64,000 bases of DNA from assembly GCA_023819145.1 (NCBI GenBank), contig JAMWCW010000001.1, positions 66,400 to 130,399 of the forward strand. Direction: 5' to 3'. How positions within the stretch are numbered: position 1 is the stretch's first letter; every line of letters starts with the position of its first letter. Positions 1 through 64,000 of this stretch are shown here, one piece after another. The notes beneath the pieces were generated by a model that saw only the letters and a list, made by a program, of their open reading frames with translations, was not told the origin of the DNA and did not search any database. The position numbers and the translations under genes are program-made. Origin of the DNA: Candidatus Omnitrophota bacterium. GTDB lineage: Bacteria > Omnitrophota > Gorgyraeia > DTHP01.

Positions 1-286
1 ATTAAGAAACCCGATGAAGTCTGGGAGTATGTATTTAACTGGAGTAAAGCGCGGGGCAAAATAACCCTTCAAGATAACCTTACGATGGGTCTTCCTTAGC
101 AATTCTTTCTTGTGAATTTTCTGTTGTTCCAGCCAGCACACATCCTTGACGATAGCCGATAATTGTGGTATCTTTAAAGAGGAAGCAATTGCAAGAATAA
201 AAATCTTGAATTGTTTTGTAAAAGTATACCCTGTTTGGGCGATTTTAAGCCGGTTATAAAATCTTTTTCTTAAAAATGGCTTAGCG

Positions 287-1210
287 GTGATGAAATTTAG
301 AAGAATGAAAATGGGGCTTGTTTTATATTTTGCTGTGGTATGGTCTTTTCTATCCGGTAGCTATCTTATCTTACCTCAAAAGAGCCAAATTATCTACGAT
401 AGGCTAAGTGCACGTAGAGTAAAAAGTGACTCTCGTTCAGATTACAATCTTACTTATTGTGCTCCTCAGTATTTTATTGATGGGATTAAAGAATTTATCC
501 CACCCTCTTATTACCCTATTGCTTGGCGGTTATATGAACATTTACGAACAGGTTATAGGGGGGAGCTGCTTTCTTCCGATTTAAGAACTGCATTTATCCA
601 ACTATTTAAGTATCATGGTATTAGGTCAATATTAGATTTGGGTTGTGGGAGGGGTAATTTTTTGTTTATGCTTCAACCTCTCGCTAAGGAAGCGGGGATA
701 GAACTGGTTGGTGTAGATTTAGAATTATCTCAAGATGTTAAAGAGAAAATGAGCAGGCTTGGTATTGAATTTTACGAGGGCGATTCCGAGGATTTAAGCG
801 AATTGGTGGGCAGGAGAAAATTTGACATTATTGTTGCGGCAGGAGTATTGGGGCAAGCTCAAATTTCTCTTTCTAAAGAAAATCTATCGCAGGCCCAAAA
901 GCAAAGCACGCATATTGCTCTTGCGGCAGTAGATGCATTAAGTAGTAATCCTTACGCAGTGTTTATTACCGCTTCAATATTCTCTTTTTTGTTTTTAGAA
1001 CGCAGTAAATTGGAAGAGATGGGTATTAGAATCGTTTATTGGAATAATGAAGAGATGAGGGTGAGAGAAGAGACGAGCTGGGATTCCATAGATGACCGCA
1101 TACGTGTTTGGTATGGGGAGAGATATTACGGGGAAGATTGTCCAAGTATTGGATTCTACAACCTATGGAACCAAAGCGCCAATGTTGCGGTTATGCAAAA
1201 ACGAAGATAG
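287..1210 (+). CDS. Class I SAM-dependent methyltransferase
   Basis: Motif I LDLGCGRGNF is the Gly-rich SAM-binding loop of Rossmann-fold methyltransferases, with acidic residues after beta2 (VGVDLE). N-terminus has a hydrophobic stretch then SARRVKS. Confidence 0.55.
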   Translation: MMKFRRMKMGLVLYFAVVWSFLSGSYLILPQKSQIIYDRLSARRVKSDSRSDYNLTYCAPQYFIDGIKEFIPPSYYPIAWRLYEHLRTGYRGELLSSDLRTAFIQLFKYHGIRSILDLGCGRGNFLFMLQPLAKEAGIELVGVDLELSQDVKEKMSRLGIEFYEGDSEDLSELVGRRKFDIIVAAGVLGQAQISLSKENLSQAQKQSTHIALAAVDALSSNPYAVFITASIFSFLFLERSKLEEMGIRIVYWNNEEMRVREETSWDSIDDRIRVWYGERYYGEDCPSIGFYNLWNQSANVAVMQKRR

Positions 1211-1361
1211 AATCTAAAGGGAATTATTCTCTAAAAAAACATCTTAAATAGATTATGGCGTAGTTGCAGGGTTTTACTTAAAAAAAGTCTTCCCGACTAA
1301 CTGAGTTGTTGATAGTTCGTCTTTCTTAATTTTTGTTAAGATTAGAGGGGGGATTCTAACT

Positions 1362-2210
1362 TTATTTTTTGCCACGCTCGGCAAGGATTTTATCCCAGAC
1401 CTCTCTTTGATATTGAGTGAAAAGTTCGTAAAGTCTTGACTCTAAAACTTTTCTTTCCCCTTCTTCGCTCCATAGTCTATAACTTTCCGAACAGAGCTTA
1501 AAAGCAATCATTAAAAGCTCATATTTATAACCTAATACTTCTCTTAAACGCTGCTCCTCTTTTTTTAGAGATTCTTCTAATTTTTCGTAGTCAATATTTA
1601 TCGCTTCATAATCAATTAAATAACCATCCTCGCCGGTTTTAGGATTATAATTTTCTCCTTCAATCCAGTGTTTACCTACGCGTCCATCATCTGCTTGTAC
1701 TGTATCCCGCGTATAGTCTATACCCCAGCTTTTGAGCTTAGGTAAAAACGGGGGGAGGGGCCTATATTTTTCTGCTTCTCCTGTCCAGGGATTCTGTACC
1801 CATCCGGAAGGAGGAGAGTCTTCCCTTCCTTCTGCATATTGATAGATATAGCAACCATCTTGGTAAAGGGTAAGAATATAAGGGACGTTTCTTGCTGGCA
1901 CTTCTCCCGTTAAGAACCAGTATTCATTCAAAAGAGCGCAAATAAGATGAATTTTATCTCCCCCTTTTGACTTGGCAATTAACAATAAAGGAGGACTAAA
2001 TTTTACTCCTTTAAGTTCTTCTATCTCAATAAAATCAACCTGCCCAACGCGCCAATTATTTGCTGCTTCGCGTATTTCTTCGGTGGTGATAAACGAGGGA
2101 TGAGTTTTTATTCTGCGTAGAGAAGAATAAGAGAGAGGTTCTATAAAGATAAAAAGAGCGTTAAATAATAGACTAAGCAAAGATAAGAGTAATAAAATTC
2201 TTGTTCTCAT
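1362..2210 (-). CDS. Hypothetical protein with N-terminal hydrophobic helix plus RR leader (MRTRILLLLSLL...SSLRRIKTHPS)
   Basis: Long ORF on minus strand. Likely start is the internal Met (MRTRILL) giving a TM/signal helix followed by SLRRIKTHP. No recognisable catalytic motif. Confidence 0.4.
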   Translation of the reverse strand: MRTRILLLLSLLSLLFNALFIFIEPLSYSSLRRIKTHPSFITTEEIREAANNWRVGQVDFIEIEELKGVKFSPPLLLIAKSKGGDKIHLICALLNEYWFLTGEVPARNVPYILTLYQDGCYIYQYAEGREDSPPSGWVQNPWTGEAEKYRPLPPFLPKLKSWGIDYTRDTVQADDGRVGKHWIEGENYNPKTGEDGYLIDYEAINIDYEKLEESLKKEEQRLREVLGYKYELLMIAFKLCSESYRLWSEEGERKVLESRLYELFTQYQREVWDKILAERGKK

Positions 2211-2263
2211 TTTTCTTCCCTGAGAAAATATAACACCTAATTTACCTAGCGTCAAGGGACACT

Positions 2264-2292
2264 TGACGATTTGCAAAAAGCGTGTTATATTT
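2264..2292 (+). promoter_or_regulatory. Sigma70-like promoter TTGACG-N17-TATATT; first of two identical 29-nt copies
   Basis: cTTGACGatttgcaaaaagcgtgtTATATt. Identical 29-mer recurs at 3915-3943. The palindrome CGTCAAGggacaCTTGACG overlaps the -35. Confidence 0.5.
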
Positions 2293-2399
2293 TAAACGAA
2301 ACTAAAATTCCTTTATCTAAGGATGCGGTAACTAATCTTTCCTTTAAGCTTAAATTTAGAACCCCTATAATTAAATACATAAAGAAGGTGTTTATACAA

Positions 2400-3785
2400 A
2401 TGTTATTGGTGAGGTTATTTTTGCTATTTGTTTTTGGTTTAGATGTATTATTTAATTTTTCTTCTTATTTATCTTGCCATAATTTTCTCTACGCATTACG
2501 CAGAAGTAAGCAAAGTAATATTTTTAGCTTAGGAATTGGTTCAAAGAAGACTATCGATGATTTGGGAGATATTTATGGCAAGGTTGTTTTAGTGAGGGTA
2601 GATTTTAATGTGCCTATTAAAGATGGACTTGTTTTAGACACCTATCGCTTAGAAAGAGCAAAAGAGACAATAGAAAATTTAACTAAGCGTGGTGCGAAGG
2701 TAGTTTTGATGTTTCATTTAGGCCGACCCAAAGGAAAGATTGTTCAAGAATATAGGATAGAACCGGTAATTGCTAAGTTTAGTGAAATGTTAGGCAAAGA
2801 GATTAAAATAGGTCCAGATGCCGTAGTAGGTGATGAATTAAGGGAGTTGGTTAGCAAGATGAATCCGGGGGAGGTAATTTCTTTACAGAATTTGCGTTTT
2901 CATTCCGGAGAAGAAAAACAAGATGAAGCCTTTGCGGAGGCAATTCTTAATTACACGAGGGCAGAGATTTACGTAAATGATGGGTCTGCCAATATGCACG
3001 GTAGCGACCAAGTGTCTGAAACTATCTTACCTCTCTTAATGCAGAGAAGAGGGCTTCCGACGGTTTTAGGAAAATTGGTGGTAGAAGAGTTTGGAATTCT
3101 GGAAAATTTTGTTAAGGGTGGTATAGATTTAGCCTTGTTTGGCGGTTCAAAATTTGAAAAGATTGAATCTATAAAGAATTTAGTGTCTAGTGGAAGAGTA
3201 AAAACTGTTTTTCTCTCGGGAGCAATGGCACACTTGTTCCTTAAAGCCAAAGGATTTGAATTAGGAAAGTCTAAAATTGACACAGAACTCGTGAGTGAAG
3301 CAGAAGAGATACTTGCTTTAGCCGAAAAGCGTGGCGTACGCATTGTGCTTCCTGTGGATGTGCGTTTAGATGATGGAAGTTTATTAGTTATTGCTGATAA
3401 AAAAGGAAATAAAATTGCTGATATACCGCCAGAAAGAGCCATTTGGGATATTGGAATTATTACTTTAAAAATGCTCAAAGACATGATGGAGATGATTCCT
3501 TCTTCAGGAAGAATAATTAGTAACGGCACCGCAGGATGGTTAGAAAAAGGTTTTCCTTTTGACTGGGGAACAAATGATATAAATAGAATGTTGATAAATC
3601 ATCCTGCAGAAAAATTAATTTTAGGAGGAGAAGGAGCTTTTGCTGCTTTGAATATGTTGGCTGAATATCAGGGAACACCTGAGCAGTTTAATATGACCAT
3701 TCTTACTGCAGGAGGAGCAGCACTTGCTTATCTAGCAGAAAGAGCGGATGAGCTTACGCCTTTTAATTATATTGATACGAAGTGA
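2400..3785 (+). CDS. pgk: Phosphoglycerate kinase-like protein with ~95-aa N-terminal extension (TM helix plus ALRRSKQSN)
   Basis: VLVRVDFNVP...GAKVVLMFHLGRPKG matches the PGK N-domain signature (RVDFNVP / HLGRP). C-terminal GGGA-like TAGGAALAYL. RBS AGAAGGTG 10 nt before the ATG at 2400. The six-frame ORF start at 2271 lies inside the promoter, so 2400 is preferred. Confidence 0.65.
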   Translation: MLLVRLFLLFVFGLDVLFNFSSYLSCHNFLYALRRSKQSNIFSLGIGSKKTIDDLGDIYGKVVLVRVDFNVPIKDGLVLDTYRLERAKETIENLTKRGAKVVLMFHLGRPKGKIVQEYRIEPVIAKFSEMLGKEIKIGPDAVVGDELRELVSKMNPGEVISLQNLRFHSGEEKQDEAFAEAILNYTRAEIYVNDGSANMHGSDQVSETILPLLMQRRGLPTVLGKLVVEEFGILENFVKGGIDLALFGGSKFEKIESIKNLVSSGRVKTVFLSGAMAHLFLKAKGFELGKSKIDTELVSEAEEILALAEKRGVRIVLPVDVRLDDGSLLVIADKKGNKIADIPPERAIWDIGIITLKMLKDMMEMIPSSGRIISNGTAGWLEKGFPFDWGTNDINRMLINHPAEKLILGGEGAFAALNMLAEYQGTPEQFNMTILTAGGAALAYLAERADELTPFNYIDTK

Positions 3786-3915
3786 TAATGAGTCGTAATC
3801 CGTAAACCGTAATCGGTAATTTGTAATAAAAAATAACGAACTCAACGAAATAACCAACTAAACGAAAATAACGAAATTAACGAACACAACGAACAAAATA
3901 TCATCAACGCAGCCC

Positions 3916-3944
3916 TTGACGATTTGCAAAAAGCGTGTTATATC
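3916..3944 (+). promoter_or_regulatory. Second copy of the identical TTGACG-N17-TATATc promoter
   Basis: cttgacgatttgcaaaaagcgtgttatat is identical to 2263-2291. Lies upstream of the small ORF at 4016 and of the GAPDH-fusion gene. Confidence 0.5.
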
Positions 3945-4015
3945 TTAATGTAGAAGAGAGGTACTTTATAAAACTTAAATTTCAATATCATAAATTAACT
4001 TTCTAGAATAAAAAG

Positions 4016-4201
4016 ATGAGAGATTTTAATTATTTCTTTCTATTGGAAAGTGAAAAAATAGTTTCTCATTCTAAAGGGTATCAAGCCCTGATTAAAGCAT
4101 TGGAGCATGGTTTTGAAGGATTAGACAAGGAAATAGCCAAGAGGTTAATAAATTCCTATTTATATTTAAATGAAAGGAGGGAATGTAATGAAAGGTTCTA
4201 A
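4016..4201 (+). CDS. Small hypothetical ORF (61 aa) between the promoter and the GAPDH-like gene
   Basis: ORF only; weak RBS; overlaps the start of the next gene. Could be a leader peptide or spurious. Confidence 0.2.
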   Translation: MRDFNYFFLLESEKIVSHSKGYQALIKALEHGFEGLDKEIAKRLINSYLYLNERRECNERF

Positions 4202-6611
4202 AATAAAATTTTTCTTAGTTTCTTTTTTGGTGCTTTCTTTTAGTTTTGGTTTTTCTTTTTCCGGTGATTCTTCTTTTTTATTGAGAAGACTCAGAAGTGT
4301 TCCTGTAGGTTATTTACCATCTTCAGGGATAGAAGTGGTAGATGCATTAGATGGTATGGTGAAGGTAGAGATGATTTTGCCTCAAACTTTTGAAGAGAAT
4401 CCGGCGTTAGTTCCGACATTATCGGCTTTTTTTCGTGCTTTAAGCTATAACCGCGATATAGAAATCTCAGCGATTGTATCTCCTGTTTCTGCGGAAGAGT
4501 TGGCTAGAGCCATTCAGTCAAATTATGCGTTAGGTCCGTGGAGAGGGGTTAATGTAAGTGCTGAAGGAAACACCTTAATTATAAGAGGAATGGATACAGA
4601 GGTAAGAATACCTGTTTCTACAAGTTCTACAAGATCCACCGGCGGAGCCGATGTTTCTATCTGTCTAGGAGATGTCTCCCGTGCTCCTTCGATTCTTTCC
4701 GGGAAAAGAGCGCTTTATTTTCCTGTAGGAAGCATAACAACGCAAGAAGGAATAACTGCTTTACCTGGTTCTATTGGAGAATGGGATAGTGCGGTGGTTA
4801 ATGTTTCGGAACTTACAGGTTTAGCAATAGCTTTACAAGCTCTGAGAGAAGAATTAGGAGGTTTTGGGATGGTGGGTAGAATAGATGTATTTTGTCCGGA
4901 AGGGGATATGACTATTGTGCCTTCGGCAAAAGAAGCCGATGTTTCTGATTACCTTTCTTCTTTAGGGATAACCTCCCCGGGAATGAGAGTAACTCTTCAT
5001 ACCACAAAAATATCCGGAGATATCAAAGGAGCAAGACTGGTAGGAATAGTAATTACTTTTCCCAGTAAAGTTACCAAAGAAGATTTAATAAAAATATTTG
5101 AAGCGCATCCTTTATTAGGAGTTGCTCCTGAAAAAGATTCTACTTCGGCAATGTTTACCAACCCCTATGAGACAAAACTTTTTTATCTCAATACCGGTAA
5201 GACTGTGGTAGACGAGCTAAAAGATGGTTCTACCATGATAACTCTGCGTGGTTGGGTAGGGGATTATTCTTACGCAGGAATGATGATTTCTGCCATCACT
5301 GAGGTGGGACAGCGTTTGTCGGAGTTAGGTATTCTTTCTACCCAGAAGGCAAGTGTAATCTATCCGGCAGTAGAGCATCCTAAAGTTCAAGTTCTTGCTC
5401 AACCGAAGAGAGTTATGGTCAATGGGGGAGGAGGGAGAATTGGAGTAAATATTTTGAGAAGTCTTATCGGAGATCCTAATTTTGATGTGGTGGCGGTTAA
5501 CGGAGTGCGTAGTGCCGAAGCCTTGCGTCAGGGATTACTTTATGACGAAATACTAGGTCCTACGCGGGCGGTAATAGAAACCGGCAAGCAGAAGTTATTG
5601 GACGGGAGAGAGATAGAGTTTGTGACTATAAATGGCCATAAAATATATGTGTTTAATGCCCGTGAAGATGAAGAAGTGCGTCAACTTCCGTTAGGTGATT
5701 TGGGGATTGAGTATGTTTTAGAAGCAAGTGGCAATTATACTCAAACAAAGGATTTTGAACCTTTCTTTCAAGCAGGAGCTAAATATGGCTTTATCAGCGC
5801 TCCCGCAAAAGATAAAACTACTCCAGAGATTGTTCCCGGTGTAAATCCTGAAACTTTTGTAGCGATGGCAAGAGAAGGACTATCTCAAGTGGTTTCTTTT
5901 GGTTCATGTACTACAAATAATGCTGCTCCTGCCATAAGAGCAGTGCTTGATCTTTTAGAAGCAAGAGGATTGCAAGTAGAAGAGCAATTAGAAAAAGTCA
6001 CTTTAGAGACAGTTCATGCAGTAACCCAGACCCAAGCACATCTTTTACCAATTCAAATCAGAGACCCAAATAAAGAGCCTGAGAGAGCAAGAGCAGGAGC
6101 ACTTAATATTGTAGTTTCTAGTACTGGTGCAGCTAAAGTTATTCCTAAAATCATTGAAGAAATTGACAAAATGGAGGGAATAGCTTTGCGCGTGGGCAAT
6201 CCTAATGGTTCGGAATCGCAGATTTCTTTCTATTTAGATGGTAAATCGCCCGTGACCAAGGAAGAAATAGTTGCTTATTTACAAGAAAGAGCGAGAACTG
6301 ACCTCTTTAATATTTTAAGAGTAAATACTGGAGAAAAATTAGATTCCCTAGCGATAAACGGTTCAGATATTACTTCCATTGTGGAAGCTTCAACGGTGAA
6401 AGTTACTCCTCGTTATAATGATAAAGGAGAATATGTTGGCGATATGATCGTGCTTAATACTTGGTATGATAACGAATGGAGTTATACTCAACAGTACTTA
6501 AGGGGAATTATTATGTTTACCCTATTACTGGAGAACCCTGGTTTAACCCCCGAAGAACTCTTGGTGCGTAGTGACAGATTGGGTGTACATGCCTATGCTC
6601 CTATCCCATAG
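4188..6611 (+). CDS. gap: Glyceraldehyde-3-phosphate dehydrogenase fused to a ~370-aa N-terminal domain of unknown function, with TM plus LLRRLRSVP leader
   Basis: C-terminal half carries MVNGGGGRIGVNILRSL (NAD-binding GxGxxG), the catalytic SCTTNNAAP (SCTTNCLAP signature with Cys) and TVHAVTQTQ (His176 region). RBS AAAGGAGGG 7 nt before the ATG at 4188. Confidence 0.65.
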   Translation: MKGSKIKFFLVSFLVLSFSFGFSFSGDSSFLLRRLRSVPVGYLPSSGIEVVDALDGMVKVEMILPQTFEENPALVPTLSAFFRALSYNRDIEISAIVSPVSAEELARAIQSNYALGPWRGVNVSAEGNTLIIRGMDTEVRIPVSTSSTRSTGGADVSICLGDVSRAPSILSGKRALYFPVGSITTQEGITALPGSIGEWDSAVVNVSELTGLAIALQALREELGGFGMVGRIDVFCPEGDMTIVPSAKEADVSDYLSSLGITSPGMRVTLHTTKISGDIKGARLVGIVITFPSKVTKEDLIKIFEAHPLLGVAPEKDSTSAMFTNPYETKLFYLNTGKTVVDELKDGSTMITLRGWVGDYSYAGMMISAITEVGQRLSELGILSTQKASVIYPAVEHPKVQVLAQPKRVMVNGGGGRIGVNILRSLIGDPNFDVVAVNGVRSAEALRQGLLYDEILGPTRAVIETGKQKLLDGREIEFVTINGHKIYVFNAREDEEVRQLPLGDLGIEYVLEASGNYTQTKDFEPFFQAGAKYGFISAPAKDKTTPEIVPGVNPETFVAMAREGLSQVVSFGSCTTNNAAPAIRAVLDLLEARGLQVEEQLEKVTLETVHAVTQTQAHLLPIQIRDPNKEPERARAGALNIVVSSTGAAKVIPKIIEEIDKMEGIALRVGNPNGSESQISFYLDGKSPVTKEEIVAYLQERARTDLFNILRVNTGEKLDSLAINGSDITSIVEASTVKVTPRYNDKGEYVGDMIVLNTWYDNEWSYTQQYLRGIIMFTLLLENPGLTPEELLVRSDRLGVHAYAPIP

Positions 6612-6644
6612 AAAATAAGATTTATTCTCGCAAAAGGAGGAATT

Positions 6645-8798
6645 ATGCGGATAAGCAATTTAGTAAGAGTTATTTTTATTTTCTTTTCTGTTCAATTTTC
6701 TCTCTTTTCTGGTGAACTCCGGAATGGAGTAATCTTAATTTCTCGTCGGGCTAAGAATCAAGAATTTTTAATAGTGTCTCCCTTTCAAAAATTACTCTCT
6801 CTTTTAGGAAACGGATTACAAACTGGTCTTAACTTTGATGAAGGGATAGAACTTTTTCGCCAGATAGAGAGATTGCGCTTGTCTGTGGAGGAAACAGAAG
6901 ATTTTTATTCTTTTATAGCGAATAATCTTGTTGATTTTTTGGTAGTTTCAGAAAGGTCAGGAATTAGAATTGACCTTCTTGATATTCGCGACCTTTTCTC
7001 GGCAGCACAGAACTATGCTTTGGGGATAAGAAGAGATGAGTTGGGATTAAATAGGGGAGGAAGGGCTCTTTTAAATAAGATGTTAAGTGTTAAAGATATA
7101 AAAATCATTGGTGAACAGCTTTTAGAAGCACTTGACTCCTCTTTTAACAATGGCAGGATTGATAAAGCTAATTACCTGAAATATAGAGAGCGTCTTGAAA
7201 TTATTACTCTGATGGCTGGACTCTGGGCAACTTCACCAGTGAGTTCTAAGAGTATGCTTAGAGCTTTAGAAGGAGGAAATACCGCCATTATGGCCGCAAA
7301 TACCCAGATGTCGGTAAGTATTCCCGGACTTATGCTTGCTTCTTTAGAATTTGGAGCTCCCCTTATGTTTGAATCGGCAATGAGTGAAGTCAACCTGCAA
7401 GACCCAAATGACCCTGCGAAAATAGCTATTGGTTATATCGGTAGAAATCCCCAGGAATTTGCGGAAGTAGTAAGATACTATGCCTTTCTTTTAGGTTACG
7501 ACCTGCCTTATGCCATTCATGCTGACCACACCACAGTAAGTAAAGATACAGCGGAGGCAATTGACTATGCTAAAAGACTTAATCAAGCACAATTATCTGC
7601 AGGATATACCTCTTTTGCTATTGATCCTTCATCTCTTCCCGCAGTGAGAGAAGATACCCAGTTAAAAACGCTCAATGCCATGGAGGTGGAAGAGTTCTTG
7701 AGGCTTGGTTTTGATGAAAGTTTAGCAAAAACTTTAGCCGCGCGAGAATTTAAAAAATTAAAAGAACTCTCTTCTATTGAAGGAATAGACGAGAGAAAGA
7801 TCAATATTCTGATGGACTATATTGAGTCACAGATTCTAGTTGCAGTTTTGAATAAAATGGGGTATGAAGATTTGATGAGCATTCCACGTATGCCTGGAAC
7901 TATTGCCCGTGCCATTGTAGAGAACGGTCCGTTTACTTCCTTGGAAGAGCTAAAAGAAATTGATGGGCTGGGTGATGATGATATTTTCTATATTGAGGGA
8001 ATAGACAATGCGGTTCTTTTGTTTGATTATTTAAAGGCTTACTTAGATTTAAAGCGGATTATTGAGATAAATATAGAATTAGCAAAATTTATTCCTGAAG
8101 AGTTTGGTTTAGAGGTGGAAGTTGGTCATATTGGAAGAGTTGATCCACTGACGGGAGAGGCGGTGATGACTACTCCTTTAGAAGCGGTAGTTTTGATTGA
8201 AGCATTACAAAGATTTGGGATAAAACCACAGCTTTTGGCGGTAAATAATGGAACAAAACACGGAATTGTCTTCATTGGGGGTAAAGAGGTTCCTACGACT
8301 GTAGATGTAAAAAGAACCGATGAAATAGCGAGCGCTATAAGACCTTTAGGAGTTTCCCTTGCTCAGCACGGAACTACTGGTACGCCTTTTGAGGTTATAA
8401 AAGATCAACTTGCGGGAAATATCCTTAAAGCCAATGTAGGAACCGAGTGGCGGAGAACTGTTTTAAGAAGCATGCCTTTGGATTTATTCTATAGAATGGT
8501 AGAGTGGACAGTGGAAGAAGAAAAAAGGAAAGCTCCAGAGAAATTTTCTGGACTTCTTCCGGTAAGAAGTTATACACGTGAACAACTGCTAAGTTCAGAG
8601 TGTCCTTACTATGCTTTAATTATTGATCCTATAAAACGGGCAATAGGAGTTTTTAGAGCTGAAATTGATAATATTTCTGGTGAGGATTTGGATTTAATTG
8701 TAGAAACAACCCGCGAAGTAGCAAGAGAGTATTTTACTGCTTTTAATGCTCTAGAGAAAGTTTGGAAGATTGTAAAGTATTTGGGTTGGGGATGGTGA
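6645..8798 (+). CDS. Class II fructose/tagatose-bisphosphate aldolase-like protein with inserted tandem helix-hairpin-helix motifs and N-terminal TM plus ISRRAKNQ leader
   Basis: AIHADHTT (DH metal-binding motif), EVEVGHIGRVD (EaElG-like) and SLAQHGTTGTP...ILKANVGTEWRR (LHGgSG...KiNidT-like) fit the class II aldolase TIM barrel. SIEGIDERKINIL and IPRMPGTIARAIVENGPFTSLEELKEIDGLG are HhH-like. Confidence 0.5.
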   Translation: MRISNLVRVIFIFFSVQFSLFSGELRNGVILISRRAKNQEFLIVSPFQKLLSLLGNGLQTGLNFDEGIELFRQIERLRLSVEETEDFYSFIANNLVDFLVVSERSGIRIDLLDIRDLFSAAQNYALGIRRDELGLNRGGRALLNKMLSVKDIKIIGEQLLEALDSSFNNGRIDKANYLKYRERLEIITLMAGLWATSPVSSKSMLRALEGGNTAIMAANTQMSVSIPGLMLASLEFGAPLMFESAMSEVNLQDPNDPAKIAIGYIGRNPQEFAEVVRYYAFLLGYDLPYAIHADHTTVSKDTAEAIDYAKRLNQAQLSAGYTSFAIDPSSLPAVREDTQLKTLNAMEVEEFLRLGFDESLAKTLAAREFKKLKELSSIEGIDERKINILMDYIESQILVAVLNKMGYEDLMSIPRMPGTIARAIVENGPFTSLEELKEIDGLGDDDIFYIEGIDNAVLLFDYLKAYLDLKRIIEINIELAKFIPEEFGLEVEVGHIGRVDPLTGEAVMTTPLEAVVLIEALQRFGIKPQLLAVNNGTKHGIVFIGGKEVPTTVDVKRTDEIASAIRPLGVSLAQHGTTGTPFEVIKDQLAGNILKANVGTEWRRTVLRSMPLDLFYRMVEWTVEEEKRKAPEKFSGLLPVRSYTREQLLSSECPYYALIIDPIKRAIGVFRAEIDNISGEDLDLIVETTREVAREYFTAFNALEKVWKIVKYLGWGW

Positions 8799-8868
8799 GA
8801 TCTTATAATTCTTCTTAGTAATTGAAGTTGTCTAAAAATTATTTGCTACTAAAGGAGGGATTGTAGAG

Positions 8869-10407
8869 ATGAGAAAAATATTTTTAGTTCTTTCTTTTTG
8901 TTTATTGTTTTTTCTATTTTGTCCTTTAAATTATAATTCTCAAGAATATTTTTCTTTCCGTAGAATTCATCGTAATCTTTTAATCACTGACCCACAACTT
9001 TTAGATGAGGCATATTTGTTGAATATCCTCCATATTGGGGGTGGATTGGGTTCCATTGTAGTCGATGCTCGTAGCGGAGAGCATATTGCGAGATTGAGTA
9101 TCTCTGGGAAAAGAATTATTAGTCGTGATGGTTTTAGCGTGCAGGATATTTTAAAAGGGATAGAAGAAGGGCGATTCGTTACTGTTACTCATCAAGAATT
9201 AGTTCAGAGGGCTCTTGAACATAGAGAGAATTGTGTGCTTGTCTTTACAGGTGGTGGAGATTCTGCGGGTATAAATGCAGTAATCAGTTCTGCAGTCCAA
9301 GGATTAAAGAAATTGAAACCAGAAATGACTGTTTTGGGTTTAAGAAACGCAGGAGCCAGTCTGGTGGTTTCTCCGGAAGAATTTCCCGAACATCTTGTTC
9401 TGATAGATGAATTATACGCTGAAGATGTTGCGGAACAGGGCAGTACTTTTTTGGGCTCTTCAAGGTATAATCCTTTTAAGAAAGCAGAAGATATGGCAAA
9501 GACTCTGGAAAACATAAAGGGTTTTGGAGCGTGGATTTCTACAGGAGGAGATGATAATCTTAAGGTTGCCCAGAGATTATCCCAGGAAAATCCGGAAATG
9601 GTGGTTTTGGCTACTGCCAAAACCATCGATGGTGATGTGATGGTTAATGGAAGAGGAGTGCAATGTTTGGGATTTGATTCAGCAGCGAAGATGTATCGGG
9701 ACGAAATTTATTCTATTGCCCAGAGTGCCAAAGCTCATGGAGAGAAAGAACAACCGCTGGTAATTGTGGTTGAGGTGTTTGGAAGGGATTCCGGAAGGTT
9801 GGCTTTTGAATCGGCGCGCCCCGATGACTTTTCCGGATTGAATGCGGAGGAAATTCGGAGACAAGTTGACCTTGCAGGAACGATAATGATCGTTGTTCCT
9901 GAGGAGAAACATGCTGACGGGACTCAAGCGACCATTGATGAATTAGTAAAAAGGGCAGAGGAAATTATTGCCCGCGAAAATGCAGTGGTAATAGTTGTTG
10001 CTGAAGGTTATCGGCCAGGAGATATGCCGGATATTGTAAAAACTTCTTCTAAAACAGATGCCTACGGACACGTTCAACTTGCCGGCATTGGTTCCGCGCT
10101 TGTTCCGGTTTTAGAAAAAAGAATTCCTAAAGCAAAAGTAAGAACCTCTCTTCTTAACTATGAAGGAAGGGGAACGCTTCCCAGCGAATACGATGTTACA
10201 TTGGGTTATAAGATTGGTTGGGAAATGGCTGAACTAATAGCCCAAGGAGTGACGGGTGGAAGGTTTGTAGGATATTTCAATGAAATGGATGCCCGTTTTG
10301 AACTGCCGGTGGTGCTGGAATTGGTGAATATCTCTAACCAGAATACCTTAGAGCTTTATCCCCGTCAAATATTAGAGAGGAATAGGGTTTTGGTGCTTGA
10401 TAGGTAA
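8869..10407 (+). CDS. pfp: Phosphofructokinase-family protein, predicted PPi-dependent, with ~115-aa N-terminal extension (TM plus FSFRRIHRN)
   Basis: VLVFTGGGDSAGINAV (GGDxxGxNA), ISTGGDDNLKVA (GGDD rather than GGDG) and AKTIDGDV (K-TIDxD) are PFK active-site motifs. Asp at the 104-equivalent and Lys at the 124-equivalent follow the published rule for PPi-PFK. RBS AAGGAGGG. Confidence 0.6.
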   Translation: MRKIFLVLSFCLLFFLFCPLNYNSQEYFSFRRIHRNLLITDPQLLDEAYLLNILHIGGGLGSIVVDARSGEHIARLSISGKRIISRDGFSVQDILKGIEEGRFVTVTHQELVQRALEHRENCVLVFTGGGDSAGINAVISSAVQGLKKLKPEMTVLGLRNAGASLVVSPEEFPEHLVLIDELYAEDVAEQGSTFLGSSRYNPFKKAEDMAKTLENIKGFGAWISTGGDDNLKVAQRLSQENPEMVVLATAKTIDGDVMVNGRGVQCLGFDSAAKMYRDEIYSIAQSAKAHGEKEQPLVIVVEVFGRDSGRLAFESARPDDFSGLNAEEIRRQVDLAGTIMIVVPEEKHADGTQATIDELVKRAEEIIARENAVVIVVAEGYRPGDMPDIVKTSSKTDAYGHVQLAGIGSALVPVLEKRIPKAKVRTSLLNYEGRGTLPSEYDVTLGYKIGWEMAELIAQGVTGGRFVGYFNEMDARFELPVVLELVNISNQNTLELYPRQILERNRVLVLDR

Positions 10408-10461
10408 AGAGATAACTTATTTTATTTGGCATTTTTAAAACAAATAGGTTTCTGAGTATTT

Positions 10462-11253
10462 GTGCGATATTTAATAATAAGAAAAATAGTAATTATTTTA
10501 TTTTTTTTGGCTCTTTCTCAGACAATAGTATTTTCTCCGGTGTATGCTCGCAGAGTGAAGTGGTTTGGGGGTGAGTTATCACTTCTTCAAGAAAATAATT
10601 TTTTTGTAGGGCTGGAAGATAGTTTGAAAGAGTTTGTTATTAAATTCGAGGATGCCAGAGTAATAAAATCTATCTCTCAGCCAGAGCCATTAGAAGGGGA
10701 TGCCCCTTTTGATTCCGGAGAAAAGATAGTTACCTATAAAATTGAGGTTTTGACAGATAAAGGGGTTAGCAGTTTAGTAGTGAAATTGGTAAGTAGCAGA
10801 GAAGCAAAAAATTTCTTAACTGCTTCTTTAAGGGGTGTTTCTCCAGGTCCAGCGATTTTTGTAGAACAGGGGTGGGAGAACAGAAATGGCGTTAGCGAAG
10901 GTTATTTAATCTATCGGTTCTTTGAAGGAGTGAAGTTAAGCGAAATTTGTAATCAGGAACAGGCAATTGATATCCTAAAGAATAATCTTTGGATTATTGA
11001 AGAATTAGGTATTAAACTTGCGAATTTAAAGAAAGCAGGGGTAAAATATAGAGATTTTTTATATTATAATACGCTTATTGATTTAGAAAAGAGAGCTCTT
11101 GTGATTGTTGATTACGGTGATAGGCATTGCGCTGATCCCTTTATTCAGGTAAGAGATTGGTGGTTGCCTTTGATGTTCAATACTGAACCCGAGATATTAG
11201 AGAAAGTTATTAGTTTATTTGTAGAAGTTTATCAGAGAGAATTAAATAATTAA
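10462..11253 (+). CDS. Hypothetical protein with TM plus YARRVKW leader; possible small kinase-like fold
   Basis: GTG start with weak RBS. IVDYGDRHCADPF and VVKLVSS are faintly reminiscent of a kinase-like fold but not diagnostic. Confidence 0.35.
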   Translation: MRYLIIRKIVIILFFLALSQTIVFSPVYARRVKWFGGELSLLQENNFFVGLEDSLKEFVIKFEDARVIKSISQPEPLEGDAPFDSGEKIVTYKIEVLTDKGVSSLVVKLVSSREAKNFLTASLRGVSPGPAIFVEQGWENRNGVSEGYLIYRFFEGVKLSEICNQEQAIDILKNNLWIIEELGIKLANLKKAGVKYRDFLYYNTLIDLEKRALVIVDYGDRHCADPFIQVRDWWLPLMFNTEPEILEKVISLFVEVYQRELNN

Positions 11254-11325
11254 TGAGATTTGCTACTCTTAAAGAAATTATCTTGCGGCGAGAAATGATC
11301 ACAATTTTAAGGGGGAGGAAGTGAT

Positions 11326-13551
11326 ATGGGTATGAGGAAAATATTCATATTTTGTTTTATTCTCATAAAATTTGCCATCTTTTCATTTTCTTTTAATTTT
11401 TCCTCTTTAGAAATTATTGCGCATCGCAGAACTAAAATTTCTCCTTTAGTAGCAAATCATGAGTCTGTAAGGAAAGTTTTAGTAGATATTTTCTACAGAG
11501 CAGCAGGATTTCAAGGGGCTTTGCGCAGCGGAACAGCACAAGAACGGCGAGATATTTTAAACCAACCTGAGGTAAAGCGCGCTGTTTCTTTGCTCCAATA
11601 TGGTTTGAGTTTAGGAAGTACAACTTTAAGAAATCAAGTGGCTTATCTTGCTGAACGTTTAGGGATAAGCGCGAATCCCGCAGTAAATATTGGAATCTAT
11701 CAGGGAGAAGCCGAAATTTTTGATATTCTGGGAAATATCTTTATGCCTGAGGGAGATGGTTTAGTCTTTTATCAAAAAGGAACTGATAATCCCGAAACTC
11801 TTTTTAAGCCTTTTTTGGCTCGCTATGGAGCCAAAATATTTGAATTTGACCCTTACTTCGTAGAGCGCAATTCTACTCCCTCCTATTCTACAGAATTAAG
11901 CGGTTTTGAAGCGCTGATTTCTTTAGCTATTCAAGAGGGACAAAATCCGCGTTTTATCTATCTTAGCGGAAAAGGTTTAACCGAAGCGCAAGCAAGAAGA
12001 ATTTATGCTTTGGCAGAAACTTACAATCTTATAATTATTGAGGATATTACCAACGCAAACCCTACAGATTATCTACTTTCTGCAAACGATTCTCAAGGGA
12101 GAGTAATTTCCATCGGAAATTTTGACAAGTATTTAGGGGCTGCAAATCCTTTAAGTTATGCCATTGCGGGAGAAGAGATTATGCGTCTTATGGAAATTGC
12201 TATTGGCGGGATAAGTCTTCATCCCAATGCTTTTATTCAGCCGATAGTCTCGGAAATTTTAGCCCAAAACGGTATACCTTTCTCGGTAAATGTTTCCTAT
12301 AAACCCATCACTCTTTCTGAGAGTGTAAAAGCAATTCTTGCTTCAACAGGTGCAGACCAGCGCTTAAAACCCTCCATCATTAGAGAAATTCTTAAAGGGG
12401 CAGTTTCGGATATGGTGCGTATGGGAGGAGGGGTTCCTGCCGAGGAGTTCTTCCCTTATGTGGAAATTGCCCAGATTATAGAAAATATGAGCCCTGAGGA
12501 ATGGGAAAAGGTAATGGCTGGGGACCCGGCGATTAATTTAGAGTTGCGCAGTGTTTTTTGCCGGTGGCTTGAAGAAAGAGGAATAAAAGCTGACCCCCGT
12601 CAGGTTTTGGTAACCAATGGGAGCCAGCAGGGTTTGGATTTATTGGGAAGATGGGTGGGAAAAGAAGGAGTTGTTTTTGCCGAATCTCCTACCTATGTAG
12701 GAATGATTACGGGAGTTGCTCCTTACGGAGGCCTTCCTTATGGTAGAAATATTCGGCATTGGGATTTACGCACACTCACTGGATTAGAGAATTTAGAGAA
12801 AGAAATTGAAGAGAACTATCGAGGTAAAAAAATTGTTTTATATGTTACACCAAACTTTGGTAATCCTCCTTCAGGGAATATGTGGACGATTAGCGAAAGA
12901 AGGAATCTTCTGGCTTTTGCCCAGAGGATGCGCTTAAAGGGATACGATTTGCATATTGTAGAAGATGATCCTTATGGAGAACTAAATTATACTGGTCAAA
13001 GAATTGTAGATATCAAAGAGTTGGATACAAACGGAACAGTAATTTATTTCAACTCCAATTCCAAAGTCTTTTCTCCGGGAATGCGTGTGGGGTACATTGT
13101 GGCTGATGAGAAAATAATTCATGAATTTGCTTCTCTTATGGATGAAGTAGGTTCTTTTGTTCCTACACTCCCCCAACTTATTATTACTAAGTTTATCGAG
13201 ACAGGAGCGATGGATAGACATATTGAATTTTTGATTGGTGAATATTCAAAACGTGCACGGGCAATGGAAGAAGCTTTAGAGGAATTTATGCCTGAAGGTG
13301 TAACCTGGACAAAACCTGAGGGAGGGTTATTTATTACTTTAACTGTTCCCTGGGATATAGATTTTATGGCCATGCTTGAGGAGGCCAAAAATTACGCGAT
13401 TCCCTTTAACTTTGTTCCGGGTATCGCCTTTAGTGTGGATGGCTCAAGTGCTCATAAAATTCGTCTTTGCTTTTCCACAGAGTCTGAAGAAAGAATAACC
13501 TTAGGTATTAAGGCTTTTGCGGAGTTGATAAAAAAACACCTTGGCCAATAG
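11326..13551 (+). CDS. PLP-dependent class I/II aminotransferase fused to ~400-aa N-terminal domain, TM plus AHRRTKISP leader
   Basis: C-terminal half has VLVTNGSQQGLDLL, DDPYGEL and NSNSKVFSPGMRVGYIV (the SxSKxxxxxGxRxG Lys-PLP motif of fold-type I aminotransferases). RBS GGGGGAGG. Confidence 0.6.
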   Translation: MGMRKIFIFCFILIKFAIFSFSFNFSSLEIIAHRRTKISPLVANHESVRKVLVDIFYRAAGFQGALRSGTAQERRDILNQPEVKRAVSLLQYGLSLGSTTLRNQVAYLAERLGISANPAVNIGIYQGEAEIFDILGNIFMPEGDGLVFYQKGTDNPETLFKPFLARYGAKIFEFDPYFVERNSTPSYSTELSGFEALISLAIQEGQNPRFIYLSGKGLTEAQARRIYALAETYNLIIIEDITNANPTDYLLSANDSQGRVISIGNFDKYLGAANPLSYAIAGEEIMRLMEIAIGGISLHPNAFIQPIVSEILAQNGIPFSVNVSYKPITLSESVKAILASTGADQRLKPSIIREILKGAVSDMVRMGGGVPAEEFFPYVEIAQIIENMSPEEWEKVMAGDPAINLELRSVFCRWLEERGIKADPRQVLVTNGSQQGLDLLGRWVGKEGVVFAESPTYVGMITGVAPYGGLPYGRNIRHWDLRTLTGLENLEKEIEENYRGKKIVLYVTPNFGNPPSGNMWTISERRNLLAFAQRMRLKGYDLHIVEDDPYGELNYTGQRIVDIKELDTNGTVIYFNSNSKVFSPGMRVGYIVADEKIIHEFASLMDEVGSFVPTLPQLIITKFIETGAMDRHIEFLIGEYSKRARAMEEALEEFMPEGVTWTKPEGGLFITLTVPWDIDFMAMLEEAKNYAIPFNFVPGIAFSVDGSSAHKIRLCFSTESEERITLGIKAFAELIKKHLGQ

Positions 13552-13608
13552 ATTTTTTTGTAATATTTATATCTCCCTTTGGTTATAGATAATAGGGGGG
13601 CGAGAAAG

Positions 13609-14769
13609 ATGAAGAAATACTTAAGAATTAGAGGGATATTTATTTTAGTAGTATTTGTAGTATTTTTATTTACGCTTTTGATTCCTGTAAAACATTCCTT
13701 GGCTTATCCCAGGAGTTATCCTTATTTAGTTTCTAATTCATTACCAGCTTTTTCCGCGCGAGGGTTTAATGAAGCGCTCTTAGCGCGAGTTTTGCGCGAG
13801 ATTATCATTATCTATAAATTCTTGGCTCAAATCGAAAGGGTTCTTAATGAAAGAGGAGAAAATGATTTTCCATCTTTAGGTAGGGTCATCGGAGACAGAC
13901 CTCAGGAGAGAGAAAATTCCCAAAATACTCCCCCCAAAAGAAGTAATTTAAGGGAAGAACCTGCGGGTAACCGTCATCTAGACCCAGAAAATCCTTCGGC
14001 AAAACTACCAGAAGGGTCATCTTCGTCACCTGCTGGTTCTCTAGGAAAGATAAAGATTGCGATTATTGATATTGACTCTAAGCACGCCGCAGAAGTAAAG
14101 GCGGTAATGGAAGAGACAATTCGGCGTAAGAATCCCGGGGCAAAAGTAGAAATTCGTACCATTATTCTTCCTGGCAAATGGCAAAGGGATGGTTCTAAAG
14201 CGGTGGCTACCAGTGATATTTTAGACGCTTTTGCAGAAGCCAAAGCTTGGGGCGCAAAGGTAATCAATATGAGTATTGGTGCACAAGGAGGTGTAGACGG
14301 TATAGTGCTTAGTGCCTTACGCGACCTTTCTGAAAGTGGCATTCTGGTAGTAGCGGCATCAGGTAATGAAGGTAGTTATGATGCTTGGGGGCAAGCTGGC
14401 CGATATGTCTTATCAGTGGGGGTAAGAGGTGCACCTTATTCCAATACCGCTGATTTATATGTCGATTGGGGAGAGCTTCCACCTGGATTAGAAGGCACAT
14501 CTTTTGCTGCTCCGATTATTGCTGCGGAAGCGGCTTTAGCCTGGTTAGAAAACCCTTCCCTTAACTTGGCAAGTTTGCCTTCTCAATTAGGTTCACGGGA
14601 CACAGTTTATGCCCGGAGTAATCCTCCGCAAAGAAGTTCGCAGGGGTTTCACACTTCGGCAATAGAGTTTGTAAGGCCACCTGTTGTTTTTTATACGCCG
14701 GTGGAAGAAATGCCTTTTTACGAACAGAGTTTTTATTCGCCTGTTGGCTGTTTTCCGTCTTTTTGGTAA
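13609..14769 (+). CDS. Subtilisin-like serine peptidase (S8 family) with N-terminal TM helix
   Basis: VVAASGNEGS (Asn oxyanion region), GTSFAAPIIAAEAALAW (GTSxAAP Ser motif) and AKVINMSIG. RBS AGGGGGG before the ATG at 13609; the six-frame ORF extends to 13579. Confidence 0.6.
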   Translation: MKKYLRIRGIFILVVFVVFLFTLLIPVKHSLAYPRSYPYLVSNSLPAFSARGFNEALLARVLREIIIIYKFLAQIERVLNERGENDFPSLGRVIGDRPQERENSQNTPPKRSNLREEPAGNRHLDPENPSAKLPEGSSSSPAGSLGKIKIAIIDIDSKHAAEVKAVMEETIRRKNPGAKVEIRTIILPGKWQRDGSKAVATSDILDAFAEAKAWGAKVINMSIGAQGGVDGIVLSALRDLSESGILVVAASGNEGSYDAWGQAGRYVLSVGVRGAPYSNTADLYVDWGELPPGLEGTSFAAPIIAAEAALAWLENPSLNLASLPSQLGSRDTVYARSNPPQRSSQGFHTSAIEFVRPPVVFYTPVEEMPFYEQSFYSPVGCFPSFW

Positions 14770-14876
14770 TTTTTGTTTGTTTTCTTCTAAATAAAGGGGA
14801 CACTTACTACCGACTCTTCATTGGTTGTAAGAAAGTAAAAGATATTAAACTTGAATTCCGAGGAGGTATTATATAA

Positions 14877-16064
14877 ATGAAAAATAGTAGAGGAAAGATT
14901 TATGTTATGTTTTTGGGTTTGTTATTTTTCTTTCTTAACTCATTATTATATTTAGACTTATCTGCGGGATGCTCTTTCCGGCGAATCAAAACTCAACCTG
15001 CCAAAGAATCTGCGCTGGTGCTTTTTTTCCACGAATTAGGTAGAGAAGATATTTTTTTAGTGGGAGGAAAAGGGGCAAATTTGGGAGAACTTTCGCATAT
15101 TGCCGGGATAAGCGTTCCCGAGGGGTTTGTAGTTACCACCACCGCTTTTCAAAAATTTTTAGATGCCAACCCTGGATTACAAGATAAAATTATCAGGATT
15201 ATAAATAGTATAGATTGGGATACCCCTTCCAGTATAAACTCTGCTGCGGAAAAGATAAAAGAAGCGGTTTTGCGTGCGAACATGCCGCGAGAGATTATTG
15301 AGATGATTAAAGCAGGTTATGGCCATTTAGAAGAGATCTCCGGAATAAAGGATGTGCCCTGTGCTGTAAGAAGTTCGGGAGTTGCTGAGGATTCTCCTAA
15401 CTTTTCTTGGGCAGGTCAATTCCGCACTGAATTAAATCAGAGGGGAATATATCAGGTTTTAGAGGCGGTTAAATTAATCTGGGCAGAGTTGTATAATCCT
15501 GATGCCCTTACCTATGGACATCAGAATGGTATCGACCCGCGCAAATTTTCTATGGGAGTGGTAATTCAGCGGATGATAAATTCAGAGAAATCAGGAGTGG
15601 CTTTTGGACTGGAGTCCGATACAGGTTTTCGTGCCAATCCCGGAGGAATGGAAGGAGTTTTTTATATTGAAGGGGTTTATGGTTTAGGTGAAGGGATGGT
15701 GCAAAATATTCAAGAACCTGATGGATTTTTGGTAGTAAAGATGCCTAATGGTGAATTTAAAATTATTGAACGCATTTTCGGTTCCAAAAGAGAACAGATA
15801 GTTTATCGGTCTGGAATGAGTGGGACAGAGAAAACTTCGGTTCCCGAAGAATGGCGTCAGAGATGGGTTTTTTCAGAAGCAGAGGTGTTAGAGATTGCTC
15901 GTGCAGTTTTTGCCTTAAATAGCCACTATAATCATCCCCAGGATGTAGAATTTGCCTGGGAAGGAGGAAAACTATACATATTACAATCACGCAATGAGAC
16001 AGTTCATGCAGATAAACCAGTAGATTTAATTGAATGGAGAAAGTTTAGAATTAACCTTAAATGA
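14877..16064 (+). CDS. PEP-utilizing dikinase (PpsA/PPDK family) N-terminal nucleotide-binding domain protein, TM plus SFRRIKTQP leader
   Basis: FLVGGKGANLGELSHIAGISVPEGFVVTTTAFQKF is the PPDK_N / PEP synthase ATP-grasp signature. RBS AGGAGG 10 nt upstream. Confidence 0.65.
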   Translation: MKNSRGKIYVMFLGLLFFFLNSLLYLDLSAGCSFRRIKTQPAKESALVLFFHELGREDIFLVGGKGANLGELSHIAGISVPEGFVVTTTAFQKFLDANPGLQDKIIRIINSIDWDTPSSINSAAEKIKEAVLRANMPREIIEMIKAGYGHLEEISGIKDVPCAVRSSGVAEDSPNFSWAGQFRTELNQRGIYQVLEAVKLIWAELYNPDALTYGHQNGIDPRKFSMGVVIQRMINSEKSGVAFGLESDTGFRANPGGMEGVFYIEGVYGLGEGMVQNIQEPDGFLVVKMPNGEFKIIERIFGSKREQIVYRSGMSGTEKTSVPEEWRQRWVFSEAEVLEIARAVFALNSHYNHPQDVEFAWEGGKLYILQSRNETVHADKPVDLIEWRKFRINLK

Positions 16065-16083
16065 AAAAAGGGGGAGATAAATA

Positions 16084-18471
16084 ATGAAGTGGTTACATGT
16101 TAAAATTTTTTGGAGTATTGCCTTTTTAATTATTGCCAGCCTACTTTATGTTGATAATCTTTTTATGTTTTCTTCTTTAGATTTTATTACAAGAAGAGTA
16201 TTAACTCCTTCTTATACAGATTCTCCTTCGGTTGAGGTTCCCTCCGGTTCTCCTAAAATAATTGCCCGTGGAGAAGGGGTAGGTGCTAAAGGAGCGGGGG
16301 TAGGACGAGTGGTTATCATTGATGAAAATAGTTCCATCCCTATTCGTGAGCAGGCAATGCGTGTGCGCGAAGGAGATGTACTTGTTGCTTATCGCACCGA
16401 TCCTTCTTTGGTGGATGCCATGCGCCGAGCAGGTTTGGTGATTACTGAAATTGGAGGGAAAAATTCTCATGCTGCGATTGTCGCTAGAGAATTTAATTTA
16501 AATGCGGTTATTGGTGTGCCCAATGCTACGCGTATTTTTGCTCAAGGGCAGGTAGTTACTGTTGATGCTGAGCATGGAGTCATTTATGCTGGAGCTTTGC
16601 CGCTTGAAGAAGATAGTGTTTCCTATCGCGTGAGTGAACTTCCGTCTACGAGCCCTGTAAAGATAGGGATACTTTCCTTTGATACTGCTCGGGTGAGAGC
16701 GATGTTTCCTTTGGGTTTGTATTCTGATTTTTACGGTATAGGGCTGATGCGTGCAGAGTTTGCTTTACAAAATATTGGCATCCATCCGTTAGCAATATTG
16801 GATTTTGATAGAGGTACGCTTAGAGATGCAAGGCTACAAACAGAAATTACGCAAAAAATCAAAGGCTATGCGAGTGCGCGAGACTATTACATCTCAAAAC
16901 TTTCTTCTGCAATATTTTCCAATTCGCTTATTCTACATGAGGGGCAAAAGGTTATTTACCGCACCACTGATTTTAAAACCAACGAATATGAAGATATGTT
17001 AGGAGGGGATGTTTACGAGCATAAAGAGCCCAACCCCATGATGGGCAATCGCGGTTTACAGCGAATGATTAGTCCTGAATACCGGGAAGCATTTGATATG
17101 GAACTCGAAGCATTTTTACTTGCCTGGAAAGATAATCCGGGAAAGATTTCTATCATGGTTCCTATGGTACGCACTCCCCAAGACCTTCTGACTTTTCGTC
17201 AAATTCTTGAGGGAAAAATAAGGAGTATGGGGCTCTCGGGTATGCCTGAGGTAGTAATGATGTATGAATTGCCCGCGAATGTTTTTCAGATAGAGGAATT
17301 TATTCACGCCGGTATAAATGGTATTTCCATTGGTTCAAATGACCTGACACAATTTATTCTGGCAGTAGACAGGGACAGTGGTTTATTTAGAGAAGGAGGT
17401 AGAGAAGAATATGATGCCGTAAATAGAGCAGTATTGCGTGCTATCGGCATCGGTATAACTTCTTCTAAAGCCCGCGGTGTAAAAACAGGTATTTGTGGGC
17501 AAGCGCCATCAGACCATCCAGATGTTTATCCTGCAATTCTTACTGCTTTAGGAATAGATTCTATAAGTGTTACTCCCGATGTGTTTCATAAAGTGGTAGA
17601 AGCAGTAGCCCAAGCACAACAAAATCCTTCTTTTGGGATGAGATACCTTTCGGGTTTAGATTTATTTTTAGGCTACGATACCCAGACTAATCCCAAACGA
17701 GAATTAAAGAAGATAATTAGTTCTGATGATATACTTCGGAGTATTGGCATTCATCCTTTAGCCTTACTTGCCTTTGACCGGGGAAGTAGTTTATTGAGTG
17801 ATACGGCGATAAGTAGGCAGATTGTTTCTTTTGCCGGAGAAGAAACTGCAGAACGGGCTTACTTTGACCGTGTATATAGGGCGGTAAAGAATGCTTTACT
17901 TATGGATGGAGAGGTAGTTTATAGAACAGGAAGTTTGCTCAGTACCGATTATAAAACGCTTGTGGGAGGAGATATTTTTGAAAAAGAAGAAGCAAATCCC
18001 TTATTGGGTGCGTTTGGAATGTACCGCCTGCTCAGATATGGTTCAGAAGATGGCGCTTTGAGTATGCGTGATATTTTTAACATAGAGATGGATGCAGTTT
18101 TAAAAGCTGTGCGGGATACCGGTAAAGTTATTCATTTAGAGTTAGATATGGTGCGCACTTTTGGAGAATTACAGGAGGCAGTTTCTGTGATTAATGAGGC
18201 AATACGCCGTACAGGGATTTCTCCAGATAAGGTGAAAATTGGTCTAAATGTTTCTACTCCGGCAAATGTTCTGCTTATTTCTGATTTTATTAACCAAGGG
18301 AGATTAAGTTTTGTGAGTATCGACGAAAAAAGGTTAGCCTGTTATCTTTTGGGGGTGGATTCCTTGAGTATGGTTAGCCCCGAGGCTATTGAACGAGCCC
18401 TATATATACCTCGTCAACTGGTTTATACAGCATTAGCTCAAAAGGGAATCCCTTTAGTTAACTCCCCCTAA
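16084..18471 (+). CDS. PEP-utilizing dikinase central phospho-His domain plus TIM-barrel domain followed by a degenerate second TIM-barrel copy; TM plus ITRRVLTPS leader
   Basis: TEIGGKNSHAAIVAREFNLNAVIGV (PEP-utilizers mobile His domain); MVPMVRTPQDL and GSNDLTQFILAVDRDS (PEP-utilizers_C). A second copy, IGIHPLALLAFDRG...LDMVRTFGEL...SIDEKRLACYLLGVD, has the NDLTQ motif degenerated. RBS GGGGGAG. Confidence 0.65.
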   Translation: MKWLHVKIFWSIAFLIIASLLYVDNLFMFSSLDFITRRVLTPSYTDSPSVEVPSGSPKIIARGEGVGAKGAGVGRVVIIDENSSIPIREQAMRVREGDVLVAYRTDPSLVDAMRRAGLVITEIGGKNSHAAIVAREFNLNAVIGVPNATRIFAQGQVVTVDAEHGVIYAGALPLEEDSVSYRVSELPSTSPVKIGILSFDTARVRAMFPLGLYSDFYGIGLMRAEFALQNIGIHPLAILDFDRGTLRDARLQTEITQKIKGYASARDYYISKLSSAIFSNSLILHEGQKVIYRTTDFKTNEYEDMLGGDVYEHKEPNPMMGNRGLQRMISPEYREAFDMELEAFLLAWKDNPGKISIMVPMVRTPQDLLTFRQILEGKIRSMGLSGMPEVVMMYELPANVFQIEEFIHAGINGISIGSNDLTQFILAVDRDSGLFREGGREEYDAVNRAVLRAIGIGITSSKARGVKTGICGQAPSDHPDVYPAILTALGIDSISVTPDVFHKVVEAVAQAQQNPSFGMRYLSGLDLFLGYDTQTNPKRELKKIISSDDILRSIGIHPLALLAFDRGSSLLSDTAISRQIVSFAGEETAERAYFDRVYRAVKNALLMDGEVVYRTGSLLSTDYKTLVGGDIFEKEEANPLLGAFGMYRLLRYGSEDGALSMRDIFNIEMDAVLKAVRDTGKVIHLELDMVRTFGELQEAVSVINEAIRRTGISPDKVKIGLNVSTPANVLLISDFINQGRLSFVSIDEKRLACYLLGVDSLSMVSPEAIERALYIPRQLVYTALAQKGIPLVNSP

Positions 18472-18486
18472 CCGGGAAAAACCGAC

Positions 18487-18580
18487 CCCACCTCGTAGGT
18501 GTCCTTTTCACTGTATTGTAAGTTGTTTTTATATGGATACTTATGTGGGACGATTTTGGCCACCTACGAGGTGGGCACGG
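18487..18580. repeat. REP-like inverted-repeat doublet (REPIN-like), copy A
   Basis: ccccacctcgtaggtgtcc ... (~55 nt) ... ggccacctacgaggtgggcacgg. The arms are reverse complements and contain the GTAG tetranucleotide typical of REPs. Same arms recur at 29475-29566 and 30283-30377. Confidence 0.6.
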
Positions 18581-18948
18581 TTAGTTTTGGTTTGGGTGTG
18601 GGTTGAGGAAAGTAGATTTTGGGTTGAGGAGTTAGATTAAGGAAAAATAAAAAACAGAATAGAATGTTTTGAGGTGTAAAGAAAGTTTACCCCCACAATG
18701 ATAGAAGATGTCAGTGTAAGTAGATATTTATCAGTAACTTATGGATAGATGCTCTTAGAATGTAATTTTAATTTACTTTCTTATTTGCCTTATGAAAAAA
18801 GGAGGAAGATAAATTTTCTTGTTTTATAGTCGGAAAAATCTGTCTTTGGTGATTATCTAATATTCTGGCATAAATTTTGCTTACTCTAGTAACAGAAAAA
18901 ATGTCAGAATTAAAAATTGAAATAAGAAAATTTTTACCATCTCTGCCA

Positions 18949-18977
18949 TTGACGATAAGAGAAAGATGTGATATAAT
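18949..18977 (+). promoter_or_regulatory. Sigma70-like promoter TTGACG-N17-TATAAT upstream of the YD-repeat gene
   Basis: cattgacgataagagaaagatgtgatataat; canonical spacing. Confidence 0.45.
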
Positions 18978-19001
18978 TTATATAGAGAATAATAATAAAT
19001 A

Positions 19002-22000
19002 ATGAATAAAATAATAAAAATGATAAATATGGAAAAGAAGAGAAAATATATTCTTATCTTTTTGGGACTATTTTTGCTTATTAGTGCCTATGTAGAGGCA
19101 AAGGTGCGTACTCAAGTAATTCGCAATAGCCCCGTCCCGGAAAGAAATGTGGGAATTATTCCTGAGGCGCGTTCGGTAGAAGACTGGGCACGGGTGAGAA
19201 CTCAGGTTATAAAAGAAACAGAAAGGAGAAACCGTCAAATAGAGACCAGCCAGAATCTTCCCGATAAAATGGAAGATAGCCGGAGAGAGACAGAAGAGGA
19301 ACGCCTCAAATCCGCTTACAAAATAGAAAAAGATGCTCGGGAGATGAAACAAAAAATAGAGCAGGCTTCTCCCAATGAGGTGGTAGGAGAAAATCCCGAT
19401 GGGACAAAATGGTATCAATACTCAGGAAGATTTGACATCTTCAAGAACTGGATAAAAAACAAACTCAAAGAACTTGGCCTCTTGGATAAATGGAAGGGTG
19501 AAAGTTTTGAGGAATTAGTTCAAAAATATGGTAAAACCAATTTTGACCTCACCTTCAACAAAAAATCTTGGTCTTATTTTGGTAAGCGCTCCTCGACTCT
19601 GCAAACCACAGAATTTCAATTTAGTTTAACCAATCCCGAAGATAATTTTGAAAAATATATTCAGACGCGCTCGCGTCAATTAATCTGGGATAGCGCCAAT
19701 AATCGCGAGGCAGAAATTGTGCAACATACTATAACCGATGAGATAGAATGGGCAGGTAAGTTCTATGGCACGCCGGGAAAAACCGAACAAGGAAGGCAGA
19801 TGCTTTCTTCTCGCCAGAGAACTTGGGATGAGACCAGGGGAACTTATTCTGAGGTAAACCAGAGAAATGTCTATGAAGGGAATTTCCATATGCCCATTAA
19901 GACCATCCGCAAGGTCTTTGAATCGGGCTACGATACTAAAGGCAATTACTATGAACGCCGATACGAGATGACCCGTGAGAATATTGAATGGGCGTGGGTT
20001 GTTTCAAGTGACCCAATTTCTGGCGGAAGTTATGAAACAAAGAGCTTTGACCAGACGATGATTGATTATTCCACGCCTGATAAAAAGACAATTTCCCACC
20101 ATGAGTTTACTTATACTGATGATGGAGTTCCGGAAAGTCAATTGATTGTTAGCCGAGAAGTTGGTTTAGGGCTAAATCATATTTCAGTAAGTTTAGAAAG
20201 ATATCTTGACTACTACAAAGATGGTTCTTTGCGCCAAGGACTGAGTCTTGATCTCACTGGTGATTTTCCTGACGTATATACCGCCGTAAAAGAAGGAAGA
20301 ACTTTACAGAATTTAATCAATAATAAAGAAACAAAGTCGCAAATCGAAGCACAGTTGGGACGCAGTTTAAACTTGAACAATCCTCAAGATTTAAAAATCT
20401 ATACCGCTTATCTGAGGGAAGGATTGGGGGAAACAGCAAGAAAAATCAGTTTGAGTTTTGCCGAGAAGAAACACAATGACAAAGCATTCCTTGCCTGGGA
20501 AAAAGAGACAGTTGCCATTGAAGGAAAAGATGAAAATGGGAGCCTGATTAGTTCTAGCAGTGAAATAGAAAAAACTTATACCCAGTTCTTACCCTTTGGT
20601 CAACCCACAGAGATTGAGCAACTGATAAGAAGCGAAGCCACACCAAATGTAGAAACAAAATTAAAGATTTCTTTAAAATACAACAAGTATTGTCAGGTAA
20701 CTGAACAGAGAACCGAAACGCGAGAAACAAGCCTTGATGGCAAACTTAATAAACACACGATAAGCATAAAAGATAAAATTGTTTACAATGGTTTAGGACA
20801 GGAAATTTCCTATCGTGAGCGAGAAGAAGAATATGATATAGATGGAAAGCGCATTGGCAATCGTGAAACTTTAGTAAAAAATATTACCTATAATGAAGAT
20901 GGCTTGCAGACCGGTTACGAGATGCAGAGCATAACCAGAGGAATTGATACTCATGATGGAAGTATTTTTGAGATAATTACTGAAACAAAAGTGCGCGATA
21001 TCCGATATAATGAATTGGATATGCGTATATCCTGGAAGGAGATAAGTATAGATTTAAGCAGAAGCCCGGGATTAATTAGTGAGAGAATGTATCAGGTAAA
21101 GGCAATAGATGAATTTGGAAGAATTACGGAGATAGATATAAAAGAACACACTTATGGCACTGCTTCCGATGGAACCTCTCTAAATACTGAACGCACCATT
21201 AACCGCAAGATAAAATACAACTCTTTAGGTCAGGAAGAAGAGGCAATTGAGGAGGTAATTGAGAAGGCAAAGACCACTATCTCAACCATTAAATATGCCT
21301 ATGACCAGTATGGGAGAATTTCGCGCGAAGAAAGAAAAGTGCATGTAACGGGGAAAGATGGAGATAGCGAATTGGACTATACTTATACTCTATTGCGCTA
21401 TGGATTTGAGTACAATGATGCAGGACTTCTACAGAGATATAAGGCTAAAATCCGGAATGAATCTACAGCCGATATAGAAATAACTCAGGAGGTAGAGATT
21501 GGCTATGACAGTCTGGGAAGAGTAGATTATCAGAAGACTCAAGTCTGGGAAGATACGCGAAGCGGAGATAAGGCCTTACACAAATACACACTTACCGTAA
21601 GGGAAAACATTACCTATAATGAATTAGGATTAGAGACAGCTTATACTGAAACAGAGGAGGAATTTGATGAAGATGGAAAACGCATTGGCAATCGTAAGGT
21701 TAAGGTAAGTAACATTACTTATAATGAAGATGGTTTGCAGACTGGTTATGACATGGCGGTAATAGTAGAAGGGACTGATACCCATGACGGAAGTAGTTTT
21801 GAAACCTTTACCGAGATTAAAGTGCGCGATATTCGTTACAACAATTTAGGCATCCGCATTAGTTGGAGAGAAACCACCATAGATACAAGTAGGAGTCCAG
21901 GATTAACTACCGAAAGAAAATACGCGGTTACAGAGATAGATAGGTTTGGTAGACCTATAGAGCTTATAATCAATGAGCATGCTTATGGCTCTGCTTCTGA

Positions 22001-23138
22001 CGGGACAAGTTTAGATACCTTCCGCAAGATTACACGCCAGATAACCTACAATTCTTTAGGTCAGGAAGAGGAAATTACTGAAACCGTAGAAGAAGGGGCA
22101 AAGAAAACCACTTCCAAGATTAAGTACGAATACGATGAATGTGGCAGGATTAAATATGAAGAAAGAAATATTCATGTAGAGGGCGAAGAAGAGGGGGTTG
22201 AGTTGGATTATATTTCTACAATAAGGCGTTATGGATTTAAATACAATGATGCAGGGCTTGTACAGGGCTATACGGCAGAAATCTGGAACGAGTCCAGTCC
22301 CGACTTAGAAATAAAGCAGGAGGTAGAATTTGGCTATGACAGTCTGGGAAGAATAGACTATCAACGAAGCGAAACCTGGGAAAAGGGAATAAGTAAAAAG
22401 CGCGATAAACATGGTGAACCTACAGGCGAGGAAGAAGAGGTTGAACGGCATACAATTTCTGAGAAATATGATATCCAATATAATGAATTGGGCTTGGAAA
22501 CTTATTATAAAACCGATAGAAAAGAATACGAGGATGGAGAGTTAATCCGCGATGTTACCGAGACCACTTCGGGAATAAGGTATGATAGTAAGGGAAGAAT
22601 GACTGAATACACCACCCATAGAACTGGTCAAGAGAGATTCCTTGAAGACAGTGGAGAATATGGGGAATTAAAGAGTGTAAATATTACTACCCATATTTAC
22701 AACATTACCTATGTTGATGGTCTGGATTTAAGAAAATCCTGGAGAGAAGAAATTTCTGGTTATATAGGGGGACAGGAATTTAAGGCAAGCACCCGTCAAT
22801 ATGAAATCTTAGAATTTGACCGCTTTGGAGAAGTGGTAGATATAAATATTGAAGGAGATGGAGTGGAGGAGGAAAATTCTGCTCCTCAGATTGATACGCG
22901 GGGAACAACTTCTGGCCCAGAAGTTAATCAGACCACCAGACCTTACTCTCCGACAGGTTCAATAAAGACAACAAGTGTTCGTCGGGGACCAGTAAGAGGT
23001 TTAGGAGTGCGCGGAAAAAGTAGAACTTATGCAAAAAGACCTTCCGGAATAAGTCTTTTGAGTAGTGAATCCAGTCAGCGTAAGAAATTAGAAGAGGAAG
23101 CAGAATATATTACGCCAGATAAAGAAGAAGAAAAATAG
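19002..23138 (+). CDS. Large secreted YD/RHS-repeat protein (1378 aa) with internal tandem duplication
   Basis: N-terminal signal-like helix. Many YD-type repeats (ITYNEDGLQTGY, IRYDSKGRMTEY, YGFEYNDAGLLQRY, IGYDSLGRVDYQ, KYEYDECGRIKYE). No recognisable RHS core or toxin tip. Low-complexity basic/Ser-rich C-terminus. Confidence 0.55.
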   Translation: MNKIIKMINMEKKRKYILIFLGLFLLISAYVEAKVRTQVIRNSPVPERNVGIIPEARSVEDWARVRTQVIKETERRNRQIETSQNLPDKMEDSRRETEEERLKSAYKIEKDAREMKQKIEQASPNEVVGENPDGTKWYQYSGRFDIFKNWIKNKLKELGLLDKWKGESFEELVQKYGKTNFDLTFNKKSWSYFGKRSSTLQTTEFQFSLTNPEDNFEKYIQTRSRQLIWDSANNREAEIVQHTITDEIEWAGKFYGTPGKTEQGRQMLSSRQRTWDETRGTYSEVNQRNVYEGNFHMPIKTIRKVFESGYDTKGNYYERRYEMTRENIEWAWVVSSDPISGGSYETKSFDQTMIDYSTPDKKTISHHEFTYTDDGVPESQLIVSREVGLGLNHISVSLERYLDYYKDGSLRQGLSLDLTGDFPDVYTAVKEGRTLQNLINNKETKSQIEAQLGRSLNLNNPQDLKIYTAYLREGLGETARKISLSFAEKKHNDKAFLAWEKETVAIEGKDENGSLISSSSEIEKTYTQFLPFGQPTEIEQLIRSEATPNVETKLKISLKYNKYCQVTEQRTETRETSLDGKLNKHTISIKDKIVYNGLGQEISYREREEEYDIDGKRIGNRETLVKNITYNEDGLQTGYEMQSITRGIDTHDGSIFEIITETKVRDIRYNELDMRISWKEISIDLSRSPGLISERMYQVKAIDEFGRITEIDIKEHTYGTASDGTSLNTERTINRKIKYNSLGQEEEAIEEVIEKAKTTISTIKYAYDQYGRISREERKVHVTGKDGDSELDYTYTLLRYGFEYNDAGLLQRYKAKIRNESTADIEITQEVEIGYDSLGRVDYQKTQVWEDTRSGDKALHKYTLTVRENITYNELGLETAYTETEEEFDEDGKRIGNRKVKVSNITYNEDGLQTGYDMAVIVEGTDTHDGSSFETFTEIKVRDIRYNNLGIRISWRETTIDTSRSPGLTTERKYAVTEIDRFGRPIELIINEHAYGSASDGTSLDTFRKITRQITYNSLGQEEEITETVEEGAKKTTSKIKYEYDECGRIKYEERNIHVEGEEEGVELDYISTIRRYGFKYNDAGLVQGYTAEIWNESSPDLEIKQEVEFGYDSLGRIDYQRSETWEKGISKKRDKHGEPTGEEEEVERHTISEKYDIQYNELGLETYYKTDRKEYEDGELIRDVTETTSGIRYDSKGRMTEYTTHRTGQERFLEDSGEYGELKSVNITTHIYNITYVDGLDLRKSWREEISGYIGGQEFKASTRQYEILEFDRFGEVVDINIEGDGVEEENSAPQIDTRGTTSGPEVNQTTRPYSPTGSIKTTSVRRGPVRGLGVRGKSRTYAKRPSGISLLSSESSQRKKLEEEAEYITPDKEEEK
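20810..22460 (+). repeat. Two tandem ~830-bp (~277-aa) repeat units inside the YD-repeat gene
   Basis: gatggaaagcgcattggcaatcgt at 20841 recurs as gatggaaaacgcattggcaatcgt at 21671. The protein segments align colinearly at roughly two-thirds identity by eye. Confidence 0.6.
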
Positions 23139-23395
23139 AAAAAAAATTACGGAGGATAACAAAAATCTTTCATTTTAAGTAATTGTAATTAAATAGTTTA
23201 AAAATTAATTTTATAAGCATGTAACTTAAGTTTACAATTATTAAACATTTTAGGGAGGAGAAAAAAGAGAGATAAAAAATGTAAATTTAATTATATTAAT
23301 TACTTATAAATGACGATGATTTTAGAGGAAAATTGGCATTAAACTTGCTTATATAAAGATGAAAAATTAAAATTTTGAAAAAAGGAGGGTAAAAA

Positions 23396-26300
23396 ATGAA
23401 AAAGACAAGATTTTTACTAAACCGGGCCGGGGGAATTTTAATACTTTTCTTAATTTTGGCTTTTACAAAGCCGGGAGAGGGATTATTTTTTACTGGTGAT
23501 GACCCTACTCAATACCATATGAGTACTGGATGCGGGATGTATGGTAATGGTTGTAATGCTTTTGGGGATCAAGAACGGCAAACTCCAGGCTTACTGAGGC
23601 AAATGAGTTCGTCACCGGCGTCTATTCAATTTAAGGACGGAATTCCAGTGACAGGGGATTCAGTGAGGTGGTCTCTTTTCGATCTGGATAATGATGGTAA
23701 TGTTGATTGTTATATAGATGAAAGTGGAAATAGATATTTAAAAACTATAACCTCAGATGGCATAATAACAGGTTATATTTTAGCAAAAAATCTTGAAAAT
23801 GGAGATTTAGATGTTCAAGTATATGGATATACTCAAACTTCAGGTTATTTTCCTATAATTCCTATAGAACCACTTGATCACACAGAACAGAATACTCAGG
23901 TAGTTGAAACACAATACCGTTTAGTGGCACATTTTAAAGTAGACCAAGCCGCTGGGCTTAATTCTTTAATAAAAGCTATTTTAGATGATACTCGCCTGCA
24001 ATCATTCCTTCAAAAATTTGATCCCAATATGAATAGTATGCTTAATGTGGGTGGCCAACAACTGAAGTTAGTTGAAAGTTTTACATATAACGATACAGAC
24101 TCTGAATGGAATAAAAATGACCAGGAGGAAAAATATTACTCCTCTATAAATGGATATTTAAAAAGGGAGGTAATTTCTGGAAAGGAATATTATTATGTCT
24201 ATAATTCCGACTATACCTTAGCTGCGCGCTATACAAAAGATACTAGTGGTGATATCACAAGCTTGACATTTATTACTCCTTCTGGAGGAGCTTTTGAGCG
24301 AGGTAAGTTAATTAGTGGGACTGAATATGAATTATCCGGGGCTTCCTTGGGGTATCTGAAGGGCTTATCGGAACTCTCGCTAAATATAAATAATATAGGT
24401 TCTTTAATGGAAAAATCTGCAATAATAGCGGGAACCTCATGGCTTAAGTTAGGCGAAAACCACTATTTTCAGCTTAAAAAAGGAACAATTGAGCAGGTAG
24501 TAACTGTAACTGTAGCAGACGATGGAAAATCTTCTTCTTTAACTTTGCAAAGGCTCAAATTGGAAGATGATAAATTGGTAGTAGTAAATGGTCAGTCAAT
24601 AACTGTTTCCAACGCGCTTTTAACTGGCAAGTTGCCAAGCGGATACTTAGATTCCTCAATTACTTCCCCTAAAGTCTTAGACCTTATTTTAAAAGGAGCC
24701 TCCATAGATTACACTCATCAGAGAATTTATTTTGATTATACAGGAAAGACTTATGCTTATGATGTTACTGGAGAAGGCTTACAGTATTATTATGTTTATT
24801 ATATGGGCGGAGGAAATACATTACCATTATTACAAATTTATGGTCCTGATACTAATATAACAACTGAAAACCCTGATTTAACTTTAACTGTGCCACAAGA
24901 ATTAAAAATCACTAATTTTACTTTTAATGTTAAAGGAACTAGCGCTACATTATCTTTCCAAGCAGATGGTAAAGAATACACATATAACCTTCCTACTAGT
25001 AAAAATGGTTCTTTTACCTTGAGTATTGATCCCCAAGCCACTGGTGCAGGGGTAATTGCACCTACTATTAAAATACTACCACCCGCATTAAGCGAGGAGC
25101 AAAAAAGATGGATTGCTAGTATTTTGGGTCTAGAAGACGATCCGGGTGGTCGAACAGCCGTACAACAATTGGATAATTTATTGGGAGATTCCCAAAATTA
25201 TTTTGTAACTGGTAATTATTTTGGGATTCAATCAGGAGAGAGTATTTTTATATTTAATACTTCCTCACTAAGTGCAGGTAGTAGATATCTTAAATTTGAT
25301 GGTAAAAATCTAATAATTAATGAGGGTACTACAACTATAACTATAGGAGATTTCGCTAAAGTTTTAAAGAGTCTAGGATTCTCTGCTTGGCTGGATGCTT
25401 TTAAATCTATGGAGGAAGATTCTCTGAGGACCCTTTTTGGACTAAATCCGAGCAATTCAGCCAATTTCACACTTGCCTTTGAGAAGATTATTACTGAGGC
25501 GCAGAAAGAGTTTTATAATTTCTCGTTTGAGAAAGACACAAGTGGTAGTAATTATTCGCCTAGGGGATATGCTAAGGCTATGTTGGATAATTCCCGATCT
25601 GTTGTTGTTGTTGAGTTTTATATTAGTGATGGGGATAGTTTCACCAAAGTTTTAGGATTTGATAGACCTACATTACTGCAAATATTAGATAGATCAGAAA
25701 CCTTTGAAGGCTTGTATGAAAAAGCTAAGGGATTTGTCAGGAATATTAGTTATGTAAAAAGGTTAGATGGAACTTATGTTTGGGTATGTAGTATAGGTAA
25801 TAAGTTTGTTCAATTTTATTCTATTGGAGGAGGAAGTGAATGGTGGGCATTGGCTGTTGATGCTACTGGTGATGTTACTGTATATGATAGCGGATGGGAG
25901 ATAAAATATACAATTGCTAAAATAGAGTTAGAATCGTCACCATCACCAAGCGTTGATTTAGTAAAAAGCCTAATTTTTGATGAGCAAACATTGCATCTTC
26001 TTCGGTTAAGTATAGAGCAAAGAGGAGACGGTGGTGTAACAGGTGTAACAATCCAAAGAAACAAAATAGAAGTGTGGGAACTGAAAAAAGCTTCGGCGAA
26101 TAGTAATGCGTTAAAGAGGATAGAAAAATTTACTTTGCTTGGAGAGGAATCTGTGGTAGCAGGAAGGGCGACCCCACTTGATCCAGAGCCAGTTATTGAA
26201 TTCGGCAGTAGAAAAATAAAGGAAATCCAATTTACCAATTTTGCGGGGATGGTAACCTTCGCTCGAGGAATTAGTTTTAAGACTCAGGGTGATAAAAGTT

Positions 26301-29300
26301 ATCTGATTTTAGGAGGAAAAATTTATGAGCTTTCTTTAGCAGAAGATGGATCAATCTTTACAATTAGCCAAACTCCTATTATTACGATTGAGCAACAAAC
26401 TTGGGAAGCAATAAGAACACTTATTGCTTACGAGCGGACAAATACTGGAAGTGTAACTGGCCCGAGTGCAATTGGCTGGGCTGATATTAGTATAGTAATA
26501 GAAAAAGAGGACAAAGTGTACTTTGAGGTGCCAGTGAAATCAATTGATGAGGGAAGATATGTATTGAGATTTGATAGTAAGGGACAATTAATTAAGAGAG
26601 ATGGTGCAGTATTGAGTTTTACTCCCACAGATTCAGATGAATCCCAAAAAGCAGAAAGCTTTAAAACATTTTTGCAAAATAATGTAGGCAATCTTCCTTT
26701 ATCTGCAGCAGGCAAAGCCTATGAGAGATTTTGTTCACAGTTGGCAATTGCTGGTGTGGCTAAAGTAGATTGGGAGATATTTCTTCGTAGCTGGAATGAA
26801 GGGGCAAAAACTCTTGAAGGCTTTAGTGACCCCGGATGGGGTGGGGGACTTAGTAGGAGCGAACTTATCGCGGCATTGGAGCTTAGTGATGAGCAGAAAC
26901 AACAGCAGTTGCGTAGAATTGAGGCTACAGATATAAATGGGTTTAATAAATATCTTTATATTGATGACAAGGGAAATATAGTTTATGTAGAAGAACTACC
27001 TGATCCCTCGAAAGGAAAATATAAAGGATATTTATTAAGGTATCAGTGGAATGATTCTGCTAATCCTCCGGAAGCGAATATTTCTGGAGTATTGGTAGGA
27101 GCTATGCAGCGTTCAACTTCACAAAATGTTTTATCACAAAATGTTTTATATGGAATAGTAGCAGAGGTTGATAATGGTGGGGGTTATGTAAAATTGAATG
27201 ATAAAGGATTTGAATTAAATTTAAATATTATATTTAAAGGTAATAACAAGGGGTATGAGAATCTTTTTGATTTTGAAACATACAAAATCGAAATCAAGGT
27301 TAGTAGAGTGGATAATACATTGACGCAGGTAGAAACAACGAATTGGGCTAATTCTAATGCGCAAAGATGGTATACGAGCTCTACCATTACTACAGTAGTA
27401 GGGCTACTGGAGGATGGGAAATTTGAAAAAAAGCGAGAAGAAAGGGTATTAAAAAATAATGAGGGGGAGCAAGAAACAATCACTTTTCCTGAATTTGATG
27501 GAAAAGGCAACCCCACTAAAAAACAGGTGCATTCTTTGAGGAAAGTCGATATTGAGGGTTGGGAATGGAGAGAGGATAATTATACAGAGACAGGAACTCT
27601 TAACAGTAATCAACAATGGGTGAGGAAAGGTTATGAACCTAATACTCAAAGGACAATTAAGCTAAGTAGAGGAAATGGGGATTATCTACAGCAGGAGTAC
27701 TCTATAGATGGAAATGGAAAAGCAATCAGATGTGTTATTGAGGAAAAAAGAGGTTCGGTAACTGCCAAAGTAGAAGAAGAAGTAGTAGGTGAAGGGGATT
27801 TATTATTCTTAGGAGAGAATACACAACTTACCTTGAATATTAATGGAGATAGGATAGATCCCAAAACAGGACAAACGGTAAGTGTAAGTGGCAATAATGT
27901 AGTAAGGTCTGTTTATGTATTTAAGGACGAAGAGGTGGCAGCACTTAAACAGCAGGGCTTAACCATAAGGGCTGGTATTCCTTATATCCTTGATAAATAT
28001 GAAGATGGTTCGTTTAGAATATATACCGCATTTGTAGAACAAACATATCTTGATGCACAAGGAAAACCTAAAGCGTATTATGTGGCTGGAGAATATGTAG
28101 GAACCCTTGGTTCAAAAAAAGCCAGTGACGGTGCCAGTGGCGGAGGCGGTGGAGGAGGTGGAGGAGGTGGAGGAGGTGGACCGGCAGGAAGTGACAAAAT
28201 TCCTCCTTCACAAATAGCTAATCAGGATACAGGAGAGATTGTTGGTGGTATGGAAGGGCAATTAGATGGTTTTGTGAAAAGAAGCTATCCTGAGAGAGTA
28301 GAGGAATTAGCTCATACTTATCGGGCAATGGGTCCGGGAATGAAGGAGAGAGCACTTTCTATAAACGATAGAGATAGTGCCAGAATATATCTATTGGGGA
28401 GATTTCTTTCCAGAGATAAAATTAAACAAGTTCTTTCGGTTCTTAAAAATAAGAATCTTTCTATTGAGGAAAAACGCGCTTTACTTAAGAAACTGGGGCT
28501 TTCGGATAAATTGCTTGACTTACTCCTTAATGGTGATGAAGAAGCATTAATTAAAGAAGCTCAAAAAATGCTCCTTAAGGATTTCGGGCTTTCTGATGAG
28601 GAGATTGAAGAATTCTTCAAGAGCAGTGATAAAAAAGGATATTTGCAGAAGAAAGGACTTTCTGATGAACGCATTGAGGCGGTAATGGAGATAACAGATT
28701 TAGAGAAGGCTCAAGAGGCAATCCTTAATCAGGAGGCAGTTTTGGAAGAGTTGCTCAGTGAGGAAGAGAAAGCACTTATGGAGGAGCTTTTTGCTTTGTT
28801 AGAGGAATATACCGGATTTATTAGTGATGAAGAGTATGCGGAATTAAGGGAGATTTTGGTAGATTTGGGGCTTTCTGAGGAGACCATAGATGATTTAATA
28901 GGTAAAAATGCGGATGAGTTTATGAATAGTCAGTTGCGGAATTGGGCAATGATGGATGAGAAAAATATTCTTGAATTGGCAAGGATGCTTTTCTTTGATG
29001 AAGACTTAAAGTTAGATAAATGGACTGCGGAGTTTATTGTAAAAGGTGATGAGTTTATGGTAAATGAGCTCTTAAGTAAAATTAGACAAGCAGTAAAAGA
29101 GTATCTTGAAGAGTATTGGGGTAAAGAGGTCAGTGAAGAAGAAGTTAAAGGTTTGGATGAGGCGACTAGAGAGAAAATTGCCGATGCTTTACTGCAAGCG
29201 ATAGGTAGAGGAGGACTTACGCTGGAAAATGCTTCTAAAAAAGTAAAGGAAATTCTTGCAGAGATTATCCCTTTGAAGGAAGCGAAAGAGGAGAAGAGCC

Positions 29301-29443
29301 CTATTCAGCCAGCACCTTCTCCGGAACCGTTACAGCCACAATCTCTTGCTGCGGTAAGTATTCAGGGTAACTGGAGGAGCAAAAATAATGATGATGATAT
29401 TCCGCGGTTGTTAAGAGAAAAAAATGAACTCAGAAGCAGATAG
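23396..29443 (+). CDS. Giant secreted protein (2015 aa) with poly-Gly linker and C-terminal acidic helical GLSDEE-type repeats
   Basis: Signal-like N-terminus, DxDxDG-like FDLDNDGNVD, a run of 14 Gly, then repeated LGLSDExIEE / GLSEETIDDL motifs. RBS AAAGGAGGG. No catalytic motif recognised. Confidence 0.5.
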   Translation: MKKTRFLLNRAGGILILFLILAFTKPGEGLFFTGDDPTQYHMSTGCGMYGNGCNAFGDQERQTPGLLRQMSSSPASIQFKDGIPVTGDSVRWSLFDLDNDGNVDCYIDESGNRYLKTITSDGIITGYILAKNLENGDLDVQVYGYTQTSGYFPIIPIEPLDHTEQNTQVVETQYRLVAHFKVDQAAGLNSLIKAILDDTRLQSFLQKFDPNMNSMLNVGGQQLKLVESFTYNDTDSEWNKNDQEEKYYSSINGYLKREVISGKEYYYVYNSDYTLAARYTKDTSGDITSLTFITPSGGAFERGKLISGTEYELSGASLGYLKGLSELSLNINNIGSLMEKSAIIAGTSWLKLGENHYFQLKKGTIEQVVTVTVADDGKSSSLTLQRLKLEDDKLVVVNGQSITVSNALLTGKLPSGYLDSSITSPKVLDLILKGASIDYTHQRIYFDYTGKTYAYDVTGEGLQYYYVYYMGGGNTLPLLQIYGPDTNITTENPDLTLTVPQELKITNFTFNVKGTSATLSFQADGKEYTYNLPTSKNGSFTLSIDPQATGAGVIAPTIKILPPALSEEQKRWIASILGLEDDPGGRTAVQQLDNLLGDSQNYFVTGNYFGIQSGESIFIFNTSSLSAGSRYLKFDGKNLIINEGTTTITIGDFAKVLKSLGFSAWLDAFKSMEEDSLRTLFGLNPSNSANFTLAFEKIITEAQKEFYNFSFEKDTSGSNYSPRGYAKAMLDNSRSVVVVEFYISDGDSFTKVLGFDRPTLLQILDRSETFEGLYEKAKGFVRNISYVKRLDGTYVWVCSIGNKFVQFYSIGGGSEWWALAVDATGDVTVYDSGWEIKYTIAKIELESSPSPSVDLVKSLIFDEQTLHLLRLSIEQRGDGGVTGVTIQRNKIEVWELKKASANSNALKRIEKFTLLGEESVVAGRATPLDPEPVIEFGSRKIKEIQFTNFAGMVTFARGISFKTQGDKSYLILGGKIYELSLAEDGSIFTISQTPIITIEQQTWEAIRTLIAYERTNTGSVTGPSAIGWADISIVIEKEDKVYFEVPVKSIDEGRYVLRFDSKGQLIKRDGAVLSFTPTDSDESQKAESFKTFLQNNVGNLPLSAAGKAYERFCSQLAIAGVAKVDWEIFLRSWNEGAKTLEGFSDPGWGGGLSRSELIAALELSDEQKQQQLRRIEATDINGFNKYLYIDDKGNIVYVEELPDPSKGKYKGYLLRYQWNDSANPPEANISGVLVGAMQRSTSQNVLSQNVLYGIVAEVDNGGGYVKLNDKGFELNLNIIFKGNNKGYENLFDFETYKIEIKVSRVDNTLTQVETTNWANSNAQRWYTSSTITTVVGLLEDGKFEKKREERVLKNNEGEQETITFPEFDGKGNPTKKQVHSLRKVDIEGWEWREDNYTETGTLNSNQQWVRKGYEPNTQRTIKLSRGNGDYLQQEYSIDGNGKAIRCVIEEKRGSVTAKVEEEVVGEGDLLFLGENTQLTLNINGDRIDPKTGQTVSVSGNNVVRSVYVFKDEEVAALKQQGLTIRAGIPYILDKYEDGSFRIYTAFVEQTYLDAQGKPKAYYVAGEYVGTLGSKKASDGASGGGGGGGGGGGGGGPAGSDKIPPSQIANQDTGEIVGGMEGQLDGFVKRSYPERVEELAHTYRAMGPGMKERALSINDRDSARIYLLGRFLSRDKIKQVLSVLKNKNLSIEEKRALLKKLGLSDKLLDLLLNGDEEALIKEAQKMLLKDFGLSDEEIEEFFKSSDKKGYLQKKGLSDERIEAVMEITDLEKAQEAILNQEAVLEELLSEEEKALMEELFALLEEYTGFISDEEYAELREILVDLGLSEETIDDLIGKNADEFMNSQLRNWAMMDEKNILELARMLFFDEDLKLDKWTAEFIVKGDEFMVNELLSKIRQAVKEYLEEYWGKEVSEEEVKGLDEATREKIADALLQAIGRGGLTLENASKKVKEILAEIIPLKEAKEEKSPIQPAPSPEPLQPQSLAAVSIQGNWRSKNNDDDIPRLLREKNELRSR
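28138..28180 (+). repeat. (GGA/GGT)n simple sequence repeat encoding a poly-Gly tract
   Basis: ggcggaggcggtggaggaggtggaggaggtggaggaggtgga. Confidence 0.7.
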
Positions 29444-29474
29444 GTTAAACAAAAGTAATTAACCCCAAACCCCT

Positions 29475-29566
29475 GCCCACCGCGTAGGTGGGCATTTTTT
29501 CTTGACATAAGCTTATAAATTTGCTATATTTATTATAGAGTTTAAGGGACACCTACGCGGTGGGAT
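29475..29566. repeat. REP-like inverted-repeat doublet, copy B, with embedded promoter for the RAYT gene
   Basis: gcccaccgcgtaggtgggc ... ggacacctacgcggtggga. TTGACA-N17-TATATT (29502-29530) sits in the loop. Confidence 0.6.
29502..29530 (+). promoter_or_regulatory. Sigma70-like promoter TTGACA-N17-TATATT inside REP doublet B
   Basis: cttgacataagcttataaatttgctatatt. Confidence 0.45.
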
Positions 29567-29622
29567 AGGTTTTATTAATTATAGGAGAGTATAAAGAAGT
29601 TAACGAGAGTTAAGGAGAAAAA

Positions 29623-30276
29623 ATGAGAAAGAATTTTCTGGCAGTAGGAGAAATTTATCACGTGTTGAATAAAAGTATTGCGGGTTTTCAGATTTTTAAC
29701 GATGAAGATGAATATCAGCGAATGGCTGGGCTTTTTGCCTATTATCAAAAAGAGAATCCTCCAGTTAAGTTCTCTAAGTATTTAAATTCCAATAAAAAAG
29801 GTTCTGAGGGGGAGAATACAGGAAATAAATTAGTGGAAATTATCGCCTATTGTCTTATGCCTACCCATCTTCATCTCTTATTGAGACAGATGAAAGAAGA
29901 AGGGATTTCTCTTTTTATGGGAAATGTTTTAAATAGCTACACCCGCTATTTTAATACCCGACATAAGCGCAAAGGACCTCTCTGGGAGGGTAGATTTAAA
30001 AGAATTCAAGTAAAAACCGAGGAAAATTTATTGCACCTTACCCGCTATATCCATCTTAATCCGGTTACAGCGTATCTGGTGAACAAGCCCGAGGATTGGC
30101 TTTTTTCTTCTTATCGAGAGTATTTAGGTCAGGTTGATGGTAAGGAGAAAATTTGCAATTTTGAAGATTCTTTAGAGATAGGCCCTGACTATAAAGAATT
30201 TGTGGAAGATAGAATTTCTTACCAGAGAGAACTTGCTCAGATTAAAGATTTAATAGTTGAAAACCTCTCCACCTAA
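29623..30276 (+). CDS. REP-associated tyrosine transposase (RAYT; IS200/IS605-family Y1 HuH transposase)
   Basis: AYCLMPTHLHLLL (HuH motif), catalytic Tyr region NSYTRYFN, and GPLWEGRFKRI...YIHLNPV...WLFSSYREY fit the Y1_Tnp / RAYT fold. Flanked on both sides by REP doublets. Confidence 0.7.
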   Translation: MRKNFLAVGEIYHVLNKSIAGFQIFNDEDEYQRMAGLFAYYQKENPPVKFSKYLNSNKKGSEGENTGNKLVEIIAYCLMPTHLHLLLRQMKEEGISLFMGNVLNSYTRYFNTRHKRKGPLWEGRFKRIQVKTEENLLHLTRYIHLNPVTAYLVNKPEDWLFSSYREYLGQVDGKEKICNFEDSLEIGPDYKEFVEDRISYQRELAQIKDLIVENLST

Positions 30277-30282
30277 ACCTTA

Positions 30283-30377
30283 GACCACCTCGTAGGTGTC
30301 CTAAATCGATGATTATAAGTGTAAGAAATTATGTAGCTTATGATGAAGGAAATAGACCACCTACGAGGTGGGTACGG
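30283..30377. repeat. REP-like inverted-repeat doublet, copy C
   Basis: gaccacctcgtaggtgtcc ... gaccacctacgaggtgggtacgg, immediately after the RAYT stop codon. Confidence 0.6.
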
Positions 30378-30439
30378 TTTATAACGGTAGGAAAAGGAAG
30401 GAAGAAGAGGAAAGGTAAGTGAGAGGAGGAAAGAGGGAG

Positions 30440-30838
30440 ATGAAAAAAAGAATTCTGTTTTTGGGGATGGTTGGAGTATTATTGAGTTTTGTTTCTTGTG
30501 GAAAGGCAAAAGAGGAAGTTTACGAATCAGAGACAAAGGCAAGCGAAGAGGTGAAAATAGCTATGGTAGAGGAGGGAGAAATGGCCCAGAAACCTGAACT
30601 AAAATATGTGGAAGGAGAGCTTTTAGTAAAGTTTAAACCCGAAGTTTCTGCAGAAGAGATAATTACGATCCTCAAAGACGAATATCAATGCGAGATTATT
30701 GATATTATAAAAGGATTAGATGTTTACAGGATAAAAATGCCCAAAGGAAAAACTGTCCCCGAGATGGTGGAGTTATTGAGTAAAGATGAACGGGTGAAAT
30801 ACGCCGAACCTAACTATATCTATCGCTTACAGATGTAG
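30440..30838 (+). CDS. Lipoprotein with subtilisin-propeptide (inhibitor I9)-like domain
   Basis: Signal plus lipobox-like LLSFVSC. ELLVKFKPEVSAEEI...VYRIKMPKG...VKYAEPNYIYRL matches the I9 propeptide pattern ending in veYvEPdy. Confidence 0.45.
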   Translation: MKKRILFLGMVGVLLSFVSCGKAKEEVYESETKASEEVKIAMVEEGEMAQKPELKYVEGELLVKFKPEVSAEEIITILKDEYQCEIIDIIKGLDVYRIKMPKGKTVPEMVELLSKDERVKYAEPNYIYRLQM

Positions 30839-30847
30839 AGGTAAAAC

Positions 30848-31612
30848 ATGAGACGCAGTATAATCGCGAGAGATAAAGCGGAATTAGTGCGCAAAATGAG
30901 GCTAAAATATTTATTTTCTTTTGGCGTAATCAGCGGGTTTGTTTTTTACTCTGGCTTGGCTTTCGCAGAGGAAAAAGCAGAAAAGCTTGAGGATTACAGC
31001 AAGTACGGTTATACCCTTAAATATAAAGACCCCAAGGTCTATACTACGCAACCGGGAGAAAAAGAATCTCCCTACCATCAGAAAGAACCCCAGCTTCCTC
31101 CCGCTTTAGAAGGCAGAACCAAATCGCCCCAATGGTCTAAACCAGAAAAGTTGCAAGAGGTTAAACCGGAAGAACTCTACATGCCTCCCTTGGAAGCAAT
31201 TTTAGGCTCATTACCACCTCCTCGCGAAGAGGAAAGCGTAGAAGAAAAGATTTTAACTAAAGAAGGGGAGATTTCCTTAGAGGCTTGGGGAGAAAAAGTA
31301 GAGTTAATGATTGAGGAAGTTCTGGGGAAAGAAGCTGAGGTGAAATTGGTAAGAGAAGGATTTTCTTTTACTACGCCGGTTACTCCCGTAGAGGAAGAAG
31401 AAGAAAAAGAAGTCCAAGAAAAACCTTCTACCTCCCTTTTCTCTGATACTTGGGAGATGCTTATCCAAGAAGGAAGGGTTACCCTTAAACCTTTAGGGAA
31501 AGTCTCACCCGAAGATTTAGAGAAAATTGCTGCTTATTTAGTAGACCTCTTAGGAAGGGGCGGAGAAATAACTAAGATAAGTCCGGAAGGAATTGAGGTT
31601 GAACTAAAATAG
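30848..31612 (+). CDS. Hypothetical Glu/Pro-rich secreted or membrane protein
   Basis: N-terminal hydrophobic helix; low-complexity acidic sequence; no motif recognised. Confidence 0.3.
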   Translation: MRRSIIARDKAELVRKMRLKYLFSFGVISGFVFYSGLAFAEEKAEKLEDYSKYGYTLKYKDPKVYTTQPGEKESPYHQKEPQLPPALEGRTKSPQWSKPEKLQEVKPEELYMPPLEAILGSLPPPREEESVEEKILTKEGEISLEAWGEKVELMIEEVLGKEAEVKLVREGFSFTTPVTPVEEEEEKEVQEKPSTSLFSDTWEMLIQEGRVTLKPLGKVSPEDLEKIAAYLVDLLGRGGEITKISPEGIEVELK

Positions 31613-31680
31613 ATACTGTATCAAACCATATCAAGAAACTTTCTCGCTTATTTATTCCCAAATCTCACGAGAAAAGATAA

Positions 31681-31712
31681 ACCGTATCAGAGCCGTGATA
31701 CGGTATTTAATT
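31681..31712 (+). terminator. Possible rho-independent terminator hairpin
   Basis: accgtatca-gagccg-tgatacggt stem-loop followed by atttaattt. Confidence 0.3.
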
Positions 31713-31922
31713 TCCTAAATTACCGAGCCACTCTCCATAAAGCAAGGGTATCAACTGTATCATAATTCTTTAAAAACCCTTGCCAAAATCCCTGCCGAAA
31801 AAGATAAGAAAAAAATATAACCAAAATGATTTTTTTTCTTGACAAAAGTTCTTAATTATGATAAGGTTAAAACCCTGATACTGTTTGATATAGTTAAACC
31901 CCCTTTAAAACAGGAGGGAGAA

Positions 31923-34109
31923 ATGAAGAAAGGTTTATTAAGGAAAGGAACCTTCATCGGGTTTCTTTTTTTATTGTTCTGGACAAGTAAGGTGAAGGGA
32001 GAAAAACAGGAAAGGAGTTTGGATAGTATAGAGCTAAAAGAACGGAATGAAGGGATACGGTTGATTATCTTGACCGACCAACCAGTAGAATATTCAGTGT
32101 ATGAAACCGACCTTCCTCCACGGCTGATTGTTGACCTCATCGGTACAGATATTTATGCCCATTCTAGAGTACCTTCTCATCTTGTGGTAGATAAATCACA
32201 ACTTAGGGCGGTGAACTTGCGTTGGTATGGCAAGCCTCCAGAAAAAGAAGGAGAACGGGCAAAAGTAGATTTGATAGAGTTTTTGCTAAAGAAAAAAGTT
32301 AAATATAAAGTGCTTAAACAAAATAACCGGATTATCGTAGATTTGGATTTACCGGGTTTTGTGCCTACGAAAGAGATAACGGAGGAGAAAGAAGTAAAAA
32401 CCCCTTTAGTAAATTTAGAACCCAGATTTCTGGAAGAAACCGAGGGTTGGGAAAAATGGATGGACATTGCCCTTGCCAATTACAAACCACTCCATATCGC
32501 TTATGAACAGGTGGAACTGGCACAGATAAAGGTGCGCGAAGCAAGAAGAATGCTTTTCCCGATTACGGTGATTAAGGCTGGACGCACCCGCGGTGATACT
32601 TCCGTAAGGGATGTCAGTTTTACGGAACAATCCTTTGGGATTCAGATGGAACAACCCATTAGCCAGGGAGGAGAACTGCGTTATAAATTGGAACAGGCTC
32701 TGGTTAATATGGATATTGCTCAGCGCGAGTATGAGCGGATAAAGGCAGATTATATGCTGGAAGTGAAACGCGCCTATTACAATTTACTGATTTATATTAT
32801 GAATGCAAAAATTTATGAAGATATTTTTAAGGAAGCAAATGATTTTTTGGAAATGGCCAAAAACCACTATGAAAAGAAATTAATTACCCAGTTGGAATTC
32901 CTCAATGTCCAGTCCCTCTATAGCCAGATTAAATACCAGCTGGTGGCTGCCCAGAAAGACCGCACCTTGGCAGAGCTTACTTTCAAACAAGTGCTAAACT
33001 TAGACCCCACGGTTACGCTGGAGCTTGAAGGCTGGTTAAAATTTGAAAAGCTTAATTTACACTTAGAACGGTGCAAGGAAATTGCTTTTAAGAAGAGGCC
33101 AGAGTTATCCATTAATGAGTTGATTGTCCGCTTTAATGAGTTAGGACAGAAAGCAGCAGATTCCAAAGAGAAACTTAAAGTTAGTCTAAGCGGATATTTG
33201 GGCACTACGGGAAGTGCCTATGATACTGAAGAGTTAAAGATGAAATCTGACTGGTTTCTAGGGCTTAAACTGAGCAAGGCATTTGGAGGGAATACCTTAA
33301 ATACCTCCCTGGTCAAGGAAGAGACGGTTCCTCGGCTTTCTCTTTCCCAGGAAAAAACCGGGAGTATAAGCGCCTCTGCAGAGTTTAATCTCTTAGATGG
33401 ACTTAGTCGTTTATCAGAGAAAAAAGGAGCCAGCGTAGAATATCTGCGCGCGGTGAATGAATTGTGGGAGGTGAAAAAGACTGTGGAATCAGAAGTGGTC
33501 AGTTCTTTTAACGAGTATCAGAAAGCCCTTTATCAATTAGATAATGTCTGGGAACGTATCCAGTTTCAGAAGAAGCGCGTGGATGTGACGGAGGCGCGCT
33601 GGAAACTGAATGAGGCAGGTATTTCTGATGTGCTGGAAGCAAAGATTGCCCTTGCTTCGGAAAAAGCATATTACAATAATCTCTTAGCCAATTACTATGG
33701 GGCGTTGAGCACGCTTACAAAAGCGTGCGGTCTGTATAAATATGCGGAGTTGATTCAAGGAGCTTCTCCGGAAATATTCTGGCATCGGGTAGCGGGAACA
33801 GAGGAACTTGATTATACCCAACTGCATAAGGAAGTTTTTCTTCCTAAGGGCGAGAAAATAGTCAAAATTGAGGACCTTCCCGGAGGGAAAATTATTGCGG
33901 TAAATAACGAAAGTGGTTTTGCCATCATTAATCTCGGTCAGGACCAGGGTGTAAGAGAAGGAGCAGAGTTGTGGGTGTATCGCCGGAAGGAAAAGGTGGG
34001 AGTATTAAAAGTCAGTAAGACCAAAAATGCTACTTCTTCTTGTAGGATTGCCCGTGCGGAAGCAGGAGAGAAAATTAGATTAGGGGATGAAGTAAAGGTA
34101 ATACCTTAG
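31923..34109 (+). CDS. TolC-family outer membrane efflux protein with extra C-terminal beta-rich domain
   Basis: Signal peptide MKKGLLRKGTFIGFLFLLFWTS after RBS GGAGGGAG. Long amphipathic coiled-coil repeats typical of OEP/TolC. Followed by MFP and RND genes. C-terminal ~75 aa (GFAIINLGQDQGVREGAELWVY...) is shared with ORF 42350. Confidence 0.5.
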   Translation: MKKGLLRKGTFIGFLFLLFWTSKVKGEKQERSLDSIELKERNEGIRLIILTDQPVEYSVYETDLPPRLIVDLIGTDIYAHSRVPSHLVVDKSQLRAVNLRWYGKPPEKEGERAKVDLIEFLLKKKVKYKVLKQNNRIIVDLDLPGFVPTKEITEEKEVKTPLVNLEPRFLEETEGWEKWMDIALANYKPLHIAYEQVELAQIKVREARRMLFPITVIKAGRTRGDTSVRDVSFTEQSFGIQMEQPISQGGELRYKLEQALVNMDIAQREYERIKADYMLEVKRAYYNLLIYIMNAKIYEDIFKEANDFLEMAKNHYEKKLITQLEFLNVQSLYSQIKYQLVAAQKDRTLAELTFKQVLNLDPTVTLELEGWLKFEKLNLHLERCKEIAFKKRPELSINELIVRFNELGQKAADSKEKLKVSLSGYLGTTGSAYDTEELKMKSDWFLGLKLSKAFGGNTLNTSLVKEETVPRLSLSQEKTGSISASAEFNLLDGLSRLSEKKGASVEYLRAVNELWEVKKTVESEVVSSFNEYQKALYQLDNVWERIQFQKKRVDVTEARWKLNEAGISDVLEAKIALASEKAYYNNLLANYYGALSTLTKACGLYKYAELIQGASPEIFWHRVAGTEELDYTQLHKEVFLPKGEKIVKIEDLPGGKIIAVNNESGFAIINLGQDQGVREGAELWVYRRKEKVGVLKVSKTKNATSSCRIARAEAGEKIRLGDEVKVIP

Positions 34110-34142
34110 GTAAAATCAAAAATTAGCAAAAGGAGGAGAAAA

Positions 34143-35411
34143 ATGGCAAAAATGTCTCCTAAGAATTTAAGGATTGTAATTTTGATACTTATGGTGGTGT
34201 TAGTGATGGTTTTAGCGAAGAAATTAGCCAAGCCACCTCCGCAACCCCCAAAAGGGAGGACTACTGCTACTAAGGTTAGTCCCAAACTTACGCGGGGCGC
34301 AGAAGTGAAAAAGGAAGAAAAAAAGAAGAAAAAAGAGGAAAAAGCACCTCAGATTCCTTCTGCCTTGGAACAATTGCTGATGGGCACGGGTGAGGCAGAG
34401 AAAATTCCCGTTAAAGTTTATAAAATCTCCCGCACCGATTTTCAGGATGAACTGCCCATTGTGGGAACAGTAAGGAGTATTCCGGAGATAGACCTGAAGT
34501 TTGAGATAAATGGCAGAGTGGCAGAAATCCGGTTTAAGGAAGGAGAGCGGGTGAAAAAAGGAGAGCTTATTGCCCGGTTAGACCAAAAAGATGCCCAGTT
34601 AGAACTCTCTTGGGCAGAGGCAAAATATAATGCGGCGTTAGCAGAGGCAGAAGCAGTAAAGAAACGTGCAGAGACTATTGAGAAATTGTATGAAGTAGGG
34701 GCAATTGTAGAAGCACGGGTGGAAGAAGCAAGAGCAGAAGTCAAAGCCTCAGAAGAAAGAGCCAAAGTAGCAAAGGCAGAAGTAGAATCGGCTAAATCAA
34801 GACTGGAAAAGACTAATCTCTATGCTTCTCAAAATGGGATTATGGGCCCCCGGGACCTAGATGTAGGAGAGTTTGTTACCCCCAATGAACGTTTGGGAAC
34901 GCTTTTTAGTGAAGAGAATACTTTTATTGAAGTGGGGGTGATTGAAAAAGATATAGGTAAAGTTCAGACGGGTCAGAGGGTCATTGTAAATGTTGACGCT
35001 TATCCCTATACTGATTTCTATGGAGTAGTAGAAAATATCTTTCCTAACTTAGAAGCACGTACCCGCACCTTGAATGTACGCATCAGACTTATAGAAACCA
35101 AAACGACGCTTCTTCCAGGAATGTTTGCCCGGACAAGGATTGTGGTCTATACGAAAAAGAATGCCTTGGTTGTTCCCAGCACCGCACTGTCAGTAGAAGG
35201 GAGAAGATATTTTGTTCCCGTTGTTAAGGATAATCGGGTAAGGAATAAAGAAGTGTTTACCGAGTATGCCACGTTAGACTATGCAGTGATTGCCCGTGGA
35301 TTGGAAGAAGGGGAATTGGTTATTGTTGAGACGCCGGGATTAAAGAAATTAAAAGACGGAACTCCTGTGGAGATTACCGAGACCCAAGAGAAATTGGCCT
35401 CGGGTAAATAG
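34143..35411 (+). CDS. Efflux RND periplasmic adaptor (membrane fusion protein, HlyD/AcrA family)
   Basis: N-terminal TM, Lys/Glu-rich linker, long Ala/Glu coiled-coil hairpin, beta-barrel region; sits between the TolC-like and RND genes. Confidence 0.65.
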   Translation: MAKMSPKNLRIVILILMVVLVMVLAKKLAKPPPQPPKGRTTATKVSPKLTRGAEVKKEEKKKKKEEKAPQIPSALEQLLMGTGEAEKIPVKVYKISRTDFQDELPIVGTVRSIPEIDLKFEINGRVAEIRFKEGERVKKGELIARLDQKDAQLELSWAEAKYNAALAEAEAVKKRAETIEKLYEVGAIVEARVEEARAEVKASEERAKVAKAEVESAKSRLEKTNLYASQNGIMGPRDLDVGEFVTPNERLGTLFSEENTFIEVGVIEKDIGKVQTGQRVIVNVDAYPYTDFYGVVENIFPNLEARTRTLNVRIRLIETKTTLLPGMFARTRIVVYTKKNALVVPSTALSVEGRRYFVPVVKDNRVRNKEVFTEYATLDYAVIARGLEEGELVIVETPGLKKLKDGTPVEITETQEKLASGK

Positions 35412-35484
35412 TATTTTTGGTTAAATAGTTAAATTGGTTAGATGGGTAAATAGTTAAAAGGTTAAATAGTCAATTAGTTGATTT
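35402..35484. repeat. Two tandem ~41-bp units carrying four (G)GGTAAATAG motifs
   Basis: gggtaaatagtatttttggttaaatagttaaattggttagat / gggtaaatagttaaaaggttaaatagtcaattagttgattta. Confidence 0.5.
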
Positions 35485-35495
35485 AATTTGCGAAG

Positions 35496-38400
35496 ATGAG
35501 ATTACCTGAGTTTTCAGTAAGAAAGCCGGTTACGGTAACCATGATTTTTCTGGGAGTGGCGCTTTTAGGATACATTTCCTGGACAAGACTTCCCCAAGCA
35601 CTTTTTCCTGCCATTACTTATCCCCAGATTACAGTAGTTACCGTTTACGAAAACGCTGCTCCCGAAGAGGTAGAGATTCTTATCACCAAAGTTATTGAAG
35701 AGGTGGTAGGTACTGTACCTAATCTTAAACGCATTTCTTCTATCTCCAAAGAGGGTCTTTCCACAATTATTCTAGAATTTAACTGGGGAACCAATATGGA
35801 TTTGGCTTCTTTGGCAGTGCGGGAGAAAATTGATTTAATTAAAGAAAGACTTCCCTTAGGCGCGCAAGACCCGATTGTAATGAAATATAATCCTTTTGAA
35901 CTTCCGGTAGTGATTCTTTCGGTTACCGGACCAATCAGCCCTCTGGAATTACGCGAGGTCTGCCGTAAGGTAATCAAAGATGAAATAGAAAAAATTGAGG
36001 GTGTTGCCTCCGCAAACATTACCGGAGGATGGGAAAGGGAAATCATCGTGGAAGTTGACCAAGGAAGACTTTCCGCAAACGGAATTCCTATTTTGCGCAT
36101 TGTTAATGCCTTGAAGGAAACAAATTTTTCTTTTCCTGCAGGGACAATAAAGGAGACATTTTTTGAGTATCTGATTCGCACCATGGGAGAATTCGAAAGG
36201 GTTAATGAAGTAAAGAGTGTGGTAATCGAAGCAATGGAACCCAACCCACCAAAGACTCGTTACGAAATGTTCTTGCAGGAAAGAGAGAAGAAAGAAAAAG
36301 ATAGACGCCTGATTTCTCTTTCCGATTTAGCCACGGTAAGAGATGCTTGGAAGGAACAAACCTCCATCTCCCGCTACAACGGCAAAGACAATGTGACGGT
36401 TTCGGTAATGAAACAGGCGGATGCCAATGTTGTGCTTACCGCACGTAAGGTAAGAGAGGTTTTGGAGAAGATTAAAGATAGAATTCCTAAACAATTGAAT
36501 GTAGAAGTTATCTATGACCAGTCGGAATTTATCCGCGCTTCCATCCAGGATTTAAAGACAAATGCCTGGCAGGGAGGCGTGCTTGCCTTTTTAGTACTTT
36601 TGTTATTCTTGCGCGAGTTCCGTAGTTCTTTGATTATCAGTCTCTCCATACCTGTTTCCATTATGGCTGCGCTGTGCATGATGTATTTTCAGGGCATAAG
36701 TATCAATATGATGTCCCTAGGAGGATTGGCTTTAGGAGTGGGAATGATTGTAGATAATTCCATCGTTGTTTTGGAAAACATTTATCGTTATCGCAAACAG
36801 TATGGCAAAGGATTTAGGGAAGCAGTTATTTTGGGAGCAACCGAGATGGGCTCGGCAATTACCGGTTCGACATTGACTACCGTTGTCGTTTTTGTTCCCC
36901 TAATCTATGTGGTGGGAATTGCCGGGCAACTTTTCCGAGAAATGGCTTTGACCATTACCTACTCTTTGCTTATTTCTTTGGTTGTTGCTTTGACGCTTGT
37001 TCCTCGTCTGGCAGCAATAGGTAGCGAAAAAAAAGAGATAGAGATTAGTAAAGAGGTAAGGAAAAAAGAGCCAAAATTCTTCTTAAAGATCGGTAATGCC
37101 TATGCAAGACTAATTGCTATTTTTTTAAAATTTCGTTTTATAGGTCTTTTTCTCATTGGACTTGTTTTTATTTTGAGTATTGGGATGCTTGCTAAATCGG
37201 ACCGAGAATTGTTGCCCAAAATTGATGAGAGGCAGTTTGTTCTGAAATTAGAGATGCAGACCGGAACAAAATTAGAAGTAACCGACCGAATATGCCGAGA
37301 GGTGGAGAAAGCACTTTTAAGTATTCCCGATATAGAAGGCGTAAGTTTGGCTATCGGTTCTACACGTGAGGAAAGAACCGGTGAAGTGGTGGAGACGATG
37401 GGTTCGCACCAAGCACGCTTTGTTGTGAATTTAAAGAAAGTGAATCGCCGGGACCCTGGTTATCGCTCGACGCAAGAGATAATTAATGTTTTCCAGGAGG
37501 AATTGGCGCATGCAAATTTGGAAGGAGCGCGTCTGGAGTATATTTTGCAAGAAAGTGTGTTCAAGATGGCTTTTCAGGCAGGTAAACCCATAAGTTTAGA
37601 AATAAAAGGGCATGATTTAAAAACTCTGGAAGCAATTTCCAAAGATATGGAGAAAATGTTGCAAGGAATTTCTGGGGTTTATGGAGTTACTTCCTCACTC
37701 GCTCCTCCCCATCCTGAAACAAAAGTCAATGTTTTAAAAGATAAGGCAGCTTACTATAATCTCTCGGTAAACGATATCGCTATGTCTGCCCAAGTGGCTA
37801 TCAAAGGACATGTCGCCACCAAGTTTAAAGAAATGGGGCAGGAATATGATATAAGAGTGCGATTGAGGGAAGAGGACAGGAATGAGATGAATAAACTAAG
37901 GCAGATATTGATTCATTCTAATGCGCTTGATGTGGATATTCCGCTTTCTGATGTTGCCTATATTGTTTCCGGAACCGGTCCAAGTCAGATTGAAAGATTA
38001 GACCAGCAGAGAGTAATCGTCCTTTCTGCTAATATTTATAAACGTGGATTTGATAAAGTGGCGAAGGACATTGAATCTGCTTTATCCCGCTACAGGATAC
38101 CCGAGGGATTTACTATAAAGTTGGGAGGCGAGCGTAAGGATATGGAAGAATCTTTTAAATCATTGCGTTTTGCCCTTATCCTTTCACTTATTCTCAACTA
38201 TATGGTTATGGCTTCGGAATTCGAATCTTTATGGCAACCGTTTATTATTATGTTCAATCTTCCTCTATCAATAATCGGTGTTGCCTTGGCAATATTTTTC
38301 ACCCGTACCACTTTAAATTCGGTGGTGATTTTAGGAACGATTATGTTGGGAGGAATTGTGGTTAATAATGGAATTGTTTTAATCGAGACGATAAACAGCC

Positions 38401-39026
38401 TCCGTAAGGAAGGGATGGTTGTAGAGAAGGCTTTAATCCAGGCAGGATTACAGAGGGTGCGTCCGATTATGATGACCTCGTTGACTACAATATTGGGACT
38501 ACTTCCGCTTGCTTTGGGTTTAGGAGAGGGAGCTGAATTGCGTGCGCCGATGGCAATTACGGTTATTGGAGGGCTATTATCCGGAACATTCTTGACCCTT
38601 TTGGTGATTCCAGCTCTCTATTTAATCGTGTTTAGATTCTTTGCCCTCTTTAGAAAGAAGGAGGTTTTAGTAGAGATTGAGCCGCCGGAAATAATTCACG
38701 AAGGCGTAAAGCCCATTCCTGTAGAAATAACCCCGGAGGTAAAAATACTACCTGAGAAAGAAACAGTTCCTCAAATTTCCGGCATTCCTTTTGCCGAAGA
38801 GAAACTTCCTTTAGTGGAAGAGGAGAAACTCGGCGGATTGAACGAACGTCAGAAAAAGTTTTTAGCAGAGTTAAAGACAAAAATTCGTCTTACACGCAAA
38901 GATTATATTAAATTATTTAATGTTTCTATGCCCACTGCTGCACGGGATATTAAGATTTTGGTAGAAAAAGGTTTTATCCGTGCTAAAGGTCCTGCAGGAC
39001 CGGGGAGATGGTATGAACTGACATAA
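35496..39026 (+). CDS. RND efflux permease (HAE1/AcrB family) with C-terminal winged-HTH extension
   Basis: 12-TM RND architecture with two large periplasmic loops and conserved GxS/TxMxxGG-type segments. The ~60-aa C-terminal tail LNERQKKFLAELK...ITRKDYIKLFNVSMPTAARDIKILVEKGFIRAKGPAGPGRWYEL is wHTH-like. Confidence 0.8.
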   Translation: MRLPEFSVRKPVTVTMIFLGVALLGYISWTRLPQALFPAITYPQITVVTVYENAAPEEVEILITKVIEEVVGTVPNLKRISSISKEGLSTIILEFNWGTNMDLASLAVREKIDLIKERLPLGAQDPIVMKYNPFELPVVILSVTGPISPLELREVCRKVIKDEIEKIEGVASANITGGWEREIIVEVDQGRLSANGIPILRIVNALKETNFSFPAGTIKETFFEYLIRTMGEFERVNEVKSVVIEAMEPNPPKTRYEMFLQEREKKEKDRRLISLSDLATVRDAWKEQTSISRYNGKDNVTVSVMKQADANVVLTARKVREVLEKIKDRIPKQLNVEVIYDQSEFIRASIQDLKTNAWQGGVLAFLVLLLFLREFRSSLIISLSIPVSIMAALCMMYFQGISINMMSLGGLALGVGMIVDNSIVVLENIYRYRKQYGKGFREAVILGATEMGSAITGSTLTTVVVFVPLIYVVGIAGQLFREMALTITYSLLISLVVALTLVPRLAAIGSEKKEIEISKEVRKKEPKFFLKIGNAYARLIAIFLKFRFIGLFLIGLVFILSIGMLAKSDRELLPKIDERQFVLKLEMQTGTKLEVTDRICREVEKALLSIPDIEGVSLAIGSTREERTGEVVETMGSHQARFVVNLKKVNRRDPGYRSTQEIINVFQEELAHANLEGARLEYILQESVFKMAFQAGKPISLEIKGHDLKTLEAISKDMEKMLQGISGVYGVTSSLAPPHPETKVNVLKDKAAYYNLSVNDIAMSAQVAIKGHVATKFKEMGQEYDIRVRLREEDRNEMNKLRQILIHSNALDVDIPLSDVAYIVSGTGPSQIERLDQQRVIVLSANIYKRGFDKVAKDIESALSRYRIPEGFTIKLGGERKDMEESFKSLRFALILSLILNYMVMASEFESLWQPFIIMFNLPLSIIGVALAIFFTRTTLNSVVILGTIMLGGIVVNNGIVLIETINSLRKEGMVVEKALIQAGLQRVRPIMMTSLTTILGLLPLALGLGEGAELRAPMAITVIGGLLSGTFLTLLVIPALYLIVFRFFALFRKKEVLVEIEPPEIIHEGVKPIPVEITPEVKILPEKETVPQISGIPFAEEKLPLVEEEKLGGLNERQKKFLAELKTKIRLTRKDYIKLFNVSMPTAARDIKILVEKGFIRAKGPAGPGRWYELT

Positions 39027-39196
39027 ATTCGAAGCACGAAATCCGAAGCTTGAAACAGGAAATTTAAAACTAGAAACTCTCGTTCCTTTGGGGCGATGTA
39101 ATTTGTAAATCGTAAACCGTAATTCAGGAAAACGAACCCGAAGAACAGAACTGACTGAACGAGCTAACGAACCAAAGGGAGTTAACATTAAGTAAA

Positions 39197-42100
39197 ATGA
39201 ATCTGCCAAAATTATCCATTCATCGGCCAGTTACTTTTACCATGGTTTTCTGGGGAATAATTCTTGTAGGCATAGTTTCCCTACAGCGTTTGCCTGTAGA
39301 GATGATGCCCAATGTAGCTTTTGAAGATATCTCCATAATTATTCAGATTCGAGGAGGAATTCCTCCTTCTGATGTAGAGATGCTGGTTACTAAGCCAGTG
39401 GAAGAGGCGGTTGGTGGTGTGAGTCACTTAAGGGAAATTATTTCTATCTCTGAGGAGGGAGAGTCGCGGGTGGTTTTAAGGTTTGAGCCCGGAACCAATA
39501 TGGATTTTGCCGCATTAGAGGTGAGAGAAAAATTTTCACGTATTGTTGATAAACTTCCCCGAGAAATTGAAAAGCCAGTGATTGCAAAATATCAAAAGAC
39601 TGATGTTCCAATAGTTATTCTTGCCGTTACCGGAATAGGTTATACTCCGGAAATTTTAAGACGCTTGGTAGATGAGAAGATAAAAGAGCGTTTTCAGCGT
39701 TTGGAAGGGGTGGCTAATGTGGAAGTAGTGGGAGGGAGAGAAAGGAAAATTCTCATTGAGGCAAGACAAGATGACTTACAGAGATACGGGATTCCCTTAG
39801 GCCGTGTGCTTAATATTTTAAATTTGAACAATCTTAATCTTCTGGCGGGAGAGATAAAGAGGGAAAGAGATAAATTTCTTATTCGCACGATGGGACAATA
39901 TGAAAATATTTCTGATATTGAGAATTTGGGAGTGGGGGTTTCTCATCAGGGTTCAGTAATCAGACTTAGAGATGTTGCTTTTGTGAAGGACTCTTTTCTT
40001 GAACCCATAGATTTGGCACGTGTGGATATCCAGCCGGTAGTTTCTTTGTATCTCCAGAAAGAATCAACTGCTAATACCGTTAAGGTAGTTGAATCGATAA
40101 AAAAAGAAATTGAAGAAACCCGCTTCATTATTCCTAAGGATATTGTAATGAAACTGACTTACAATCAAGCGGAGGCAATTCGTGATGCTATTTCTGCGGT
40201 AAAGAGTTCACTTTTCTGGGGAGGTATTTTGGCGATTATAGTACTTTTCTTTTTCTTGTGGGATTTGAAATCAACTTTAATTATTGGTATTTCTATTCCG
40301 GTTTCTGTCATCGCTACTTTTGCTTTTATGTTTTTTGCTAAACTTACTTTGAATGTTATGACTTTGAGTGGGCTTGCTTTAGGCATAGGGATGTTGGTGG
40401 ATAATTCTGTCGTGGTTTTGGATAATATTTTTAAAAAAAGAGAAGTCGGCCTTTCGCAGAAAAAGGCTGCAGAAGAGGGCAGTTCTGAAGTAACTTTGGC
40501 GATAACTGCTTCTACCCTTACCACGATCGTAGTTTTTTTGCCGATTGTTTTTGTAAATAAAGAGATTAGACTTCTGTATGTAGGGCTTTCCTTAACGGTG
40601 GTTTTTTCCCTGCTTGCCTCGTTGTTTGTGGCAATATCTTTTATACCGCTTTTGGGTTCGCGTTTAGTGATGCGTTCATACGGAAGGAAGATAGAAAATG
40701 TTCCCCGTGCGAGGAGATATTTTATAAAAATAAAGAAATTTTATCGAAACGCTTTAGCTAAAGCTCTCCATTTTCGTTATGCAATAGTGCTCGTTGCCTT
40801 CCTGCTTTTTATTTTTGCTCTCAAGATGGGGAAAAATTTAAAAACCGAGTTTATCGGAGTAACAGAACAAAATGAATTCACCATCCATGTGCAATTACCG
40901 GTGGGAGCGAAATTGGATGTTTCGGATAAGTGCGTAGAGCAGATAGAAAGGGTAGCCAAGGAGCTTCCTGAAGTCAGAACAATTTCTTCGCGCATTGAGC
41001 GCTGGTCTTCAAAAATATATGTAAGACTCTATCCTTTAGCCCAACGTGCAAGGTCTACCCAGGAGATTATTAATGAACTCCGTCCCAGAACTGAGGAGAT
41101 TGAACGTTACTATGATGCCTTCATCTATTTTGAAGAACCTCAGGAAGTAGGGACACGGGAAGTTTTTTTAGATGTGTTTGGTTATGATTATGAAGTATTG
41201 AAGAATCTTGCCATTGCTATGGCAAGTAAACTCCAGACAGTAAAAGGAATGACCGATGTCAAGATAAGAATGCGCGAAGGACGGCCAGAACTGCGATTAT
41301 TTATTGATAAAGAAAAAGCAGCTTCATTTGGGTTAAATATCGAAGATATTTCTACCACCATTCATGGACAGATGCGTGGTTTGCGTGCTACCTATTACCA
41401 TACGGAAGCAAAAGAGGTGGAAATAGTAGTGCGTCTTCATGAAGACGACCGTCGGCGGTTTAAAGATTTACATCGTCTTATTCTTACCTCTCGCGATGGA
41501 AATAGTGTTTATCTTAACCAGATTGCGAATTTTCGTTTTGATATCGGTCCGAGTGAAATCTGGCGCAAGAATAAACAGAGGATGGTTCAGGTGAGTGGAA
41601 GCAGAGGTTCTATGTCTTTGAAAGAAGCGGGTGAGAAAATTAAAGAGGCCTTAAAGAGCGTGGAATTTCCCAAAGACTATTTTTATCGCTTTGGTGGTGA
41701 TTATGAGAAAATGTTGAAAAATCAGAAAGAATTTACTTTTGCTATATTTTTAACTTTATTTTTGGTATACTTAGTAATGGCTTGTTTATTTGAGTCATAT
41801 GCTCAACCGTTAATTATTATGATGACAGTTCCTTTGGCAGCGATTGGTGTGGTTTCTATAATGCGAATTACGGATACTTCTATAAATATTGGCGCGCTGA
41901 TTGGATTTATGATGTTAGGGGGAATTGTGGTGAACAACGCCATAGTTTTAATTGATTTTATTAATTTAAAATTGCAAAATAAGAAGCATAAAAGGTATAA
42001 TTTACTCAAAGCTTTGATTTTTGCGGGAGAGGATAGGTTGCGTCCGATACTTATGACTACCATTACTACTTTATTGGGACTTACGCCGATGGCCCTTGAC

Positions 42101-42295
42101 CGTTCGGAGTCCGCAAGTCTCTGGTCTCCTCTAGCGATTACCGTTATGGGAGGTTTGACAAGTTCTACTTTTTTGACCCTTTTTATTATTCCCAGCTTAT
42201 TCTTGATTTTTGAAGACATAAAGAAATTTATATTGGCAGTTGTAATTGAAAGAAAGCCTTTGCTGAGTCTGAAACTTCTGCGAAGGACTACATAA
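39197..42295 (+). CDS. RND efflux permease (HAE1/AcrB family), second paralog
   Basis: Same architecture as the previous gene, no C-terminal HTH tail. Confidence 0.8.
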   Translation: MNLPKLSIHRPVTFTMVFWGIILVGIVSLQRLPVEMMPNVAFEDISIIIQIRGGIPPSDVEMLVTKPVEEAVGGVSHLREIISISEEGESRVVLRFEPGTNMDFAALEVREKFSRIVDKLPREIEKPVIAKYQKTDVPIVILAVTGIGYTPEILRRLVDEKIKERFQRLEGVANVEVVGGRERKILIEARQDDLQRYGIPLGRVLNILNLNNLNLLAGEIKRERDKFLIRTMGQYENISDIENLGVGVSHQGSVIRLRDVAFVKDSFLEPIDLARVDIQPVVSLYLQKESTANTVKVVESIKKEIEETRFIIPKDIVMKLTYNQAEAIRDAISAVKSSLFWGGILAIIVLFFFLWDLKSTLIIGISIPVSVIATFAFMFFAKLTLNVMTLSGLALGIGMLVDNSVVVLDNIFKKREVGLSQKKAAEEGSSEVTLAITASTLTTIVVFLPIVFVNKEIRLLYVGLSLTVVFSLLASLFVAISFIPLLGSRLVMRSYGRKIENVPRARRYFIKIKKFYRNALAKALHFRYAIVLVAFLLFIFALKMGKNLKTEFIGVTEQNEFTIHVQLPVGAKLDVSDKCVEQIERVAKELPEVRTISSRIERWSSKIYVRLYPLAQRARSTQEIINELRPRTEEIERYYDAFIYFEEPQEVGTREVFLDVFGYDYEVLKNLAIAMASKLQTVKGMTDVKIRMREGRPELRLFIDKEKAASFGLNIEDISTTIHGQMRGLRATYYHTEAKEVEIVVRLHEDDRRRFKDLHRLILTSRDGNSVYLNQIANFRFDIGPSEIWRKNKQRMVQVSGSRGSMSLKEAGEKIKEALKSVEFPKDYFYRFGGDYEKMLKNQKEFTFAIFLTLFLVYLVMACLFESYAQPLIIMMTVPLAAIGVVSIMRITDTSINIGALIGFMMLGGIVVNNAIVLIDFINLKLQNKKHKRYNLLKALIFAGEDRLRPILMTTITTLLGLTPMALDRSESASLWSPLAITVMGGLTSSTFLTLFIIPSLFLIFEDIKKFILAVVIERKPLLSLKLLRRTT

Positions 42296-42349
42296 TAAAT
42301 AACAATAGTTTAAATATATAACAATTTAGCAGTTTAACAATTTAAGACG

Positions 42350-43564
42350 ATGAGGCAAATTTTTCGCACACTCTTAACTGCGGTGTTTGTGCTTTTACTT
42401 TTTGTAATGGCTATTGCCTTATTTTATCTTGCTTCGGAAAAAAGAAAAATTACCAATCAATATAATAAAGACCGTGAATTGTGGACCATTAGAAATAACG
42501 CCTTACGGGAGAGCCTTAAGAAGAGTGAGGAAGATATCTTGAATTTAAAGAAAGAGTTGGAAGGTTTAAATGTTGAGTTAAAAAAGGCTAACGATGAATT
42601 AAGTGCATTGAGGTTGAGTTATGAAAATTTGAACAAAGAAAATCTTTCGCTCAATCAGAAAATCAATGTTTATTCGAGAGAAAGGGAAGGGCTTCTGCAA
42701 AAAATTGCACGTCTAGAACAGGATTTACGCATGGTTCAAAACACAAAAGCCCCACAAGAGGAATCTTGGGCGACTCTTTTGAAAGAAAAGGTTGATTTAC
42801 AGATGCGCATAAATGAGGTAGAAGAAAAACTTAAAAATAACCGTTTATTGATTACCCAATTGGAGACAGAACGGAGGAAGTTGGGAGAGCGTTTAAGCGG
42901 GGTTCAACTGGATAAGATTGGCATAGAGAAGAATCTTGGAAGTGGTGGGACTACCAAATCAACTTCTCCCCGTGATATATTGAAGGCAAATTTAGAAAAA
43001 GAAAATATGGAGCAGAAGTTAGCAGACTTGGCAATAGAGAAGGATAATTTGGAAGAGCGGATTATTTCCTTAAAAGAAGAAGTAGATAAAGCCGATGCAG
43101 AGAGAGATGTCCTTAATACCCAGATAGAACGTATAAATCAATTATTGGAAGAGAAGTTAAGCCAGATAAATAAAGTAAGAGAAGAATTGGAAAGTGCGCT
43201 TAAGGAAGCAAAACGCATAGCTCTTGCAGGAACTTCTCCTGTAGAACTCCCTCCGGTGGTAGTAAAGAAAGGAATAGCAGAAGGGACTCAGAAATTACCT
43301 CCGCCACCACGCATTCCTCCTCCCAGAACCGAACAGGCGAATATAGTTTTAGTTAACGAAAAATACAATTTCGTGATTATAAATGTGGGTAAAAGCGAAG
43401 GGGTTGTAGAAGGTATGCTTTTTGACCTCTATGAAAATAAAGAGAACATTGGGCAGATAAAGATAAAAGAAGTCAGAGAAAGACTTTCTGCAGGTGAGAT
43501 TGTAGAATTGAAAAAAGGTAAGAGCATAAAATCTGAAACCACTCTGGCAATATACTCTCCTTGA
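42350..43564 (+). CDS. Membrane-anchored coiled-coil protein with C-terminal beta-rich domain
   Basis: N-terminal TM, ~250 aa of heptad-like coiled coil, Pro-rich linker, then NFVIINVGKSEGVVEGMLFDLY...GQIKIKEV...GEIVE domain shared with the TolC-like C-terminus. Confidence 0.4.
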   Translation: MRQIFRTLLTAVFVLLLFVMAIALFYLASEKRKITNQYNKDRELWTIRNNALRESLKKSEEDILNLKKELEGLNVELKKANDELSALRLSYENLNKENLSLNQKINVYSREREGLLQKIARLEQDLRMVQNTKAPQEESWATLLKEKVDLQMRINEVEEKLKNNRLLITQLETERRKLGERLSGVQLDKIGIEKNLGSGGTTKSTSPRDILKANLEKENMEQKLADLAIEKDNLEERIISLKEEVDKADAERDVLNTQIERINQLLEEKLSQINKVREELESALKEAKRIALAGTSPVELPPVVVKKGIAEGTQKLPPPPRIPPPRTEQANIVLVNEKYNFVIINVGKSEGVVEGMLFDLYENKENIGQIKIKEVRERLSAGEIVELKKGKSIKSETTLAIYSP

Positions 43565-43824
43565 TATTCTCTTCTGTAACCCGAAATAATGCAAAGAGTT
43601 ATATTTTCTTGCTATTATACGCGTTTTTAATCTAATAAAATTTTTGCAATCAATTTCTTCATCTACCGTTATAAATTTGGAGCACAATTACAATAATTAC
43701 TTGACAAATATAGAAATTTCAAGATAATCCCTTTTAAGGAAGGGATAATTTATTAGAATAAGCTGTTGTAAAGAATAGTAATACTGTTTCCACCAGATGT
43801 TTTCTTTTGGTTTAGTAAAGGGAG

Positions 43825-44865
43825 GTGATTATTTTGCAGAAGACATATGAGGTTTTATTGCCGGTAGTTATTTTCTTTTTTATCTTTATTCTTGGTTACA
43901 TCGTCAGGAAGTTAATCTTAAATAGATTGACCAAGTGGACAGAAAAGACCAGAACCAGCATCGATGATATTATCGTTTCTTCTATTAAAGGGCCGTTTAT
44001 TATCTGGTGCATTATGTTGGCAGTTTATTCAGCGTTCAAATTTTCTCATTTCTCAGACGAGGTAGTAACTTTTATCGGTAAGGCGCTTCTTTCTTTAGGG
44101 ATTTTATCAGTAACGCTGGTTATCGCAGGTATTGCGACGCGGATAATTAAGCAATATTCTTCAGAAAAAGAAGGAGGATTACCTCTTCCTTCACTTACAG
44201 AGAATATTGTGCGGATAGTAATCTTAGGGATAGGCATACTTGTAATATTGAACAATCTTGGGATATCGATTACCCCGCTTCTTACTGCTTTGGGTATTGG
44301 GGGGCTCGCAGTTGCTTTAGCGCTTCAGGACACACTTTCCAATCTCTTTGCGGGATTTTACATTTCTTTTACTCACCAGATTAGCGTTGGAGATTTTGTA
44401 AAATTGGAATCAGGTGATGAGGGTTATGTCTTAGATATTGGCTGGCGTGCCACAAGAATAAGAATGCTACCCAATAATGTAATTATTATTCCCAATAGTA
44501 AACTGGCGCAGTCTATAATTACCAATTATTATCTTCCGGATAAAGAAATGGCAGTGTTAGTTCCTGTAGGTGTGCATTATAGTAGCGACTTAGATAAGGT
44601 AGAAGAGATAACTATTGAAGTAGCCAAGGAGGTAATGCGTGAAGTAGAGGGAGGGGTTCCAGAGTTTGAACCTTTTATAAGGTATCATACTTTTAATGAT
44701 TTCAGTATAAATTTCAATGTAATCTTAAGAACAAAAGAGGTTGTAAATCAGCATTTAATTAGACATGAATTTATTAAAAGATTGCACAAACGATATAAAA
44801 AAGAGAAAATTGTAATTCCCTATCCCATAAGGGCAATAAATTACGAACAGGAAAAAACAGGGTAA
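43825..44865 (+). CDS. Small-conductance mechanosensitive channel (MscS family)
   Basis: LTALGIGGLAVALALQDTLSNLFAGFYISF is the MscS TM3 pore signature, plus the C-terminal beta domain. Start is ambiguous: GTG at 43825 or TTG at 43834 after GGAGG. Confidence 0.7.
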   Translation: MIILQKTYEVLLPVVIFFFIFILGYIVRKLILNRLTKWTEKTRTSIDDIIVSSIKGPFIIWCIMLAVYSAFKFSHFSDEVVTFIGKALLSLGILSVTLVIAGIATRIIKQYSSEKEGGLPLPSLTENIVRIVILGIGILVILNNLGISITPLLTALGIGGLAVALALQDTLSNLFAGFYISFTHQISVGDFVKLESGDEGYVLDIGWRATRIRMLPNNVIIIPNSKLAQSIITNYYLPDKEMAVLVPVGVHYSSDLDKVEEITIEVAKEVMREVEGGVPEFEPFIRYHTFNDFSINFNVILRTKEVVNQHLIRHEFIKRLHKRYKKEKIVIPYPIRAINYEQEKTG

Positions 44866-44882
44866 TAAGGAAAGAAAACATT

Positions 44883-46358
44883 ATGTGGACAAAAGAGAGT
44901 TTAGAAGAGTTGATTAAGACGCGACTGGAAGATTATCTTTTGATTGTAGTTTCTAATCGTGAACCCTATGTGCATACTCTGAAAAAAGGAAAAGTTGTTT
45001 GTCAGAAAGGTGCCGGAGGAGTGATCACTGCTTTAGACCCCGTCATGCGGACATGTAAAGGAATCTGGATTGCCCAAGCCTCTGGTGAAGCCGATAGGAA
45101 AGTAGCCGATAGAGAAGGGAAAGTTAAAGTTCCTCCCGAAGAACCTTTGTATGAATTAAAAAGAGTCTGGTTAAGCAAGGAAGAAGATGAGGGATATTAT
45201 TATGGTTTTTCTAATGAAGCCCTCTGGCCCCTTTGCCATATGGCTTTTATCCGACCTATCTTTAGAGAATCAGATTGGGAGTATTACAAGAAAGTTAATG
45301 AGAAATTTGCCAAAGCAGTACTTGAAGAGACAAAGGGTAAAAAAGCATTTGTTTGGATTCAGGATTATCATCTGGCACTTTTACCTAAATATCTTAAAGA
45401 GGCGCAGTCTAACATTATTACAGCACACTTCTGGCATATCCCTTGGCCCGGTCCTGATGTTTTTAGAATTGCTCCTCACCGTCAGGAGATATTAGAGGGA
45501 CTGCTTGCCAATGACCTCCTCGGTTTCCATATTCGTTATAATTGCGATAATTTCTTGGGTTGTGTAGATAGAGAGCTGGAAGCAAAGATTGACCGTGAAA
45601 GATATTCGGTAATTAAAGGTGGACACGAAACCCTTATAAGACCTTATCCCATAAGCGTAGATTTTCTTGATATTGCCCGAAAAGCTGATTTCCAAGAAGT
45701 GCAGGAACTAATAGGACAACTGCGGGAAGAATTTTCACTTAATTATGAGTTTGTCTGTTTGGGACTTGATCGGATAGATTATACAAAAGGGATTCCTGAA
45801 AGATTACAAGCGGTGGGAAGATTTCTGGATAAATATCCCCAGTATCGGGAAAGGTTTGTCTTTATACAAATGGGAGAAATTTCCCGTTTGCATATTCCCC
45901 AATATAAGCTCCTGAATGATGAACTTAATGCTTTGGTAGAGAAGATAAACTGGAAATATGCTACTGAATATTGGTCACCTATCGTTTTAGTAAGAAGACA
46001 TTTAAGCTATCCGGAACTGCTCGCTTTTTATCGTTTAGGTAACCTCTGTATTGTTTCCTCCTTGCATGATGGGATGAATTTAGTTTCTAAGGAATTTGTA
46101 TCCGCAAGAGTTGATTTGGATGGGGTTTTACTCTTAAGTCAATTTACGGGAGCAGCCAGAGAACTTACAGATAGTATTTTAATCAATCCCTACGATACCG
46201 AAGAATTTGCCGATAAAATCTATCAAGCAGTTAATTTATCTCGGGAGGAGAGAGAAAAAAGAATGTTAAAGATGCGTAAAATTGTAGAGTTTAATAATAT
46301 CTATCGCTGGGCAGGGAAAGTGATTTCTGAACTTTTAAAATTTGAGTTTAAGGAATGA
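44883..46358 (+). CDS. otsA: Alpha,alpha-trehalose-phosphate synthase (GT20)
   Basis: FWHIPWPGPDVFRIAPHRQEILEGLLANDLLGFHIRYNCDNFL matches the OtsA FLHIPFP...GFHTYDY region. The C-terminal GT-B half is present. Confidence 0.7.
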   Translation: MWTKESLEELIKTRLEDYLLIVVSNREPYVHTLKKGKVVCQKGAGGVITALDPVMRTCKGIWIAQASGEADRKVADREGKVKVPPEEPLYELKRVWLSKEEDEGYYYGFSNEALWPLCHMAFIRPIFRESDWEYYKKVNEKFAKAVLEETKGKKAFVWIQDYHLALLPKYLKEAQSNIITAHFWHIPWPGPDVFRIAPHRQEILEGLLANDLLGFHIRYNCDNFLGCVDRELEAKIDRERYSVIKGGHETLIRPYPISVDFLDIARKADFQEVQELIGQLREEFSLNYEFVCLGLDRIDYTKGIPERLQAVGRFLDKYPQYRERFVFIQMGEISRLHIPQYKLLNDELNALVEKINWKYATEYWSPIVLVRRHLSYPELLAFYRLGNLCIVSSLHDGMNLVSKEFVSARVDLDGVLLLSQFTGAARELTDSILINPYDTEEFADKIYQAVNLSREEREKRMLKMRKIVEFNNIYRWAGKVISELLKFEFKE

Positions 46359-47131
46359 AACATTTGGTTAGACACTGGGAAGAGATAAGAGGGATAATAA
46401 AGGACAAAAAGGTTTTTATTTTTCTTGACTACGACGGCACGCTTGCTCCTATTGTAAATACTCCTCAAGAAGCAAAATTGTCTTTGGAAATCAGGGCATC
46501 GCTCCTTAAATTAGTTAAAAAATCCAATTTTAGTCTGGCGGTTATTAGCGGAAGAGAATTGAGGGAAATAAAACAGAGAGTGAATATAAAAGGAATAGTT
46601 TATGCCGGGAATCACGGATTAGAGATAGAAGGGAAGGGAGTAAATTTTAAAGGTTTGGTTTCAGATGATTACCGAAAACTCTTGAAAGAGATTAAGCGGC
46701 GTTTATTAAAAATATTTGCCTCTTTTAAAGGGGTAATAGTTGAAGATAAAGGATTGAGTATAAGTATCCATTATCGCCTTGCAGAGAAGAGTAGAATACC
46801 TTTAATAAAGAAAGAAATTGAGCGGGTTGTAAAGCGATTAAAGGCAAGAAGGAATGTAGAGTTAAAAGAAGGGAAGATGGTTAAAGAGATAATGCCAAAG
46901 GTTAAATGGGATAAAGGCAAGGCAGTTAAGTGGATTCTTGCTAATAAAAAGGGTAATTACTTTCCGATTTATATTGGCGATGATAAAACCGACGAAGATG
47001 CTTTTCGGGTAGTTAGAAAAAAGGGAATTTCTATTTATGTAGGAAAGCCCAAAAGGAGTTTTGCGGAGTATTTTCTATACGATACCCAAGAAGTAAATAA
47101 ATTTTTGAATAAACTTTTATGGTTGAACTAA
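46355..47131 (+). CDS. otsB: Trehalose-6-phosphate phosphatase (HAD family)
   Basis: FLDYDGTLAPIV (HAD motif I, typical of T6PP) and GDDKTDEDAF (motif IV). 4-nt overlap with otsA. Confidence 0.65.
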   Translation: MKHLVRHWEEIRGIIKDKKVFIFLDYDGTLAPIVNTPQEAKLSLEIRASLLKLVKKSNFSLAVISGRELREIKQRVNIKGIVYAGNHGLEIEGKGVNFKGLVSDDYRKLLKEIKRRLLKIFASFKGVIVEDKGLSISIHYRLAEKSRIPLIKKEIERVVKRLKARRNVELKEGKMVKEIMPKVKWDKGKAVKWILANKKGNYFPIYIGDDKTDEDAFRVVRKKGISIYVGKPKRSFAEYFLYDTQEVNKFLNKLLWLN

Positions 47132-47790
47132 CGAGAGCAAAAGAACCATTTAGATTCTATACACGTTTGCATCTGACGGAACTTACTGGTTTTAGGGCGG
47201 TGAACCTTTCACAATTATTAGAGTTGATTAAAGAAATCCCAGGTTCTGCTATCTATCATCATACCCATAGATTCCTGCAACAACATCTTTATCTCTCTCC
47301 CGAACCACCTAATGATTTTGCATACTGGGTGAGAGAATTTCTGGGAGAGGATGAATTAGGAGAAAAACTTGCGAGCATCGATACCTTAGAATTTTCTACC
47401 ATCCGTGCTTTAAGAGAGAAGATAATAGAAATGGTTGAAGTTTATCTTAAGGAGAAACCACGTGCAAGATTGAAGTTTGCTAATGAGGGAGAAGAATTTC
47501 ATTTTGTTAAATCCGTAAGTTTCATCCTCCCTACTCCTTACATTGCCTATGACCTTAAAGAATTTGTAGAAATTATAAAGAAAATTACTATAGATTCCAT
47601 ATACTTTCATATTTTTGAAGCACGTTTACGTCTGGAGAAGGGCAGAAACGATTTTTCTTACTGGATAGAGACCTCGTTGGGAGATAGAGAATTAGCTGAA
47701 GAGATTTCTCAATTTGATCCTTATACAAGGACTCTTGAAGAATTAAGAAAAACTCTCATAAGGATAATTGAAAAGAGAATTAAAATTTAG
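47119..47790 (+). CDS. Hypothetical protein
   Basis: ORF overlapping otsB by 13 nt; no motif recognised. Confidence 0.35.
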   Translation: MVELTRAKEPFRFYTRLHLTELTGFRAVNLSQLLELIKEIPGSAIYHHTHRFLQQHLYLSPEPPNDFAYWVREFLGEDELGEKLASIDTLEFSTIRALREKIIEMVEVYLKEKPRARLKFANEGEEFHFVKSVSFILPTPYIAYDLKEFVEIIKKITIDSIYFHIFEARLRLEKGRNDFSYWIETSLGDRELAEEISQFDPYTRTLEELRKTLIRIIEKRIKI

Positions 47791-47807
47791 AGTTTAGTAT
47801 TTTATAA

Positions 47808-49025
47808 ATGGCAATGGAAAAATTAGAAGCATATATTCCTATTGTGGGAGAATCGGTAATCAATGACCTGCGTCTTCTTGCCAAAAGTCTTAAAGGGAGA
47901 GTTATCCAGAACATAAATTCTACTGCTGTTGGAGGAGGAGTAGCAGAAATTTTAACGCGGATGGTACCTCTTTTGAAGGAGCTCGGCATAGATGCACGAT
48001 GGGATTTAATAAAAGGAGGAGAAGATTTTTTTACCGTAACCAAGAAATTTCACAATGTCTTGCATGGAAGAAAAGAAGAGGTTACCGACAGAGATTTTGA
48101 GATTTTCCTTAAGACAAGTGAAGAAAACATTAAAGAGGTTAATATTGATGGAGACATTATCTTTATTCACGACCCTCAGCCAATTGCCTTGGTAGAGAAG
48201 AAAGGAAATAATAAGTGGCTTTGGCGTTGTCATATTGATGTCTCGCGCCCTGACCTTAAAGTCTGGGATTTTTTAAAAAGATATATTGTAAATTATGACG
48301 CCTGTATTTTTTCTGCTCCTGCTTTTTCCCAGCCTTTGCCTATACGACAATTTCTCATTGCACCCTCTATTGATCCTTTAAGCGATAAAAATAAGGATTT
48401 GCCTCAAGAAATAATTGATTCGGTTCTGAGAAAATATAACATTCCTCAGGATAAGCCGATAATTACCCAGATTTCTCGTTTCGACCGTTTAAAAGACCCT
48501 TTGGGAGTTATTGAGGCATATAGACTGGTTAAAAAATATAATGAGTGTAGACTTATTTTAGCCGGAGGTTTGGCTACCGATGATCCGGAAGGATTGAAAG
48601 TTTATGATGAGCTAAAAGAAAAAGCAGGCAAAGACCCATGTATCCATATTTTGCTTTTGCCTCATTCGGATATCACGGTGAACGCTCTACAAAGGGCTTC
48701 TGACATAATTATTCAAAAATCTCTCCGGGAAGGATTTGGTTTAACAGTAGCCGAGGCGCTTTGGAAAGCAAAGCCAACAGTTGCTTCAGCGGTAGGAGGT
48801 ATTCCTTTACAGATTAAACATAAATATTCTGGTCTTTTGTGCCATTCTGTAGAAGGTGCAGCTTTTGCTCTGAAACAACTATTGAATAGTCCTGATTATG
48901 CAAAGAAACTGGGAGAAAATGGGAAGGAGCATATAAGACAGAATTTTCTTTTGACTCGTCATCTACGCGACTATATGTTGCTTTTTCTTTCGCTTTATCA
49001 TCAGGAAGACATCGTTTATCTTTAA
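47808..49025 (+). CDS. GT4-family glycosyltransferase (possibly a trehalose or other compatible-solute synthase)
   Basis: C-terminal EGFGLTVAEALWKAKPTVASAVGGIP is the GT4/GT-B E-x7-E region. Confidence 0.55.
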   Translation: MAMEKLEAYIPIVGESVINDLRLLAKSLKGRVIQNINSTAVGGGVAEILTRMVPLLKELGIDARWDLIKGGEDFFTVTKKFHNVLHGRKEEVTDRDFEIFLKTSEENIKEVNIDGDIIFIHDPQPIALVEKKGNNKWLWRCHIDVSRPDLKVWDFLKRYIVNYDACIFSAPAFSQPLPIRQFLIAPSIDPLSDKNKDLPQEIIDSVLRKYNIPQDKPIITQISRFDRLKDPLGVIEAYRLVKKYNECRLILAGGLATDDPEGLKVYDELKEKAGKDPCIHILLLPHSDITVNALQRASDIIIQKSLREGFGLTVAEALWKAKPTVASAVGGIPLQIKHKYSGLLCHSVEGAAFALKQLLNSPDYAKKLGENGKEHIRQNFLLTRHLRDYMLLFLSLYHQEDIVYL

Positions 49026-49206
49026 AAATTACACTCATCGGTAAAAAATCGGTTTTTTCGTAATTGTTTAGCAAAGTTTATTAGGCAATAACCAATAGGA
49101 CTAAGCTAACATGCTAAACAAACGAACGTACTTATAAAATTTATAATTTTTCTTGACATATACATAAAATTATTGATAATTAATACTGCCCAAGAAAGGA
49201 GGAGAG

Positions 49207-49659
49207 ATGAAGAATTGTATAATGCTGATAGTGGTAGCTGGTTTTTTATTCTCAGGTTGTGCCACCTCTTCTAAACAAATGGATTTAGAAACGCAGAGAT
49301 TACGGACCCAGATTGGAACACTTGAACAACAGCTTAAAGATAGTGAGAAAGAAATCGAAATTTTGGAGATCCAGTTAGAAAGAGAGAGACAGACGCGAAG
49401 AAATTTAGAAAGGCAGATATTAGCGGAGAAGTCAAAGTTAGCGGATTTTCAGACTTTACCCCGACCTTCGGTGAGAAATATTCAAGAGGCATTACGCAAA
49501 GCAGGTTTTTATGATGGGGCGGTGGATGGGAAATTGGGCCCTAAGACCAAAGAGGCGATTAAGAATTTTCAGAGAAGTAGAGGATTGCAAGTAGATGGCA
49601 TCGTAGGGAAAGCAACTTGGAGAGAATTAGCAAAATATTTAACTGATAAACAGAAATAA
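49207..49659 (+). CDS. Lipoprotein with coiled-coil segment and C-terminal peptidoglycan-binding (PG_binding_1-like) domain
   Basis: Lipobox-like FLFSGC. LRKAGFYDGAVDGKLGPKTKEAIKNFQRSRGLQVDGIVGKATWREL matches the PGRP-type PG-binding repeat. Confidence 0.5.
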   Translation: MKNCIMLIVVAGFLFSGCATSSKQMDLETQRLRTQIGTLEQQLKDSEKEIEILEIQLERERQTRRNLERQILAEKSKLADFQTLPRPSVRNIQEALRKAGFYDGAVDGKLGPKTKEAIKNFQRSRGLQVDGIVGKATWRELAKYLTDKQK

Positions 49660-49744
49660 CCCCCTGTTATTCCTTTCTATCATCCTTCCATTTTAATTGC
49701 TAAGAGCACTCTCTTTTGTTATATTATTTTTCGCAAAAAGGCAA

Positions 49745-50758
49745 ATGAAAACTAAGCTCTTCAAGATAAACCCTCGTAAGATAGAAATTGATAAAATTAG
49801 AAAAGCAGCCCAGATAATAAAAAAAGGAGGTCTGGTTGCTTTTCCTACAGAGACTGTTTATGGTTTGGGTGCGGATGCTTTTAATAAGCAAGCGATAACC
49901 AAAATTTTTAGAGTAAAGAAACGTCCTTTTAATGACCCGCTGATCGTGCATATTGCAGATAAAAAAGATGTTTTTAAAGTTGCTGATAAAATAGATAAAA
50001 CAGTCTGTAAGATTATAGAGCAATTCTGGCCGGGGCCATTAACGGTAATTTTAAAGAAAGCCAAAGATATTCCCAAAATAGCCACTGCAAACTTAGAGAC
50101 AATAGCTATAAGAATGCCTGCTCATTCAGTTGCTTTGAGTTTGATAAAAGAAGCAAAGACTCCTCTAGTTGCTCCCAGCGCTAATCTCTTTGGAAAGCTT
50201 TCACCTACAACAGCAGAAGATGTTTTGGAAGATTTGAGAGGGAAAATAGACTTAGTCCTTGATGCGGGAAAAACGGTTGTGGGGATAGAGTCCACTATTT
50301 TAGACCTCACGCGGCGACCTTTTTCCGTATTACGTTTCGGAGGAGTTTCTTTAGAAGAACTTAAAAGAGTAATTCCTGAATTTAGGTTGTATAAAGAAAA
50401 AGAGATTCTTGCTCCGGGGATGTTTATACGCCATTATTCCCCTCGGGCAAAGTTGATTGTGGTAGAGGAAGGCAAAGGACAAATAGGGAAGGTTAAGAAA
50501 ATGGTTTATAAATTTTTGCGGGAAAGGAAGAAAGTAGGGATAATGGCGAAGGCAGAACACCGGTCTCAATATCGCAACTTTAAAGTAAAATTTCTGGGAA
50601 GAGGCAATGATTTTTCTTCCTGCGCAAGCAATCTTTTTGCTCTATTGCGTGAGTTTGATAGAGAGAAATTTGAGATAATTATTGCCGAAGGCGTTAAAGA
50701 AAAGGGTTTGGGCAGGGCAATTATGGAGAGATTAAGAAAGGCTCAAGGAGATGGTTAA
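49745..50758 (+). CDS. tsaC: L-threonylcarbamoyladenylate synthase (Sua5/TsaC; YrdC plus Sua5 domains)
   Basis: GGLVAFPTETVYGLGADAFN is the YrdC signature. ~335-aa length with a C-terminal Sua5 domain. Confidence 0.7.
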   Translation: MKTKLFKINPRKIEIDKIRKAAQIIKKGGLVAFPTETVYGLGADAFNKQAITKIFRVKKRPFNDPLIVHIADKKDVFKVADKIDKTVCKIIEQFWPGPLTVILKKAKDIPKIATANLETIAIRMPAHSVALSLIKEAKTPLVAPSANLFGKLSPTTAEDVLEDLRGKIDLVLDAGKTVVGIESTILDLTRRPFSVLRFGGVSLEELKRVIPEFRLYKEKEILAPGMFIRHYSPRAKLIVVEEGKGQIGKVKKMVYKFLRERKKVGIMAKAEHRSQYRNFKVKFLGRGNDFSSCASNLFALLREFDREKFEIIIAEGVKEKGLGRAIMERLRKAQGDG

Positions 50759-51431
50759 TCTTTTTTTATTTTTAACGATTTTTTTCTTTAGTACCGATAT
50801 TAATGCCGAAGATTTTTCCTTAGCAAGAGAAAGAATGGTTAAAGAGCAGATTGAAATAAGAGGAATAAAAAACCCTCGACTTTTGGAGGTAATGCGTAAA
50901 GTAGAAAGACACCTTTTTGTTCCTTCTTCCTATAGAATGTTTGCTTATGAAGATAGCCCCCTTCCCATCGGTTTTGGACAAACTATTTCTCAGCCGTATA
51001 TTGTGGCTTTAATGACAGAATTATTGGATTTAAAGGGTACGGAAAAGGTCTTAGAAATTGGGACTGGATCCGGTTATCAGGCAGCAATTTTAGCAGAGCT
51101 CGCCAAAGAAGTTTACACCATAGAAATCATCAAACCCTTGGCAGAGAAAGCAGAGGAGTTGCTTAAAGATTTGGGTTACGCTAATATCTTTGTAAAATAT
51201 GGAGACGGATTTTTAGGTTGGCCAGATAAAGCCCCTTTTGAGGCAATAATTGTAACCTGTGCACCTCCAGAGATTCCTCCTCCTCTAATTGAGCAGTTAG
51301 TGGAAGGAGGAAGATTGGTTATTCCCGTTGGAGAAGACTGGCAGATTTTAAAGCGCGTAGAAAAGAGAGAAGGGAAGGTTTTTATAAAGGATATTATCCC
51401 GGTGATTTTTGTTCCCATGATGAGAGATTGA
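50751..51431 (+). CDS. pcm: Protein-L-isoaspartate O-methyltransferase
   Basis: RMVKEQIEIRGI...VLEIGTGSGYQAAILAEL...GGRLVIPVG matches the PCMT family. Confidence 0.7.
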   Translation: MVNLFLFLTIFFFSTDINAEDFSLARERMVKEQIEIRGIKNPRLLEVMRKVERHLFVPSSYRMFAYEDSPLPIGFGQTISQPYIVALMTELLDLKGTEKVLEIGTGSGYQAAILAELAKEVYTIEIIKPLAEKAEELLKDLGYANIFVKYGDGFLGWPDKAPFEAIIVTCAPPEIPPPLIEQLVEGGRLVIPVGEDWQILKRVEKREGKVFIKDIIPVIFVPMMRD

Positions 51432-53686
51432 TGAAAAAGAAATTGATTCTTTCTTTAATGGTGTTGGGTTTAAGCGGAATAATAGCCGAAGTTTTACTTT
51501 TGCGGGAACTTTTGATAATTTTTTATGGTAATGAGTTAACCATTGGAATAATTCTAGCTAACTGGTTAATTCTTGAGGCGATAGGAGCATACTTACTGGG
51601 TAAGAACATAGAGCATATTTTGCGAAAATTAGAAGGCTTTGTGGGGTTGGAGGTTATTTTTTCTCTCTCTTTTCCTTGGGCTATTTATCTTACGCGCATT
51701 ATCAGAGATGTTTTTGGAATTGTTCCGGGTGTTGGGCTGGGTTTGGGTCCAGTTTTTTTGTTTTCTTTTTTGGTACTTTTCCCTGTTAGCGTGTCTCACG
51801 GAGCGCTTTTTACCTTCGGGTGTAGAATTTTTTCTCTGCATGTGCAGCCGGAAGCGAAAGGAATCGGGAGAGTTTATGTTTATGAAACGATAGGAACTAT
51901 TCTTGGCGGTTTGATTTTTACCTATTTTTTAATTCCTTATCTACATTCTTTTCAGATTGCGTTCAGTATAACTTTAATAAATTTTTTGCTCTGTGTTTTA
52001 CTATTAGGAAAATTCTGGGATAAAGGTAGGACTTTAACGAGTAAAACTTTAGGGTTAGTTGTTGCCATTTTATGTTTTATCAATATTATCTTATTTACAG
52101 GAGAGGTGGAAAAGATTCATCGTTATTCTATCCGCAGACAATGGAAGGAGTATGAAGTTAAATATTATCAAAATACATTCTTTGGTAATATAGTGGTGGC
52201 AGAAAAGGAAAATGCGCTTACTTTCTTTTTTAACGGTTTACCTCTGGTTGACTTATCATCTCCGGATGTTTATTCGGTGGAGGAGTTTGCACATTTTTCT
52301 CTGCTTTCTCACGAGGCACCAAGGGATGTTCTGGTTATTGGTAAAGGAGCAGGAGGATTAATTAATGAGTTACTTAAACATTCAGTCAAAAGTATTGATT
52401 ACGTAGAGATTGACCCCCTATTTTTAAAGGCTCTTAAGAAATTTTCTAATTCGCTTATTGCAGAAGAACTTAATAATCCTCGAGTAAATATTATCTCTCT
52501 CGATGGCAGATTTTTTATTAAGAGAACAGATAAAAAATATGATTTGATTCTTGTGGGTATTATTAATCCCTGGGACTTACAGAGCAATCGTTATTTTACC
52601 CAAGAATTTTTCTCTTTGGCAAAGCGGAGTTTAAAAGATAAAGGTATTTTAGCCTTTCGTCTTCCCAGCTTGCCCCGGGCGATTTTAAATTTGAAAGAAC
52701 TCAGGGAACTCAATGGTTCAATTCTCTTTGCCTTAGAGAAGGTATATAGATGCACAAGAGTAATTCCCGGTGATGGGAATAATCTTTTTCTTGCTTCGAC
52801 GAGTAAAGAGATTACGTTGATTGATTCTAAATTGTTTATAGAGAGGATGAAGGATAGAAGAATTGCCACTTCGTTGCTTATCCCTCCCTATGTTGAATAT
52901 AGATTAGAGCCATGGTGGTATAATAATTTCTTTAATTCTCTTAAGGATGCTCCTCTTAATCTTAACAAGGACTTTAAACCCATAGCTACATTTTATAGCC
53001 TTGCCTACTGGAATGCGCTTTTTTCACCCTATTTATTAGGAATTTCACGGGGAATAGATAAAACAATTCTTTTTACGGGAATCTTTCTTCTTTGTTCTTT
53101 TGTGGTGGTATTACTATCCAGAAGAATTCGTTTAAGCATTCCCTATTCTGTTTTAACTACTGGTTTTTCGGGAATGCTTTTTAATTTAGTCTTGATTTTC
53201 GTCTTTCAGATAGTCTACGGATATGTCTTTCACTGGATAGGTTTTTTAATCACTTCTTTCATGGGAGGTGTAGCGTTTGGAGGTTTTCTTATGACAGAAA
53301 ATTTAGAAAAGATTAAAAGAGACCGTTTCTGGTTTCTGAATACAGAACTATCTCTTATCTTATTTTCAATAATCCTTCCTTTTATTTTCTTTATTATCCA
53401 CAATTTTTCAAATAATCCATTTGTTTTTCTTCTTACCGCTTTCCTTGCGGGGATATTTATCGGAGTGCAGTTTCCTTTAGCTAATAAGATCTATCTGAAT
53501 AATTGTCCTGATTTGAGTAAGACCGCTGGTTTACTTTATGGTGCGGATTTAGTAGGAGGTTGGTTTGCAGGAATATGTGGGGGGATTTTAATCTTACCTC
53601 TTTTGGGAGTTTATGGGACCTTTATGGTAATTTTTATACTTAAATTAGCTAGCTTCACTATATTCTTCTTTAGCCGGAGGTTTTGA
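51428..53686 (+). CDS. Polytopic membrane protein fused to a spermidine-synthase-like domain
   Basis: Multiple TM helices at both ends. Central DVLVIGKGAGGLINELLKH...VEIDP matches the aminopropyltransferase Rossmann motif. Confidence 0.55.
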   Translation: MMKKKLILSLMVLGLSGIIAEVLLLRELLIIFYGNELTIGIILANWLILEAIGAYLLGKNIEHILRKLEGFVGLEVIFSLSFPWAIYLTRIIRDVFGIVPGVGLGLGPVFLFSFLVLFPVSVSHGALFTFGCRIFSLHVQPEAKGIGRVYVYETIGTILGGLIFTYFLIPYLHSFQIAFSITLINFLLCVLLLGKFWDKGRTLTSKTLGLVVAILCFINIILFTGEVEKIHRYSIRRQWKEYEVKYYQNTFFGNIVVAEKENALTFFFNGLPLVDLSSPDVYSVEEFAHFSLLSHEAPRDVLVIGKGAGGLINELLKHSVKSIDYVEIDPLFLKALKKFSNSLIAEELNNPRVNIISLDGRFFIKRTDKKYDLILVGIINPWDLQSNRYFTQEFFSLAKRSLKDKGILAFRLPSLPRAILNLKELRELNGSILFALEKVYRCTRVIPGDGNNLFLASTSKEITLIDSKLFIERMKDRRIATSLLIPPYVEYRLEPWWYNNFFNSLKDAPLNLNKDFKPIATFYSLAYWNALFSPYLLGISRGIDKTILFTGIFLLCSFVVVLLSRRIRLSIPYSVLTTGFSGMLFNLVLIFVFQIVYGYVFHWIGFLITSFMGGVAFGGFLMTENLEKIKRDRFWFLNTELSLILFSIILPFIFFIIHNFSNNPFVFLLTAFLAGIFIGVQFPLANKIYLNNCPDLSKTAGLLYGADLVGGWFAGICGGILILPLLGVYGTFMVIFILKLASFTIFFFSRRF

Positions 53687-53687
53687 T

Positions 53688-54602
53688 TTGTTTAGAAAAA
53701 AAATAAAACTTTTTTCTTTAATCATCTTCTTTTCAGCGGTTATTTATTTTTCATACCTTACCTATACTAAAATCGAGCGCATAATAAGAGAAAAAGAACT
53801 GTTTAGAAAAAGGGAACTCGCCTGGACAGAACTAAGAAAAGATTTAGGAAATAAATTGAAAGAGTTCAAAGGAAAGGTAGGGATATTGATCAAAGATTTA
53901 GAGACAAACTGGGTAATTTCTTTTAATGAGGAACTTTCTTTTCCTGCAGCAAGTTTGATAAAAGTGCCCATTATGCTTGCCTGTTTTTCTGCGGTTGAAG
54001 AAGGAAGAATGAAATTTGAAGATACTGTAAAATTAAAAAATTCTGATAAAACTTCCGGCTCGGGAATATTAAAAAACTTACCCGCGGGAAAAATCTTTAA
54101 TATTGAACGCCTCGTTGAACTTATGATTACCGTGAGTGATAATACAGCTACTAATATACTGATAGAGAAATTAGGTTTTGAATACTTAAACAATTATTTT
54201 AATAAAATTGGGTTAAGAAACACTACTCTTGTACGGAGGATGATGGATTTTCGCGAGCGTAAAAAAGGAGTAGATAACTTTACTACCGCAAAAGATATGG
54301 CTTGTGTTTTTGAAAAGATTTATCGTAAACAGAAGGTAAAGGCAAATTTTGCCGATAAATCTCTTGGTTTTCTGGAGGCGCAGAAATATCGTGATCGCAT
54401 TCCTTCAAAACTACCTCCCGAAATAAAAGTAGCGCATAAAACAGGGTTAGAACGAGGTGTATGTCATGATACAGGGATAGTTTTTGGACCTAAAGGAGAT
54501 TTTCTTATTGTAGTTTTGACAGAAGGTGCAGAGGCAAAGAATGCTAAGGAATTTATTGCCGATGTCTCTTTTCGTGTCTACAGCTATTACCTTAAATTTT
54601 AG
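53688..54602 (+). CDS. Class A beta-lactamase-family serine hydrolase
   Basis: ASLIKVPI (S-x-x-K), VSDNTATN (SDN loop), AHKTGL (KTG). TTG start after a GGAGG RBS. Confidence 0.6.
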   Translation: MFRKKIKLFSLIIFFSAVIYFSYLTYTKIERIIREKELFRKRELAWTELRKDLGNKLKEFKGKVGILIKDLETNWVISFNEELSFPAASLIKVPIMLACFSAVEEGRMKFEDTVKLKNSDKTSGSGILKNLPAGKIFNIERLVELMITVSDNTATNILIEKLGFEYLNNYFNKIGLRNTTLVRRMMDFRERKKGVDNFTTAKDMACVFEKIYRKQKVKANFADKSLGFLEAQKYRDRIPSKLPPEIKVAHKTGLERGVCHDTGIVFGPKGDFLIVVLTEGAEAKNAKEFIADVSFRVYSYYLKF

Positions 54603-54697
54603 AATTTAAATATGGAAAATAAAACTTGACAAAAACAATTGAATAAAATAAAATAATTTTATAAAATCCTTTAAAATTATAAAAGGAGGGAAGAATA

Positions 54698-55969
54698 ATG
54701 GAGAGAAAATTTATTTTTCTTTTAATTTTATGTTTTTTTATAATTGGTTGCGGAAAGAAAGAGACAAGAGAATCTATACCCACCATTAAAGTAGCCTTTT
54801 GGGGTACTCCTGAAGAGGTAGAGATTATAGAGAATATCATTCTACCTTGGCAAAAGGAGCATCCGCAAATAAAAGTAGAATTACAACACTCCCCTTTTGC
54901 CGGTTATGTGAATAAGATTCTAACACGGATTGCTGGTGGCGCTCCACCTGATGTGATATGTGCCGAGGCAAATCTTTTTGTAAGTTTATGGAATAAAGGG
55001 ATATTTTTAAATCTTAGTCCTTTTCTCGAGAAAGAAATAGGCTTTTCTATAAAAGATTTCTTTCCCGAAGTAGTCAATCGTTTTACTGTGGAGGGGAAGG
55101 TCTATGGTATTCCTCGGGACACCGCTCCCTTTGCTTGCGTTTATTACAACAAGAAGATTTTTGACGAGAAGAATGTTTCCTATCCTACTGATGATTGGAG
55201 TTGGCAGGATTTATTAGAAAAAGCAAAAGCCCTTACTGAATATGATGAACAAGGGAGAGCCCTCTGTTATGGTTTTTACGGCTGGGCTTGGCAGAATTTT
55301 ATCTATTCTAACGGAGGTGCTCTTGTAGATAATGTAGAAAAACCTACTCTTTGTCTTCTGGACCGTCCTGAATCTATTGAGGGTTTAGAATTTTATGTCG
55401 ATTTAATTCATAAGTATAAAGTTTCTCCTACACCTACTGCTCTCATAAACTTGGGGATGGGGGTCCAGATGATGTTTATGACCGGAAGGCTAGCAATGTT
55501 TTCTTCAGGAATCTGGGAGACCCCTATTTTAAGAAAAGCAAAAGATTTTGATTGGGATGTGGTAATGTTTCCCAAAGGGCCAAAAGGCATCAGGGGGTTT
55601 GGAACAGGAGGGAGTGCCTATGGAATTTTGAAAACAACGAAATATCCTAAAGAAGCTTGGGAGGTAGTAAAGGCACTTACTAATGAAAGAGCCCAGACAA
55701 TTCTCGCAGATTCCGGACTCGCTCAGCCGGCGAATCGGAAAATAGCAGAGAGTGAACATTTTGCTTTGGATGAGAAGTTACCAAAGAATAAGAAAATGCT
55801 TAACGAAGCAGTAAAATATATTTCTTACGAACCTTTTCATGGCCGTTGGAGGGAGATTAATGAGTTGTATATTGTGCCTGAACTTGATATGGTTTTTAAT
55901 GGACAGAAGAGTGTACGGGAAGCGATTGCTAAGATTGTTCCCGATATAAATAAGTTATTGAAACAATAA
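54698..55969 (+). CDS. ABC transporter sugar-binding lipoprotein (solute-binding protein family 1)
   Basis: Lipobox IIGC; size and pattern fit SBP_bac_1. No cognate permease genes nearby. Confidence 0.55.
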   Translation: MERKFIFLLILCFFIIGCGKKETRESIPTIKVAFWGTPEEVEIIENIILPWQKEHPQIKVELQHSPFAGYVNKILTRIAGGAPPDVICAEANLFVSLWNKGIFLNLSPFLEKEIGFSIKDFFPEVVNRFTVEGKVYGIPRDTAPFACVYYNKKIFDEKNVSYPTDDWSWQDLLEKAKALTEYDEQGRALCYGFYGWAWQNFIYSNGGALVDNVEKPTLCLLDRPESIEGLEFYVDLIHKYKVSPTPTALINLGMGVQMMFMTGRLAMFSSGIWETPILRKAKDFDWDVVMFPKGPKGIRGFGTGGSAYGILKTTKYPKEAWEVVKALTNERAQTILADSGLAQPANRKIAESEHFALDEKLPKNKKMLNEAVKYISYEPFHGRWREINELYIVPELDMVFNGQKSVREAIAKIVPDINKLLKQ

Positions 55970-55987
55970 AAAAGAGGAGGTGGGAAA

Positions 55988-57190
55988 ATGGCGGAAGAAA
56001 TTTTTGGTGAAGAAATAATGAGCGACCGTGAAAGGAAGAACTGGGTAATTCTGGATTTGATTCGGCGTAAGGGACCAATTACCCGAACCGAAATTTCTAA
56101 GGAAACACAGCTTAATATAGTGACAGTTTCCAACTATATTAATAGTTATATTCAAAAAGGATTGGTTTTAGAAGGGGGGCTTGATGTTTCCAGCGGTGGT
56201 CGAAGACCGGTGATGGTAGAGCTTAATCCCAAGGCGGGATTTGTTGTTGGTGTCGGTCTTGACCTTTTTAATATTATAGGGCTTACTACTGATCTTCAGG
56301 CAAATGTCTTGGTTAAGGTAAAGAAACCTCGTCCTGTTGGTTCCGAGGATATGGTTATAGACAATATCGTAGATTTGGTAGATGAGTTAATGAAGAAATC
56401 TGAATTGGAACCCTCCAAGATTAAGGGTTTAGGAGTAGGCATTCCCGGAATAATAGACCGCCGAGTAGGGACAATTCGCTGGCCAAATCAGATGGGAAGT
56501 ATTTATATTTCTACTTTGAAGAGTCTATTGGAACAGAAATTTGGCATTCCTACCTTTATCGAGAATGATGCCACTGTTGCCGCCTGCGGAGAAAGAGAAC
56601 TGGAATTGGAAACAGGAGTCCAGAATCTTATATTTATGTATTCGGGAGTAGGTTCGGGGATTATTATTAATGGTCAGGTTTACCGTGGAGCAAGTGGATG
56701 TGCGGGAGAACTGGGGATTGCTAATTTTACCGAAGATGAGAAACATAAATGGGGTGGTATGGCACGTTGGGAAGCAGATTTGGGCTTAACAACGCGGGCA
56801 ATAGAAGCGATTAAGAAAGGAGAAAAGACACGGATTTTTGATCTGGCCAATGGAGATGTAAATAAGATTACCATGAAAACCGTGGTGGAAGCAGCCAAAG
56901 AAGGCGATGCATTAGCTGATAAATTGGTAGAAGAGGCGGGTATAGAACTGGGTATACGTATTGCCTACTTGGTTAACTTTCTCAATCCTGAAGTAGTGGT
57001 AATCGGAGGAGGGATTGAACGTGCGGGGGCAGTGCTTCTCGATGCTATAAAACGCACGGTGAGAGCAAGAGCGTTTGAAGAAATGGCAAATGTTGTGCGT
57101 ATTGTCCCTACCCAGTTGGGAGAAGATTCGGTTGCTATGGGTGCAGTAAGTTTGGTAATTCAAGAAATCTTTACCCATGTGATGCTTTAA
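55988..57190 (+). CDS. ROK-family transcriptional regulator (N-terminal wHTH plus ROK sugar-kinase-like domain)
   Basis: ILDLIRRKGPITRTEISKETQLNIVTVSNYIN (HTH); GVGIPGIIDRRVGTI and the Cys/His-rich CAGELG region are typical of ROK. Confidence 0.65.
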   Translation: MAEEIFGEEIMSDRERKNWVILDLIRRKGPITRTEISKETQLNIVTVSNYINSYIQKGLVLEGGLDVSSGGRRPVMVELNPKAGFVVGVGLDLFNIIGLTTDLQANVLVKVKKPRPVGSEDMVIDNIVDLVDELMKKSELEPSKIKGLGVGIPGIIDRRVGTIRWPNQMGSIYISTLKSLLEQKFGIPTFIENDATVAACGERELELETGVQNLIFMYSGVGSGIIINGQVYRGASGCAGELGIANFTEDEKHKWGGMARWEADLGLTTRAIEAIKKGEKTRIFDLANGDVNKITMKTVVEAAKEGDALADKLVEEAGIELGIRIAYLVNFLNPEVVVIGGGIERAGAVLLDAIKRTVRARAFEEMANVVRIVPTQLGEDSVAMGAVSLVIQEIFTHVML

Positions 57191-57230
57191 ATTCTAAAAG
57201 AATAAAGACACATAGAGAAGAAACAAAAGA

Positions 57231-57425
57231 ATGGAATGTACCCAAAAGAAAAATTTGGATTTTTGCACTTGCACTTACGAACCCTGTCCTCGTAAAGGCA
57301 AGTGCTGTGAATGTATAATCTATCATCGAAACAAGGGGCAACTTCCCGGATGTCTTTTCCCACCCCAGGCAGAGAAATCTTACGACCGTTCTCTGAAAGC
57401 ATTCATCTCTGCGTTTAAGAAATAG
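57231..57425 (+). CDS. Small Cys-rich protein (64 aa)
   Basis: CTCTYEPCPRKGKCCECIIYHRNKGQLPGC has 8 Cys in 30 residues, a probable metal-binding module. Confidence 0.3.
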   Translation: MECTQKKNLDFCTCTYEPCPRKGKCCECIIYHRNKGQLPGCLFPPQAEKSYDRSLKAFISAFKK

Positions 57426-57434
57426 AGGGGAATT

Positions 57435-57854
57435 ATGGAAAGCAAAGATAATGGTTTAATTGAAATGGAACTTTTTAGAATCCAGATAGATGAAAATAGA
57501 GGAGAACAGGTGATTGTTCTCAAGGAAAAAAATGGCACACGCACTATGCCCATTGTTATTGGCATTGTGGAAGCTACAGCCATAAAGATGAAAATCGGTG
57601 GTTTTTCGCCTCCTCGTCCTTTGACGCACGATTTACTTAATAATACTATTAAGGAACTGGATGCCCATTTAGAACGGATTGTGGTAGAAAAACTTGAGGA
57701 TAATATTTTTTATGCTAAGCTTGTAATCCGAGATTATGTGGGTAATTTTAGAGAAGTTGATGCCCGTCCATCCGACTCTATTGCTTTAGCCCTCCGTGCC
57801 AATGCTCCTATCTTTGTACGCAACGAAGTTTTAGAAAAATTGAAGCTTACATGA
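57435..57854 (+). CDS. Bifunctional nuclease family protein (BFN/DUF151)
   Basis: MPIVIGIVEATAI...PRPLTHDL...VDARPSDSIALALRANAPIFV matches the BFN domain. Confidence 0.55.
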   Translation: MESKDNGLIEMELFRIQIDENRGEQVIVLKEKNGTRTMPIVIGIVEATAIKMKIGGFSPPRPLTHDLLNNTIKELDAHLERIVVEKLEDNIFYAKLVIRDYVGNFREVDARPSDSIALALRANAPIFVRNEVLEKLKLT

Positions 57855-58897
57855 ACACCTTTGAATTTCAAGCTACAGGTATTGGGAGTTTAGGACACGT
57901 TAATTACCAGGAAGCGGTTTCTTTTGTATTAGACCTTTTTCCCGAAATTCCTTTTTGGGTTCAGCTTCCCCAGCGCTGTTTCCGAGAGAATATGTATGTT
58001 CAATTTAGTGAAGGTATTCCTGGTATTGTAGTTAAGGAAGAAGAGAGGAAGGTCTATGTTGATACACGGAAAATAACTGAAGAGGACTTGTCCAATATCT
58101 ACGAGCATTATCTTGGAGGCAAGAATGATTTTTTTGGGATAAGCAAAGAATACGCGGAGGGATTTTATGAGTTTATTGAACAGCTAAGAGCAAAAAAGAT
58201 TTCTTGCTCTTTCCTAAAAGGTCAGATTATCGGACCGATTAGTTTTATGCTTACGGTCACCGACGATTCTAAAAAACCGCTTATCTATCAGGAACAAATT
58301 GCAGACTCAATTCTTAAAATTCTTACAATGAAAGCCAGATGGCAAGTAAGAAGATTAAAAGAGATTGCTCAAAGGGTAATTATTTTCGTTGATGAGCCGT
58401 ATTTAGTTTCTCTCGGTTCAGGTTATGTGAATTTAGACTTTCGGGATGTTTTGAAGAATCTTGATGAAATGATTGAGGGTATTCGGCAGGAAAATGCCTT
58501 GGTGGGGATTCACTGCTGTGGGAATACCGATTGGGGATTGTTAACTCAGACAAAAACTGATATCATAAGTTTCGATGCTTATAATTTTAGCGAATCAATT
58601 TTAGTGTATTCTGAAGCGATAAATATTTTTATGAAACGAGGGGGGGTAATTGCTTGGGGAATAGTTCCTACGGACTCTGACGTGGAAAAACTCAGCTCTA
58701 AGGAGTTATTTAAGAAATTTATGGAAACAGTAGAAATACTTGTTTCCAAGGGATTAAATAGAGAGTTGATTTATAAGCAGTCAATAATTACTCCCGGCTG
58801 TGGTTTAGGAAGCTTTTCCTCAGAGAAAGGAGAGGTTGTTCTCCGCGCTACTTGTGAATTATCTCGTAAGTTAAGAAAAGAATTGTTTTTCAGGTAG
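57851..58897 (+). CDS. UroD/MetE-superfamily protein (cobalamin-independent methionine synthase-like or methyltransferase-like)
   Basis: IIFVDEPYLVS and GIHCCGNTDW resemble the MetE C-terminal barrel and Zn site. Weak assignment. Confidence 0.35.
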   Translation: MNTFEFQATGIGSLGHVNYQEAVSFVLDLFPEIPFWVQLPQRCFRENMYVQFSEGIPGIVVKEEERKVYVDTRKITEEDLSNIYEHYLGGKNDFFGISKEYAEGFYEFIEQLRAKKISCSFLKGQIIGPISFMLTVTDDSKKPLIYQEQIADSILKILTMKARWQVRRLKEIAQRVIIFVDEPYLVSLGSGYVNLDFRDVLKNLDEMIEGIRQENALVGIHCCGNTDWGLLTQTKTDIISFDAYNFSESILVYSEAINIFMKRGGVIAWGIVPTDSDVEKLSSKELFKKFMETVEILVSKGLNRELIYKQSIITPGCGLGSFSSEKGEVVLRATCELSRKLRKELFFR

Positions 58898-58899
58898 TT

Positions 58900-60069
58900 A
58901 TGAAATTTAATAAGCCTCTTACGCGCAGAAACTTCATAAAAAAAACCTGCCTCTTTTGCTTAAGTTTGGGGTTTTCCGGTCTCATAAAGTCTCTCCTCAA
59001 AGAAAAATTTGTCTTTGGAGATATCCTGCTTCGTCAGGGAATGCGGGAGGCAATGTTTTATGATGTTATAGATACGGAGACGGTGCAGTGTCATTTATGT
59101 CCACGTAATTGCACATTGACAAACGGTCAGCGCAGTTTCTGTCGTGTAAGGGAACCCGAGAAGGGTAAACTTTATAGTTTAGTTTATGGGCTTGCTTGTG
59201 CGGTGCATGTTGACCCGATAGAGAAAAAACCCATATTTCATATGCTTCCCGGAACGAGTTCCTTTTCTATAGCTACGGTAGGTTGCAATCTCCGTTGTAA
59301 GTTCTGTCAGAACTGGACAATTTCGCAGGTTAAGCCAGAGGAAGTTGACTACCTATATTTACCGCCACTGGAGGTTATTAAAATGGCTGAGGAAAAAAAA
59401 TGTGCATCCATTGCCTATACTTATACAGAACCAACTATCTTCTATGAGTATATGCTTGATACCGCAAAACTCGCTAAAGAAAAAAATATAAAAAATATTT
59501 ATGTCACCGCTGGCTATATTAATCCCCAGCCCGCAAGACTTTTAGCTAAATATATTGATGCGGCAAACATTGACCTTAAGGCATATGATGATGAGTATCT
59601 CCAAAATATCTGTGCCCAGAGACTCGAGCCTCTTCTTGAAGCAATAAAGTTGTTTAAGGATTTAGGAGGCTGGGTAGAGATTACTAACTTAATTCTTCCC
59701 ACATTGAATGACAAAATGGAAAAAATTCGCCAAATGTGCTACTGGATAAAGAAGAATTTAGGTGCGGATACCCCTATACATTTTTCAAGATTTTCTCCAA
59801 TGTATAAGATGGTTCATTTACCTTCTACACCAGTTTCTACCTTGGAGGAGGCAAGAAGGGTAGCCATGGAGGTTGGGCTTAACTATGTTTATATCGGAAA
59901 TGCTCCCGGACATCCCGGAGAACATACCTACTGTCCGGGATGTAAAAAAATACTTATCGAAAGAAAAGGATTTTTTCTAACCCAATATAATTTAAATAAA
60001 AATAGATGTAAATATTGCAAGTGCGAGATTGCCGGAATCTGGCCTGAAAAATATTCTTTAGTTGATTAG
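58900..60069 (+). CDS. Radical SAM enzyme of the PFL-activase-like AmmeMemoRadiSam type with N-terminal twin-arginine (Tat) signal
   Basis: CNLRCKFCQNW (CxxxCxxC); N-terminal CHLCPRNC...FCRVRE cluster; HVDPIEKKPIFHMLPG; Tat motif TRRNFIKK followed by a hydrophobic stretch. Confidence 0.55.
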   Translation: MKFNKPLTRRNFIKKTCLFCLSLGFSGLIKSLLKEKFVFGDILLRQGMREAMFYDVIDTETVQCHLCPRNCTLTNGQRSFCRVREPEKGKLYSLVYGLACAVHVDPIEKKPIFHMLPGTSSFSIATVGCNLRCKFCQNWTISQVKPEEVDYLYLPPLEVIKMAEEKKCASIAYTYTEPTIFYEYMLDTAKLAKEKNIKNIYVTAGYINPQPARLLAKYIDAANIDLKAYDDEYLQNICAQRLEPLLEAIKLFKDLGGWVEITNLILPTLNDKMEKIRQMCYWIKKNLGADTPIHFSRFSPMYKMVHLPSTPVSTLEEARRVAMEVGLNYVYIGNAPGHPGEHTYCPGCKKILIERKGFFLTQYNLNKNRCKYCKCEIAGIWPEKYSLVD

Positions 60070-60161
60070 AGGTTCATCCCTTGACGCTCTCCTAAGAATA
60101 TGCTATCTTTTATATTAGAGAGATTAAATTACTTTTTAAATTAAAATAAAAAGGTGTTTTT

Positions 60162-61886
60162 ATGATGAATAAGAAAAAATTATGTATCACAATTGTATTT
60201 TTAACTTTATTCTTATCAGCTGGAGATATCTGTTTTGCCCGTCGAATACCCTCATATTTTAGTCTTTCGCAAATTCTTAACGCGGCGTATGTTCGAGGAT
60301 ATCTTACCCCAGAAGAGATAACTGCCCTGTATCGAAGATCTTCCGGAAAGGCAGATTTAACAGATATGCAAGGTGAGGTCAAACTTGCCATCTTACTTGA
60401 TGGGAGGTCTCTTCCTGTCAGGGTTTATGGCGGATATATCGATGTGGGACAAGACAGATTCGTTATTCAGATTAAAGGGGAAGAAGAAACAGGTTTATAT
60501 AATGAAATTATTTTCCAAGAAGGAAATGCAGGAAAACCTTTTGTTATAAATCTAAGGACCGGCGGGACCATCAGCATGGAAGAGAAAGACGAAAAAAGAG
60601 GAACAGCAAGAGATGGGCTTAAATCAGAATTACCATATATCCAGGTTGGTTCTACGAGGTGGGATTCCAGCCAGATTGGCGGAGAAGAACTGCTTACCTT
60701 AGTAAATTGTGTTTCACGGGTATTGGATTTAGGTATGGTTCCTTTGATTACGCATGGGACTGATACGATGGAGATCACCGCATTTATTCTCAGTCTTTTG
60801 TTTCCTAATAGATTTATGGTTATGACCGGTGCTTTTGATGCTGCCAACACTCCCGGAGGAGACGCTCCTATTAATTTTAGGTCTTCCCAGCAATTAGCCG
60901 AAAGTGGTAATGTTCCAGCACATCTCTATGTAGTGATGAACAATAAAATTCATTTGGGCTCACGGCTGGTGAAAGTAGGGACGTCTAAAGAATATGGATT
61001 TTTAAGTTATGGTGGCCATATTGGAGAAATAGATGAAAACGGTGTGATTCGGTTTAATAACTCTTTTCTGGTTGAAGAAAAGAGTTTTTCCTCCACTATA
61101 CTTGACCCCACAAAATACGGAATTTCTGATACGGTGTTATTTTATAGTAACGCTTACTTACCACTTATTGCTATCAAGACACTAACCACACAATTAATCA
61201 CCAAAAAGGAATCTGGTGGAAGACCGGGTTTAGTTATAGAAGGAAGTCTCCCCCCAGGAAGCGAACCTTTCTTGGATATGCTTTTTCAGAGAGGTATTCC
61301 CGTATTTGTAGAGGATGTTAATCAGGAAATTACAGGCGTTTTTAAAATCCCCGATTGGCTTAGTCCTTTGCAGGCTTGGGCAAAACTCAGTTTATTGCTC
61401 AATCAATTTGAGAACGAGGTGATACCAGATTTAATGCTTTTAGATATAGCTGGAGAAAAGGTTTATCACGATTATCTGTGGATAAAAAAGGCAGAAGAAG
61501 TGTCTCGACCTTACAGTGAAAGGATTCCTCGTCAGAAAATCAGCGGAAATTTCTATTCTAATGCAGGGAGAGCAGTGAGTTTTGTTTTGACCTTTCCTGG
61601 CTCAATGTCAAAAGCAGTTTTGAAATCAGAGATAGATAGACTTTTGGCAACACCTGCCCAAGAAAAGATTCTTGTAATTGAAGGCGCAGGAAATGGTAAT
61701 GTTGACTTGCAGTTAAACGATTTGCTAAGCTTTGCGCTGAATAAAGGTATTAAAGTTGTAGTAATTGCCCGTCCAGTTACAGGCAGAGCAGATCTAAGCT
61801 ATGATGTAGCACTTAAATTAGATTCCCGCTGTATACATGCGGATGGTTTGGGTAGGGACTATTTGTTGAGCTTACTTGAGCCATAG
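60162..61886 (+). CDS. Secreted L-asparaginase-family protein (574 aa) with hydrophobic plus FARRIPS leader
   Basis: RTGGTISME (TGGTIA Thr motif), LITHGTDTMEITAF (hGTDTm), ILVIEGAGNGN near the C-terminus. Confidence 0.5.
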   Translation: MMNKKKLCITIVFLTLFLSAGDICFARRIPSYFSLSQILNAAYVRGYLTPEEITALYRRSSGKADLTDMQGEVKLAILLDGRSLPVRVYGGYIDVGQDRFVIQIKGEEETGLYNEIIFQEGNAGKPFVINLRTGGTISMEEKDEKRGTARDGLKSELPYIQVGSTRWDSSQIGGEELLTLVNCVSRVLDLGMVPLITHGTDTMEITAFILSLLFPNRFMVMTGAFDAANTPGGDAPINFRSSQQLAESGNVPAHLYVVMNNKIHLGSRLVKVGTSKEYGFLSYGGHIGEIDENGVIRFNNSFLVEEKSFSSTILDPTKYGISDTVLFYSNAYLPLIAIKTLTTQLITKKESGGRPGLVIEGSLPPGSEPFLDMLFQRGIPVFVEDVNQEITGVFKIPDWLSPLQAWAKLSLLLNQFENEVIPDLMLLDIAGEKVYHDYLWIKKAEEVSRPYSERIPRQKISGNFYSNAGRAVSFVLTFPGSMSKAVLKSEIDRLLATPAQEKILVIEGAGNGNVDLQLNDLLSFALNKGIKVVVIARPVTGRADLSYDVALKLDSRCIHADGLGRDYLLSLLEP

Positions 61887-62010
61887 GGAATTAAAATCCT
61901 TCTAATTACTTTTTCATTGCTTATTATCCCACGGAGTGAACCTCTGATTCTTTTCTAGATTTTAGATAAATTTGTACGGAATTAGTAGAGAACTATTAAA
62001 TTTAATTTCC

Positions 62011-62039
62011 TTGACAAGCAGTCAGATAAGTTCTAAAAT
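62011..62039 (+). promoter_or_regulatory. Sigma70-like promoter TTGACA-N17-TAAAAT
   Basis: ccttgacaagcagtcagataagttctaaaat. Confidence 0.4.
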
Positions 62040-62051
62040 ATTCCCCAATTA

Positions 62052-62069
62052 TTGTGAAAAAAATCACAA
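62052..62069. promoter_or_regulatory. CRP/FNR-family (HcpR-type) binding palindrome TTGTGA-N6-TCACAA
   Basis: ttgtgaaaaaaatcacaa is a perfect 18-bp palindrome ~10 nt upstream of the asrA-like start codon and just downstream of the predicted -10. Confidence 0.55.
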
Positions 62070-62078
62070 ATTTATAAA

Positions 62079-63134
62079 ATGCCTCTATACTATTTCCCCA
62101 GAGCCAAGTGTTTAGAATTCTTATCTCTTTTAGAGAAAGAATATGAGCTTTATCTCCCTTCGGTAATAGAAGGTAAAGGTATATCTTGCGAATTCGGTTA
62201 CAATTTACCGATAACCGATTTCACACTGGTGAAATACTCATCTTCTAAAGAATCCGATTTATTCTTTAATTCTTATCGAACCGTAGAGCCTTTAAAAACA
62301 TTTTTTACTTTTCCTAAAGAAAAACTTGTTTCTAAGAAAGAAAAATTTGCCATTTTGGGAGTTAAAAATTGCGATTTATTCTCTTTAAAAATTCAGGATT
62401 ATGTTTTTTTAGAAGGAATAGTTTCTGACCCTTTCTACCGAGCGAGGAGAGAAAACTCTTTAATTATCTCTGGAGATTGCACTGCTTTTAAAGAAGTATG
62501 TTTCTGTTTGTCTTTGGAAATAAATCCCTATCCTGGGGATGGTTTTGATATAAACCTCTCTCCTTTAGAAGACGGTTTTTTGGTAGAGGCGGGTTCTTTA
62601 AAAGGTGAAGAGATAATTAAGAAAGGTAAAGGCATTTTTTCCTTAGCGCAAAATGAACAGATTGCCAAACGGATTGAAAACAGAGAGGCTTTTAAGAAGA
62701 GTTTGGATAAACATATTCAATTCCATAATATTCCTAAAAAAGAGGTTCTGCAAAAAATAGTCAAAGATGGATTTAGTTCTTCTTTATGGCAGGAAGAAGC
62801 TCTCCGTTGTGTAGAATGTGGAGGATGTAATTTATCTTGTCCCACTTGTCACTGTTTTTTACTGGCTGAAGATAGATTTGGTAATGCGCACGAAAAGGTG
62901 CGCCTCTGGGATGCCTGTCTTTATGCCAATTTTGCTAGGGTAGCAGGGGGAGCTAACCCTTTGCGTTATCGTTATCAACGTTTGCGTAATCGCTATTTGA
63001 AAAAATTTGATTTTTTCCCGGAGAATATTTCTTTGTTTGCCTGTTCTGGCTGTGGAAGGTGTATTGAGGTTTGTCCGGCAAAGATTGACATCAGGAAAAA
63101 TCTAAAAGAATTAAGTGTAAGGTGTAAAGTATAA
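62079..63134 (+). CDS. 4Fe-4S cluster protein, AsrA (anaerobic sulfite reductase subunit A) / sulfhydrogenase beta-like
   Basis: CVECGGCNLSCPTCHC and CSGCGRCIEVCP are ferredoxin-type Cys motifs. ~350-aa size and an FNR-like partner gene immediately downstream. Confidence 0.5.
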   Translation: MPLYYFPRAKCLEFLSLLEKEYELYLPSVIEGKGISCEFGYNLPITDFTLVKYSSSKESDLFFNSYRTVEPLKTFFTFPKEKLVSKKEKFAILGVKNCDLFSLKIQDYVFLEGIVSDPFYRARRENSLIISGDCTAFKEVCFCLSLEINPYPGDGFDINLSPLEDGFLVEAGSLKGEEIIKKGKGIFSLAQNEQIAKRIENREAFKKSLDKHIQFHNIPKKEVLQKIVKDGFSSSLWQEEALRCVECGGCNLSCPTCHCFLLAEDRFGNAHEKVRLWDACLYANFARVAGGANPLRYRYQRLRNRYLKKFDFFPENISLFACSGCGRCIEVCPAKIDIRKNLKELSVRCKV

Positions 63135-63202
63135 AGTATGTATGATTTTTTTTGAATAAGCGGGAATTTATATCCTGTATATTTCATATTGAATAATACT
63201 AA

Positions 63203-64000
63203 GATGGATAATCCTTATCAACCTCTAAAAGCAACTTTAGAAACGATAATCACGGAAACGCCGAATATTAAAACTTTTGTGATGAAACCGGAAAAAGATT
63301 TTTCTTTTAAAACAGGGCAGTTTATTGAAGTTTCTTTTCCTGGTTTTGGAGAGGGACCTTTTACTCCCTCCTCTGACCCAGAGGTTAAGAATAGATTAGA
63401 AGTAACAATTATGAATGTCGGGAGACTTACTTCTAAACTCCATAGCCTTAGTGGGGGAGAGGTATTGGGGATACGTGGACCATATGGCAAAGGTTATCCT
63501 TTGGATAAATTTGTGGATAAGGACGTTTTAATAGTTGGTGGAGGAGTGGGACTTGCTCCTTTACGCTCTCTGCTTTTTGCCCTTTTTTCTGATATTAAGA
63601 GGTATAATAAAGTCATCTTGCGTTACGGAGCCCGTTCTCCCCAAGATATTGTTTATAAAAATTCTCTTCCCGAATGGGGCAAAAGAGAAAAAGTAGATGT
63701 TTTGGTTACTGTAGATGTCGGAGATAATAGTTGGAAAGGGAATGTGGGTTTGGTCACTTCTATCCTCAAAGATTTGCCTTTGGAGATAAGTAGGGCGGTA
63801 GCGGTTGTTTGTGGGCCACCGATAATGATGAAGTTTGTTACCTTGAAATTAGTGGATTTGGGTTTTGGTGCTCAGGATATCTATCTTTCAATGGAAAAGA
63901 ATATGTCCTGTGGTTTGGGAAAATGTGGGCATTGTCGACTGGGAAAATACTATGTCTGTCGCGATGGTCCGGTGTTTACCTATCAAGAGATGAAGGATAT
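63203..64000 (+). CDS. FAD/NAD(P)-binding oxidoreductase with C-terminal 2Fe-2S motif, AsrB / HydG / PyrK-like (3' partial at window end)
   Basis: FKTGQFIEVSFPG (FAD-binding), VGGGVGLAPLRSLL (NAD-binding GxGxxP), C-terminal CGLGKCGHCRLGKYYVC. Translated by eye; not in the ORF track because it runs off the window. Confidence 0.5.

Follow-up and report, generated by a model that had tools for sequence, protein, structure and literature searches.

Gene content of the locus

The window, meaning the whole 64,000-nucleotide stretch of DNA that was analyzed, derives from an uncultured Omnitrophota bacterium. Eleven of its proteins carry a common N-terminal leader that closes with an Arg-Arg (RR) box. 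Ten of these 11 are encoded among the 11 large genes spanning 287-18471, and the remaining one, an asparaginase-like protein, is encoded 42 kb away from this cluster (Table 1). The cargo consists mostly of sugar-splitting and related enzymes from families that are normally cytosolic. TPI, phosphoglycerate mutase and enolase are missing from the cluster, which therefore does not amount to a self-contained pathway. Large secreted repeat proteins are encoded immediately downstream (19002-29443).

Table 1. Leader-bearing genes and associated features of the window.
Feature	Position	Strand	Leader	Leader end	Remarks
Class I SAM methyltransferase, RR leader	287..1210	+	290-442	...DRLSA-RR-VKSDS	Methyltransf_31/25/12 matches; leader HMM 27.7 bits
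ORF1, function-unassigned Omnitrophota-only protein, RR leader	1362..2210	-	2085-2210	...SYSSL-RR-IKTHP
Divergent promoter-like pair TTGACG-17-TATATT	2227..2291	both			Between ORF1 and PGK; consensus match only
Phosphoglycerate kinase (PGK) paralogue, RR leader	2400..3785	+	2400-2528	...FLYAL-RR-SKQSN	PGK match 258 bits, full length; leader HMM match
Tandem GAPDH, RR leader	4170..6611	+	4188-4316	...SSFLL-RR-LRSVP
Class II fructose-bisphosphate aldolase (FBA)-like enzyme, RR leader	6645..8798	+	6645-6773	...VILIS-RR-AKNQE	Helix-hairpin-helix insert; leader HMM match
Long-type phosphofructokinase (PFK), RR leader	8869..10407	+	8869-8991	...YFSF-RR-IHRN
Protein-kinase-like fold protein, RR leader	10462..11253	+	10462-10581	...SPVYA-RR-VKW
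PLP aminotransferase, RR leader	11326..13551	+	11332-11457	...EIIAH-RR-TKISP
Small S8 subtilase, hydrophobic N-terminus, no RR box	13609..14769	+
PEP synthase N-terminal (ATP-grasp) half, separate gene, own RR leader	14877..16064	+	14877-15011	...AGCSF-RR-IKTQP	PPDK_N 307 bits
PEP synthase C-terminal half, separate gene, own RR leader	16084..18471	+	16084-16221	...LDFIT-RR-VLTPS
Asparaginase-like protein, shorter RR leader	60162..61886	+	60165-60269	...DICFA-RR-IPSYF	Asparaginase N and C domains; leader HMM 20.6 bits

The motifs quoted in an earlier note on this DNA were all found at the genes named there, and two of its gene assignments were corrected. The "GAPDH fusion" consists of a degenerate GAPDH copy (approximately aa 47-410; the N-terminal half matches GAPDH with E 4e-5) and, after it, an active copy in which SCTTN and TVHA are retained. 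The "dikinase" is PEP synthase (pyruvate, water dikinase) split into two genes, of which the C-terminal half contains the His swivel domain, the PEP-binding barrel and a further barrel that is degenerate. The PGK paralogue scored far under the equivalog cut-off, and its canonical fold starts approximately 12 residues past the RR. PFK retains the GGDD, TIDGD and FGR motifs, the aminotransferase combines a MocR-type catalytic domain with an N-terminal extension of approximately 350 aa, and the kinase-like protein at 10462 keeps VxK, D..N and DYG motifs with a weak match to Bud32. ORF1, which is transcribed divergently from the remaining cluster genes, has only five homologues, each encoded within or close to an Omnitrophota cluster, and its AF2 model gave weak fold matches solely to protein-kinase-like folds.

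The S8 subtilase had been listed as a weak bearer of the leader; its N-terminus is hydrophobic but the RR box is missing, so the protein is not a member of the leader family. Its catalytic D, H, N and S are conserved. It is at best a weak candidate for the enzyme that processes the RR leader, and the link suggested between this protease and the leader is weak, as the gene is syntenic in one other lineage only (L003/L009) and the protein is nearest to ordinary subtilisins and PatA, unlike kexin or furin. No recognizer of the RR box was identified, the S8 protease being neither consistently syntenic nor kexin-like.

Start sites and translation of the leader

Start sites were corrected in four genes relative to the first ORF listing. 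ORF1 starts at Met 2210 on the minus strand rather than at 2276, and PGK starts at Met 2400 rather than at 2271, in agreement with public gene calls P0062 and P0063. The divergent promoter-like pair between the two genes fits, and so supports, both corrected starts. For GAPDH and the aminotransferase the second Met (4188 and 11332, respectively) may be the true start. GGAGG-type ribosome-binding sites were found 5-10 nt before the leader ATGs at 6645, 8869, 11326, 14877 and 16084, with the Shine-Dalgarno sequence reading AAAGGAGG ahead of the aldolase-like gene, GAGGAGG ahead of the PEP synthase N-half and AAGGGGGAG ahead of the C-half. Public gene calls matched the methyltransferase start at 287 (P0060) and also cover the aminotransferase (P0061) and the PEP synthase N-half (P0059). 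Shine-Dalgarno sites at the leader ATGs, together with independent calls of identical starts, indicate that the leader is translated, contrary to the concern that the upstream ATGs might not be the true starts. Nor do orthologues begin downstream of the leader: they keep it, and distant homologues lack the whole N-terminal part of 40-70 residues.

Architecture and modularity of the leader

The leader comprises approximately 45 residues, with a basic start, a hydrophobic helix of 16-20 residues, a polar/aromatic spacer of 8-14 residues and the box R-R-[VIA]-[KRH]-[TS]. When leaders of the window were aligned with those of relatives, the first Arg was present in 31/31 and the second in 30/31, followed by V/I/A at position +2 (23/31), K/R/H at +3 (24/31) and T/S at +4 (15/31). 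The RR was invariant in an alignment of 50 leaders from which the single most divergent leader was omitted, and its median position among 34 leaders was 33 from Met1 (range 26-42). As Arg-Arg is strict and Lys-Lys never occurs, specific recognition is indicated rather than a generic charge effect.

Every n-region contains K/R (1-5, mean 2.4) and is nearly devoid of acidic residues. Median h-region length is 16.5, inside the span of 13-19 seen for ordinary signal peptides of the window, and the N-flank carries a higher net charge (+2.3) than the C-flank (+1.4), with acidic residues occurring after the helix. Basic residues follow the helix in all leaders; the RR itself lies approximately 11 residues past the helix rather than adjacent to it. 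The two basic clusters are approximately 28 residues apart, often with a P/G/N/D break between them, and the spacer is rich in polar residues (N, S, Q, D, E, Y). In the AF2 model of ORF1 residues 2-21 form a helix and residues 22-35, including the RR, are disordered. No conserved Ala-x-Ala signal-peptidase site was found in the leaders.

The leader behaves as a module present once per polypeptide, since a fusion of FBA and PFK in another locus (L010) has a single leader and lacks exactly PFK residues 1-38, that is, precisely the PFK leader. The two halves of the split PEP synthase each carry a leader of their own, and leaderless PFK relatives align solely from residue 63-73.

Conservation and specificity

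Among 27 window proteins with an N-terminal hydrophobic stretch, an RR between that stretch and residue 45 was present in 11, against 1.6 expected (binomial P = 1.5e-7 within the window). The sharing of the leader is thus far beyond chance, and neither of the two refutations proposed in the earlier note, chance occurrence or false starts, was borne out. A leader HMM, which that note had proposed, gave full-length matches confined to Omnitrophota cluster loci and none in approximately 1.3 Mb of control loci. At least 10 further Omnitrophota contigs encode the leader, on approximately 60 proteins from more than 12 families. It sits on the enzyme families known from the window, with FBPase added to the set in relatives, and leader-bearing PFKs are from 75% down to 33% identical across lineages. 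On these sequence comparisons the leader is a real, lineage-specific signal common to unrelated enzyme families.

Ordinary Sec, lipoprotein and Tat signals of the window do not show the leader pattern, in keeping, for Tat, with the distinction drawn in the earlier note, and no named sorting signal was found to match it. Microcompartment encapsulation peptides and peroxisomal/glycosomal PTS are similar in that a short common extension co-localizes enzymes of a one-locus pathway, and in glycosomes it is glycolysis itself that is relocated. Encapsulation peptides are, however, amphipathic, whereas the leader helix is uniformly hydrophobic, and the shell genes they require are absent from the locus; PTS are unrelated to the leader in sequence and position. 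No description of the leader was found in the literature searched, and as an address label it is apparently undescribed.

Giant multi-enzyme ORFs of other Omnitrophota

A PFK domain homologous to that of the cluster was found in three giant ORFs of other Omnitrophota (L024, L029 and L034), with minimum lengths that range from 1,700 to 7,100 aa. No helix-plus-RR unit was detected by the leader HMM before enzyme domains in these three. Preprints describe approximately one TM helix per 1,000 aa in giants of 80,000-147,000 residues, and S8 or C39 peptidase domains by which the giants may be cut; the domains they report, other glycolytic ones among them, include FBA, FBPase, PPDK/PEP synthase, methyltransferases and S8 peptidases (10.1101/2023.11.21.568195; 10.64898/2026.06.07.730766). 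These "Archaeovorins", or multi-enzyme metabolic giants, are membrane-associated and belong to the same phylum; the leader enzymes differ in being separate genes with a leader each. Other Omnitrophota co-localize an overlapping enzyme repertoire through fusion into giant ORFs, an overlap that goes beyond the account in the earlier note.

Interpretation of the leader

Our preferred reading, to which we assign a probability of roughly 40%, is that the leader works as an SRP/Sec-type signal or signal-anchor that inserts N-in/C-out and that the RR box is recognized in a second step. The extension would be a bipartite N-terminal targeting leader of one Omnitrophota lineage. In the first step, judging from sequence, the basic N-terminus and the helix would act as the signal or signal-anchor; with the N-terminus staying cytoplasmic on insertion, everything after the helix (spacer, RR box and enzyme) would come to lie beyond the cytoplasmic membrane. 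The near-invariant box lies in a disordered linker 6-12 residues ahead of the folded domain, where a second factor may read it in order to release the enzyme by proteolysis or to retain or sort it. Co-transcribed, catalytically intact paralogues (PFK, aldolase, tandem GAPDH, PGK, split PEP synthase, aminotransferase, methyltransferases and kinase-like proteins, with FBPase in relatives) would in this way be gathered at one membrane-associated, extracytoplasmic site. The sequences show that the leader exists, is conserved, is modular and is specific; its orientation, cleavage, recognizing factor and physiological role are inferred.

The leader resembles a signal peptide in its basic n-region, h-region length and flank charges. 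It shares with Sec (SPase I) signals and type II signal-anchors the N-terminal location and single occurrence per polypeptide; it differs in the missing Ala-x-Ala, in cargo of cytosolic enzyme type, and in placing Arg-Arg and a third basic residue within approximately 15 residues after the helix, where Sec substrates normally carry little positive charge. Mature parts of leader proteins contain 0.39 Cys per 100 aa, compared with 0.34 in conventional exported and 1.33 in cytoplasmic proteins of the window, and the difference between leader-bearing PFKs (0.37) and their leaderless relatives (1.06) gives P = 4e-4 with no correction for phylogeny. The glycolytic-type domains of the Omnitrophota giants are predicted, independently in two preprints, to be extracytoplasmic (10.1101/2023.11.21.568195; 10.64898/2026.06.07.730766). 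Against this reading, most members need ATP, NAD, SAM or PLP, which are unexpected in the periplasm. In E. coli Sec, export is hindered by three basic residues that lie within approximately 15 residues of the helix. The missing TPI, phosphoglycerate mutase and enolase, and the search that identified no recognizer, also count against it. RelA/SpoT-like and LuxR HTH domains, which are sensible only in the cytoplasm, occur in the giant ORF L024, and in three distant loci the cluster adjoins the operon of a membrane-bound group 4 [NiFe] hydrogenase, as would suit a metabolon at the cytoplasmic face.

Such a metabolon is the main rival: the helix would anchor each enzyme while its catalytic domain stays in the cytoplasm as part of a membrane-bound glycolytic assembly. 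We consider this possible but rather unlikely. The cofactor needs of nearly all members suit it, as do the hydrogenase neighbors at some loci and the cytoplasmic domains sharing giant ORFs with homologous PFK, and the membrane would hold the split PEP synthase halves near each other. It would require N-out/C-in insertion or a re-entrant hairpin, in which the RR-basic box would fix the positive-inside topology or halt transfer in the manner of microsomal P450 anchors. P450 anchors and PglC likewise place basic residues, often with Pro, behind an N-terminal hydrophobic helix and keep their soluble catalytic domain on the cytoplasmic side, and the spacing in the PglC-type re-entrant helix is near that between the basic clusters of the leader. 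The basic residues after every leader helix could serve in this role; a generic positive-inside role would, however, accept Lys, whereas the Arg-Arg pair is almost invariant, and the RR is set off from the helix instead of flanking it. P450 anchors also lack a strongly basic extreme N-terminus, whereas the leader n-region is always basic and, being almost free of acidic residues, disfavors translocation of the N-terminus. The second arm of PglC is fully hydrophobic, and the leader spacer is too polar for the returning arm of a hairpin. The exported-like Cys depletion also speaks against a cytoplasmic location.

Delivery into an attached host or prey cell, with the RR box acting after Sec export like PEXEL or RxLR, appears improbable; in a variant the enzymes would reach a junction space filled with host cytoplasm. 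The layout is formally that of PEXEL (Plasmodium) and RxLR (oomycetes), in which a secretory signal is followed at a fixed short distance by an Arg-containing motif of 4-5 residues common to many unrelated cargo proteins. Those systems are eukaryotic and their motif sequences differ, and Plasmodium PEXEL is cut by a dedicated protease, whose counterpart (or a translocon) is only hypothetical for the leader. ATP, NAD and SAM are present in a host, which would solve the cofactor problem, and microsporidia secrete hexokinase into host cells. The secreted repeat proteins just downstream would also fit, although no locus examined links secretion or injection machinery to the cluster, and what would be gained by exporting PGK, GAPDH or PEP synthase into a host is a matter of speculation. 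Omnitrophota have been inferred to be ultra-small and host-dependent or predatory (PMC10066038; 10.64898/2026.06.07.730766), a lifestyle inferred for the phylum at large and not for this lineage.

Less probable again is a relic of fission or fusion, in which leaders would be linker or TM segments from a giant polyprotein, or its precursors, and the RR a former or current cleavage site. The PFK domain of the three giant ORFs, the TM helices and peptidase domains reported for giants in the preprints, and the in-cluster fusions (FBA-PFK, tandem GAPDH and a 1430-aa FBPase protein) are compatible with this; however, the three giant ORFs examined have few TM segments besides lacking leader-HMM matches, and the Met-Lys/Arg start and strong conservation of the extreme N-terminus argue for a present-day N-terminal function.

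We regard as very improbable a reversed-order Tat signal through which TatABC would export folded, cofactor-loaded enzymes. The essentially invariant twin arginine, which does not tolerate Lys, and cargo of cofactor-binding oligomeric enzymes, the usual reason for Tat, are shared features, and a normal Tat signal occurs at least once in the organism, at 58900. That signal has TRRNFIK ahead of its helix, whereas the leader RR lies behind a strongly hydrophobic, Sec-like helix with no hydrophobic stretch past it, and its flanks are Φ-basic-T/S versus S/T-RR-x-F-L-K. An artefact of wrong start codons or chance composition, to which three listed ORFs opening upstream of their real starts (2271, 2276 and 13579) might point, is effectively refuted by the start sites, cross-lineage conservation, enrichment and control loci described above.

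If the preferred reading of a signal or signal-anchor followed by a recognition box is true, this Omnitrophota lineage would keep a dedicated set of enzymes at the cell membrane or outside it.

The shared leader and its start sites

The shared N-terminal extension that an earlier note had flagged in this stretch proved to be real and was found on 11 proteins of the window. Ten of these lie among the 11 large genes of a 12-gene cluster at 287-18471, in which ORF1, a protein found only in Omnitrophota, is the sole gene on the minus strand, and the eleventh is an asparaginase-like protein. The S8 subtilase of the cluster, for which a weaker version of the motif had been claimed, has the hydrophobic N-terminus but lacks the Arg-Arg (RR) box. 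Positions are listed in the Table.

With respect to the start sites, which the note had left in doubt, GGAGG-type ribosome-binding sites were located 5-10 nt before the ATGs at 6645, 8869, 11326, 14877 and 16084, and independent public gene calls of this genome use the same Met for the N-terminal PEP synthase protein, methyltransferase, aminotransferase, phosphoglycerate kinase (PGK) and ORF1. A divergent promoter-like pair agrees with the corrected starts of ORF1 (2210) and PGK (2400); the two sites are near-identical and stand back to back on opposite strands (TTGACG-17-TATATT, extended -10 TG). Enrichment of the motif was also borne out. RR between an N-terminal hydrophobic stretch and residue 45 was observed in 11 of 27 window proteins where 1.6 were expected (binomial P = 1.5e-7), and in none of the other 16 window proteins with a hydrophobic N-terminus, which include conventional signal peptides, three lipoproteins, RND pumps and one Tat substrate. 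Ribosome-binding sites, public gene calls and enrichment together rule out an annotation artefact.

Table. Positions of cluster genes, neighbouring features and comparison loci (L-numbers, related or comparison contigs).
Feature	Locus	Position	Strand	Basis	Size or domains
Class I SAM methyltransferase	window	287-1210	+	Pfam	
ORF1, no assigned function	window	1362-2210	-		
Promoter-like pair	window	2227-2291	both		
PGK	window	2400-3785	+	Pfam	
Small ORF before GAPDH	window	4016-4201	+		61 aa
Tandem GAPDH	window	4170-6611	+	Pfam	
Class II aldolase-like enzyme, helix-hairpin-helix insert	window	6645-8798	+	Pfam	
Phosphofructokinase (PFK)	window	8869-10407	+	Pfam	
Protein-kinase-like protein	window	10462-11253	+		
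PLP aminotransferase	window	11326-13551	+	Pfam	
S8 subtilase	window	13609-14769	+	Pfam	
PEP synthase, N-terminal gene	window	14877-16064	+	Pfam	
PEP synthase, C-terminal gene	window	16084-18471	+	Pfam	
Large secreted protein	window	19002-23138			1378 aa
Large secreted protein	window	23396-29443			2015 aa
IS200-type Y1 transposase	window	29623-30276			
Subtilase-prodomain lipoprotein	window	30419-30838			139 aa
Protein with Tat signal	window	58900			
Asparaginase-like protein	window	60162			
Small ORF before GAPDH	L003	3178-3339			
Small ORF before GAPDH	L007	2719-2898			
Fe-S/FAD oxidoreductase genes and group 4 [NiFe] hydrogenase operon	L001	15578-21764			
As preceding	L012	9807-15922			
As preceding	L004	11444-12271			
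Giant ORF	L024	14-21457			at least 7148 aa; PGI, HD/RelA-SpoT, starch synthase, HAD, PFK, glutamate dehydrogenase, LuxR HTH
Giant ORF	L034	44-13513			at least 4490 aa
Giant ORF	L029	184-5307			at least 1708 aa

Anatomy and modularity of the leader

Leader segments were measured on 34 leaders from the window and related contigs. The initial Met is followed by 1-5 K/R (mean 2.4) with approximately 0.1 acidic residues, and then by a uniformly hydrophobic, Phe/Ser-rich h-region (median 16.5 residues), the helix before RR having a mean Kyte-Doolittle hydropathy of 2.2-3.1 over 13 residues. The h-region ends in a break, mostly N, D, P or G, and a polar or aromatic spacer (median 11 residues, rich in S, G, N and aromatics) leads to RR at a median of 33 residues from Met1 (range 26-42). 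The residue consensus of the box, obtained from 31 aligned leaders, is [SIA]-[LFSA]-R-R-[VIA]-[KRH]-[TS]-[SP], with L or F predominant immediately before RR and Pro often 1-3 residues further on. The first Arg was present in 31/31 and the second in 30/31 of these, and RR was invariant in a 50-leader alignment from which the most divergent leader was left out. L170, the most distant lineage, has the box in a decayed form, C-RKIRK and F-RTIRG. The strict Arg-Arg points to specific recognition, as judged from the alignments, and not to a charge effect.

The sequence after RR is polar or charged, and the folded domain starts 6-12 residues further on, as the canonical N-termini of PGK and PEP synthase and a fusion junction in L010 indicate. 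An AlphaFold model of ORF1 (pLDDT 74) places a helix at residues 2-21 and disorder at 22-35, the part containing RR. Net charge is +2.3 in the N-flank versus +1.4 in the C-flank, acidic residues occurring after the helix; the C-flank, taken as 15 residues, contains 2.35 K/R on average.

L010 encodes a 1253-aa fusion of aldolase and PFK that has a single leader, the aldolase C-terminus (...GWGW) running directly into PFK residue 39 so that the PFK leader, RR included, is exactly missing. The split PEP synthase presents the opposite case, its C-terminal gene having gained a leader of its own. From one leader lost by fusion and one gained by splitting, the leader is taken to be a one-per-polypeptide module outside any enzyme fold.

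Occurrence of the leader and its specificity

Other contigs of Omnitrophota also contain the cluster with its leaders, PFK identity to the window decreasing from 75% (L007/L008) and 72% (L003/L009) through 57% (L168), 53% (L010), 46% (L004/L011) and 36% (L001/L002 and L012, Ca. Saelkia tenebricola) to 33-35% (L031, L033) and 33% (L170). One further locus, L088, has no PFK and an aminotransferase 73% identical to that of the window; it was the one true orthologous locus in an aminotransferase-seeded metagenome scan, the other 79 being ordinary MocR-like genes which served as negative controls. Related loci add a GlpX-type FBPase, Methyltransf_28-like proteins and several unknowns to the cargo, while no leader was present on their flanking housekeeping genes (hyp, hydrogenase, acyl-CoA dehydrogenase).

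A leader HMM built from 34 sequences, a check the note had proposed, gave new full-length matches outside the training set only in Omnitrophota cluster loci, and zero matches in about 55 control loci of other phyla plus the 79 unrelated metagenome loci (approximately 1.3 Mb together). The nearest leaderless PFK relatives are from Gracilibacteria, Peribacteria, Peregrinibacteria and bins labelled Altiarchaeota; their alignment to the window PFK begins only at residue 63-73, and in the one locus examined the gene lies among ordinary housekeeping genes. A profile of the 11 window leaders against 1.84 billion representative proteins produced 4 matches at E <= 1e-3, all from this genome, a search silent on other cargo families because a 46-position profile is too short for the database. 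Similarly, the 50-leader alignment returned nothing at E <= 10 from a 5.8-billion-protein index, the leader being too short for an informative search. In the published papers that we searched, the leader is not described, nor are glycolytic enzymes of Omnitrophota that bear a signal.

Enzymes of the cluster

Pfam matches of the cluster enzymes are solid and their NCBIfam scores lie far below the equivalog cut-offs, from which we conclude that they are divergent paralogues. Catalytic signatures were read as intact in GAPDH (SCTTN, TVHA), PGK (RVDFNVP, HLGRP), PFK (TGGGD, GGDD, KTIDGD, FGR), aldolase (HADH, QHGTTG), PEP synthase (GGKNSHAAIVAR, ICGQ) and aminotransferase (SNSK). The protein described earlier as a GAPDH fusion does consist of two parts, but in its N-terminal half (aa ~47-410) a second GAPDH copy has degenerated and lacks the catalytic Cys (PDB profile match, E 4e-5); the intact copy comes after it. 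This internal tandem is also kept in L001, L007, L088, L012, L033 and L168. PEP synthase is split after its ATP-grasp domain and before the His-swivel domain; the C-terminal gene product has a second, degenerate PEP-binding barrel (two PEP-utilizers_C stretches).

The aldolase-like protein contains an HHH_3 insert at aa 394-455 with weak ComEA/PsbU similarity. Helix-hairpin-helix domains of this type are typical of extracytoplasmic DNA-binding or lumenal proteins. Just upstream of the tandem GAPDH, and overlapping it in the window, is a small leaderless ORF (53-61 aa, ...SL.EA...LEERF..LD...) kept in at least three genomes. Two proteins of the cluster appear protein-kinase-like: the one following PFK retains VxK, D..N and DYG motifs, and the AF2 model of ORF1 gave weak matches only, all to RIO, aminoglycoside-phosphotransferase or choline-kinase folds, its sequence having no match in PDB. 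Triosephosphate isomerase (TPI), phosphoglycerate mutase and enolase are missing from the cluster, and the idea that its unassigned domains supply them was rejected, the GAPDH N-terminal half being degenerate GAPDH and ORF1 weakly kinase-like. The cluster therefore cannot run as an isolated pathway.

Directly downstream are two very large secreted proteins with no confident Pfam match. The 1378-aa protein, which adjoins the cluster in L003 as well, contains long internal repeats, and its mature N-terminus (KVRTQVIRNSP) was rejected as an RR box as the orthologue reads AVRTQ, identifying it as the protein's own repeat; the 2015-aa protein has a run of 14 glycines. A transposase gene separates them from efflux-pump genes. 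GC skew is positive throughout 1-64000 and all but one of about 38 genes are on the plus strand, which places the window on one replichore with strong strand bias.

Possible mode of action

The reading we favour, with a probability of roughly 0.4, is export or type II anchoring, in which the C-terminal side, the enzyme, would sit outside the cytoplasmic membrane. The n- and h-regions are in sequence indistinguishable from those of the organism's own signal peptides, which would support this placement, and the N-flank, always basic and almost free of acidic residues, was counted for it as well, as were the higher net charge of this flank, the acidic residues after the helix and the strict Arg-Arg. 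Cys content speaks for export too: per 100 aa it was 0.39 in the mature parts of leader-bearing proteins, 0.34 in conventional exported and 1.33 in cytoplasmic proteins of the window, and leader-bearing PFKs have one third of the Cys content of leaderless relatives (P = 4e-4, kinship ignored).

As no Ala-x-Ala is conserved, the RR box in its disordered linker would be the most obvious place for a second step to act, whether this is release by a protease or sorting. The S8 subtilase adjoins the aminotransferase and its catalytic residues are conserved; it resembles ordinary subtilisins and PatA, not kexin/furin, and, of the loci compared, the window and L003/L009 alone have its gene in the cluster, which makes it a weak possibility as RR-processing enzyme. 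Kexin/furin enzymes are S8B subtilases with a P-domain and acidic S1/S2 pockets that co-occur with their substrates; a dibasic site is present in the leader, and the cluster S8 has no P-domain. Further downstream, a lipoprotein consists only of a subtilase (fervidolysin-type) N-terminal prodomain, and may act in trans, as prodomain or inhibitor, on a subtilase like that of the cluster.

A tether holding the enzymes on the cytoplasmic face is the other reading to be taken seriously, with a somewhat lower probability than export. Nearly all members require ATP, NAD, SAM or PLP, and the cluster, with three glycolytic enzymes missing, cannot work in isolation. In three related loci (L001, L012, L004) the cluster adjoins a membrane-bound group 4 hydrogenase operon. 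Also counted for the tether is the charge after the helix: in E. coli, three basic residues this near the helix hinder Sec export. Against it stands the basic N-flank already counted for export. The hydrogenase operon directly follows the cluster in these loci together with Fe-S/FAD oxidoreductase genes, and in L001 hyp maturation genes also precede the leader cluster.

Delivery into a host, in the manner of PEXEL or RxLR, would reconcile the arguments for export and for tethering, but has no direct support and we consider it improbable. The likeness is architectural only (a secretory signal, a short fixed distance, an Arg motif, many unrelated cargos); PEXEL/RxLR motifs are RxLxE/Q/D or RxLR in a eukaryotic ER pathway, whereas the leader motif is R-R-[VIA]-[KRH]-[TS] in a bacterium.

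Comparison with known targeting signals

Sec/SPase I signals resemble the leader in their basic n-region and hydrophobic h-region at the extreme N-terminus, with a median h-region of 16.5 in the leader against 13-19 in ordinary signal peptides of the window. No Ala-x-Ala (-3/-1 small residues) is conserved across aligned leaders. Over the ~15 residues that come after a Sec signal, positive charges are scarce, where the leader has RR plus K/R/H about 11 residues after the helix. The distinction from Tat made in the earlier note was upheld, a normal Tat signal (TRRNFIK before the helix) being present at 58900 in the same window. Tat signals carry S/T-R-R-x-F-L-K in the n-region before a moderately hydrophobic core, whereas in the leader RR follows the helix in 34/34, the flanks differ ([SIA][LFSA]-RR-[VIA][KRH][TS]) and no hydrophobic stretch comes after RR; a Tat signal is thus very improbable.

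A lipoprotein (SPase II) signal, which has a lipobox L-[AS]-[GA]-C with invariant Cys, was rejected, a Cys within 4 residues upstream of RR occurring in a minority of leaders only and the lone lipobox-like leader being that at 14877 (LSAG-C). Microcompartment encapsulation peptides are amphipathic ~18-residue helices on cargo accompanied by BMC shell genes in the locus; the leader helix is uniformly hydrophobic, and scans of the window block and of related-locus proteins gave no BMC-domain protein, so that this class was rejected. That RR-x-x-[ST], a basophilic-kinase pattern, is a target of the two kinase-like proteins was not favoured, S/T standing at +4 in only about half of leaders. On the evidence of its sequence we regard the leader as a putative bipartite N-terminal signal for targeting or anchoring, the cargo of which is unusually surprising.

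Relation to giant multi-enzyme proteins

A genome scan found the same long-type PFK as a domain inside giant ORFs of other Omnitrophota (L024, L034, L029), and it is for PFK alone that homology between cluster enzymes and giant-ORF domains was shown. These ORFs span the entire fetched loci, with fused domains also including DHBP synthase, HPr, cytidylate kinase and more. Two preprints describe 'multi-enzyme metabolic' giants, in which an extracellular position is predicted for domains of TPI, PGI, FBPase, PGM, aldolase and PPDK; cutting of the giants may be due to the S8/C39 peptidase domains also noted (10.1101/2023.11.21.568195; 10.64898/2026.06.07.730766). Strict matches to GAPDH, PGK and enolase occur in 176/176 complete Omnitrophota genomes and PFK gives relaxed-threshold matches only, neither result being specific to the lineage of the window (10.64898/2026.06.07.730766).

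Giants of this class are defined by a single ORF of >10,000 aa that joins many metabolic enzymes, TM helices lying in between, whereas the cluster genes are separate and encode 263-813 aa. The idea that giants are arrays of leader-plus-enzyme units was rejected, L024, L034 and L029 having few TM segments and no leader-HMM matches; as these readable giants have no helix-plus-RR units, the leader appears to belong to the unfused arrangement alone. The window cluster looks like the unfused counterpart of the giants, in which a shared leader, in place of covalent fusion, would bring together an overlapping set of enzymes.

Implications

That the leader is a new bacterial sorting signal, moving a dedicated glycolytic/energy module to a metabolically active extracytoplasmic compartment or an attached host or prey cell, we hold to be rather unlikely. 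If it is a genuine sorting signal, it would form a new class beside the bacterial N-terminal signals Sec, lipoprotein, Tat and prepilin, with a coherent set of central-metabolic enzymes, cytoplasmic by textbook, as cargo. Short, portable and with one invariant dipeptide, it is directly testable and can be searched for in complete genomes. Under the tether reading, a membrane-bound glycolytic metabolon with a dedicated conserved anchor would still be unusual in bacteria. If relocation is true, the leader would do in a bacterium what glycosome targeting or PEXEL export does elsewhere, and would explain 'cytosolic' enzymes in giant-protein regions predicted extracellular. As a genuine sorting signal it would bear on the metabolic organisation of ultra-small, host-dependent Omnitrophota and on the purpose of their enigmatic giant multi-enzyme proteins.

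Follow-up and report, generated by a model that had tools for sequence, protein, structure and literature searches.

Relocated glycolysis is known from kinetoplastid glycosomes (PTS1/2) and from sperm GAPDHS with its N-terminal anchor, and Thermotoga has a PGK-TPI fusion; we know of no bacterium whose glycolytic enzymes are tagged as a group. Stramenopiles possess a mitochondrial TPI-GAPDH fusion (PMC6198282). Like the proteins described here, the enzymes of these systems collectively carry targeting extensions and include fusions of consecutive enzymes, but all except the Thermotoga fusion are eukaryotic, and their signals are unrelated to the one reported below. In the same phylum as the present locus, the giant membrane proteins of Omnitrophota (Archaeovorins; 'multi-enzyme metabolic clusters') likewise bear TPI, FBPase, aldolase, PPDK/PEP-utiliser, methyltransferase, kinase, HAD and GT1 domains on predicted signal peptides or membrane anchors (bioRxiv 10.1101/2023.11.21.568195; bioRxiv 10.64898/2026.06.07.730766). 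Their TPI, FBPase, aldolase, PGM and PPDK-like domains have been predicted to be extracellular (bioRxiv 10.1101/2023.11.21.568195), and they pose the same localisation puzzle, the prediction pointing outside and the chemistry inside. Whereas the giant proteins join such domains in chains of 10-147 kAA, the proteins studied here are stand-alone, 260-1430 aa long and each equipped with its own short tag; a conserved Arg-Arg (RR) motif, tandem pseudo-dimers, GAPDH, PGK and PFK are not reported for the giant proteins. We found neither the tag nor a tandem GAPDH described in earlier literature.

The window analysed is a 64-kb stretch of DNA from a Candidatus Omnitrophica MAG, and it contains an operon-like cluster that belongs to a small Omnitrophota clade (Table 1). 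An original prediction, made from the sequence alone, had placed a glycolytic locus at 2400-18471; this locus is real, but the coherent block begins earlier, at 287. Its products include the sugar-phosphate enzymes phosphoglycerate kinase (PGK), GAPDH, class II aldolase, a PFK of the PPi type and PEP synthase in two pieces, and alongside them a SAM methyltransferase, an aminotransferase, a subtilase-like protein and a small protein resembling kinases. The enzyme cores lie where they had been predicted, as Pfam confirmed for each (PGK from residue 95 of the long ORF, Gp_dh_N/C at 414-745, PFK at 123-457 and Aminotran_1_2 at 399-725), and the enzymes of 2400-18471 are kept full-length across independent metagenomes. 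The sugar-phosphate enzymes, which serve to break down or build sugars, are a dedicated, very divergent set. All enzymes of the block score far under the NCBIfam equivalog cut-offs (194 bits for the tandem GAPDH against 367 for GAPDH-I), whereas GAPDH, PGK and enolase of complete Omnitrophota genomes elsewhere pass strict KO thresholds. The rest of the window showed no glycolytic genes of canonical type.

Table 1. Features of the block and of the remaining window (RR, Arg-Arg pair of the tag)
Feature	Position	Strand	Length (aa)	RR, nt (context)	Details
Class-I SAM methyltransferase, tagged	287..1210	+	307	413-418 (LSARRVKS)	Pfam Methyltransf_31 E 5.9e-10
U304, tagged	1362..2210	-	~282, from MRTRILL	2112-2117 (SSLRRIKT)	divergent from PGK operon
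Divergent promoter-like pair	2227..2291	plus 2263-2291, minus 2255-2227			both TTGACG-17-TATATT, extended TG
PGK, tagged	2400..3785	+	461	2499-2504 (YALRRSKQ)	Pfam PGK E 1.5e-76; PDB 3uwd full-length, E 1.7e-52
Small ORF, untagged	4016..4201	+	61		overlaps GAPDH start
Tandem GAPDH-GAPDH, tagged	4188..6611	+	807 (ATG 4188) or 813 (ATG 4170)	4284-4289 (FLLRRLRS)	
GAPDH copy 1, aa 52-412	4323..5405	+			complete GAPDH fold, catalytically degenerate
GAPDH copy 2, catalytic, aa 413-813	5406..6608	+			phmmer to 1dbv/1gd1, E ~5e-37, full length; Cys580 nt 5907-5909, His616 nt 6015-6017
Class II fructose-bisphosphate aldolase, tagged	6645..8798	+	717	6744-6749 (LISRRAKN)	Pfam F_bP_aldolase E 7e-22, two stretches; HHH_3, module nt 7845-7979
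PFK, PPi-type signature, tagged	8869..10407	+	512	8959-8964 (FSFRRIHR)	Pfam PFK E 1e-38; alignments to 4a3s, 5xoe; N-domain nt 9001-9228
Small kinase-like protein, tagged	10462..11253	+	263	10549-10554 (VYARRVKW)	weak NCBIfam Bud32 match, E 4.9e-4
Tandem aminotransferase, tagged	11326..13551	+	741	11425-11430 (IAHRRTKI)	N copy nt 11443-12360; catalytic C copy nt 12361-13548
Subtilase (S8)-like protein	13579..14769	+			Pfam Peptidase_S8 E 4e-10, partial; N-terminal hydrophobic anchor, no RR motif
PEP-synthase ATP-grasp (nucleotide-binding) half, tagged	14877..16064	+	395	14979-14984 (CSFRRIKT)	Pfam PPDK_N E 2.4e-91
PEP-synthase phospho-His domain and PEP/pyruvate barrel, then second degenerate barrel, tagged	16084..18471	+	795	16192-16197 (FITRRVLT)	His domain nt 16366-16578; barrel 1 nt 16729-17619; barrel 2 nt 17734-18468
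Terminator-like hairpin	18489..18501	+			directly 3' of block's last gene; consensus scan only
Strong promoter-like site, next gene	18949-18977				consensus scan only
Asparaginase-like protein, tagged	60162..61886	+	574	60240-60245 (CFARRIPS)	Pfam Asparaginase E 6e-24

The main feature, overlooked by the original prediction, is a hydrophobic segment with an RR tag that the proteins of the block have in common. This tag of 30-45 aa consists of a Lys-rich basic n-region, a Phe-rich hydrophobic helix of 17-22 aa, about 9 polar residues and then Arg-Arg in the pattern Φ-x-R-R-(V/A/T/I)-(K/R/Q/H), the extended consensus being S-(L/F/V/Y/C)-(S/I/A)-(L/F/C/S)-R-R-(V/A/T/I)-(K/R/Q/H)-(T/S/D)-(P/S/I). 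An RR pair 10-22 aa beyond a hydrophobic core is present in 10 of the 11 ORFs of 287-18471 compared with 1/25 in the rest of the window, where the asparaginase-like protein is the only one tagged. The strict pattern matches 32 of 77 ORFs of cluster loci as against 11/2007 (0.5%) in 1.4 Mb of unrelated control genomes. Some 55 proteins of relatives carry the tag, which is kept on orthologues and other cargo in ~10 independent relatives, the most distant tandem-GAPDH members included, and is better conserved than the domains behind it. In 58/58 proteins the first two adjacent basic residues beyond the h-region are RR; the n-regions are 66% Lys and have a mean net charge of +2.1, as in ordinary signal peptides, and a basic cluster (net ~+2) lies just C-terminal of the helix. 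The tag contains no clear AxA-type signal-peptidase site. Unrelated cargo comprises methyltransferases, a GT1/GT4 glycosyltransferase, an LRR protein (in relatives), asparaginase and HAD-like proteins, and a single tag serves an entire aldolase-PFK fusion. All cargo is of the cytoplasmic, cofactor-dependent type, using ATP, PPi, NAD(P), SAM, PLP or nucleotide sugars. Neither enolase nor phosphoglycerate mutase was found among the tagged proteins of the block and its relatives, and no receptor or protease is consistently linked to the tagged clusters, the S8-like gene being absent from clusters L001 and L004.

Tat signal peptides resemble the tag in their invariant N-terminal Arg-Arg beside a hydrophobic segment, and the export of folded, cofactor-containing enzymes by Tat would suit the tagged cargo. 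We nevertheless rejected membership of the Tat family, as the position of RR and the flanking consensus differ: the Tat motif S/T-R-R-x-F-L-K precedes the h-region, whereas in the tag RR follows it by ~9 residues with the flanks R-R-V-K-T-P. The window does contain a canonical Tat signal, in which RR stands ahead of the h-region, on another protein at 58900; the tag is thus a signal of another kind. In Plasmodium PEXEL (RxLxE/Q/D), Toxoplasma TEXEL (RRLxx) and oomycete RxLR proteins, a hydrophobic ER/Sec signal is followed within ~10-30 residues by an Arg motif that singles out diverse effectors to be processed and carried out of the cell that makes them. The two-part logic is the same, but these motifs act in eukaryotic secretory pathways with aspartyl proteases, and since the tag has no homology to them, the likeness is convergence at most.

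The extra length of the proteins has three sources, namely the shared N-terminal tag, tandem duplication and small added modules. Enzymes that are normally obligate dimers have become tandem single chains in which one copy is degenerate (GAPDH-GAPDH, aminotransferase-aminotransferase and the doubled PEP barrel), and PGK, a monomer as a rule, carries the tag as its sole extension. Most of the proteins are indeed over-long, as had been noticed, but PGK is merely ~50-60 aa above canonical length and the dikinase is two ORFs; the N-domains of GAPDH and aminotransferase, taken for unknown domains, are degenerate tandem copies of their own enzymes. Copy 1 of GAPDH lacks the GxGxxG motif and has LSExT in place of SCTTN. 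In copy 2, the catalytic half, which is at most 36% identical to GAPDHs retrieved from reference genomes, position 32 is Gly (AVNG) instead of Asp; its catalytic Cys and His are invariant throughout the tandem family. The C half of the aminotransferase matches 1wst and 3aov (E ~1e-62) and retains the PLP Lys, and the two halves align to each other with 25% identity over 212 aa (blastp E 0.014; HHalign probability 93%, E 2.5e-7).

The aldolase has an N-extension of ~190 aa and an inserted ComEA-like helix-hairpin-helix module; its family spans 9 clusters, aldolase-PFK fusions among them. The PFK displays GGDD at aa 226 and KTIDGD at aa 251, preceded by a conserved N-domain of ~75 aa that distinguishes it from known PPi-dependent PFKs. 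With these it shares Asp104 and Lys124 (E. coli numbering), the residues that switch ATP to PPi use, and both are present in 5/5 family members examined. The only close PGK orthologue is P0011 (73% identity). Judged by their sequences, both dikinase halves are of the PEP synthase type (pyruvate,water dikinase; NCBIfam PEP_synth), a far better match than PPDK: the ATP-grasp half finds the PEP synthases 8a8e and 2ols with E 1e-50 to 1e-52 compared with 1e-11 for PPDK, and the 795-aa half aligns to 2ols with E 7e-77, keeping the phospho-His and Cys motifs GGKNSHAAIVARE and GICGQ. Dikinase domains and both motifs match PpsA, but the enzyme of the block is split into two tagged polypeptides, whereas that of relatives is a single 1292-aa chain, and a second, dead barrel has been added (33% identity over 215 aa, blastp E 3e-30; copy 2 lacks GSNDLTQ). 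Like PFK, it stays under the family cut-off, the 795-aa half scoring 451 bits as NCBIfam PEP synthase. The gene set leans towards a reversible or gluconeogenic direction, with its PEP synthase, its reversible PPi-PFK, a GAPDH without Asp32 and, in relatives, a GlpX FBPase; relatives encode an additional tagged TPI, FBPase and aldolase-PFK fusions.

We infer that the tag is a targeting signal common to these enzymes, which would gather them in one place as a reversible or gluconeogenic-leaning sugar-phosphate module. Most likely the tag directs proteins to the membrane or to export, and that the set is tagged and often duplicated suggests a deliberate relocation of core metabolism to or past the membrane. 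Our preferred reading, held tentatively and at somewhat less than an even chance, is that the first two parts of the tag, n- and h-region, work like a signal or signal-anchor of the Sec/SRP type; with the N-terminus kept inside, the enzyme domain would lie beyond the cytoplasmic membrane. RR may then serve as an additional specific element, recognised or processed so that the enzyme is retained, released or passed on to the periplasm, to the cell surface or to a host or prey cell that is attached. The charge of the n-region, the difference from the canonical Tat signal of the window, the one tag per aldolase-PFK fusion, the LRR protein among the cargo of relatives and the extracellular prediction for enzyme domains of the giant proteins support this orientation. 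If the enzymes are exported unfolded and then diluted, single-chain pseudo-dimers and fusions would spare them the search for a partner subunit. Against export, a normal periplasm lacks the cofactors that all cargo needs, an isolated extracytoplasmic pathway would be incomplete given that no tagged enolase or phosphoglycerate mutase was found, the tag shows no clear signal-peptidase site, its clusters have no consistently linked receptor or protease, and the basic cluster behind the helix might just as well act as a positive-inside determinant and impose the reverse orientation. A 2026 preprint takes the phylum's TM-only giant multi-enzyme proteins as cytoplasm-facing (bioRxiv 10.64898/2026.06.07.730766), and West-Roberts et al. 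doubt their own extracellular prediction (bioRxiv 10.1101/2023.11.21.568195). Accordingly oriented, N-out/C-in or otherwise inward, the tag would be an uncleaved anchor of a membrane-bound glycolytic/gluconeogenic metabolon in ultra-small cells, with RR and K/R as positive-inside determinant and perhaps docking motif, for example beside importers of host-derived metabolites. We consider this possible but rather doubtful. Cytoplasmic cofactors would be at hand, soluble enzymes could supply the missing enolase and mutase, and the basic cluster lies ~9 aa past a helix of TM length; however, a Lys-rich, positively charged n-region should, as in bacterial membrane proteins generally, stay in the cytoplasm, a generic positive-inside patch would need no invariant Arg-Arg where n-regions are so rich in Lys, and tethering gives no obvious reason to turn dimeric enzymes into single-chain pseudo-dimers.

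The original prediction itself, taken as a cytosolic PPi-economising glycolysis of the organism with lineage-specific extensions devoid of a targeting role, is improbable. Its PFK signature was borne out, its catalytic motifs (SCTTN/TVHA, RVDFNVP/HLGRP and GGD..G.NA/TIDGD) align correctly to solved structures, and the rest of the window offers no canonical alternative; but the dikinase, being of the PEP synthase type, provides no evidence for pyrophosphate economy, strongly hydrophobic helices do not fit soluble cytosolic enzymes, the same well-conserved tag occurs on unrelated cargo, and the family scores set these proteins apart from those of complete Omnitrophota genomes. In other bacteria GAPDH, aldolase and PGK are well known to moonlight at the surface, the present lineage is inferred to live attached to a host, and one copy of each duplicated enzyme is catalytically dead, as would be expected of displayed adhesins or binding proteins for which catalysis is irrelevant. 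We regard such a role as very unlikely, since GAPDH Cys/His, PLP Lys, phospho-His and PFK active site are kept over deep divergence, even where N-domain similarity is barely detectable, which marks the proteins as probable enzymes and not relics, as had been proposed, and since the genes cover consecutive steps of one coherent pathway, some neighbours being fused (aldolase-PFK). Of frameshifts, misassembly and over-extended starts, the first of which the original prediction had allowed for, the last did affect the mechanical PGK ORF, which from TTG 2271 is 43 codons too long (the NCBI product P0010, 461 aa, begins at ATG 2400). As a general explanation, artefact is refuted and its probability negligible: full-length architectures and tags recur in independent NCBI, JGI, ENA and Logan assemblies, the 800-aa GAPDH architecture is found end-to-end in 9 clusters, down to 44% identity, and the GAPDH N-domain has dozens of invariant columns and a confident fold of GAPDH type.

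U304 has no match in Pfam or NCBIfam, and its tagged orthologues adjoin the cluster in L001, L095, L097 and L099. The kinase-like protein has no Pfam match. In the S8-like protein NMSIG and GTSFAAP align to subtilases, and the catalytic His motif was not identified in that alignment. The position of the promoter-like pair at 2227..2291 favours ATG 2400 as the PGK start; its two sites are consensus matches only, the total match count being not above shuffled controls. Syntenic counterparts of the small ORF at the GAPDH start, 53-65 aa long and weakly similar, occur in L001, L095, L099 and L102 and have the core E-x2-(F/L)-x2-(L/I)-D in common.

The main finding is a clade-specific N-terminal tag on divergent, internally duplicated enzymes of central carbon metabolism. 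Glycolytic enzymes are textbook soluble cytoplasmic proteins. The window itself is part of a Candidatus Omnitrophica MAG. When the N-termini of all window ORFs were printed, nearly every protein encoded in the operon-like block at 287-18471 was found to open with the same tag, built from a short basic n-region, a Phe-rich hydrophobic stretch of 17-22 aa (h-region) and an Arg-Arg pair (RR) about nine residues further on. The RR is present in 10 of the 11 block ORFs, the sole exception being a subtilase-like protein, and stands in the contexts SFRRIKT, LLRRLRS, ISRRAKN, FSFRRIHR, YARRVKW, AHRRTKI, ITRRVLT, SLRRIKT, SARRVKS and ALRRSKQ. Outside the block it occurs in 1 of about 25 window ORFs (an asparaginase-like protein), 13 of which are comparably hydrophobic at the N terminus. 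The tag also marks orthologues and further proteins on some ten related contigs, and the most distant tandem-GAPDH relatives keep it (LICRRVQT, LILRRVQD). About 55 distinct proteins give the consensus S-(L/F/V/Y/C)-(S/I/A)-(L/F/C/S)-R-R-(V/A/T/I)-(K/R/Q/H)-(T/S/D)-(P/S/I), with RR at median residue 34, a median distance of 9 aa after the h-region and a mean n-region net charge of +2.1. A strict form of the pattern matches 32/77 ORFs in the Omnitrophota cluster loci versus 11/2007 in unrelated bacterial loci totalling 1.4 Mb. Past the hydrophobic stretch, the first dibasic pair is RR in 58/58 proteins, a set partly chosen on RR and including orthologues, so that its statistical weight is indicative at best; the n-regions are 66% Lys. 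Cys is enriched at -1 to -4 of RR (VCRR, CCRR, TCRR, SCRR, GCSFRR, CFARR); it is not invariant and comes without a lipobox.

Enzyme cores had been predicted for 2400-18471, all on the + strand, and Pfam recovers each of them: PGK; GAPDH (Gp_dh_N/C, residues 414-745 of 813); a class II aldolase carrying an HHH_3 insert; PFK (residues 123-457 of 512); a class I/II aminotransferase (residues 399-725 of 741); a partial subtilase; PPDK_N (395-aa ORF); and PEP-utilizers with PEP-utilizers_C (795-aa ORF). The catalytic motifs quoted in the original prediction align correctly with solved structures, and the retained active-site residues favour its view that these are probably active enzymes rather than relics. 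A frameshift origin of the extensions is ruled out, as the 800-aa GAPDH is conserved end to end in independent assemblies. Nine protein clusters share this architecture at identities as low as 44%; they stem from NCBI, JGI, ENA and Logan assemblies, and the alignment of the N-domain contains dozens of invariant columns. Every enzyme of the set scores far below its NCBIfam cut-off; to judge by sequence, the tagged enzymes are deeply divergent paralogues. The PGK starts at the ATG at 2400, giving the NCBI product of 461 aa, and a promoter-like site lies within the extension that would begin at TTG-2271; promoter and terminator assignments are consensus matches only. Rfam returned no match over the whole window.

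The N-domains of GAPDH and aminotransferase, originally described as unknown, turned out by structure search and by HHalign/blastp, respectively, to be copies of the enzyme itself. For the N-terminal GAPDH half (copy 1, residues 52-412), the AF2 model (pLDDT 80, pTM 0.85) retrieved GAPDHs as all of its top 50 PDB matches in Foldseek (E 9e-18, TM 0.64-0.72, 11-17% identity), and copy 1 is thus modelled with a GAPDH fold. The duplication was resolved by structure; HHalign of the two halves gave 1.9% probability only, and self-BLAST of the whole protein found no internal repeat. Because GxGxxG is missing and LSExT stands in place of SCTTN, copy 1 is predicted to be catalytically dead. Its profile matched zero canonical GAPDHs among 1.84 billion representatives; the matches were four strong and two weak clusters of proteins of about 800-890 aa, together with a seventh, weak one (P0141, 438 aa), an unrelated repeat protein. 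A metagenome scan with the N-domain yielded 7 loci only, most of them short, and in a reference-genome contig scan with the full GAPDH alignment canonical GAPDHs dominated via the universal TWYDNEW, long forms being absent among the matches.

The C-terminal half (copy 2, residues 413-813) is collinear with 1dbv/1gd1 over residues 4-321 (E about 5e-37) and keeps GGGRIG, SCTTN, TVHA, TGAAK and WYDNE. The catalytic Cys149 and His176 correspond here to Cys580 and His616, both unchanged across 9 sequences. The protein, which belongs to the type I GAPDH domain families (PF00044+PF02800), reaches 194 bits against the equivalog model (TIGR01534; cut-off 367); between its catalytic half and the canonical GAPDHs obtained from reference genomes, identity does not exceed 36%. 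In NAD-specific GAPDHs, Asp at position 32 excludes NADP. Copy 2 has an invariant Gly at this position (AVNG), and its best PDB matches are a D32G NADP-engineered enzyme and NADP-type GapA/GapB; as a suggestion rather than a proof, copy 2 may accept NADP(H). Directly 5' of the long GAPDH or a TPI gene lies an untagged small ORF (53-65 aa), which overlaps GAPDH in the window. The small ORFs have a common core, E-x2-(F/L)-x2-(L/I)-D-(K/A/E)-x-(I/L); their similarity is weak and their position syntenic, and possible roles are those of regulator, chaperone or translational-coupling leader.

The PGK alignment covers the whole enzyme, the Gly-rich motifs in its C-domain having drifted somewhat, and the extra length is the tag alone; one account describes the enzyme as usually monomeric (PMC7729029). 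Among 2887 matches, no untagged PGK of the same MAG was recognised. A separate family of about 794 aa from Bacteroidota and other metagenomes (P0012-P0030, not in the window), often with PF06962 (putative rRNA methylase), outscores canonical PGKs against the tagged PGK and may represent another over-long PGK type.

The combination Asp104/Lys124 in PFK is the PPi-type signature. GGDD and KTIDGD of the tagged PFK align with GGDGS and PGTIDND of 4a3s/5xoe (Gly104 to Asp and Gly124 to Lys, E. coli numbering), and both residues are kept in 5/5 family members; the enzyme thus carries the PPi-type signature and may use PPi as phosphoryl donor. The best NCBIfam score is 157 bits (PFK_mixed, cut-off 430), and PPi-PFK models give 58-97 bits against cut-offs of 273-588. 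A conserved 75-aa N-domain of this PFK is also the linker in aldolase-PFK fusions. The aldolase (PF01116) is matched in two stretches by Pfam (E 7e-22), at 40 bits versus 343 by NCBIfam and at E 0.004 in the PDB. Its putative class II motifs HADH, GTKHG, QHGTTG and KANVGTE follow in the expected order, as read from the sequence. The extra length consists of the HhH insert and an N-extension of about 190 aa; that the latter is a duplicated barrel was considered and rejected, as support was lacking.

Both halves of the dikinase match the PEP synthases 2ols and 8a8e (E 1e-50 to 1e-77) far better than PPDKs (E 1e-10 to 1e-14), and a PPDK identity was rejected because of this much stronger similarity; the PPDK model TIGR01828 gives 69 bits versus 843. 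The proposed pyrophosphate economy therefore retains its PFK and loses its dikinase, which is of the PEP-synthase type. ATP-grasp, phospho-His swivel and PEP/pyruvate barrel are all present, distributed over two ORFs that are each tagged, and the motifs GGKNSHAAIVARE (phospho-His) and GICGQ are kept. It is the split that keeps the score against the PEP synthase model TIGR01418 (419 bits versus 740) under the cut-off. Within the C-fragment lies another PEP-binding barrel (E 3e-30, 33% identity), from which GSNDLTQ has disappeared. In the aminotransferase, the C half aligns (E 1e-62) with residues 25-412 of 1wst, NSNSKVF standing opposite tfSKil (PLP Lys, S-x-K; PF00155). Its N half is 25% identical to the catalytic half over 212 aa in blastp (E 0.014), and HHalign of the two halves gives 93% probability (E 2.5e-7), the PLP-Lys column being kept as well. 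Since copies are found in GAPDH, aminotransferase and dikinase, whereas PGK has gained only the tag, we conclude that enzymes which normally form dimers have been turned into single-chain pseudo-dimers. Whatever the role of the tag, the enzyme architectures are new: tandem GAPDH-GAPDH, pseudo-dimers of the aminotransferase and the PEP barrel, and aldolase-PFK fusions.

The relatives' tagged sets are syntenic with that of the window. Across the window and the relatives' loci, the tagged set spans TPI, aldolase, PPi-PFK/FBPase, GAPDH, PGK and PEP synthase; a screen of unidentified tagged neighbours turned up neither enolase nor phosphoglycerate mutase nor pyruvate kinase. PEP synthase, FBPase, the reversible PFK and perhaps a GAPDH of the NADP type tilt the set towards a reversible or gluconeogenic direction, into which aminotransferase and asparaginase could feed amino-acid carbon. 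Some relatives also encode tagged proteins of one family, about 750-770 aa long, whose sole domain is a C-terminal PEP-utilizers swivel (phospho-His), with the motif HLW.SWD(E/D)ILPNL and no BLAST similarity to the window dikinase.

Coordinates and composition of features in the window and in relatives' contig loci (L-numbers)
Locus	Position	Feature	Length (aa)	Remark
Window		SAM methyltransferase		tagged
Window		Bud32-like kinase		tagged; weak match
Window	4016-4201 (+)	small ORF
Window	13579-14769 (+)	subtilase-like protein
Window	19002-23138 (+)	signal-peptide protein	1378	directly downstream of block
Window	23396-29443 (+)	signal-peptide protein	2015	directly downstream of block
Window	29623-30276 (+)	IS200-like Y1 transposase
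Window	31839-42295	OEP/HlyD/RND efflux cluster
Window	44883-49025 (+)	trehalose cluster
Window	49207	lipoprotein
Window	51428-53686	spermidine-synthase-MFS fusion protein
Window	54698	lipoprotein
Window	58900-60069 (+)	radical-SAM protein
Window	60162	asparaginase-like protein		tagged
L001	9834-10001	small ORF
L001/L086		U304 (tagged family), GAPDH, aldolase, GlpX FBPase, aminotransferase	FBPase 538	tagged
L004		aminotransferase, GAPDH, PFK, PEP-utilizers protein	PFK 587; PEP-utilizers protein 760	tagged
L004	10001-12460	ORF with Cys before RR
L004	14332-16614	tagged PEP-utilizers swivel family	about 750-770
L093		GAPDH, aldolase-PFK fusion, PEP-utilizers protein, HAD-like protein		tagged
L093	4040-7156	aldolase-PFK fusion	1038	one tag
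L093	7279-9594	tagged PEP-utilizers swivel family	about 750-770
L095		dikinase, small ORF, GAPDH, U304, aldolase
L095	534-4412	unsplit dikinase	1292	one tagged chain
L095	4696-4881	small ORF
L096		GT1/GT4 glycosyltransferase, LRR protein, GAPDH, PFK, Methyltransf_28 protein		tagged
L096	3645-6041	ORF with Cys before RR
L097	4903-7164	tagged PEP-utilizers swivel family	about 750-770
L099		PGK, ..., aldolase, PFK, aminotransferase		tagged
L099	6394-6555	small ORF
L100	12225-14624	PFK	799
L101	2839-7131	GlpX FBPase	1430
L102		TPI	314	tagged
L102	1807-2004	small ORF
L102	3086-6847	aldolase-PFK fusion (P0134)	1253	single tag

The tag differs from known signals. A Tat signal was rejected, as its RR precedes the h-region, whereas that of the tag comes after, and because the ORF at 58900 shows the canonical Tat arrangement, with TRRNFIKK ahead of the h-region. 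This ORF encodes a radical-SAM protein whose signal is of the textbook type (KPLTRRNFIKK, then an h-region); ordinary Tat signals thus seem to be in use beside the tag in this organism. A lipoprotein (SPase II) signal was discarded because no L-[AS]-[GA]-C lipobox closes the h-region, and the true lipoproteins of the window have different N-termini. Nor is RR a plain positive patch, being invariant although the n-regions are Lys-rich. A Sec signal peptide (SPase I) calls for small residues at -3 and -1 of the c-region; the tag has an n-region and an h-region, yet the latter is long (17-22 aa) and an S-x-G-like site occurs in some proteins only, so that the tag seems to fit only partly. PEXEL, TEXEL and RxLR are host-targeting elements of eukaryotic parasites. 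Their combination of signal peptide and motif resembles the tag conceptually, without homology, and the same applies to the tagged set and relocated glycolysis in glycosomes and stramenopile mitochondria (PMC6198282).

The tag would bring all cargo together at, or past, the cytoplasmic membrane. That the enzymes lie outside this membrane is a serious possibility, a little short of probable. The Lys-rich n-region, as in ordinary signal peptides, should remain cytoplasmic, the invariant RR exceeds the needs of a positive patch, single-chain dimers and fusions fit proteins that are exported unfolded and later diluted, and the cargo includes an LRR protein. In addition, for domains of the TPI, FBPase, aldolase, PGM and PPDK-like types in Omnitrophota giant proteins, West-Roberts et al. 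(bioRxiv 10.1101/2023.11.21.568195) independently predicted an extracellular position. Attachment to the cytoplasmic face, which we regard as somewhat less likely, would agree with the dependence of all cargo on ATP, PPi, NAD(P), SAM, PLP or nucleotide sugars and with a TM-length helix followed by a basic cluster; soluble enzymes could then fill the pathway gaps, and a preprint (bioRxiv 10.64898/2026.06.07.730766) reads TM-only multi-enzyme giants as inward-facing.

If the enzymes are instead located outside, their activity needs a compartment with cofactors, for which the attached host or prey cell would be the obvious, albeit speculative, candidate; a host-dependent nanobacterial lifestyle has been described for these organisms (PMC10066038; bioRxiv 10.1101/2023.11.21.568195). 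It is quite conceivable, though less likely than not, that the tag is a new sorting signal exporting a 'cytoplasmic' enzyme repertoire to a metabolically active extracytoplasmic space or into the host or prey cell. The cargo would then comprise an almost complete reversible stretch of glycolysis/gluconeogenesis, together with methyltransferases, kinases, a glycosyltransferase and LRR proteins; the exported enzymes would rewire or harvest host carbon metabolism, and the pseudo-dimers and fusions would have been re-engineered for that export. Should this hold, ultra-small episymbiotic or predatory bacteria would possess a sorting system and a way of exploiting hosts that are both new. A role of the S8-like protease as dedicated tag-processing enzyme is only an idea, against which it speaks that no catalytic His motif can be identified and that the L001 and L004 clusters lack the gene. 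This subtilase-like protein is anchored N-terminally and shows the Asn (NMSIG) and Ser (GTSFAAP) motifs; HGT(H) is not recognisable, the Asp-to-His spacing is very short, and either a processing protease or a pseudo-protease is conceivable.

A phenomenon of this kind has already been glimpsed in the phylum. The closest known case is that of the Omnitrophota giant multi-enzyme proteins, or Archaeovorins, in which metabolic domains are bundled and membrane-anchored. A giant is a single polypeptide of at least 10 kAA with many enzyme domains, whereas the tagged proteins, at 260-1430 aa, fall outside this definition; enzyme families and predicted membrane attachment are common to both. The block is an unbundled, individually tagged counterpart of the giants that adds GAPDH, PGK, PFK, the RR motif and pseudo-dimers, and the literature within reach contained no account of the tag, tandem GAPDH or aldolase-PFK fusions. 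One address label per glycolytic enzyme and dimers rebuilt as single chains suggest a deliberate relocation of central carbon metabolism, which bears on the Omnitrophota puzzle of sugar-phosphate and other cofactor-dependent domains in membrane-anchored giants with predicted outside topology. Giants of 10,000-147,000 aa are hard to test, whereas the tagged proteins (260-800 aa, with a 35-aa tag) are tractable stand-alone.

Further along the window, two large signal-peptide proteins follow the block. The first weakly matches an OmpA barrel and has, close to its N-terminus, the repeat AKVRTQVI(R/K) / ARVRTQVIKE; no other domains were recognisable in the pair. The transposase lies between them and the efflux cluster. 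The trehalose cluster encodes OtsA (GT20), OtsB (trehalose phosphatase), DUF5752 and a TreT-type trehalose synthase, with the spermidine-synthase-MFS fusion protein nearby.

What the first reader, a model, noticed from the sequence alone, without database searches (positions are those of the whole stretch)
14877..18471. Split PEP-utilizing dikinase with a degenerate tandem duplicate of the C-terminal TIM barrel
The nucleotide-binding domain (14877-16064) and the phospho-His plus TIM-barrel domains (16084-18471) are separate ORFs. Each has its own RBS and its own copy of the N-terminal leader, so the split looks evolved rather than a frameshift. The second ORF contains a full PEP-utilizers_C domain (MVPMVRTPQDL, GSNDLTQF) followed by a second copy (IGIHPLALLAFDRG...LDMVRTFGEL...) in which NDLTQ is replaced by IDEKRL, probably catalytically dead.
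Basis: seen in the sequence. Interest (0 to 1): 0.55.

Follow-up and report, generated by a model that had tools for sequence, protein, structure and literature searches.

The report
Split PEP synthase with targeting leaders
An enzyme that is normally one protein (PEP synthase) is encoded here as two adjacent genes, each with its own membrane-targeting leader carrying an Arg-Arg motif that a neighbouring set of sugar-metabolism enzymes also carries, which suggests this uncultured Omnitrophota bacterium sends a glycolysis-like enzyme set to an unusual place.

Summary
ORF A (14877-16064) is only the ATP-grasp domain of a PEP synthase. ORF B (16084-18471) holds the phospho-His swivel domain, an intact PEP/pyruvate barrel and a second, catalytically dead barrel.

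The window comes from an NCBI Omnitrophota MAG, where the two ORFs are annotated as separate proteins. The closest relatives (51-73% identity) are single ~1150-aa proteins with one leader. The window has about 178 extra bases in the inter-domain linker, and they encode a stop, a ribosome-binding site, a start and a new 57-aa leader. All three frames are closed there, so one indel cannot re-join the ORFs. The split is evolved and specific to this lineage.

The dead second barrel is older. It occurs in about 39 protein clusters, including the Desulforudis PEP synthase.

The main new point concerns the leader. A hydrophobic segment followed by [LFA]-R-R-[VI]-K sits on 10 of 11 consecutive genes (PGK, GAPDH, aldolase, PFK, aminotransferase and others) and on their orthologues in other Omnitrophota. 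A subtilase lacking the motif lies in or beside the PEP-synthase loci. Where these proteins go is unresolved: exported, delivered to a host, or tethered to the membrane.

The parts
14860..14866 (+). Shine-Dalgarno site (GAGGAGG) of ORF A
   Evidence: Read directly from the sequence, 10 nt upstream of the ATG.
14877..16064 (+). ORF A, 395 aa: leader plus the ATP-grasp nucleotide-binding domain of a PEP synthase (NCBI MCM8783200.1)
   Evidence: PPDK_N at aa 61-381, E 2.4e-91. Covers NF005057 model positions 2-341 of 798. Identical to the NCBI protein.
14877..14993 (+). Leader of A. Charged tip MKNSRGK, hydrophobic stretch IYVMFLGLLFFFLNSLLYL, spacer DLSAGCSF, then RRIKT (RRIK = 14979-14990)
   Evidence: The orthologous leader in fused P0002 reads LTFRRIKS.
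16038..16254 (+). Lineage-specific segment in the inter-domain linker. It holds the tail of A, TGA (16062-16064), a 19-nt spacer with the Shine-Dalgarno site, the ATG and B's 57-aa leader. It is about 178 nt longer than the 13-codon linker of fused orthologues
   Evidence: No similar DNA elsewhere in the window.
16070..16076 (+). Shine-Dalgarno site (GGGGGAG) of ORF B
   Evidence: Read directly from the sequence, 7 nt upstream of the ATG.
16084..18471 (+). ORF B, 795 aa: leader, phospho-His swivel domain, catalytic barrel and dead barrel (NCBI MCM8783201.1)
   Evidence: AlphaFold2 model has mean pLDDT 88.8 and pTM 0.88.
16084..16206 (+). Leader of B. Charged tip MKWLHVK, hydrophobic stretch IFWSIAFLIIASLLYV, spacer, then RRVL (16192-16203). 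pLDDT is below 50 for aa 1-49
16366..16578 (+). PEP-utilizers mobile (swivel) domain. The phospho-acceptor His129 lies in GGKNSHAAIVARE (codon 16468-16470)
   Evidence: Pfam E 6.8e-22. H129 is invariant in 58 sequences.
16729..17619 (+). Barrel 1, the PEP/pyruvate-binding TIM barrel, with all catalytic residues (R223, R293, R323, E395, N419, D420, C471)
17674..18468 (+). Barrel 2, the degenerate duplicate. It has 7 predicted strands and ends after strand 7. Its pLDDT is about 96-98. Substitutions relative to barrel 1: R223 to S, K298 to L, R323 to F, E395 to S, N419 to K, D420 to R, C471 to S
18489..18511 (+). Weak terminator-like hairpin and T-rich tail after ORF B. A and B probably end an operon here
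   Evidence: The count of such sites in the region is not above the shuffled expectation, so this is only suggestive.
13609..14769 (+). Compact S8 subtilase with an ordinary signal peptide and no RR motif. It is a conserved neighbour of the PEP synthase
   Evidence: Pfam S8. Orthologues lie in the same loci as the PEP synthase (directly downstream in L004, about 2.6 kb downstream in L001), with D, H, N and S invariant.
287..13551 (.). Context: the upstream run of RR-leader genes. In order: methyltransferase, unknown (minus strand), PGK, GAPDH-like, class II aldolase-like with an HhH motif, PFK, unknown, aminotransferase
   Evidence: Orthologous clusters with the same leaders occur in L021 and L023.

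Best explanation
ORFs A and B are the two subunits of a PEP-synthase-family dikinase (pyruvate, water dikinase type) from an uncultured Omnitrophota bacterium. They were made by a lineage-specific gene fission.

Ancestral form. The gene, still intact in relatives, encodes one ~1150-aa chain: leader, ATP-grasp domain, phospho-His swivel domain, catalytic PEP/pyruvate barrel, dead second barrel. In this genome about 178 extra bases in the linker between the ATP-grasp and swivel domains supply a stop, a ribosome-binding site, a start and a second leader of the same class.

How it probably works (inferred). Both genes are co-transcribed and each product is targeted on its own by its leader. At the destination, subunit A transfers phosphate from ATP to His129 of subunit B in trans. 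Two-subunit relatives such as phenylphosphate synthase work this way. The swivel domain then passes the phosphate to pyruvate in barrel 1, or runs the reverse reaction.

Barrel 2 cannot bind Mg2+ or PEP. It is a conserved structural module that packs on barrel 1, possibly standing in for the partner barrel of the usual homodimer.

The leader is a charged tip, a hydrophobic stretch, a polar spacer and then [LFA]RR[VI]K. It marks a conserved set of divergent glycolysis and gluconeogenesis paralogues in or beside which a subtilase gene lies at the PEP-synthase loci. B had to gain such a leader after the fission, which argues that the leader is needed by each polypeptide.

My leading reading is that it is a Sec-type export or anchor signal with an added sorting or processing motif, which puts the enzymes outside the cytoplasm. 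I give this about 50%.

Shown here: the domain content, the residues, the insertion, the motif and the synteny. Inferred: catalysis in trans, the direction of the reaction, the role of barrel 2 and the location.
For: Domain content and split point. The split falls between NF005057 model positions 341 and 353, so no conserved sequence is lost.

Fused orthologues and junction.

All three frames are closed between 16062 and 16087.

PGAP annotates two CDSs.

Even conservation of all domains against fused P0001: 75% (A), 83% (His), 79% (barrel 1) and 62.5% (barrel 2).

Catalytic residues of the swivel domain and barrel 1 are invariant. Those of barrel 2 are lost in all 8 family members examined.

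Barrel 2 is confidently folded and packed: pLDDT about 97, pTM 0.88.

The tandem-barrel architecture occurs in about 39 clusters at 50% identity.

Leader motif. It sits on 10 of 11 consecutive genes plus an asparaginase, against a background of 0.025 hits per 100 aa. It is also on orthologues in L001, L021 and L023, giving 24 leaders with a clear consensus. An automated scan found it in 18 of 57 N-terminally hydrophobic ORFs in Omnitrophota loci and in 0 of 46 elsewhere, p = 7.5e-6.

Ordinary signal peptides and lipoproteins of the same window lack the motif.

The S8 subtilase is in the same locus as the PEP synthase in three lineages.

Precedent for two-subunit PEP-synthase-family enzymes: PMC7500099. 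Stand-alone PPDK_N proteins are also common.
Against: The split is seen in one MAG only, and no reads were available to check it.

No origin for B's leader could be found.

Neither half reaches the curated NCBIfam cut-off. The summed score passes NF005057 (734.6 against 598) but not TIGR01418 (686 against 739.75).

The window protein differs at 84 of 251 columns that are at least 95% conserved in 50 canonical PEP synthases. An example is TDRAISYR changed to NPDALTYG in the ATP-grasp domain. The substrate or nucleotide could therefore differ.

An extracytoplasmic site would lack ATP. The neighbouring RR-leader enzymes (GAPDH, aminotransferase, methyltransferase) would lack their NAD, PLP and SAM there too.

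Positive charges just after a signal peptide hinder Sec export in model bacteria (my own knowledge).

The 'pseudo-dimer' role of barrel 2 could not be tested, because no coordinates were available.
Confidence: 0.62

Rival explanations
1. The leaders are not export signals. They are N-terminal membrane anchors that hold the catalytic domains on the cytoplasmic face. The RR-x-K patch acts as the 'positive-inside' determinant. The cluster would then be a membrane-tethered glycolytic metabolon, and both halves of the split PEP synthase are tethered so that they can find each other.
For: Every RR-leader protein is an enzyme type that depends on cytoplasmic cofactors (ATP, NAD, PLP, SAM, acetyl-CoA). 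The GAPDH-like protein keeps its catalytic Cys and His. Ordinary exported proteins in the window lack the motif. The uncharged stretch is long, median 18 residues.
Against: The N-terminal tips carry a median charge of +2, which disfavours moving the N-terminus across the membrane. A polar spacer of 6-15 aa usually separates the hydrophobic core from RR, and several sites read like A-x-A cleavage sites directly before RR: AEA|RR, TIA|RR, VYA|RR, LSA|RR, CFA|RR. The conserved neighbouring subtilase has a plain signal peptide.
Confidence: 0.3
2. The split is non-functional. It would be either an assembly or sequencing artefact, or a recent disruptive insertion that turned the gene into a pseudogene.
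For: It is a singleton: all four close relatives are fused. The source is a MAG and no read evidence is available.
Against: At least two indels would be needed to re-join the ORFs, and the product would still carry a 57-aa hydrophobic insert that no orthologue has. The inserted DNA encodes a good Shine-Dalgarno site, an ATG and a leader with the family motif at the expected distance, which is unlikely by chance given a background of 0.025 hits per 100 aa. No domain shows decay, and the catalytic residues are intact.
Confidence: 0.07
3. The two products no longer form a PEP synthase. A could serve other His-domain proteins. B could act alone as a PEP-dependent phosphotransferase in the manner of Enzyme I. 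Alternatively, the pair could phosphorylate a substrate other than pyruvate.
For: Many substitutions fall at canonical conserved positions, above all in the ATP-grasp domain. Equivalog cut-offs are not met. Another RR-leader protein carrying only a swivel domain exists in L023. The superfamily is known to change substrate (rifampin, phenol, aniline, PMC7500099).
Against: Those substitutions are shared with the fused orthologues, so they came before the split. Barrel 1 keeps every PEP/pyruvate and Mg2+ ligand. The genes are 19 nt apart, with no promoter-like site between them that stands out from the shuffled background.
Confidence: 0.12

Closest known systems
PEP synthase PpsA (pyruvate, water dikinase, EC 2.7.9.2; NF005057/TIGR01418; structure 2OLS)
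   Same: The same three modules in the same order, with the phospho-His and all PEP/pyruvate-barrel residues present. It is the best sequence and fold match.
   Different: It is split into two genes and each gene has a leader. It carries an extra dead barrel. It scores below the curated cut-offs, and about one third of the canonical highly conserved positions are changed.
Unnamed tandem-barrel PEP synthase subfamily (for example the 1115-aa 'phosphoenolpyruvate synthase' of Candidatus Desulforudis audaxviator, P0007; Omnitrophota P0001-P0004)
   Same: A catalytic barrel followed by a degenerate barrel that lacks the Mg2+ ligands and the Cys. The window protein belongs to this group.
   Different: All members examined are single chains. 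The Desulforudis type has no leader and keeps somewhat more of the canonical residues in barrel 2, such as an Arg at the R223 position and 'INE' at the N419-D420 site.
Phenylphosphate synthase and phenylphosphoamidate synthase (Pps/Pas alpha + beta)
   Same: These are PEP-synthase-family enzymes in which the ATP-binding N-terminal part and the His-carrying part are separate subunits that work in trans (PMC7500099).
   Different: They act on a different substrate and the His subunit has a different substrate domain. They have no leaders and no tandem barrel. Direct homology to them was not tested here.
Enzyme I of the PTS and pyruvate phosphate dikinase
   Same: They share the swivel-domain mechanism and a homologous PEP barrel. 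Their barrels mediate dimerisation, which suggested the pseudo-dimer idea for barrel 2 (fold matches; dimerisation from my own knowledge).
   Different: They have different N-terminal domains and a single barrel per chain.
Twin-arginine (Tat) signal peptides
   Same: A conserved RR followed by a hydrophobic and then a basic residue within an N-terminal targeting region.
   Different: In Tat signals the RR comes before the hydrophobic stretch. Here it comes 8-20 residues after it, with no hydrophobic stretch following. No TAT_signal match was found.
Secreted hexokinases of microsporidia (functional analogy only)
   Same: A normally cytosolic glycolytic enzyme that has gained a signal peptide in a host-dependent organism (PMC6460350 abstract).
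   Different: That case is a eukaryotic parasite and a single enzyme. Here a whole cluster is involved, with an extra RR motif, and the location is unproven.

Membership tests
PEP synthase (PpsA) | N-terminal ATP-grasp nucleotide-binding domain (PPDK_N) | tested here: met
   ORF A aa 61-381, E 2.4e-91, profile positions 3-316 of 328.
PEP synthase (PpsA) | Swivel domain with the phospho-acceptor His in GG-x-x-S/C-HAAI-x-ARE | tested here: met
   GGKNSHAAIVARE in ORF B. H129 is invariant in 58 sequences.
PEP synthase (PpsA) | PEP/pyruvate TIM barrel with the phosphate-binding Args, the Mg2+ ligands (Glu, Asn-Asp) and the catalytic Cys | tested here: met
   R223, R293, R323, E395, N419, D420 and C471 are all present and invariant.
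PEP synthase (PpsA) | All three modules on one polypeptide of about 790 aa | tested here: not met
   There are two ORFs, split at model positions 341/353, plus an extra 265-aa barrel.
PEP synthase (PpsA) | Score at or above the curated NCBIfam equivalog cut-off | tested here: not met
   NF005057: 283.7 and 450.9 against 598. TIGR01418: 267.2 and 418.8 against 739.75. The simple sum passes the first cut-off only.
PEP synthase (PpsA) | Catalyses pyruvate + ATP + H2O to PEP + AMP + Pi | not testable with these tools
   Needs an enzyme assay with both subunits.
Tandem-barrel PEP synthase subfamily (unnamed) | A second PEP-utilizers_C-like domain after the catalytic one, lacking the catalytic residues | tested here: met
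TIM (beta/alpha)8 barrel, applied to copy 2 | Eight parallel strands closing the barrel | tested here: inconclusive
   DSSP on the model lists seven strands (including a short one near aa 652), and the chain ends after the seventh. A short extra strand at 539-541 could complete the barrel.
Two-subunit PEP-synthase-like phosphotransferases (phenylphosphate synthase type) | The ATP-binding part and the His-carrying part are separate subunits | tested here: met
   This shows the same way of working, not membership.
Two-subunit PEP-synthase-like phosphotransferases (phenylphosphate synthase type) | Orthology to Pps/Pas alpha and beta, with an aromatic-substrate domain in place of the pyruvate barrel | not tested
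   ORF B keeps a PpsA-type barrel and its nearest relatives are fused PpsA-like proteins, so membership is unlikely.
Sec-type signal peptide or signal anchor | Positively charged N-terminal tip followed by a hydrophobic core | tested here: met
   In 24 leaders the median tip charge is +2 and the median uncharged run is 18 residues.
Sec-type signal peptide or signal anchor | Signal peptidase I site (small residues at -3 and -1) and cleavage | tested here: inconclusive
   About a third of the leaders have A, S or C at -1 directly before RR. The others, including A (CSF|RR) and B (FIT|RR), have L, F or T there. No predictor or proteomics was available.
Tat signal peptide | The RR motif lies between the charged tip and the hydrophobic core | tested here: not met
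   RR lies after the hydrophobic core. No TAT_signal match at E <= 0.1.
Bacterial lipoprotein signal | Lipobox [LVI][ASTVI][GAS]C at the end of the hydrophobic core | tested here: not met
   A has LSAGC, with Ser at -3, and its orthologues have no Cys. B has none.

The most novel reading that the evidence does not exclude
The leader (hydrophobic stretch followed by [LFA]RR[VI]K) is a previously undescribed sorting signal of Omnitrophota. It would send a dedicated, divergent set of glycolysis and gluconeogenesis enzymes out of the cytoplasm, together with aminotransferase, methyltransferase, acetyltransferase and asparaginase paralogues. The destination would be a metabolically active envelope compartment or an attached host or prey cell. 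The conserved compact subtilase would act as the processing protease at the dibasic site. On this reading the PEP synthase fission is a natural experiment: the downstream half had to acquire the signal anew, which shows that each polypeptide needs it.
Probability: 0.3. Interest if true: 0.85.

Novelty: new variant of a known kind. Interest (0 to 1): 0.6.

Why it matters
On its own, the gene pair is a clean natural example of gene fission at a flexible linker in a swivel-domain enzyme. It predicts that a PEP synthase can work from two chains, and it draws attention to an unannotated tandem-barrel subfamily whose dead barrel may replace the dimer partner.

The larger point is the context. A conserved cluster of cofactor-dependent 'cytoplasmic' enzymes all carry one special leader, in a phylum of ultra-small bacteria that appear to depend on hosts or prey on other cells. 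If these enzymes really leave the cytoplasm, that would change how the metabolism and host exploitation of these organisms are understood. It would also define a new bacterial sorting signal. Both ideas can be tested directly with reporter fusions, N-terminal proteomics and enzyme assays.

Tried and rejected
1. Simple or programmed frameshift. Rejected: all three frames have stops between 16062 and 16087, and fused orthologues lack the 57-aa segment.

2. B's leader copied from another leader in the window. A short-word BLASTN found only chance matches of 16 nt or less.

3. B's leader as a specific duplicate of A's leader. The pair ranks 14th of 78 (z = 3.9). The shared 'SLLYxD' uses different codons, so there is no support (sequence).

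4. Fission by overlapping duplication of the linker (B's 'LDFIT' against the ancestral 'LDLIEW'). Not significant, p > 0.3.

5. A docking domain shared by the cluster proteins. All-against-all BLASTP found nothing at E <= 0.01.

6. Finding more relatives. Two genome-contig scans returned only the P0001 contig. The metagenome scan returned only distant matches at 26-32% identity. Exact look-ups of ORF A and ORF B in the contig index failed.

7. Rfam search of the whole window: no match.

8. Literature. Searches and three Omnitrophota papers gave no description of leader-bearing glycolytic enzymes or of this motif.

9. A solved structure with two barrels. None found; the best query TM-score is 0.47.

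10. The idea that the ATP-grasp domain is exceptionally divergent. Toned down: all three domains keep 64-69% of the canonical conserved columns, and the leaderless Desulforudis protein keeps 71-77%.

Full report
**What is in the sequence**

ORF A (14877-16064, 395 aa) and ORF B (16084-18471, 795 aa) lie 19 nt apart on the + strand. Each follows a good Shine-Dalgarno site: GAGGAGG at 14860-14866 and GGGGGAG at 16070-16076.

Pfam finds only PPDK_N in A (aa 61-381, E 2.4e-91). In B it finds the PEP-utilizers swivel domain (aa 95-165, E 6.8e-22) and PEP-utilizers_C in two stretches (best aa 216-512, E 1.4e-57). Against the NCBIfam PEP synthase model NF005057, A covers positions 2-341 and B covers 353-791. 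The break therefore falls exactly in the linker between the ATP-grasp and swivel domains.

The last 265 aa of B still match PEP-utilizers_C on their own (E 2.3e-10). They align to the first barrel at 33% identity over 215 aa (E 3e-30). As a profile they match residues 517-746 of solved PEP synthase 2OLS (E 3e-32).

**Source and relatives**

A and B are identical to NCBI proteins MCM8783200.1 and MCM8783201.1. These come from a Candidatus Omnitrophota MAG, on a 221-kb contig, and are annotated as two separate CDSs.

The nearest relatives of B are Omnitrophota proteins P0001-P0004 (73, 65, 55 and 51% identity). They are single chains of 1145-1157 aa; P0001 is truncated by its contig end. Each contains the ATP-grasp domain, the swivel domain and both barrels.

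**The split is a lineage-specific fission, not a frameshift**

In the fused proteins the junction reads DLIEW, then 13 residues, then K(I/V)(I/M)ARGEG. In the window these landmarks lie at 16023 and 16255, and the 217 nt between them (16038-16254) compare with 39 nt in the relatives. The extra ~178 nt encode the last residues of A, TGA, the spacer with the Shine-Dalgarno site, the ATG and a 57-aa N-terminal leader of B that matches nothing in the fused proteins.

Between 16062 and 16087 all three frames contain stops. A single indel or a programmed frameshift therefore cannot join the ORFs.

Neither half is decaying. Identity to P0001 is 75% for A, 83% for the swivel domain, 79% for barrel 1 and 62.5% for barrel 2. 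No promoter-like site between A and B stands out from the shuffled background. A weak hairpin follows B, and a strong promoter-like site precedes the next gene. The pair is probably co-transcribed.

I could not find where B's leader came from. There is no similar DNA in the window. It has no special similarity to A's leader (rank 14 of 78). It has no significant similarity to the ancestral linker.

**The second barrel is old and dead**

All eight members examined have it: the window protein, P0001-P0004, P0005, P0006 and the 1115-aa 'phosphoenolpyruvate synthase' of Candidatus Desulforudis audaxviator (P0007). P0006 and P0007 have no leader.

A profile search of 1.84 billion representative proteins found 39 clusters at E <= 1e-30. 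Most of them have two matched stretches. Their lengths are 1100-1500 aa, and a few are giant proteins of 2000-4950 aa.

I mapped copy 1 onto copy 2 across the family:
- Lost: the phosphate-binding Arg residues (R223, R323), Lys298, both Mg2+ ligands (E395 to S/A/T/G; D420 to R/V/L/K), N419 and the catalytic Cys471.
- Kept: framework motifs (HP, GG, E312, NP, R327, R363, P397, N399).

The AlphaFold2 model of B has mean pLDDT 88.8 and pTM 0.88. Barrel 2 scores about 96-98 and shows seven strands, and the chain ends after the seventh. Residues 1-49, the leader, are below 50. No solved structure covers both barrels.

In contrast, His129 and all catalytic residues of barrel 1 are invariant across 58 sequences.

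The whole subfamily is fairly divergent. The window protein keeps 167 of 251 columns that are at least 95% conserved in 50 canonical PEP synthases, and its substitutions are shared with the fused Omnitrophota orthologues.

**The leader is the more interesting feature**

Both leaders consist of a positively charged tip, a hydrophobic stretch, a polar spacer and then RR. A reads SFRRIKTQP and B reads FITRRVLTP.

The same arrangement is found on 10 of the 11 consecutive genes from 287 to 18471. These are a methyltransferase, an unknown protein, PGK, a GAPDH-like protein, a class II aldolase-like protein with an HhH motif, PFK, another unknown protein, an aminotransferase, A and B. An asparaginase at 60162 has it too. 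The background rate of the RR pattern elsewhere in these proteins is 0.025 per 100 aa.

The one exception in the run is a compact S8 subtilase (13609-14769) with a plain signal peptide. Ordinary signal peptides and lipoproteins elsewhere in the window also lack the motif.

The motif is conserved in orthologous clusters of other Omnitrophota:
- L001: a long FBPase, the fused PEP synthase and an unknown protein.
- L021: an unknown protein, GAPDH-like, aldolase-like, glpX-like FBPase and aminotransferase.
- L023: aminotransferase, GAPDH-like, PFK and a protein with only a swivel domain.
- L003 has a variant, R-[IM]-[IV]-R.

Twenty-four leaders give the consensus [LFA]-R-R-[VI]-K-[STG], a median tip charge of +2 and a median uncharged run of 18 residues. 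An automated scan found the pattern in 18 of 57 N-terminally hydrophobic ORFs in Omnitrophota loci and in 0 of 46 in other loci (p = 7.5e-6).

The cluster enzymes are all far below their NCBIfam cut-offs, so they are divergent paralogues. The GAPDH-like domain nevertheless keeps the catalytic SCTTN Cys and the His.

Subtilase orthologues with invariant D, H, N and S lie in the same loci as the PEP synthase in the window, L001 and L004.

I found no description of this cluster or motif in the held literature.

**How it most likely works**

Two-subunit PEP-synthase-family enzymes are established. In phenylphosphate synthase and phenylphosphoamidate synthase, a PpsA-N-like subunit phosphorylates a conserved His on a separate subunit (PMC7500099). 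Stand-alone PPDK_N proteins are common and lie near separate swivel-domain proteins.

I therefore infer the following:
- A phosphorylates His129 of B in trans.
- B passes the phosphate to pyruvate in barrel 1, or runs the reverse reaction.
- Barrel 2 is a structural partner of barrel 1. It may mimic the second barrel of the usual dimer. This is untested.

The fission is informative. The downstream half carries a leader of the same class that no fused relative has at that position, which argues that each polypeptide needs the leader.

**Where the proteins go is not settled**

For export or an outward-facing anchor:
- The tips are positively charged.
- Polar spacers separate the hydrophobic core from RR.
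- Several sites just before RR look like A-x-A cleavage sites.
- The conserved secreted-type subtilase could process a dibasic site.
- The phylum is reported to be host-dependent or predatory.

Against export:
- Every enzyme in the cluster needs cytoplasmic cofactors.
- Basic residues after a signal peptide hinder Sec export in model bacteria (my own knowledge).

I put export or delivery at about 50%, a cytoplasm-facing membrane tether at about 30%, and something else at the rest.

**Comparison with known families, and verdict**

The pair works like PpsA and descends from a tandem-barrel PpsA subfamily. It fails the 'single polypeptide' criterion and the score-cut-off criterion for the equivalog. 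It works like the two-subunit phenylphosphate synthase type but is not a member of that group. The leader is neither a Tat signal nor a lipoprotein signal.

The split and the dead barrel alone are a moderately interesting new variant of a known enzyme. The shared RR-leader on a whole conserved enzyme cluster is what deserves follow-up.

Noticed in passing
window 287-18471 and 60162-61886; also L001, L003, L021, L023: A conserved N-terminal leader (hydrophobic stretch, then [LFA]RR[VI]K) sits on a run of divergent central-metabolism enzymes: PGK, GAPDH-like, aldolase-like, PFK, aminotransferase, methyltransferase and asparaginase. Relatives add FBPases, an acetyltransferase and a HEAT-repeat protein. 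It looks like an undescribed sorting signal.
   Followed up: partly
window 13609-14769; L001 10272-11495; L004 from about 3345: A compact S8 subtilase in which the catalytic Asp and His are only 3-5 residues apart (AIIDID..HAA). It has a plain signal peptide and no RR motif, and it lies in the same locus as the PEP synthase in three lineages. It is a candidate processing protease for the RR leaders.
   Followed up: partly
window 4170-6611, 6645-8798, 11326-13551: The GAPDH-like, aldolase-like and aminotransferase proteins each carry an N-terminal extension of 350-440 aa with no family match, apart from a ComEA/PsbU-like HhH motif at aa 402-445 of the aldolase-like protein. BLASTP finds no similarity between the extensions.
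   Followed up: partly
L023 14332-16614: A 760-aa RR-leader protein next to PFK whose only recognisable part is a C-terminal PEP-utilizers swivel domain (aa 673-740). It may be another phospho-His carrier in the same system.
   Followed up: partly
proteins P0273-P0294, P0334: The tandem catalytic-plus-dead barrel module also occurs deep inside giant proteins of 2000-4950 aa. Another subgroup (P0005, P0255, P0264, P0270, P0271) adds a conserved C-terminal extension of about 300 aa ending in ...ITYEETVDKI.
   Followed up: no
window 19002-23138 and 23396-29443: Two large proteins with signal peptides (1378 and 2015 aa) and no significant family match (one sub-threshold OmpA_membrane hit). Read by eye, the first contains a long internal repeat (about 330 aa, twice) rich in YNxxG/YDxxGR motifs, and its N-terminus repeats KVRTQVIR and RVRTQVIK.
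   Followed up: no
window 29623-30276: An IS200-like Y1 transposase (Pfam Y1_Tnp, E 3.8e-08) lies between the large secreted proteins and an efflux operon.
   Followed up: no
window 31839-42295: A TolC-like outer-membrane factor, a HlyD-type adaptor and an AcrB-family RND pump, followed by a second ~1030-aa ORF that was not scanned. This is a tripartite efflux set, and it indicates a two-membrane envelope.
   Followed up: no
window 44883-49025: Trehalose genes: a GT20 trehalose-6-phosphate synthase and a TreT-type trehalose synthase. These proteins have no leaders.
   Followed up: no
window 18949-18977: The best promoter-like site in the region: TTGACG, 17 nt, TATAAT, with an extended -10 TG. 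It lies just upstream of the 1378-aa gene and suggests a new transcription unit after ORF B.
   Followed up: no
L001 14-722: In the locus of the fused orthologue, the enolase upstream of the FBPase and PEP synthase is called as two short pieces (Enolase_N 68 aa, Enolase_C 158 aa). This may be a frameshifted or degraded copy.
   Followed up: no
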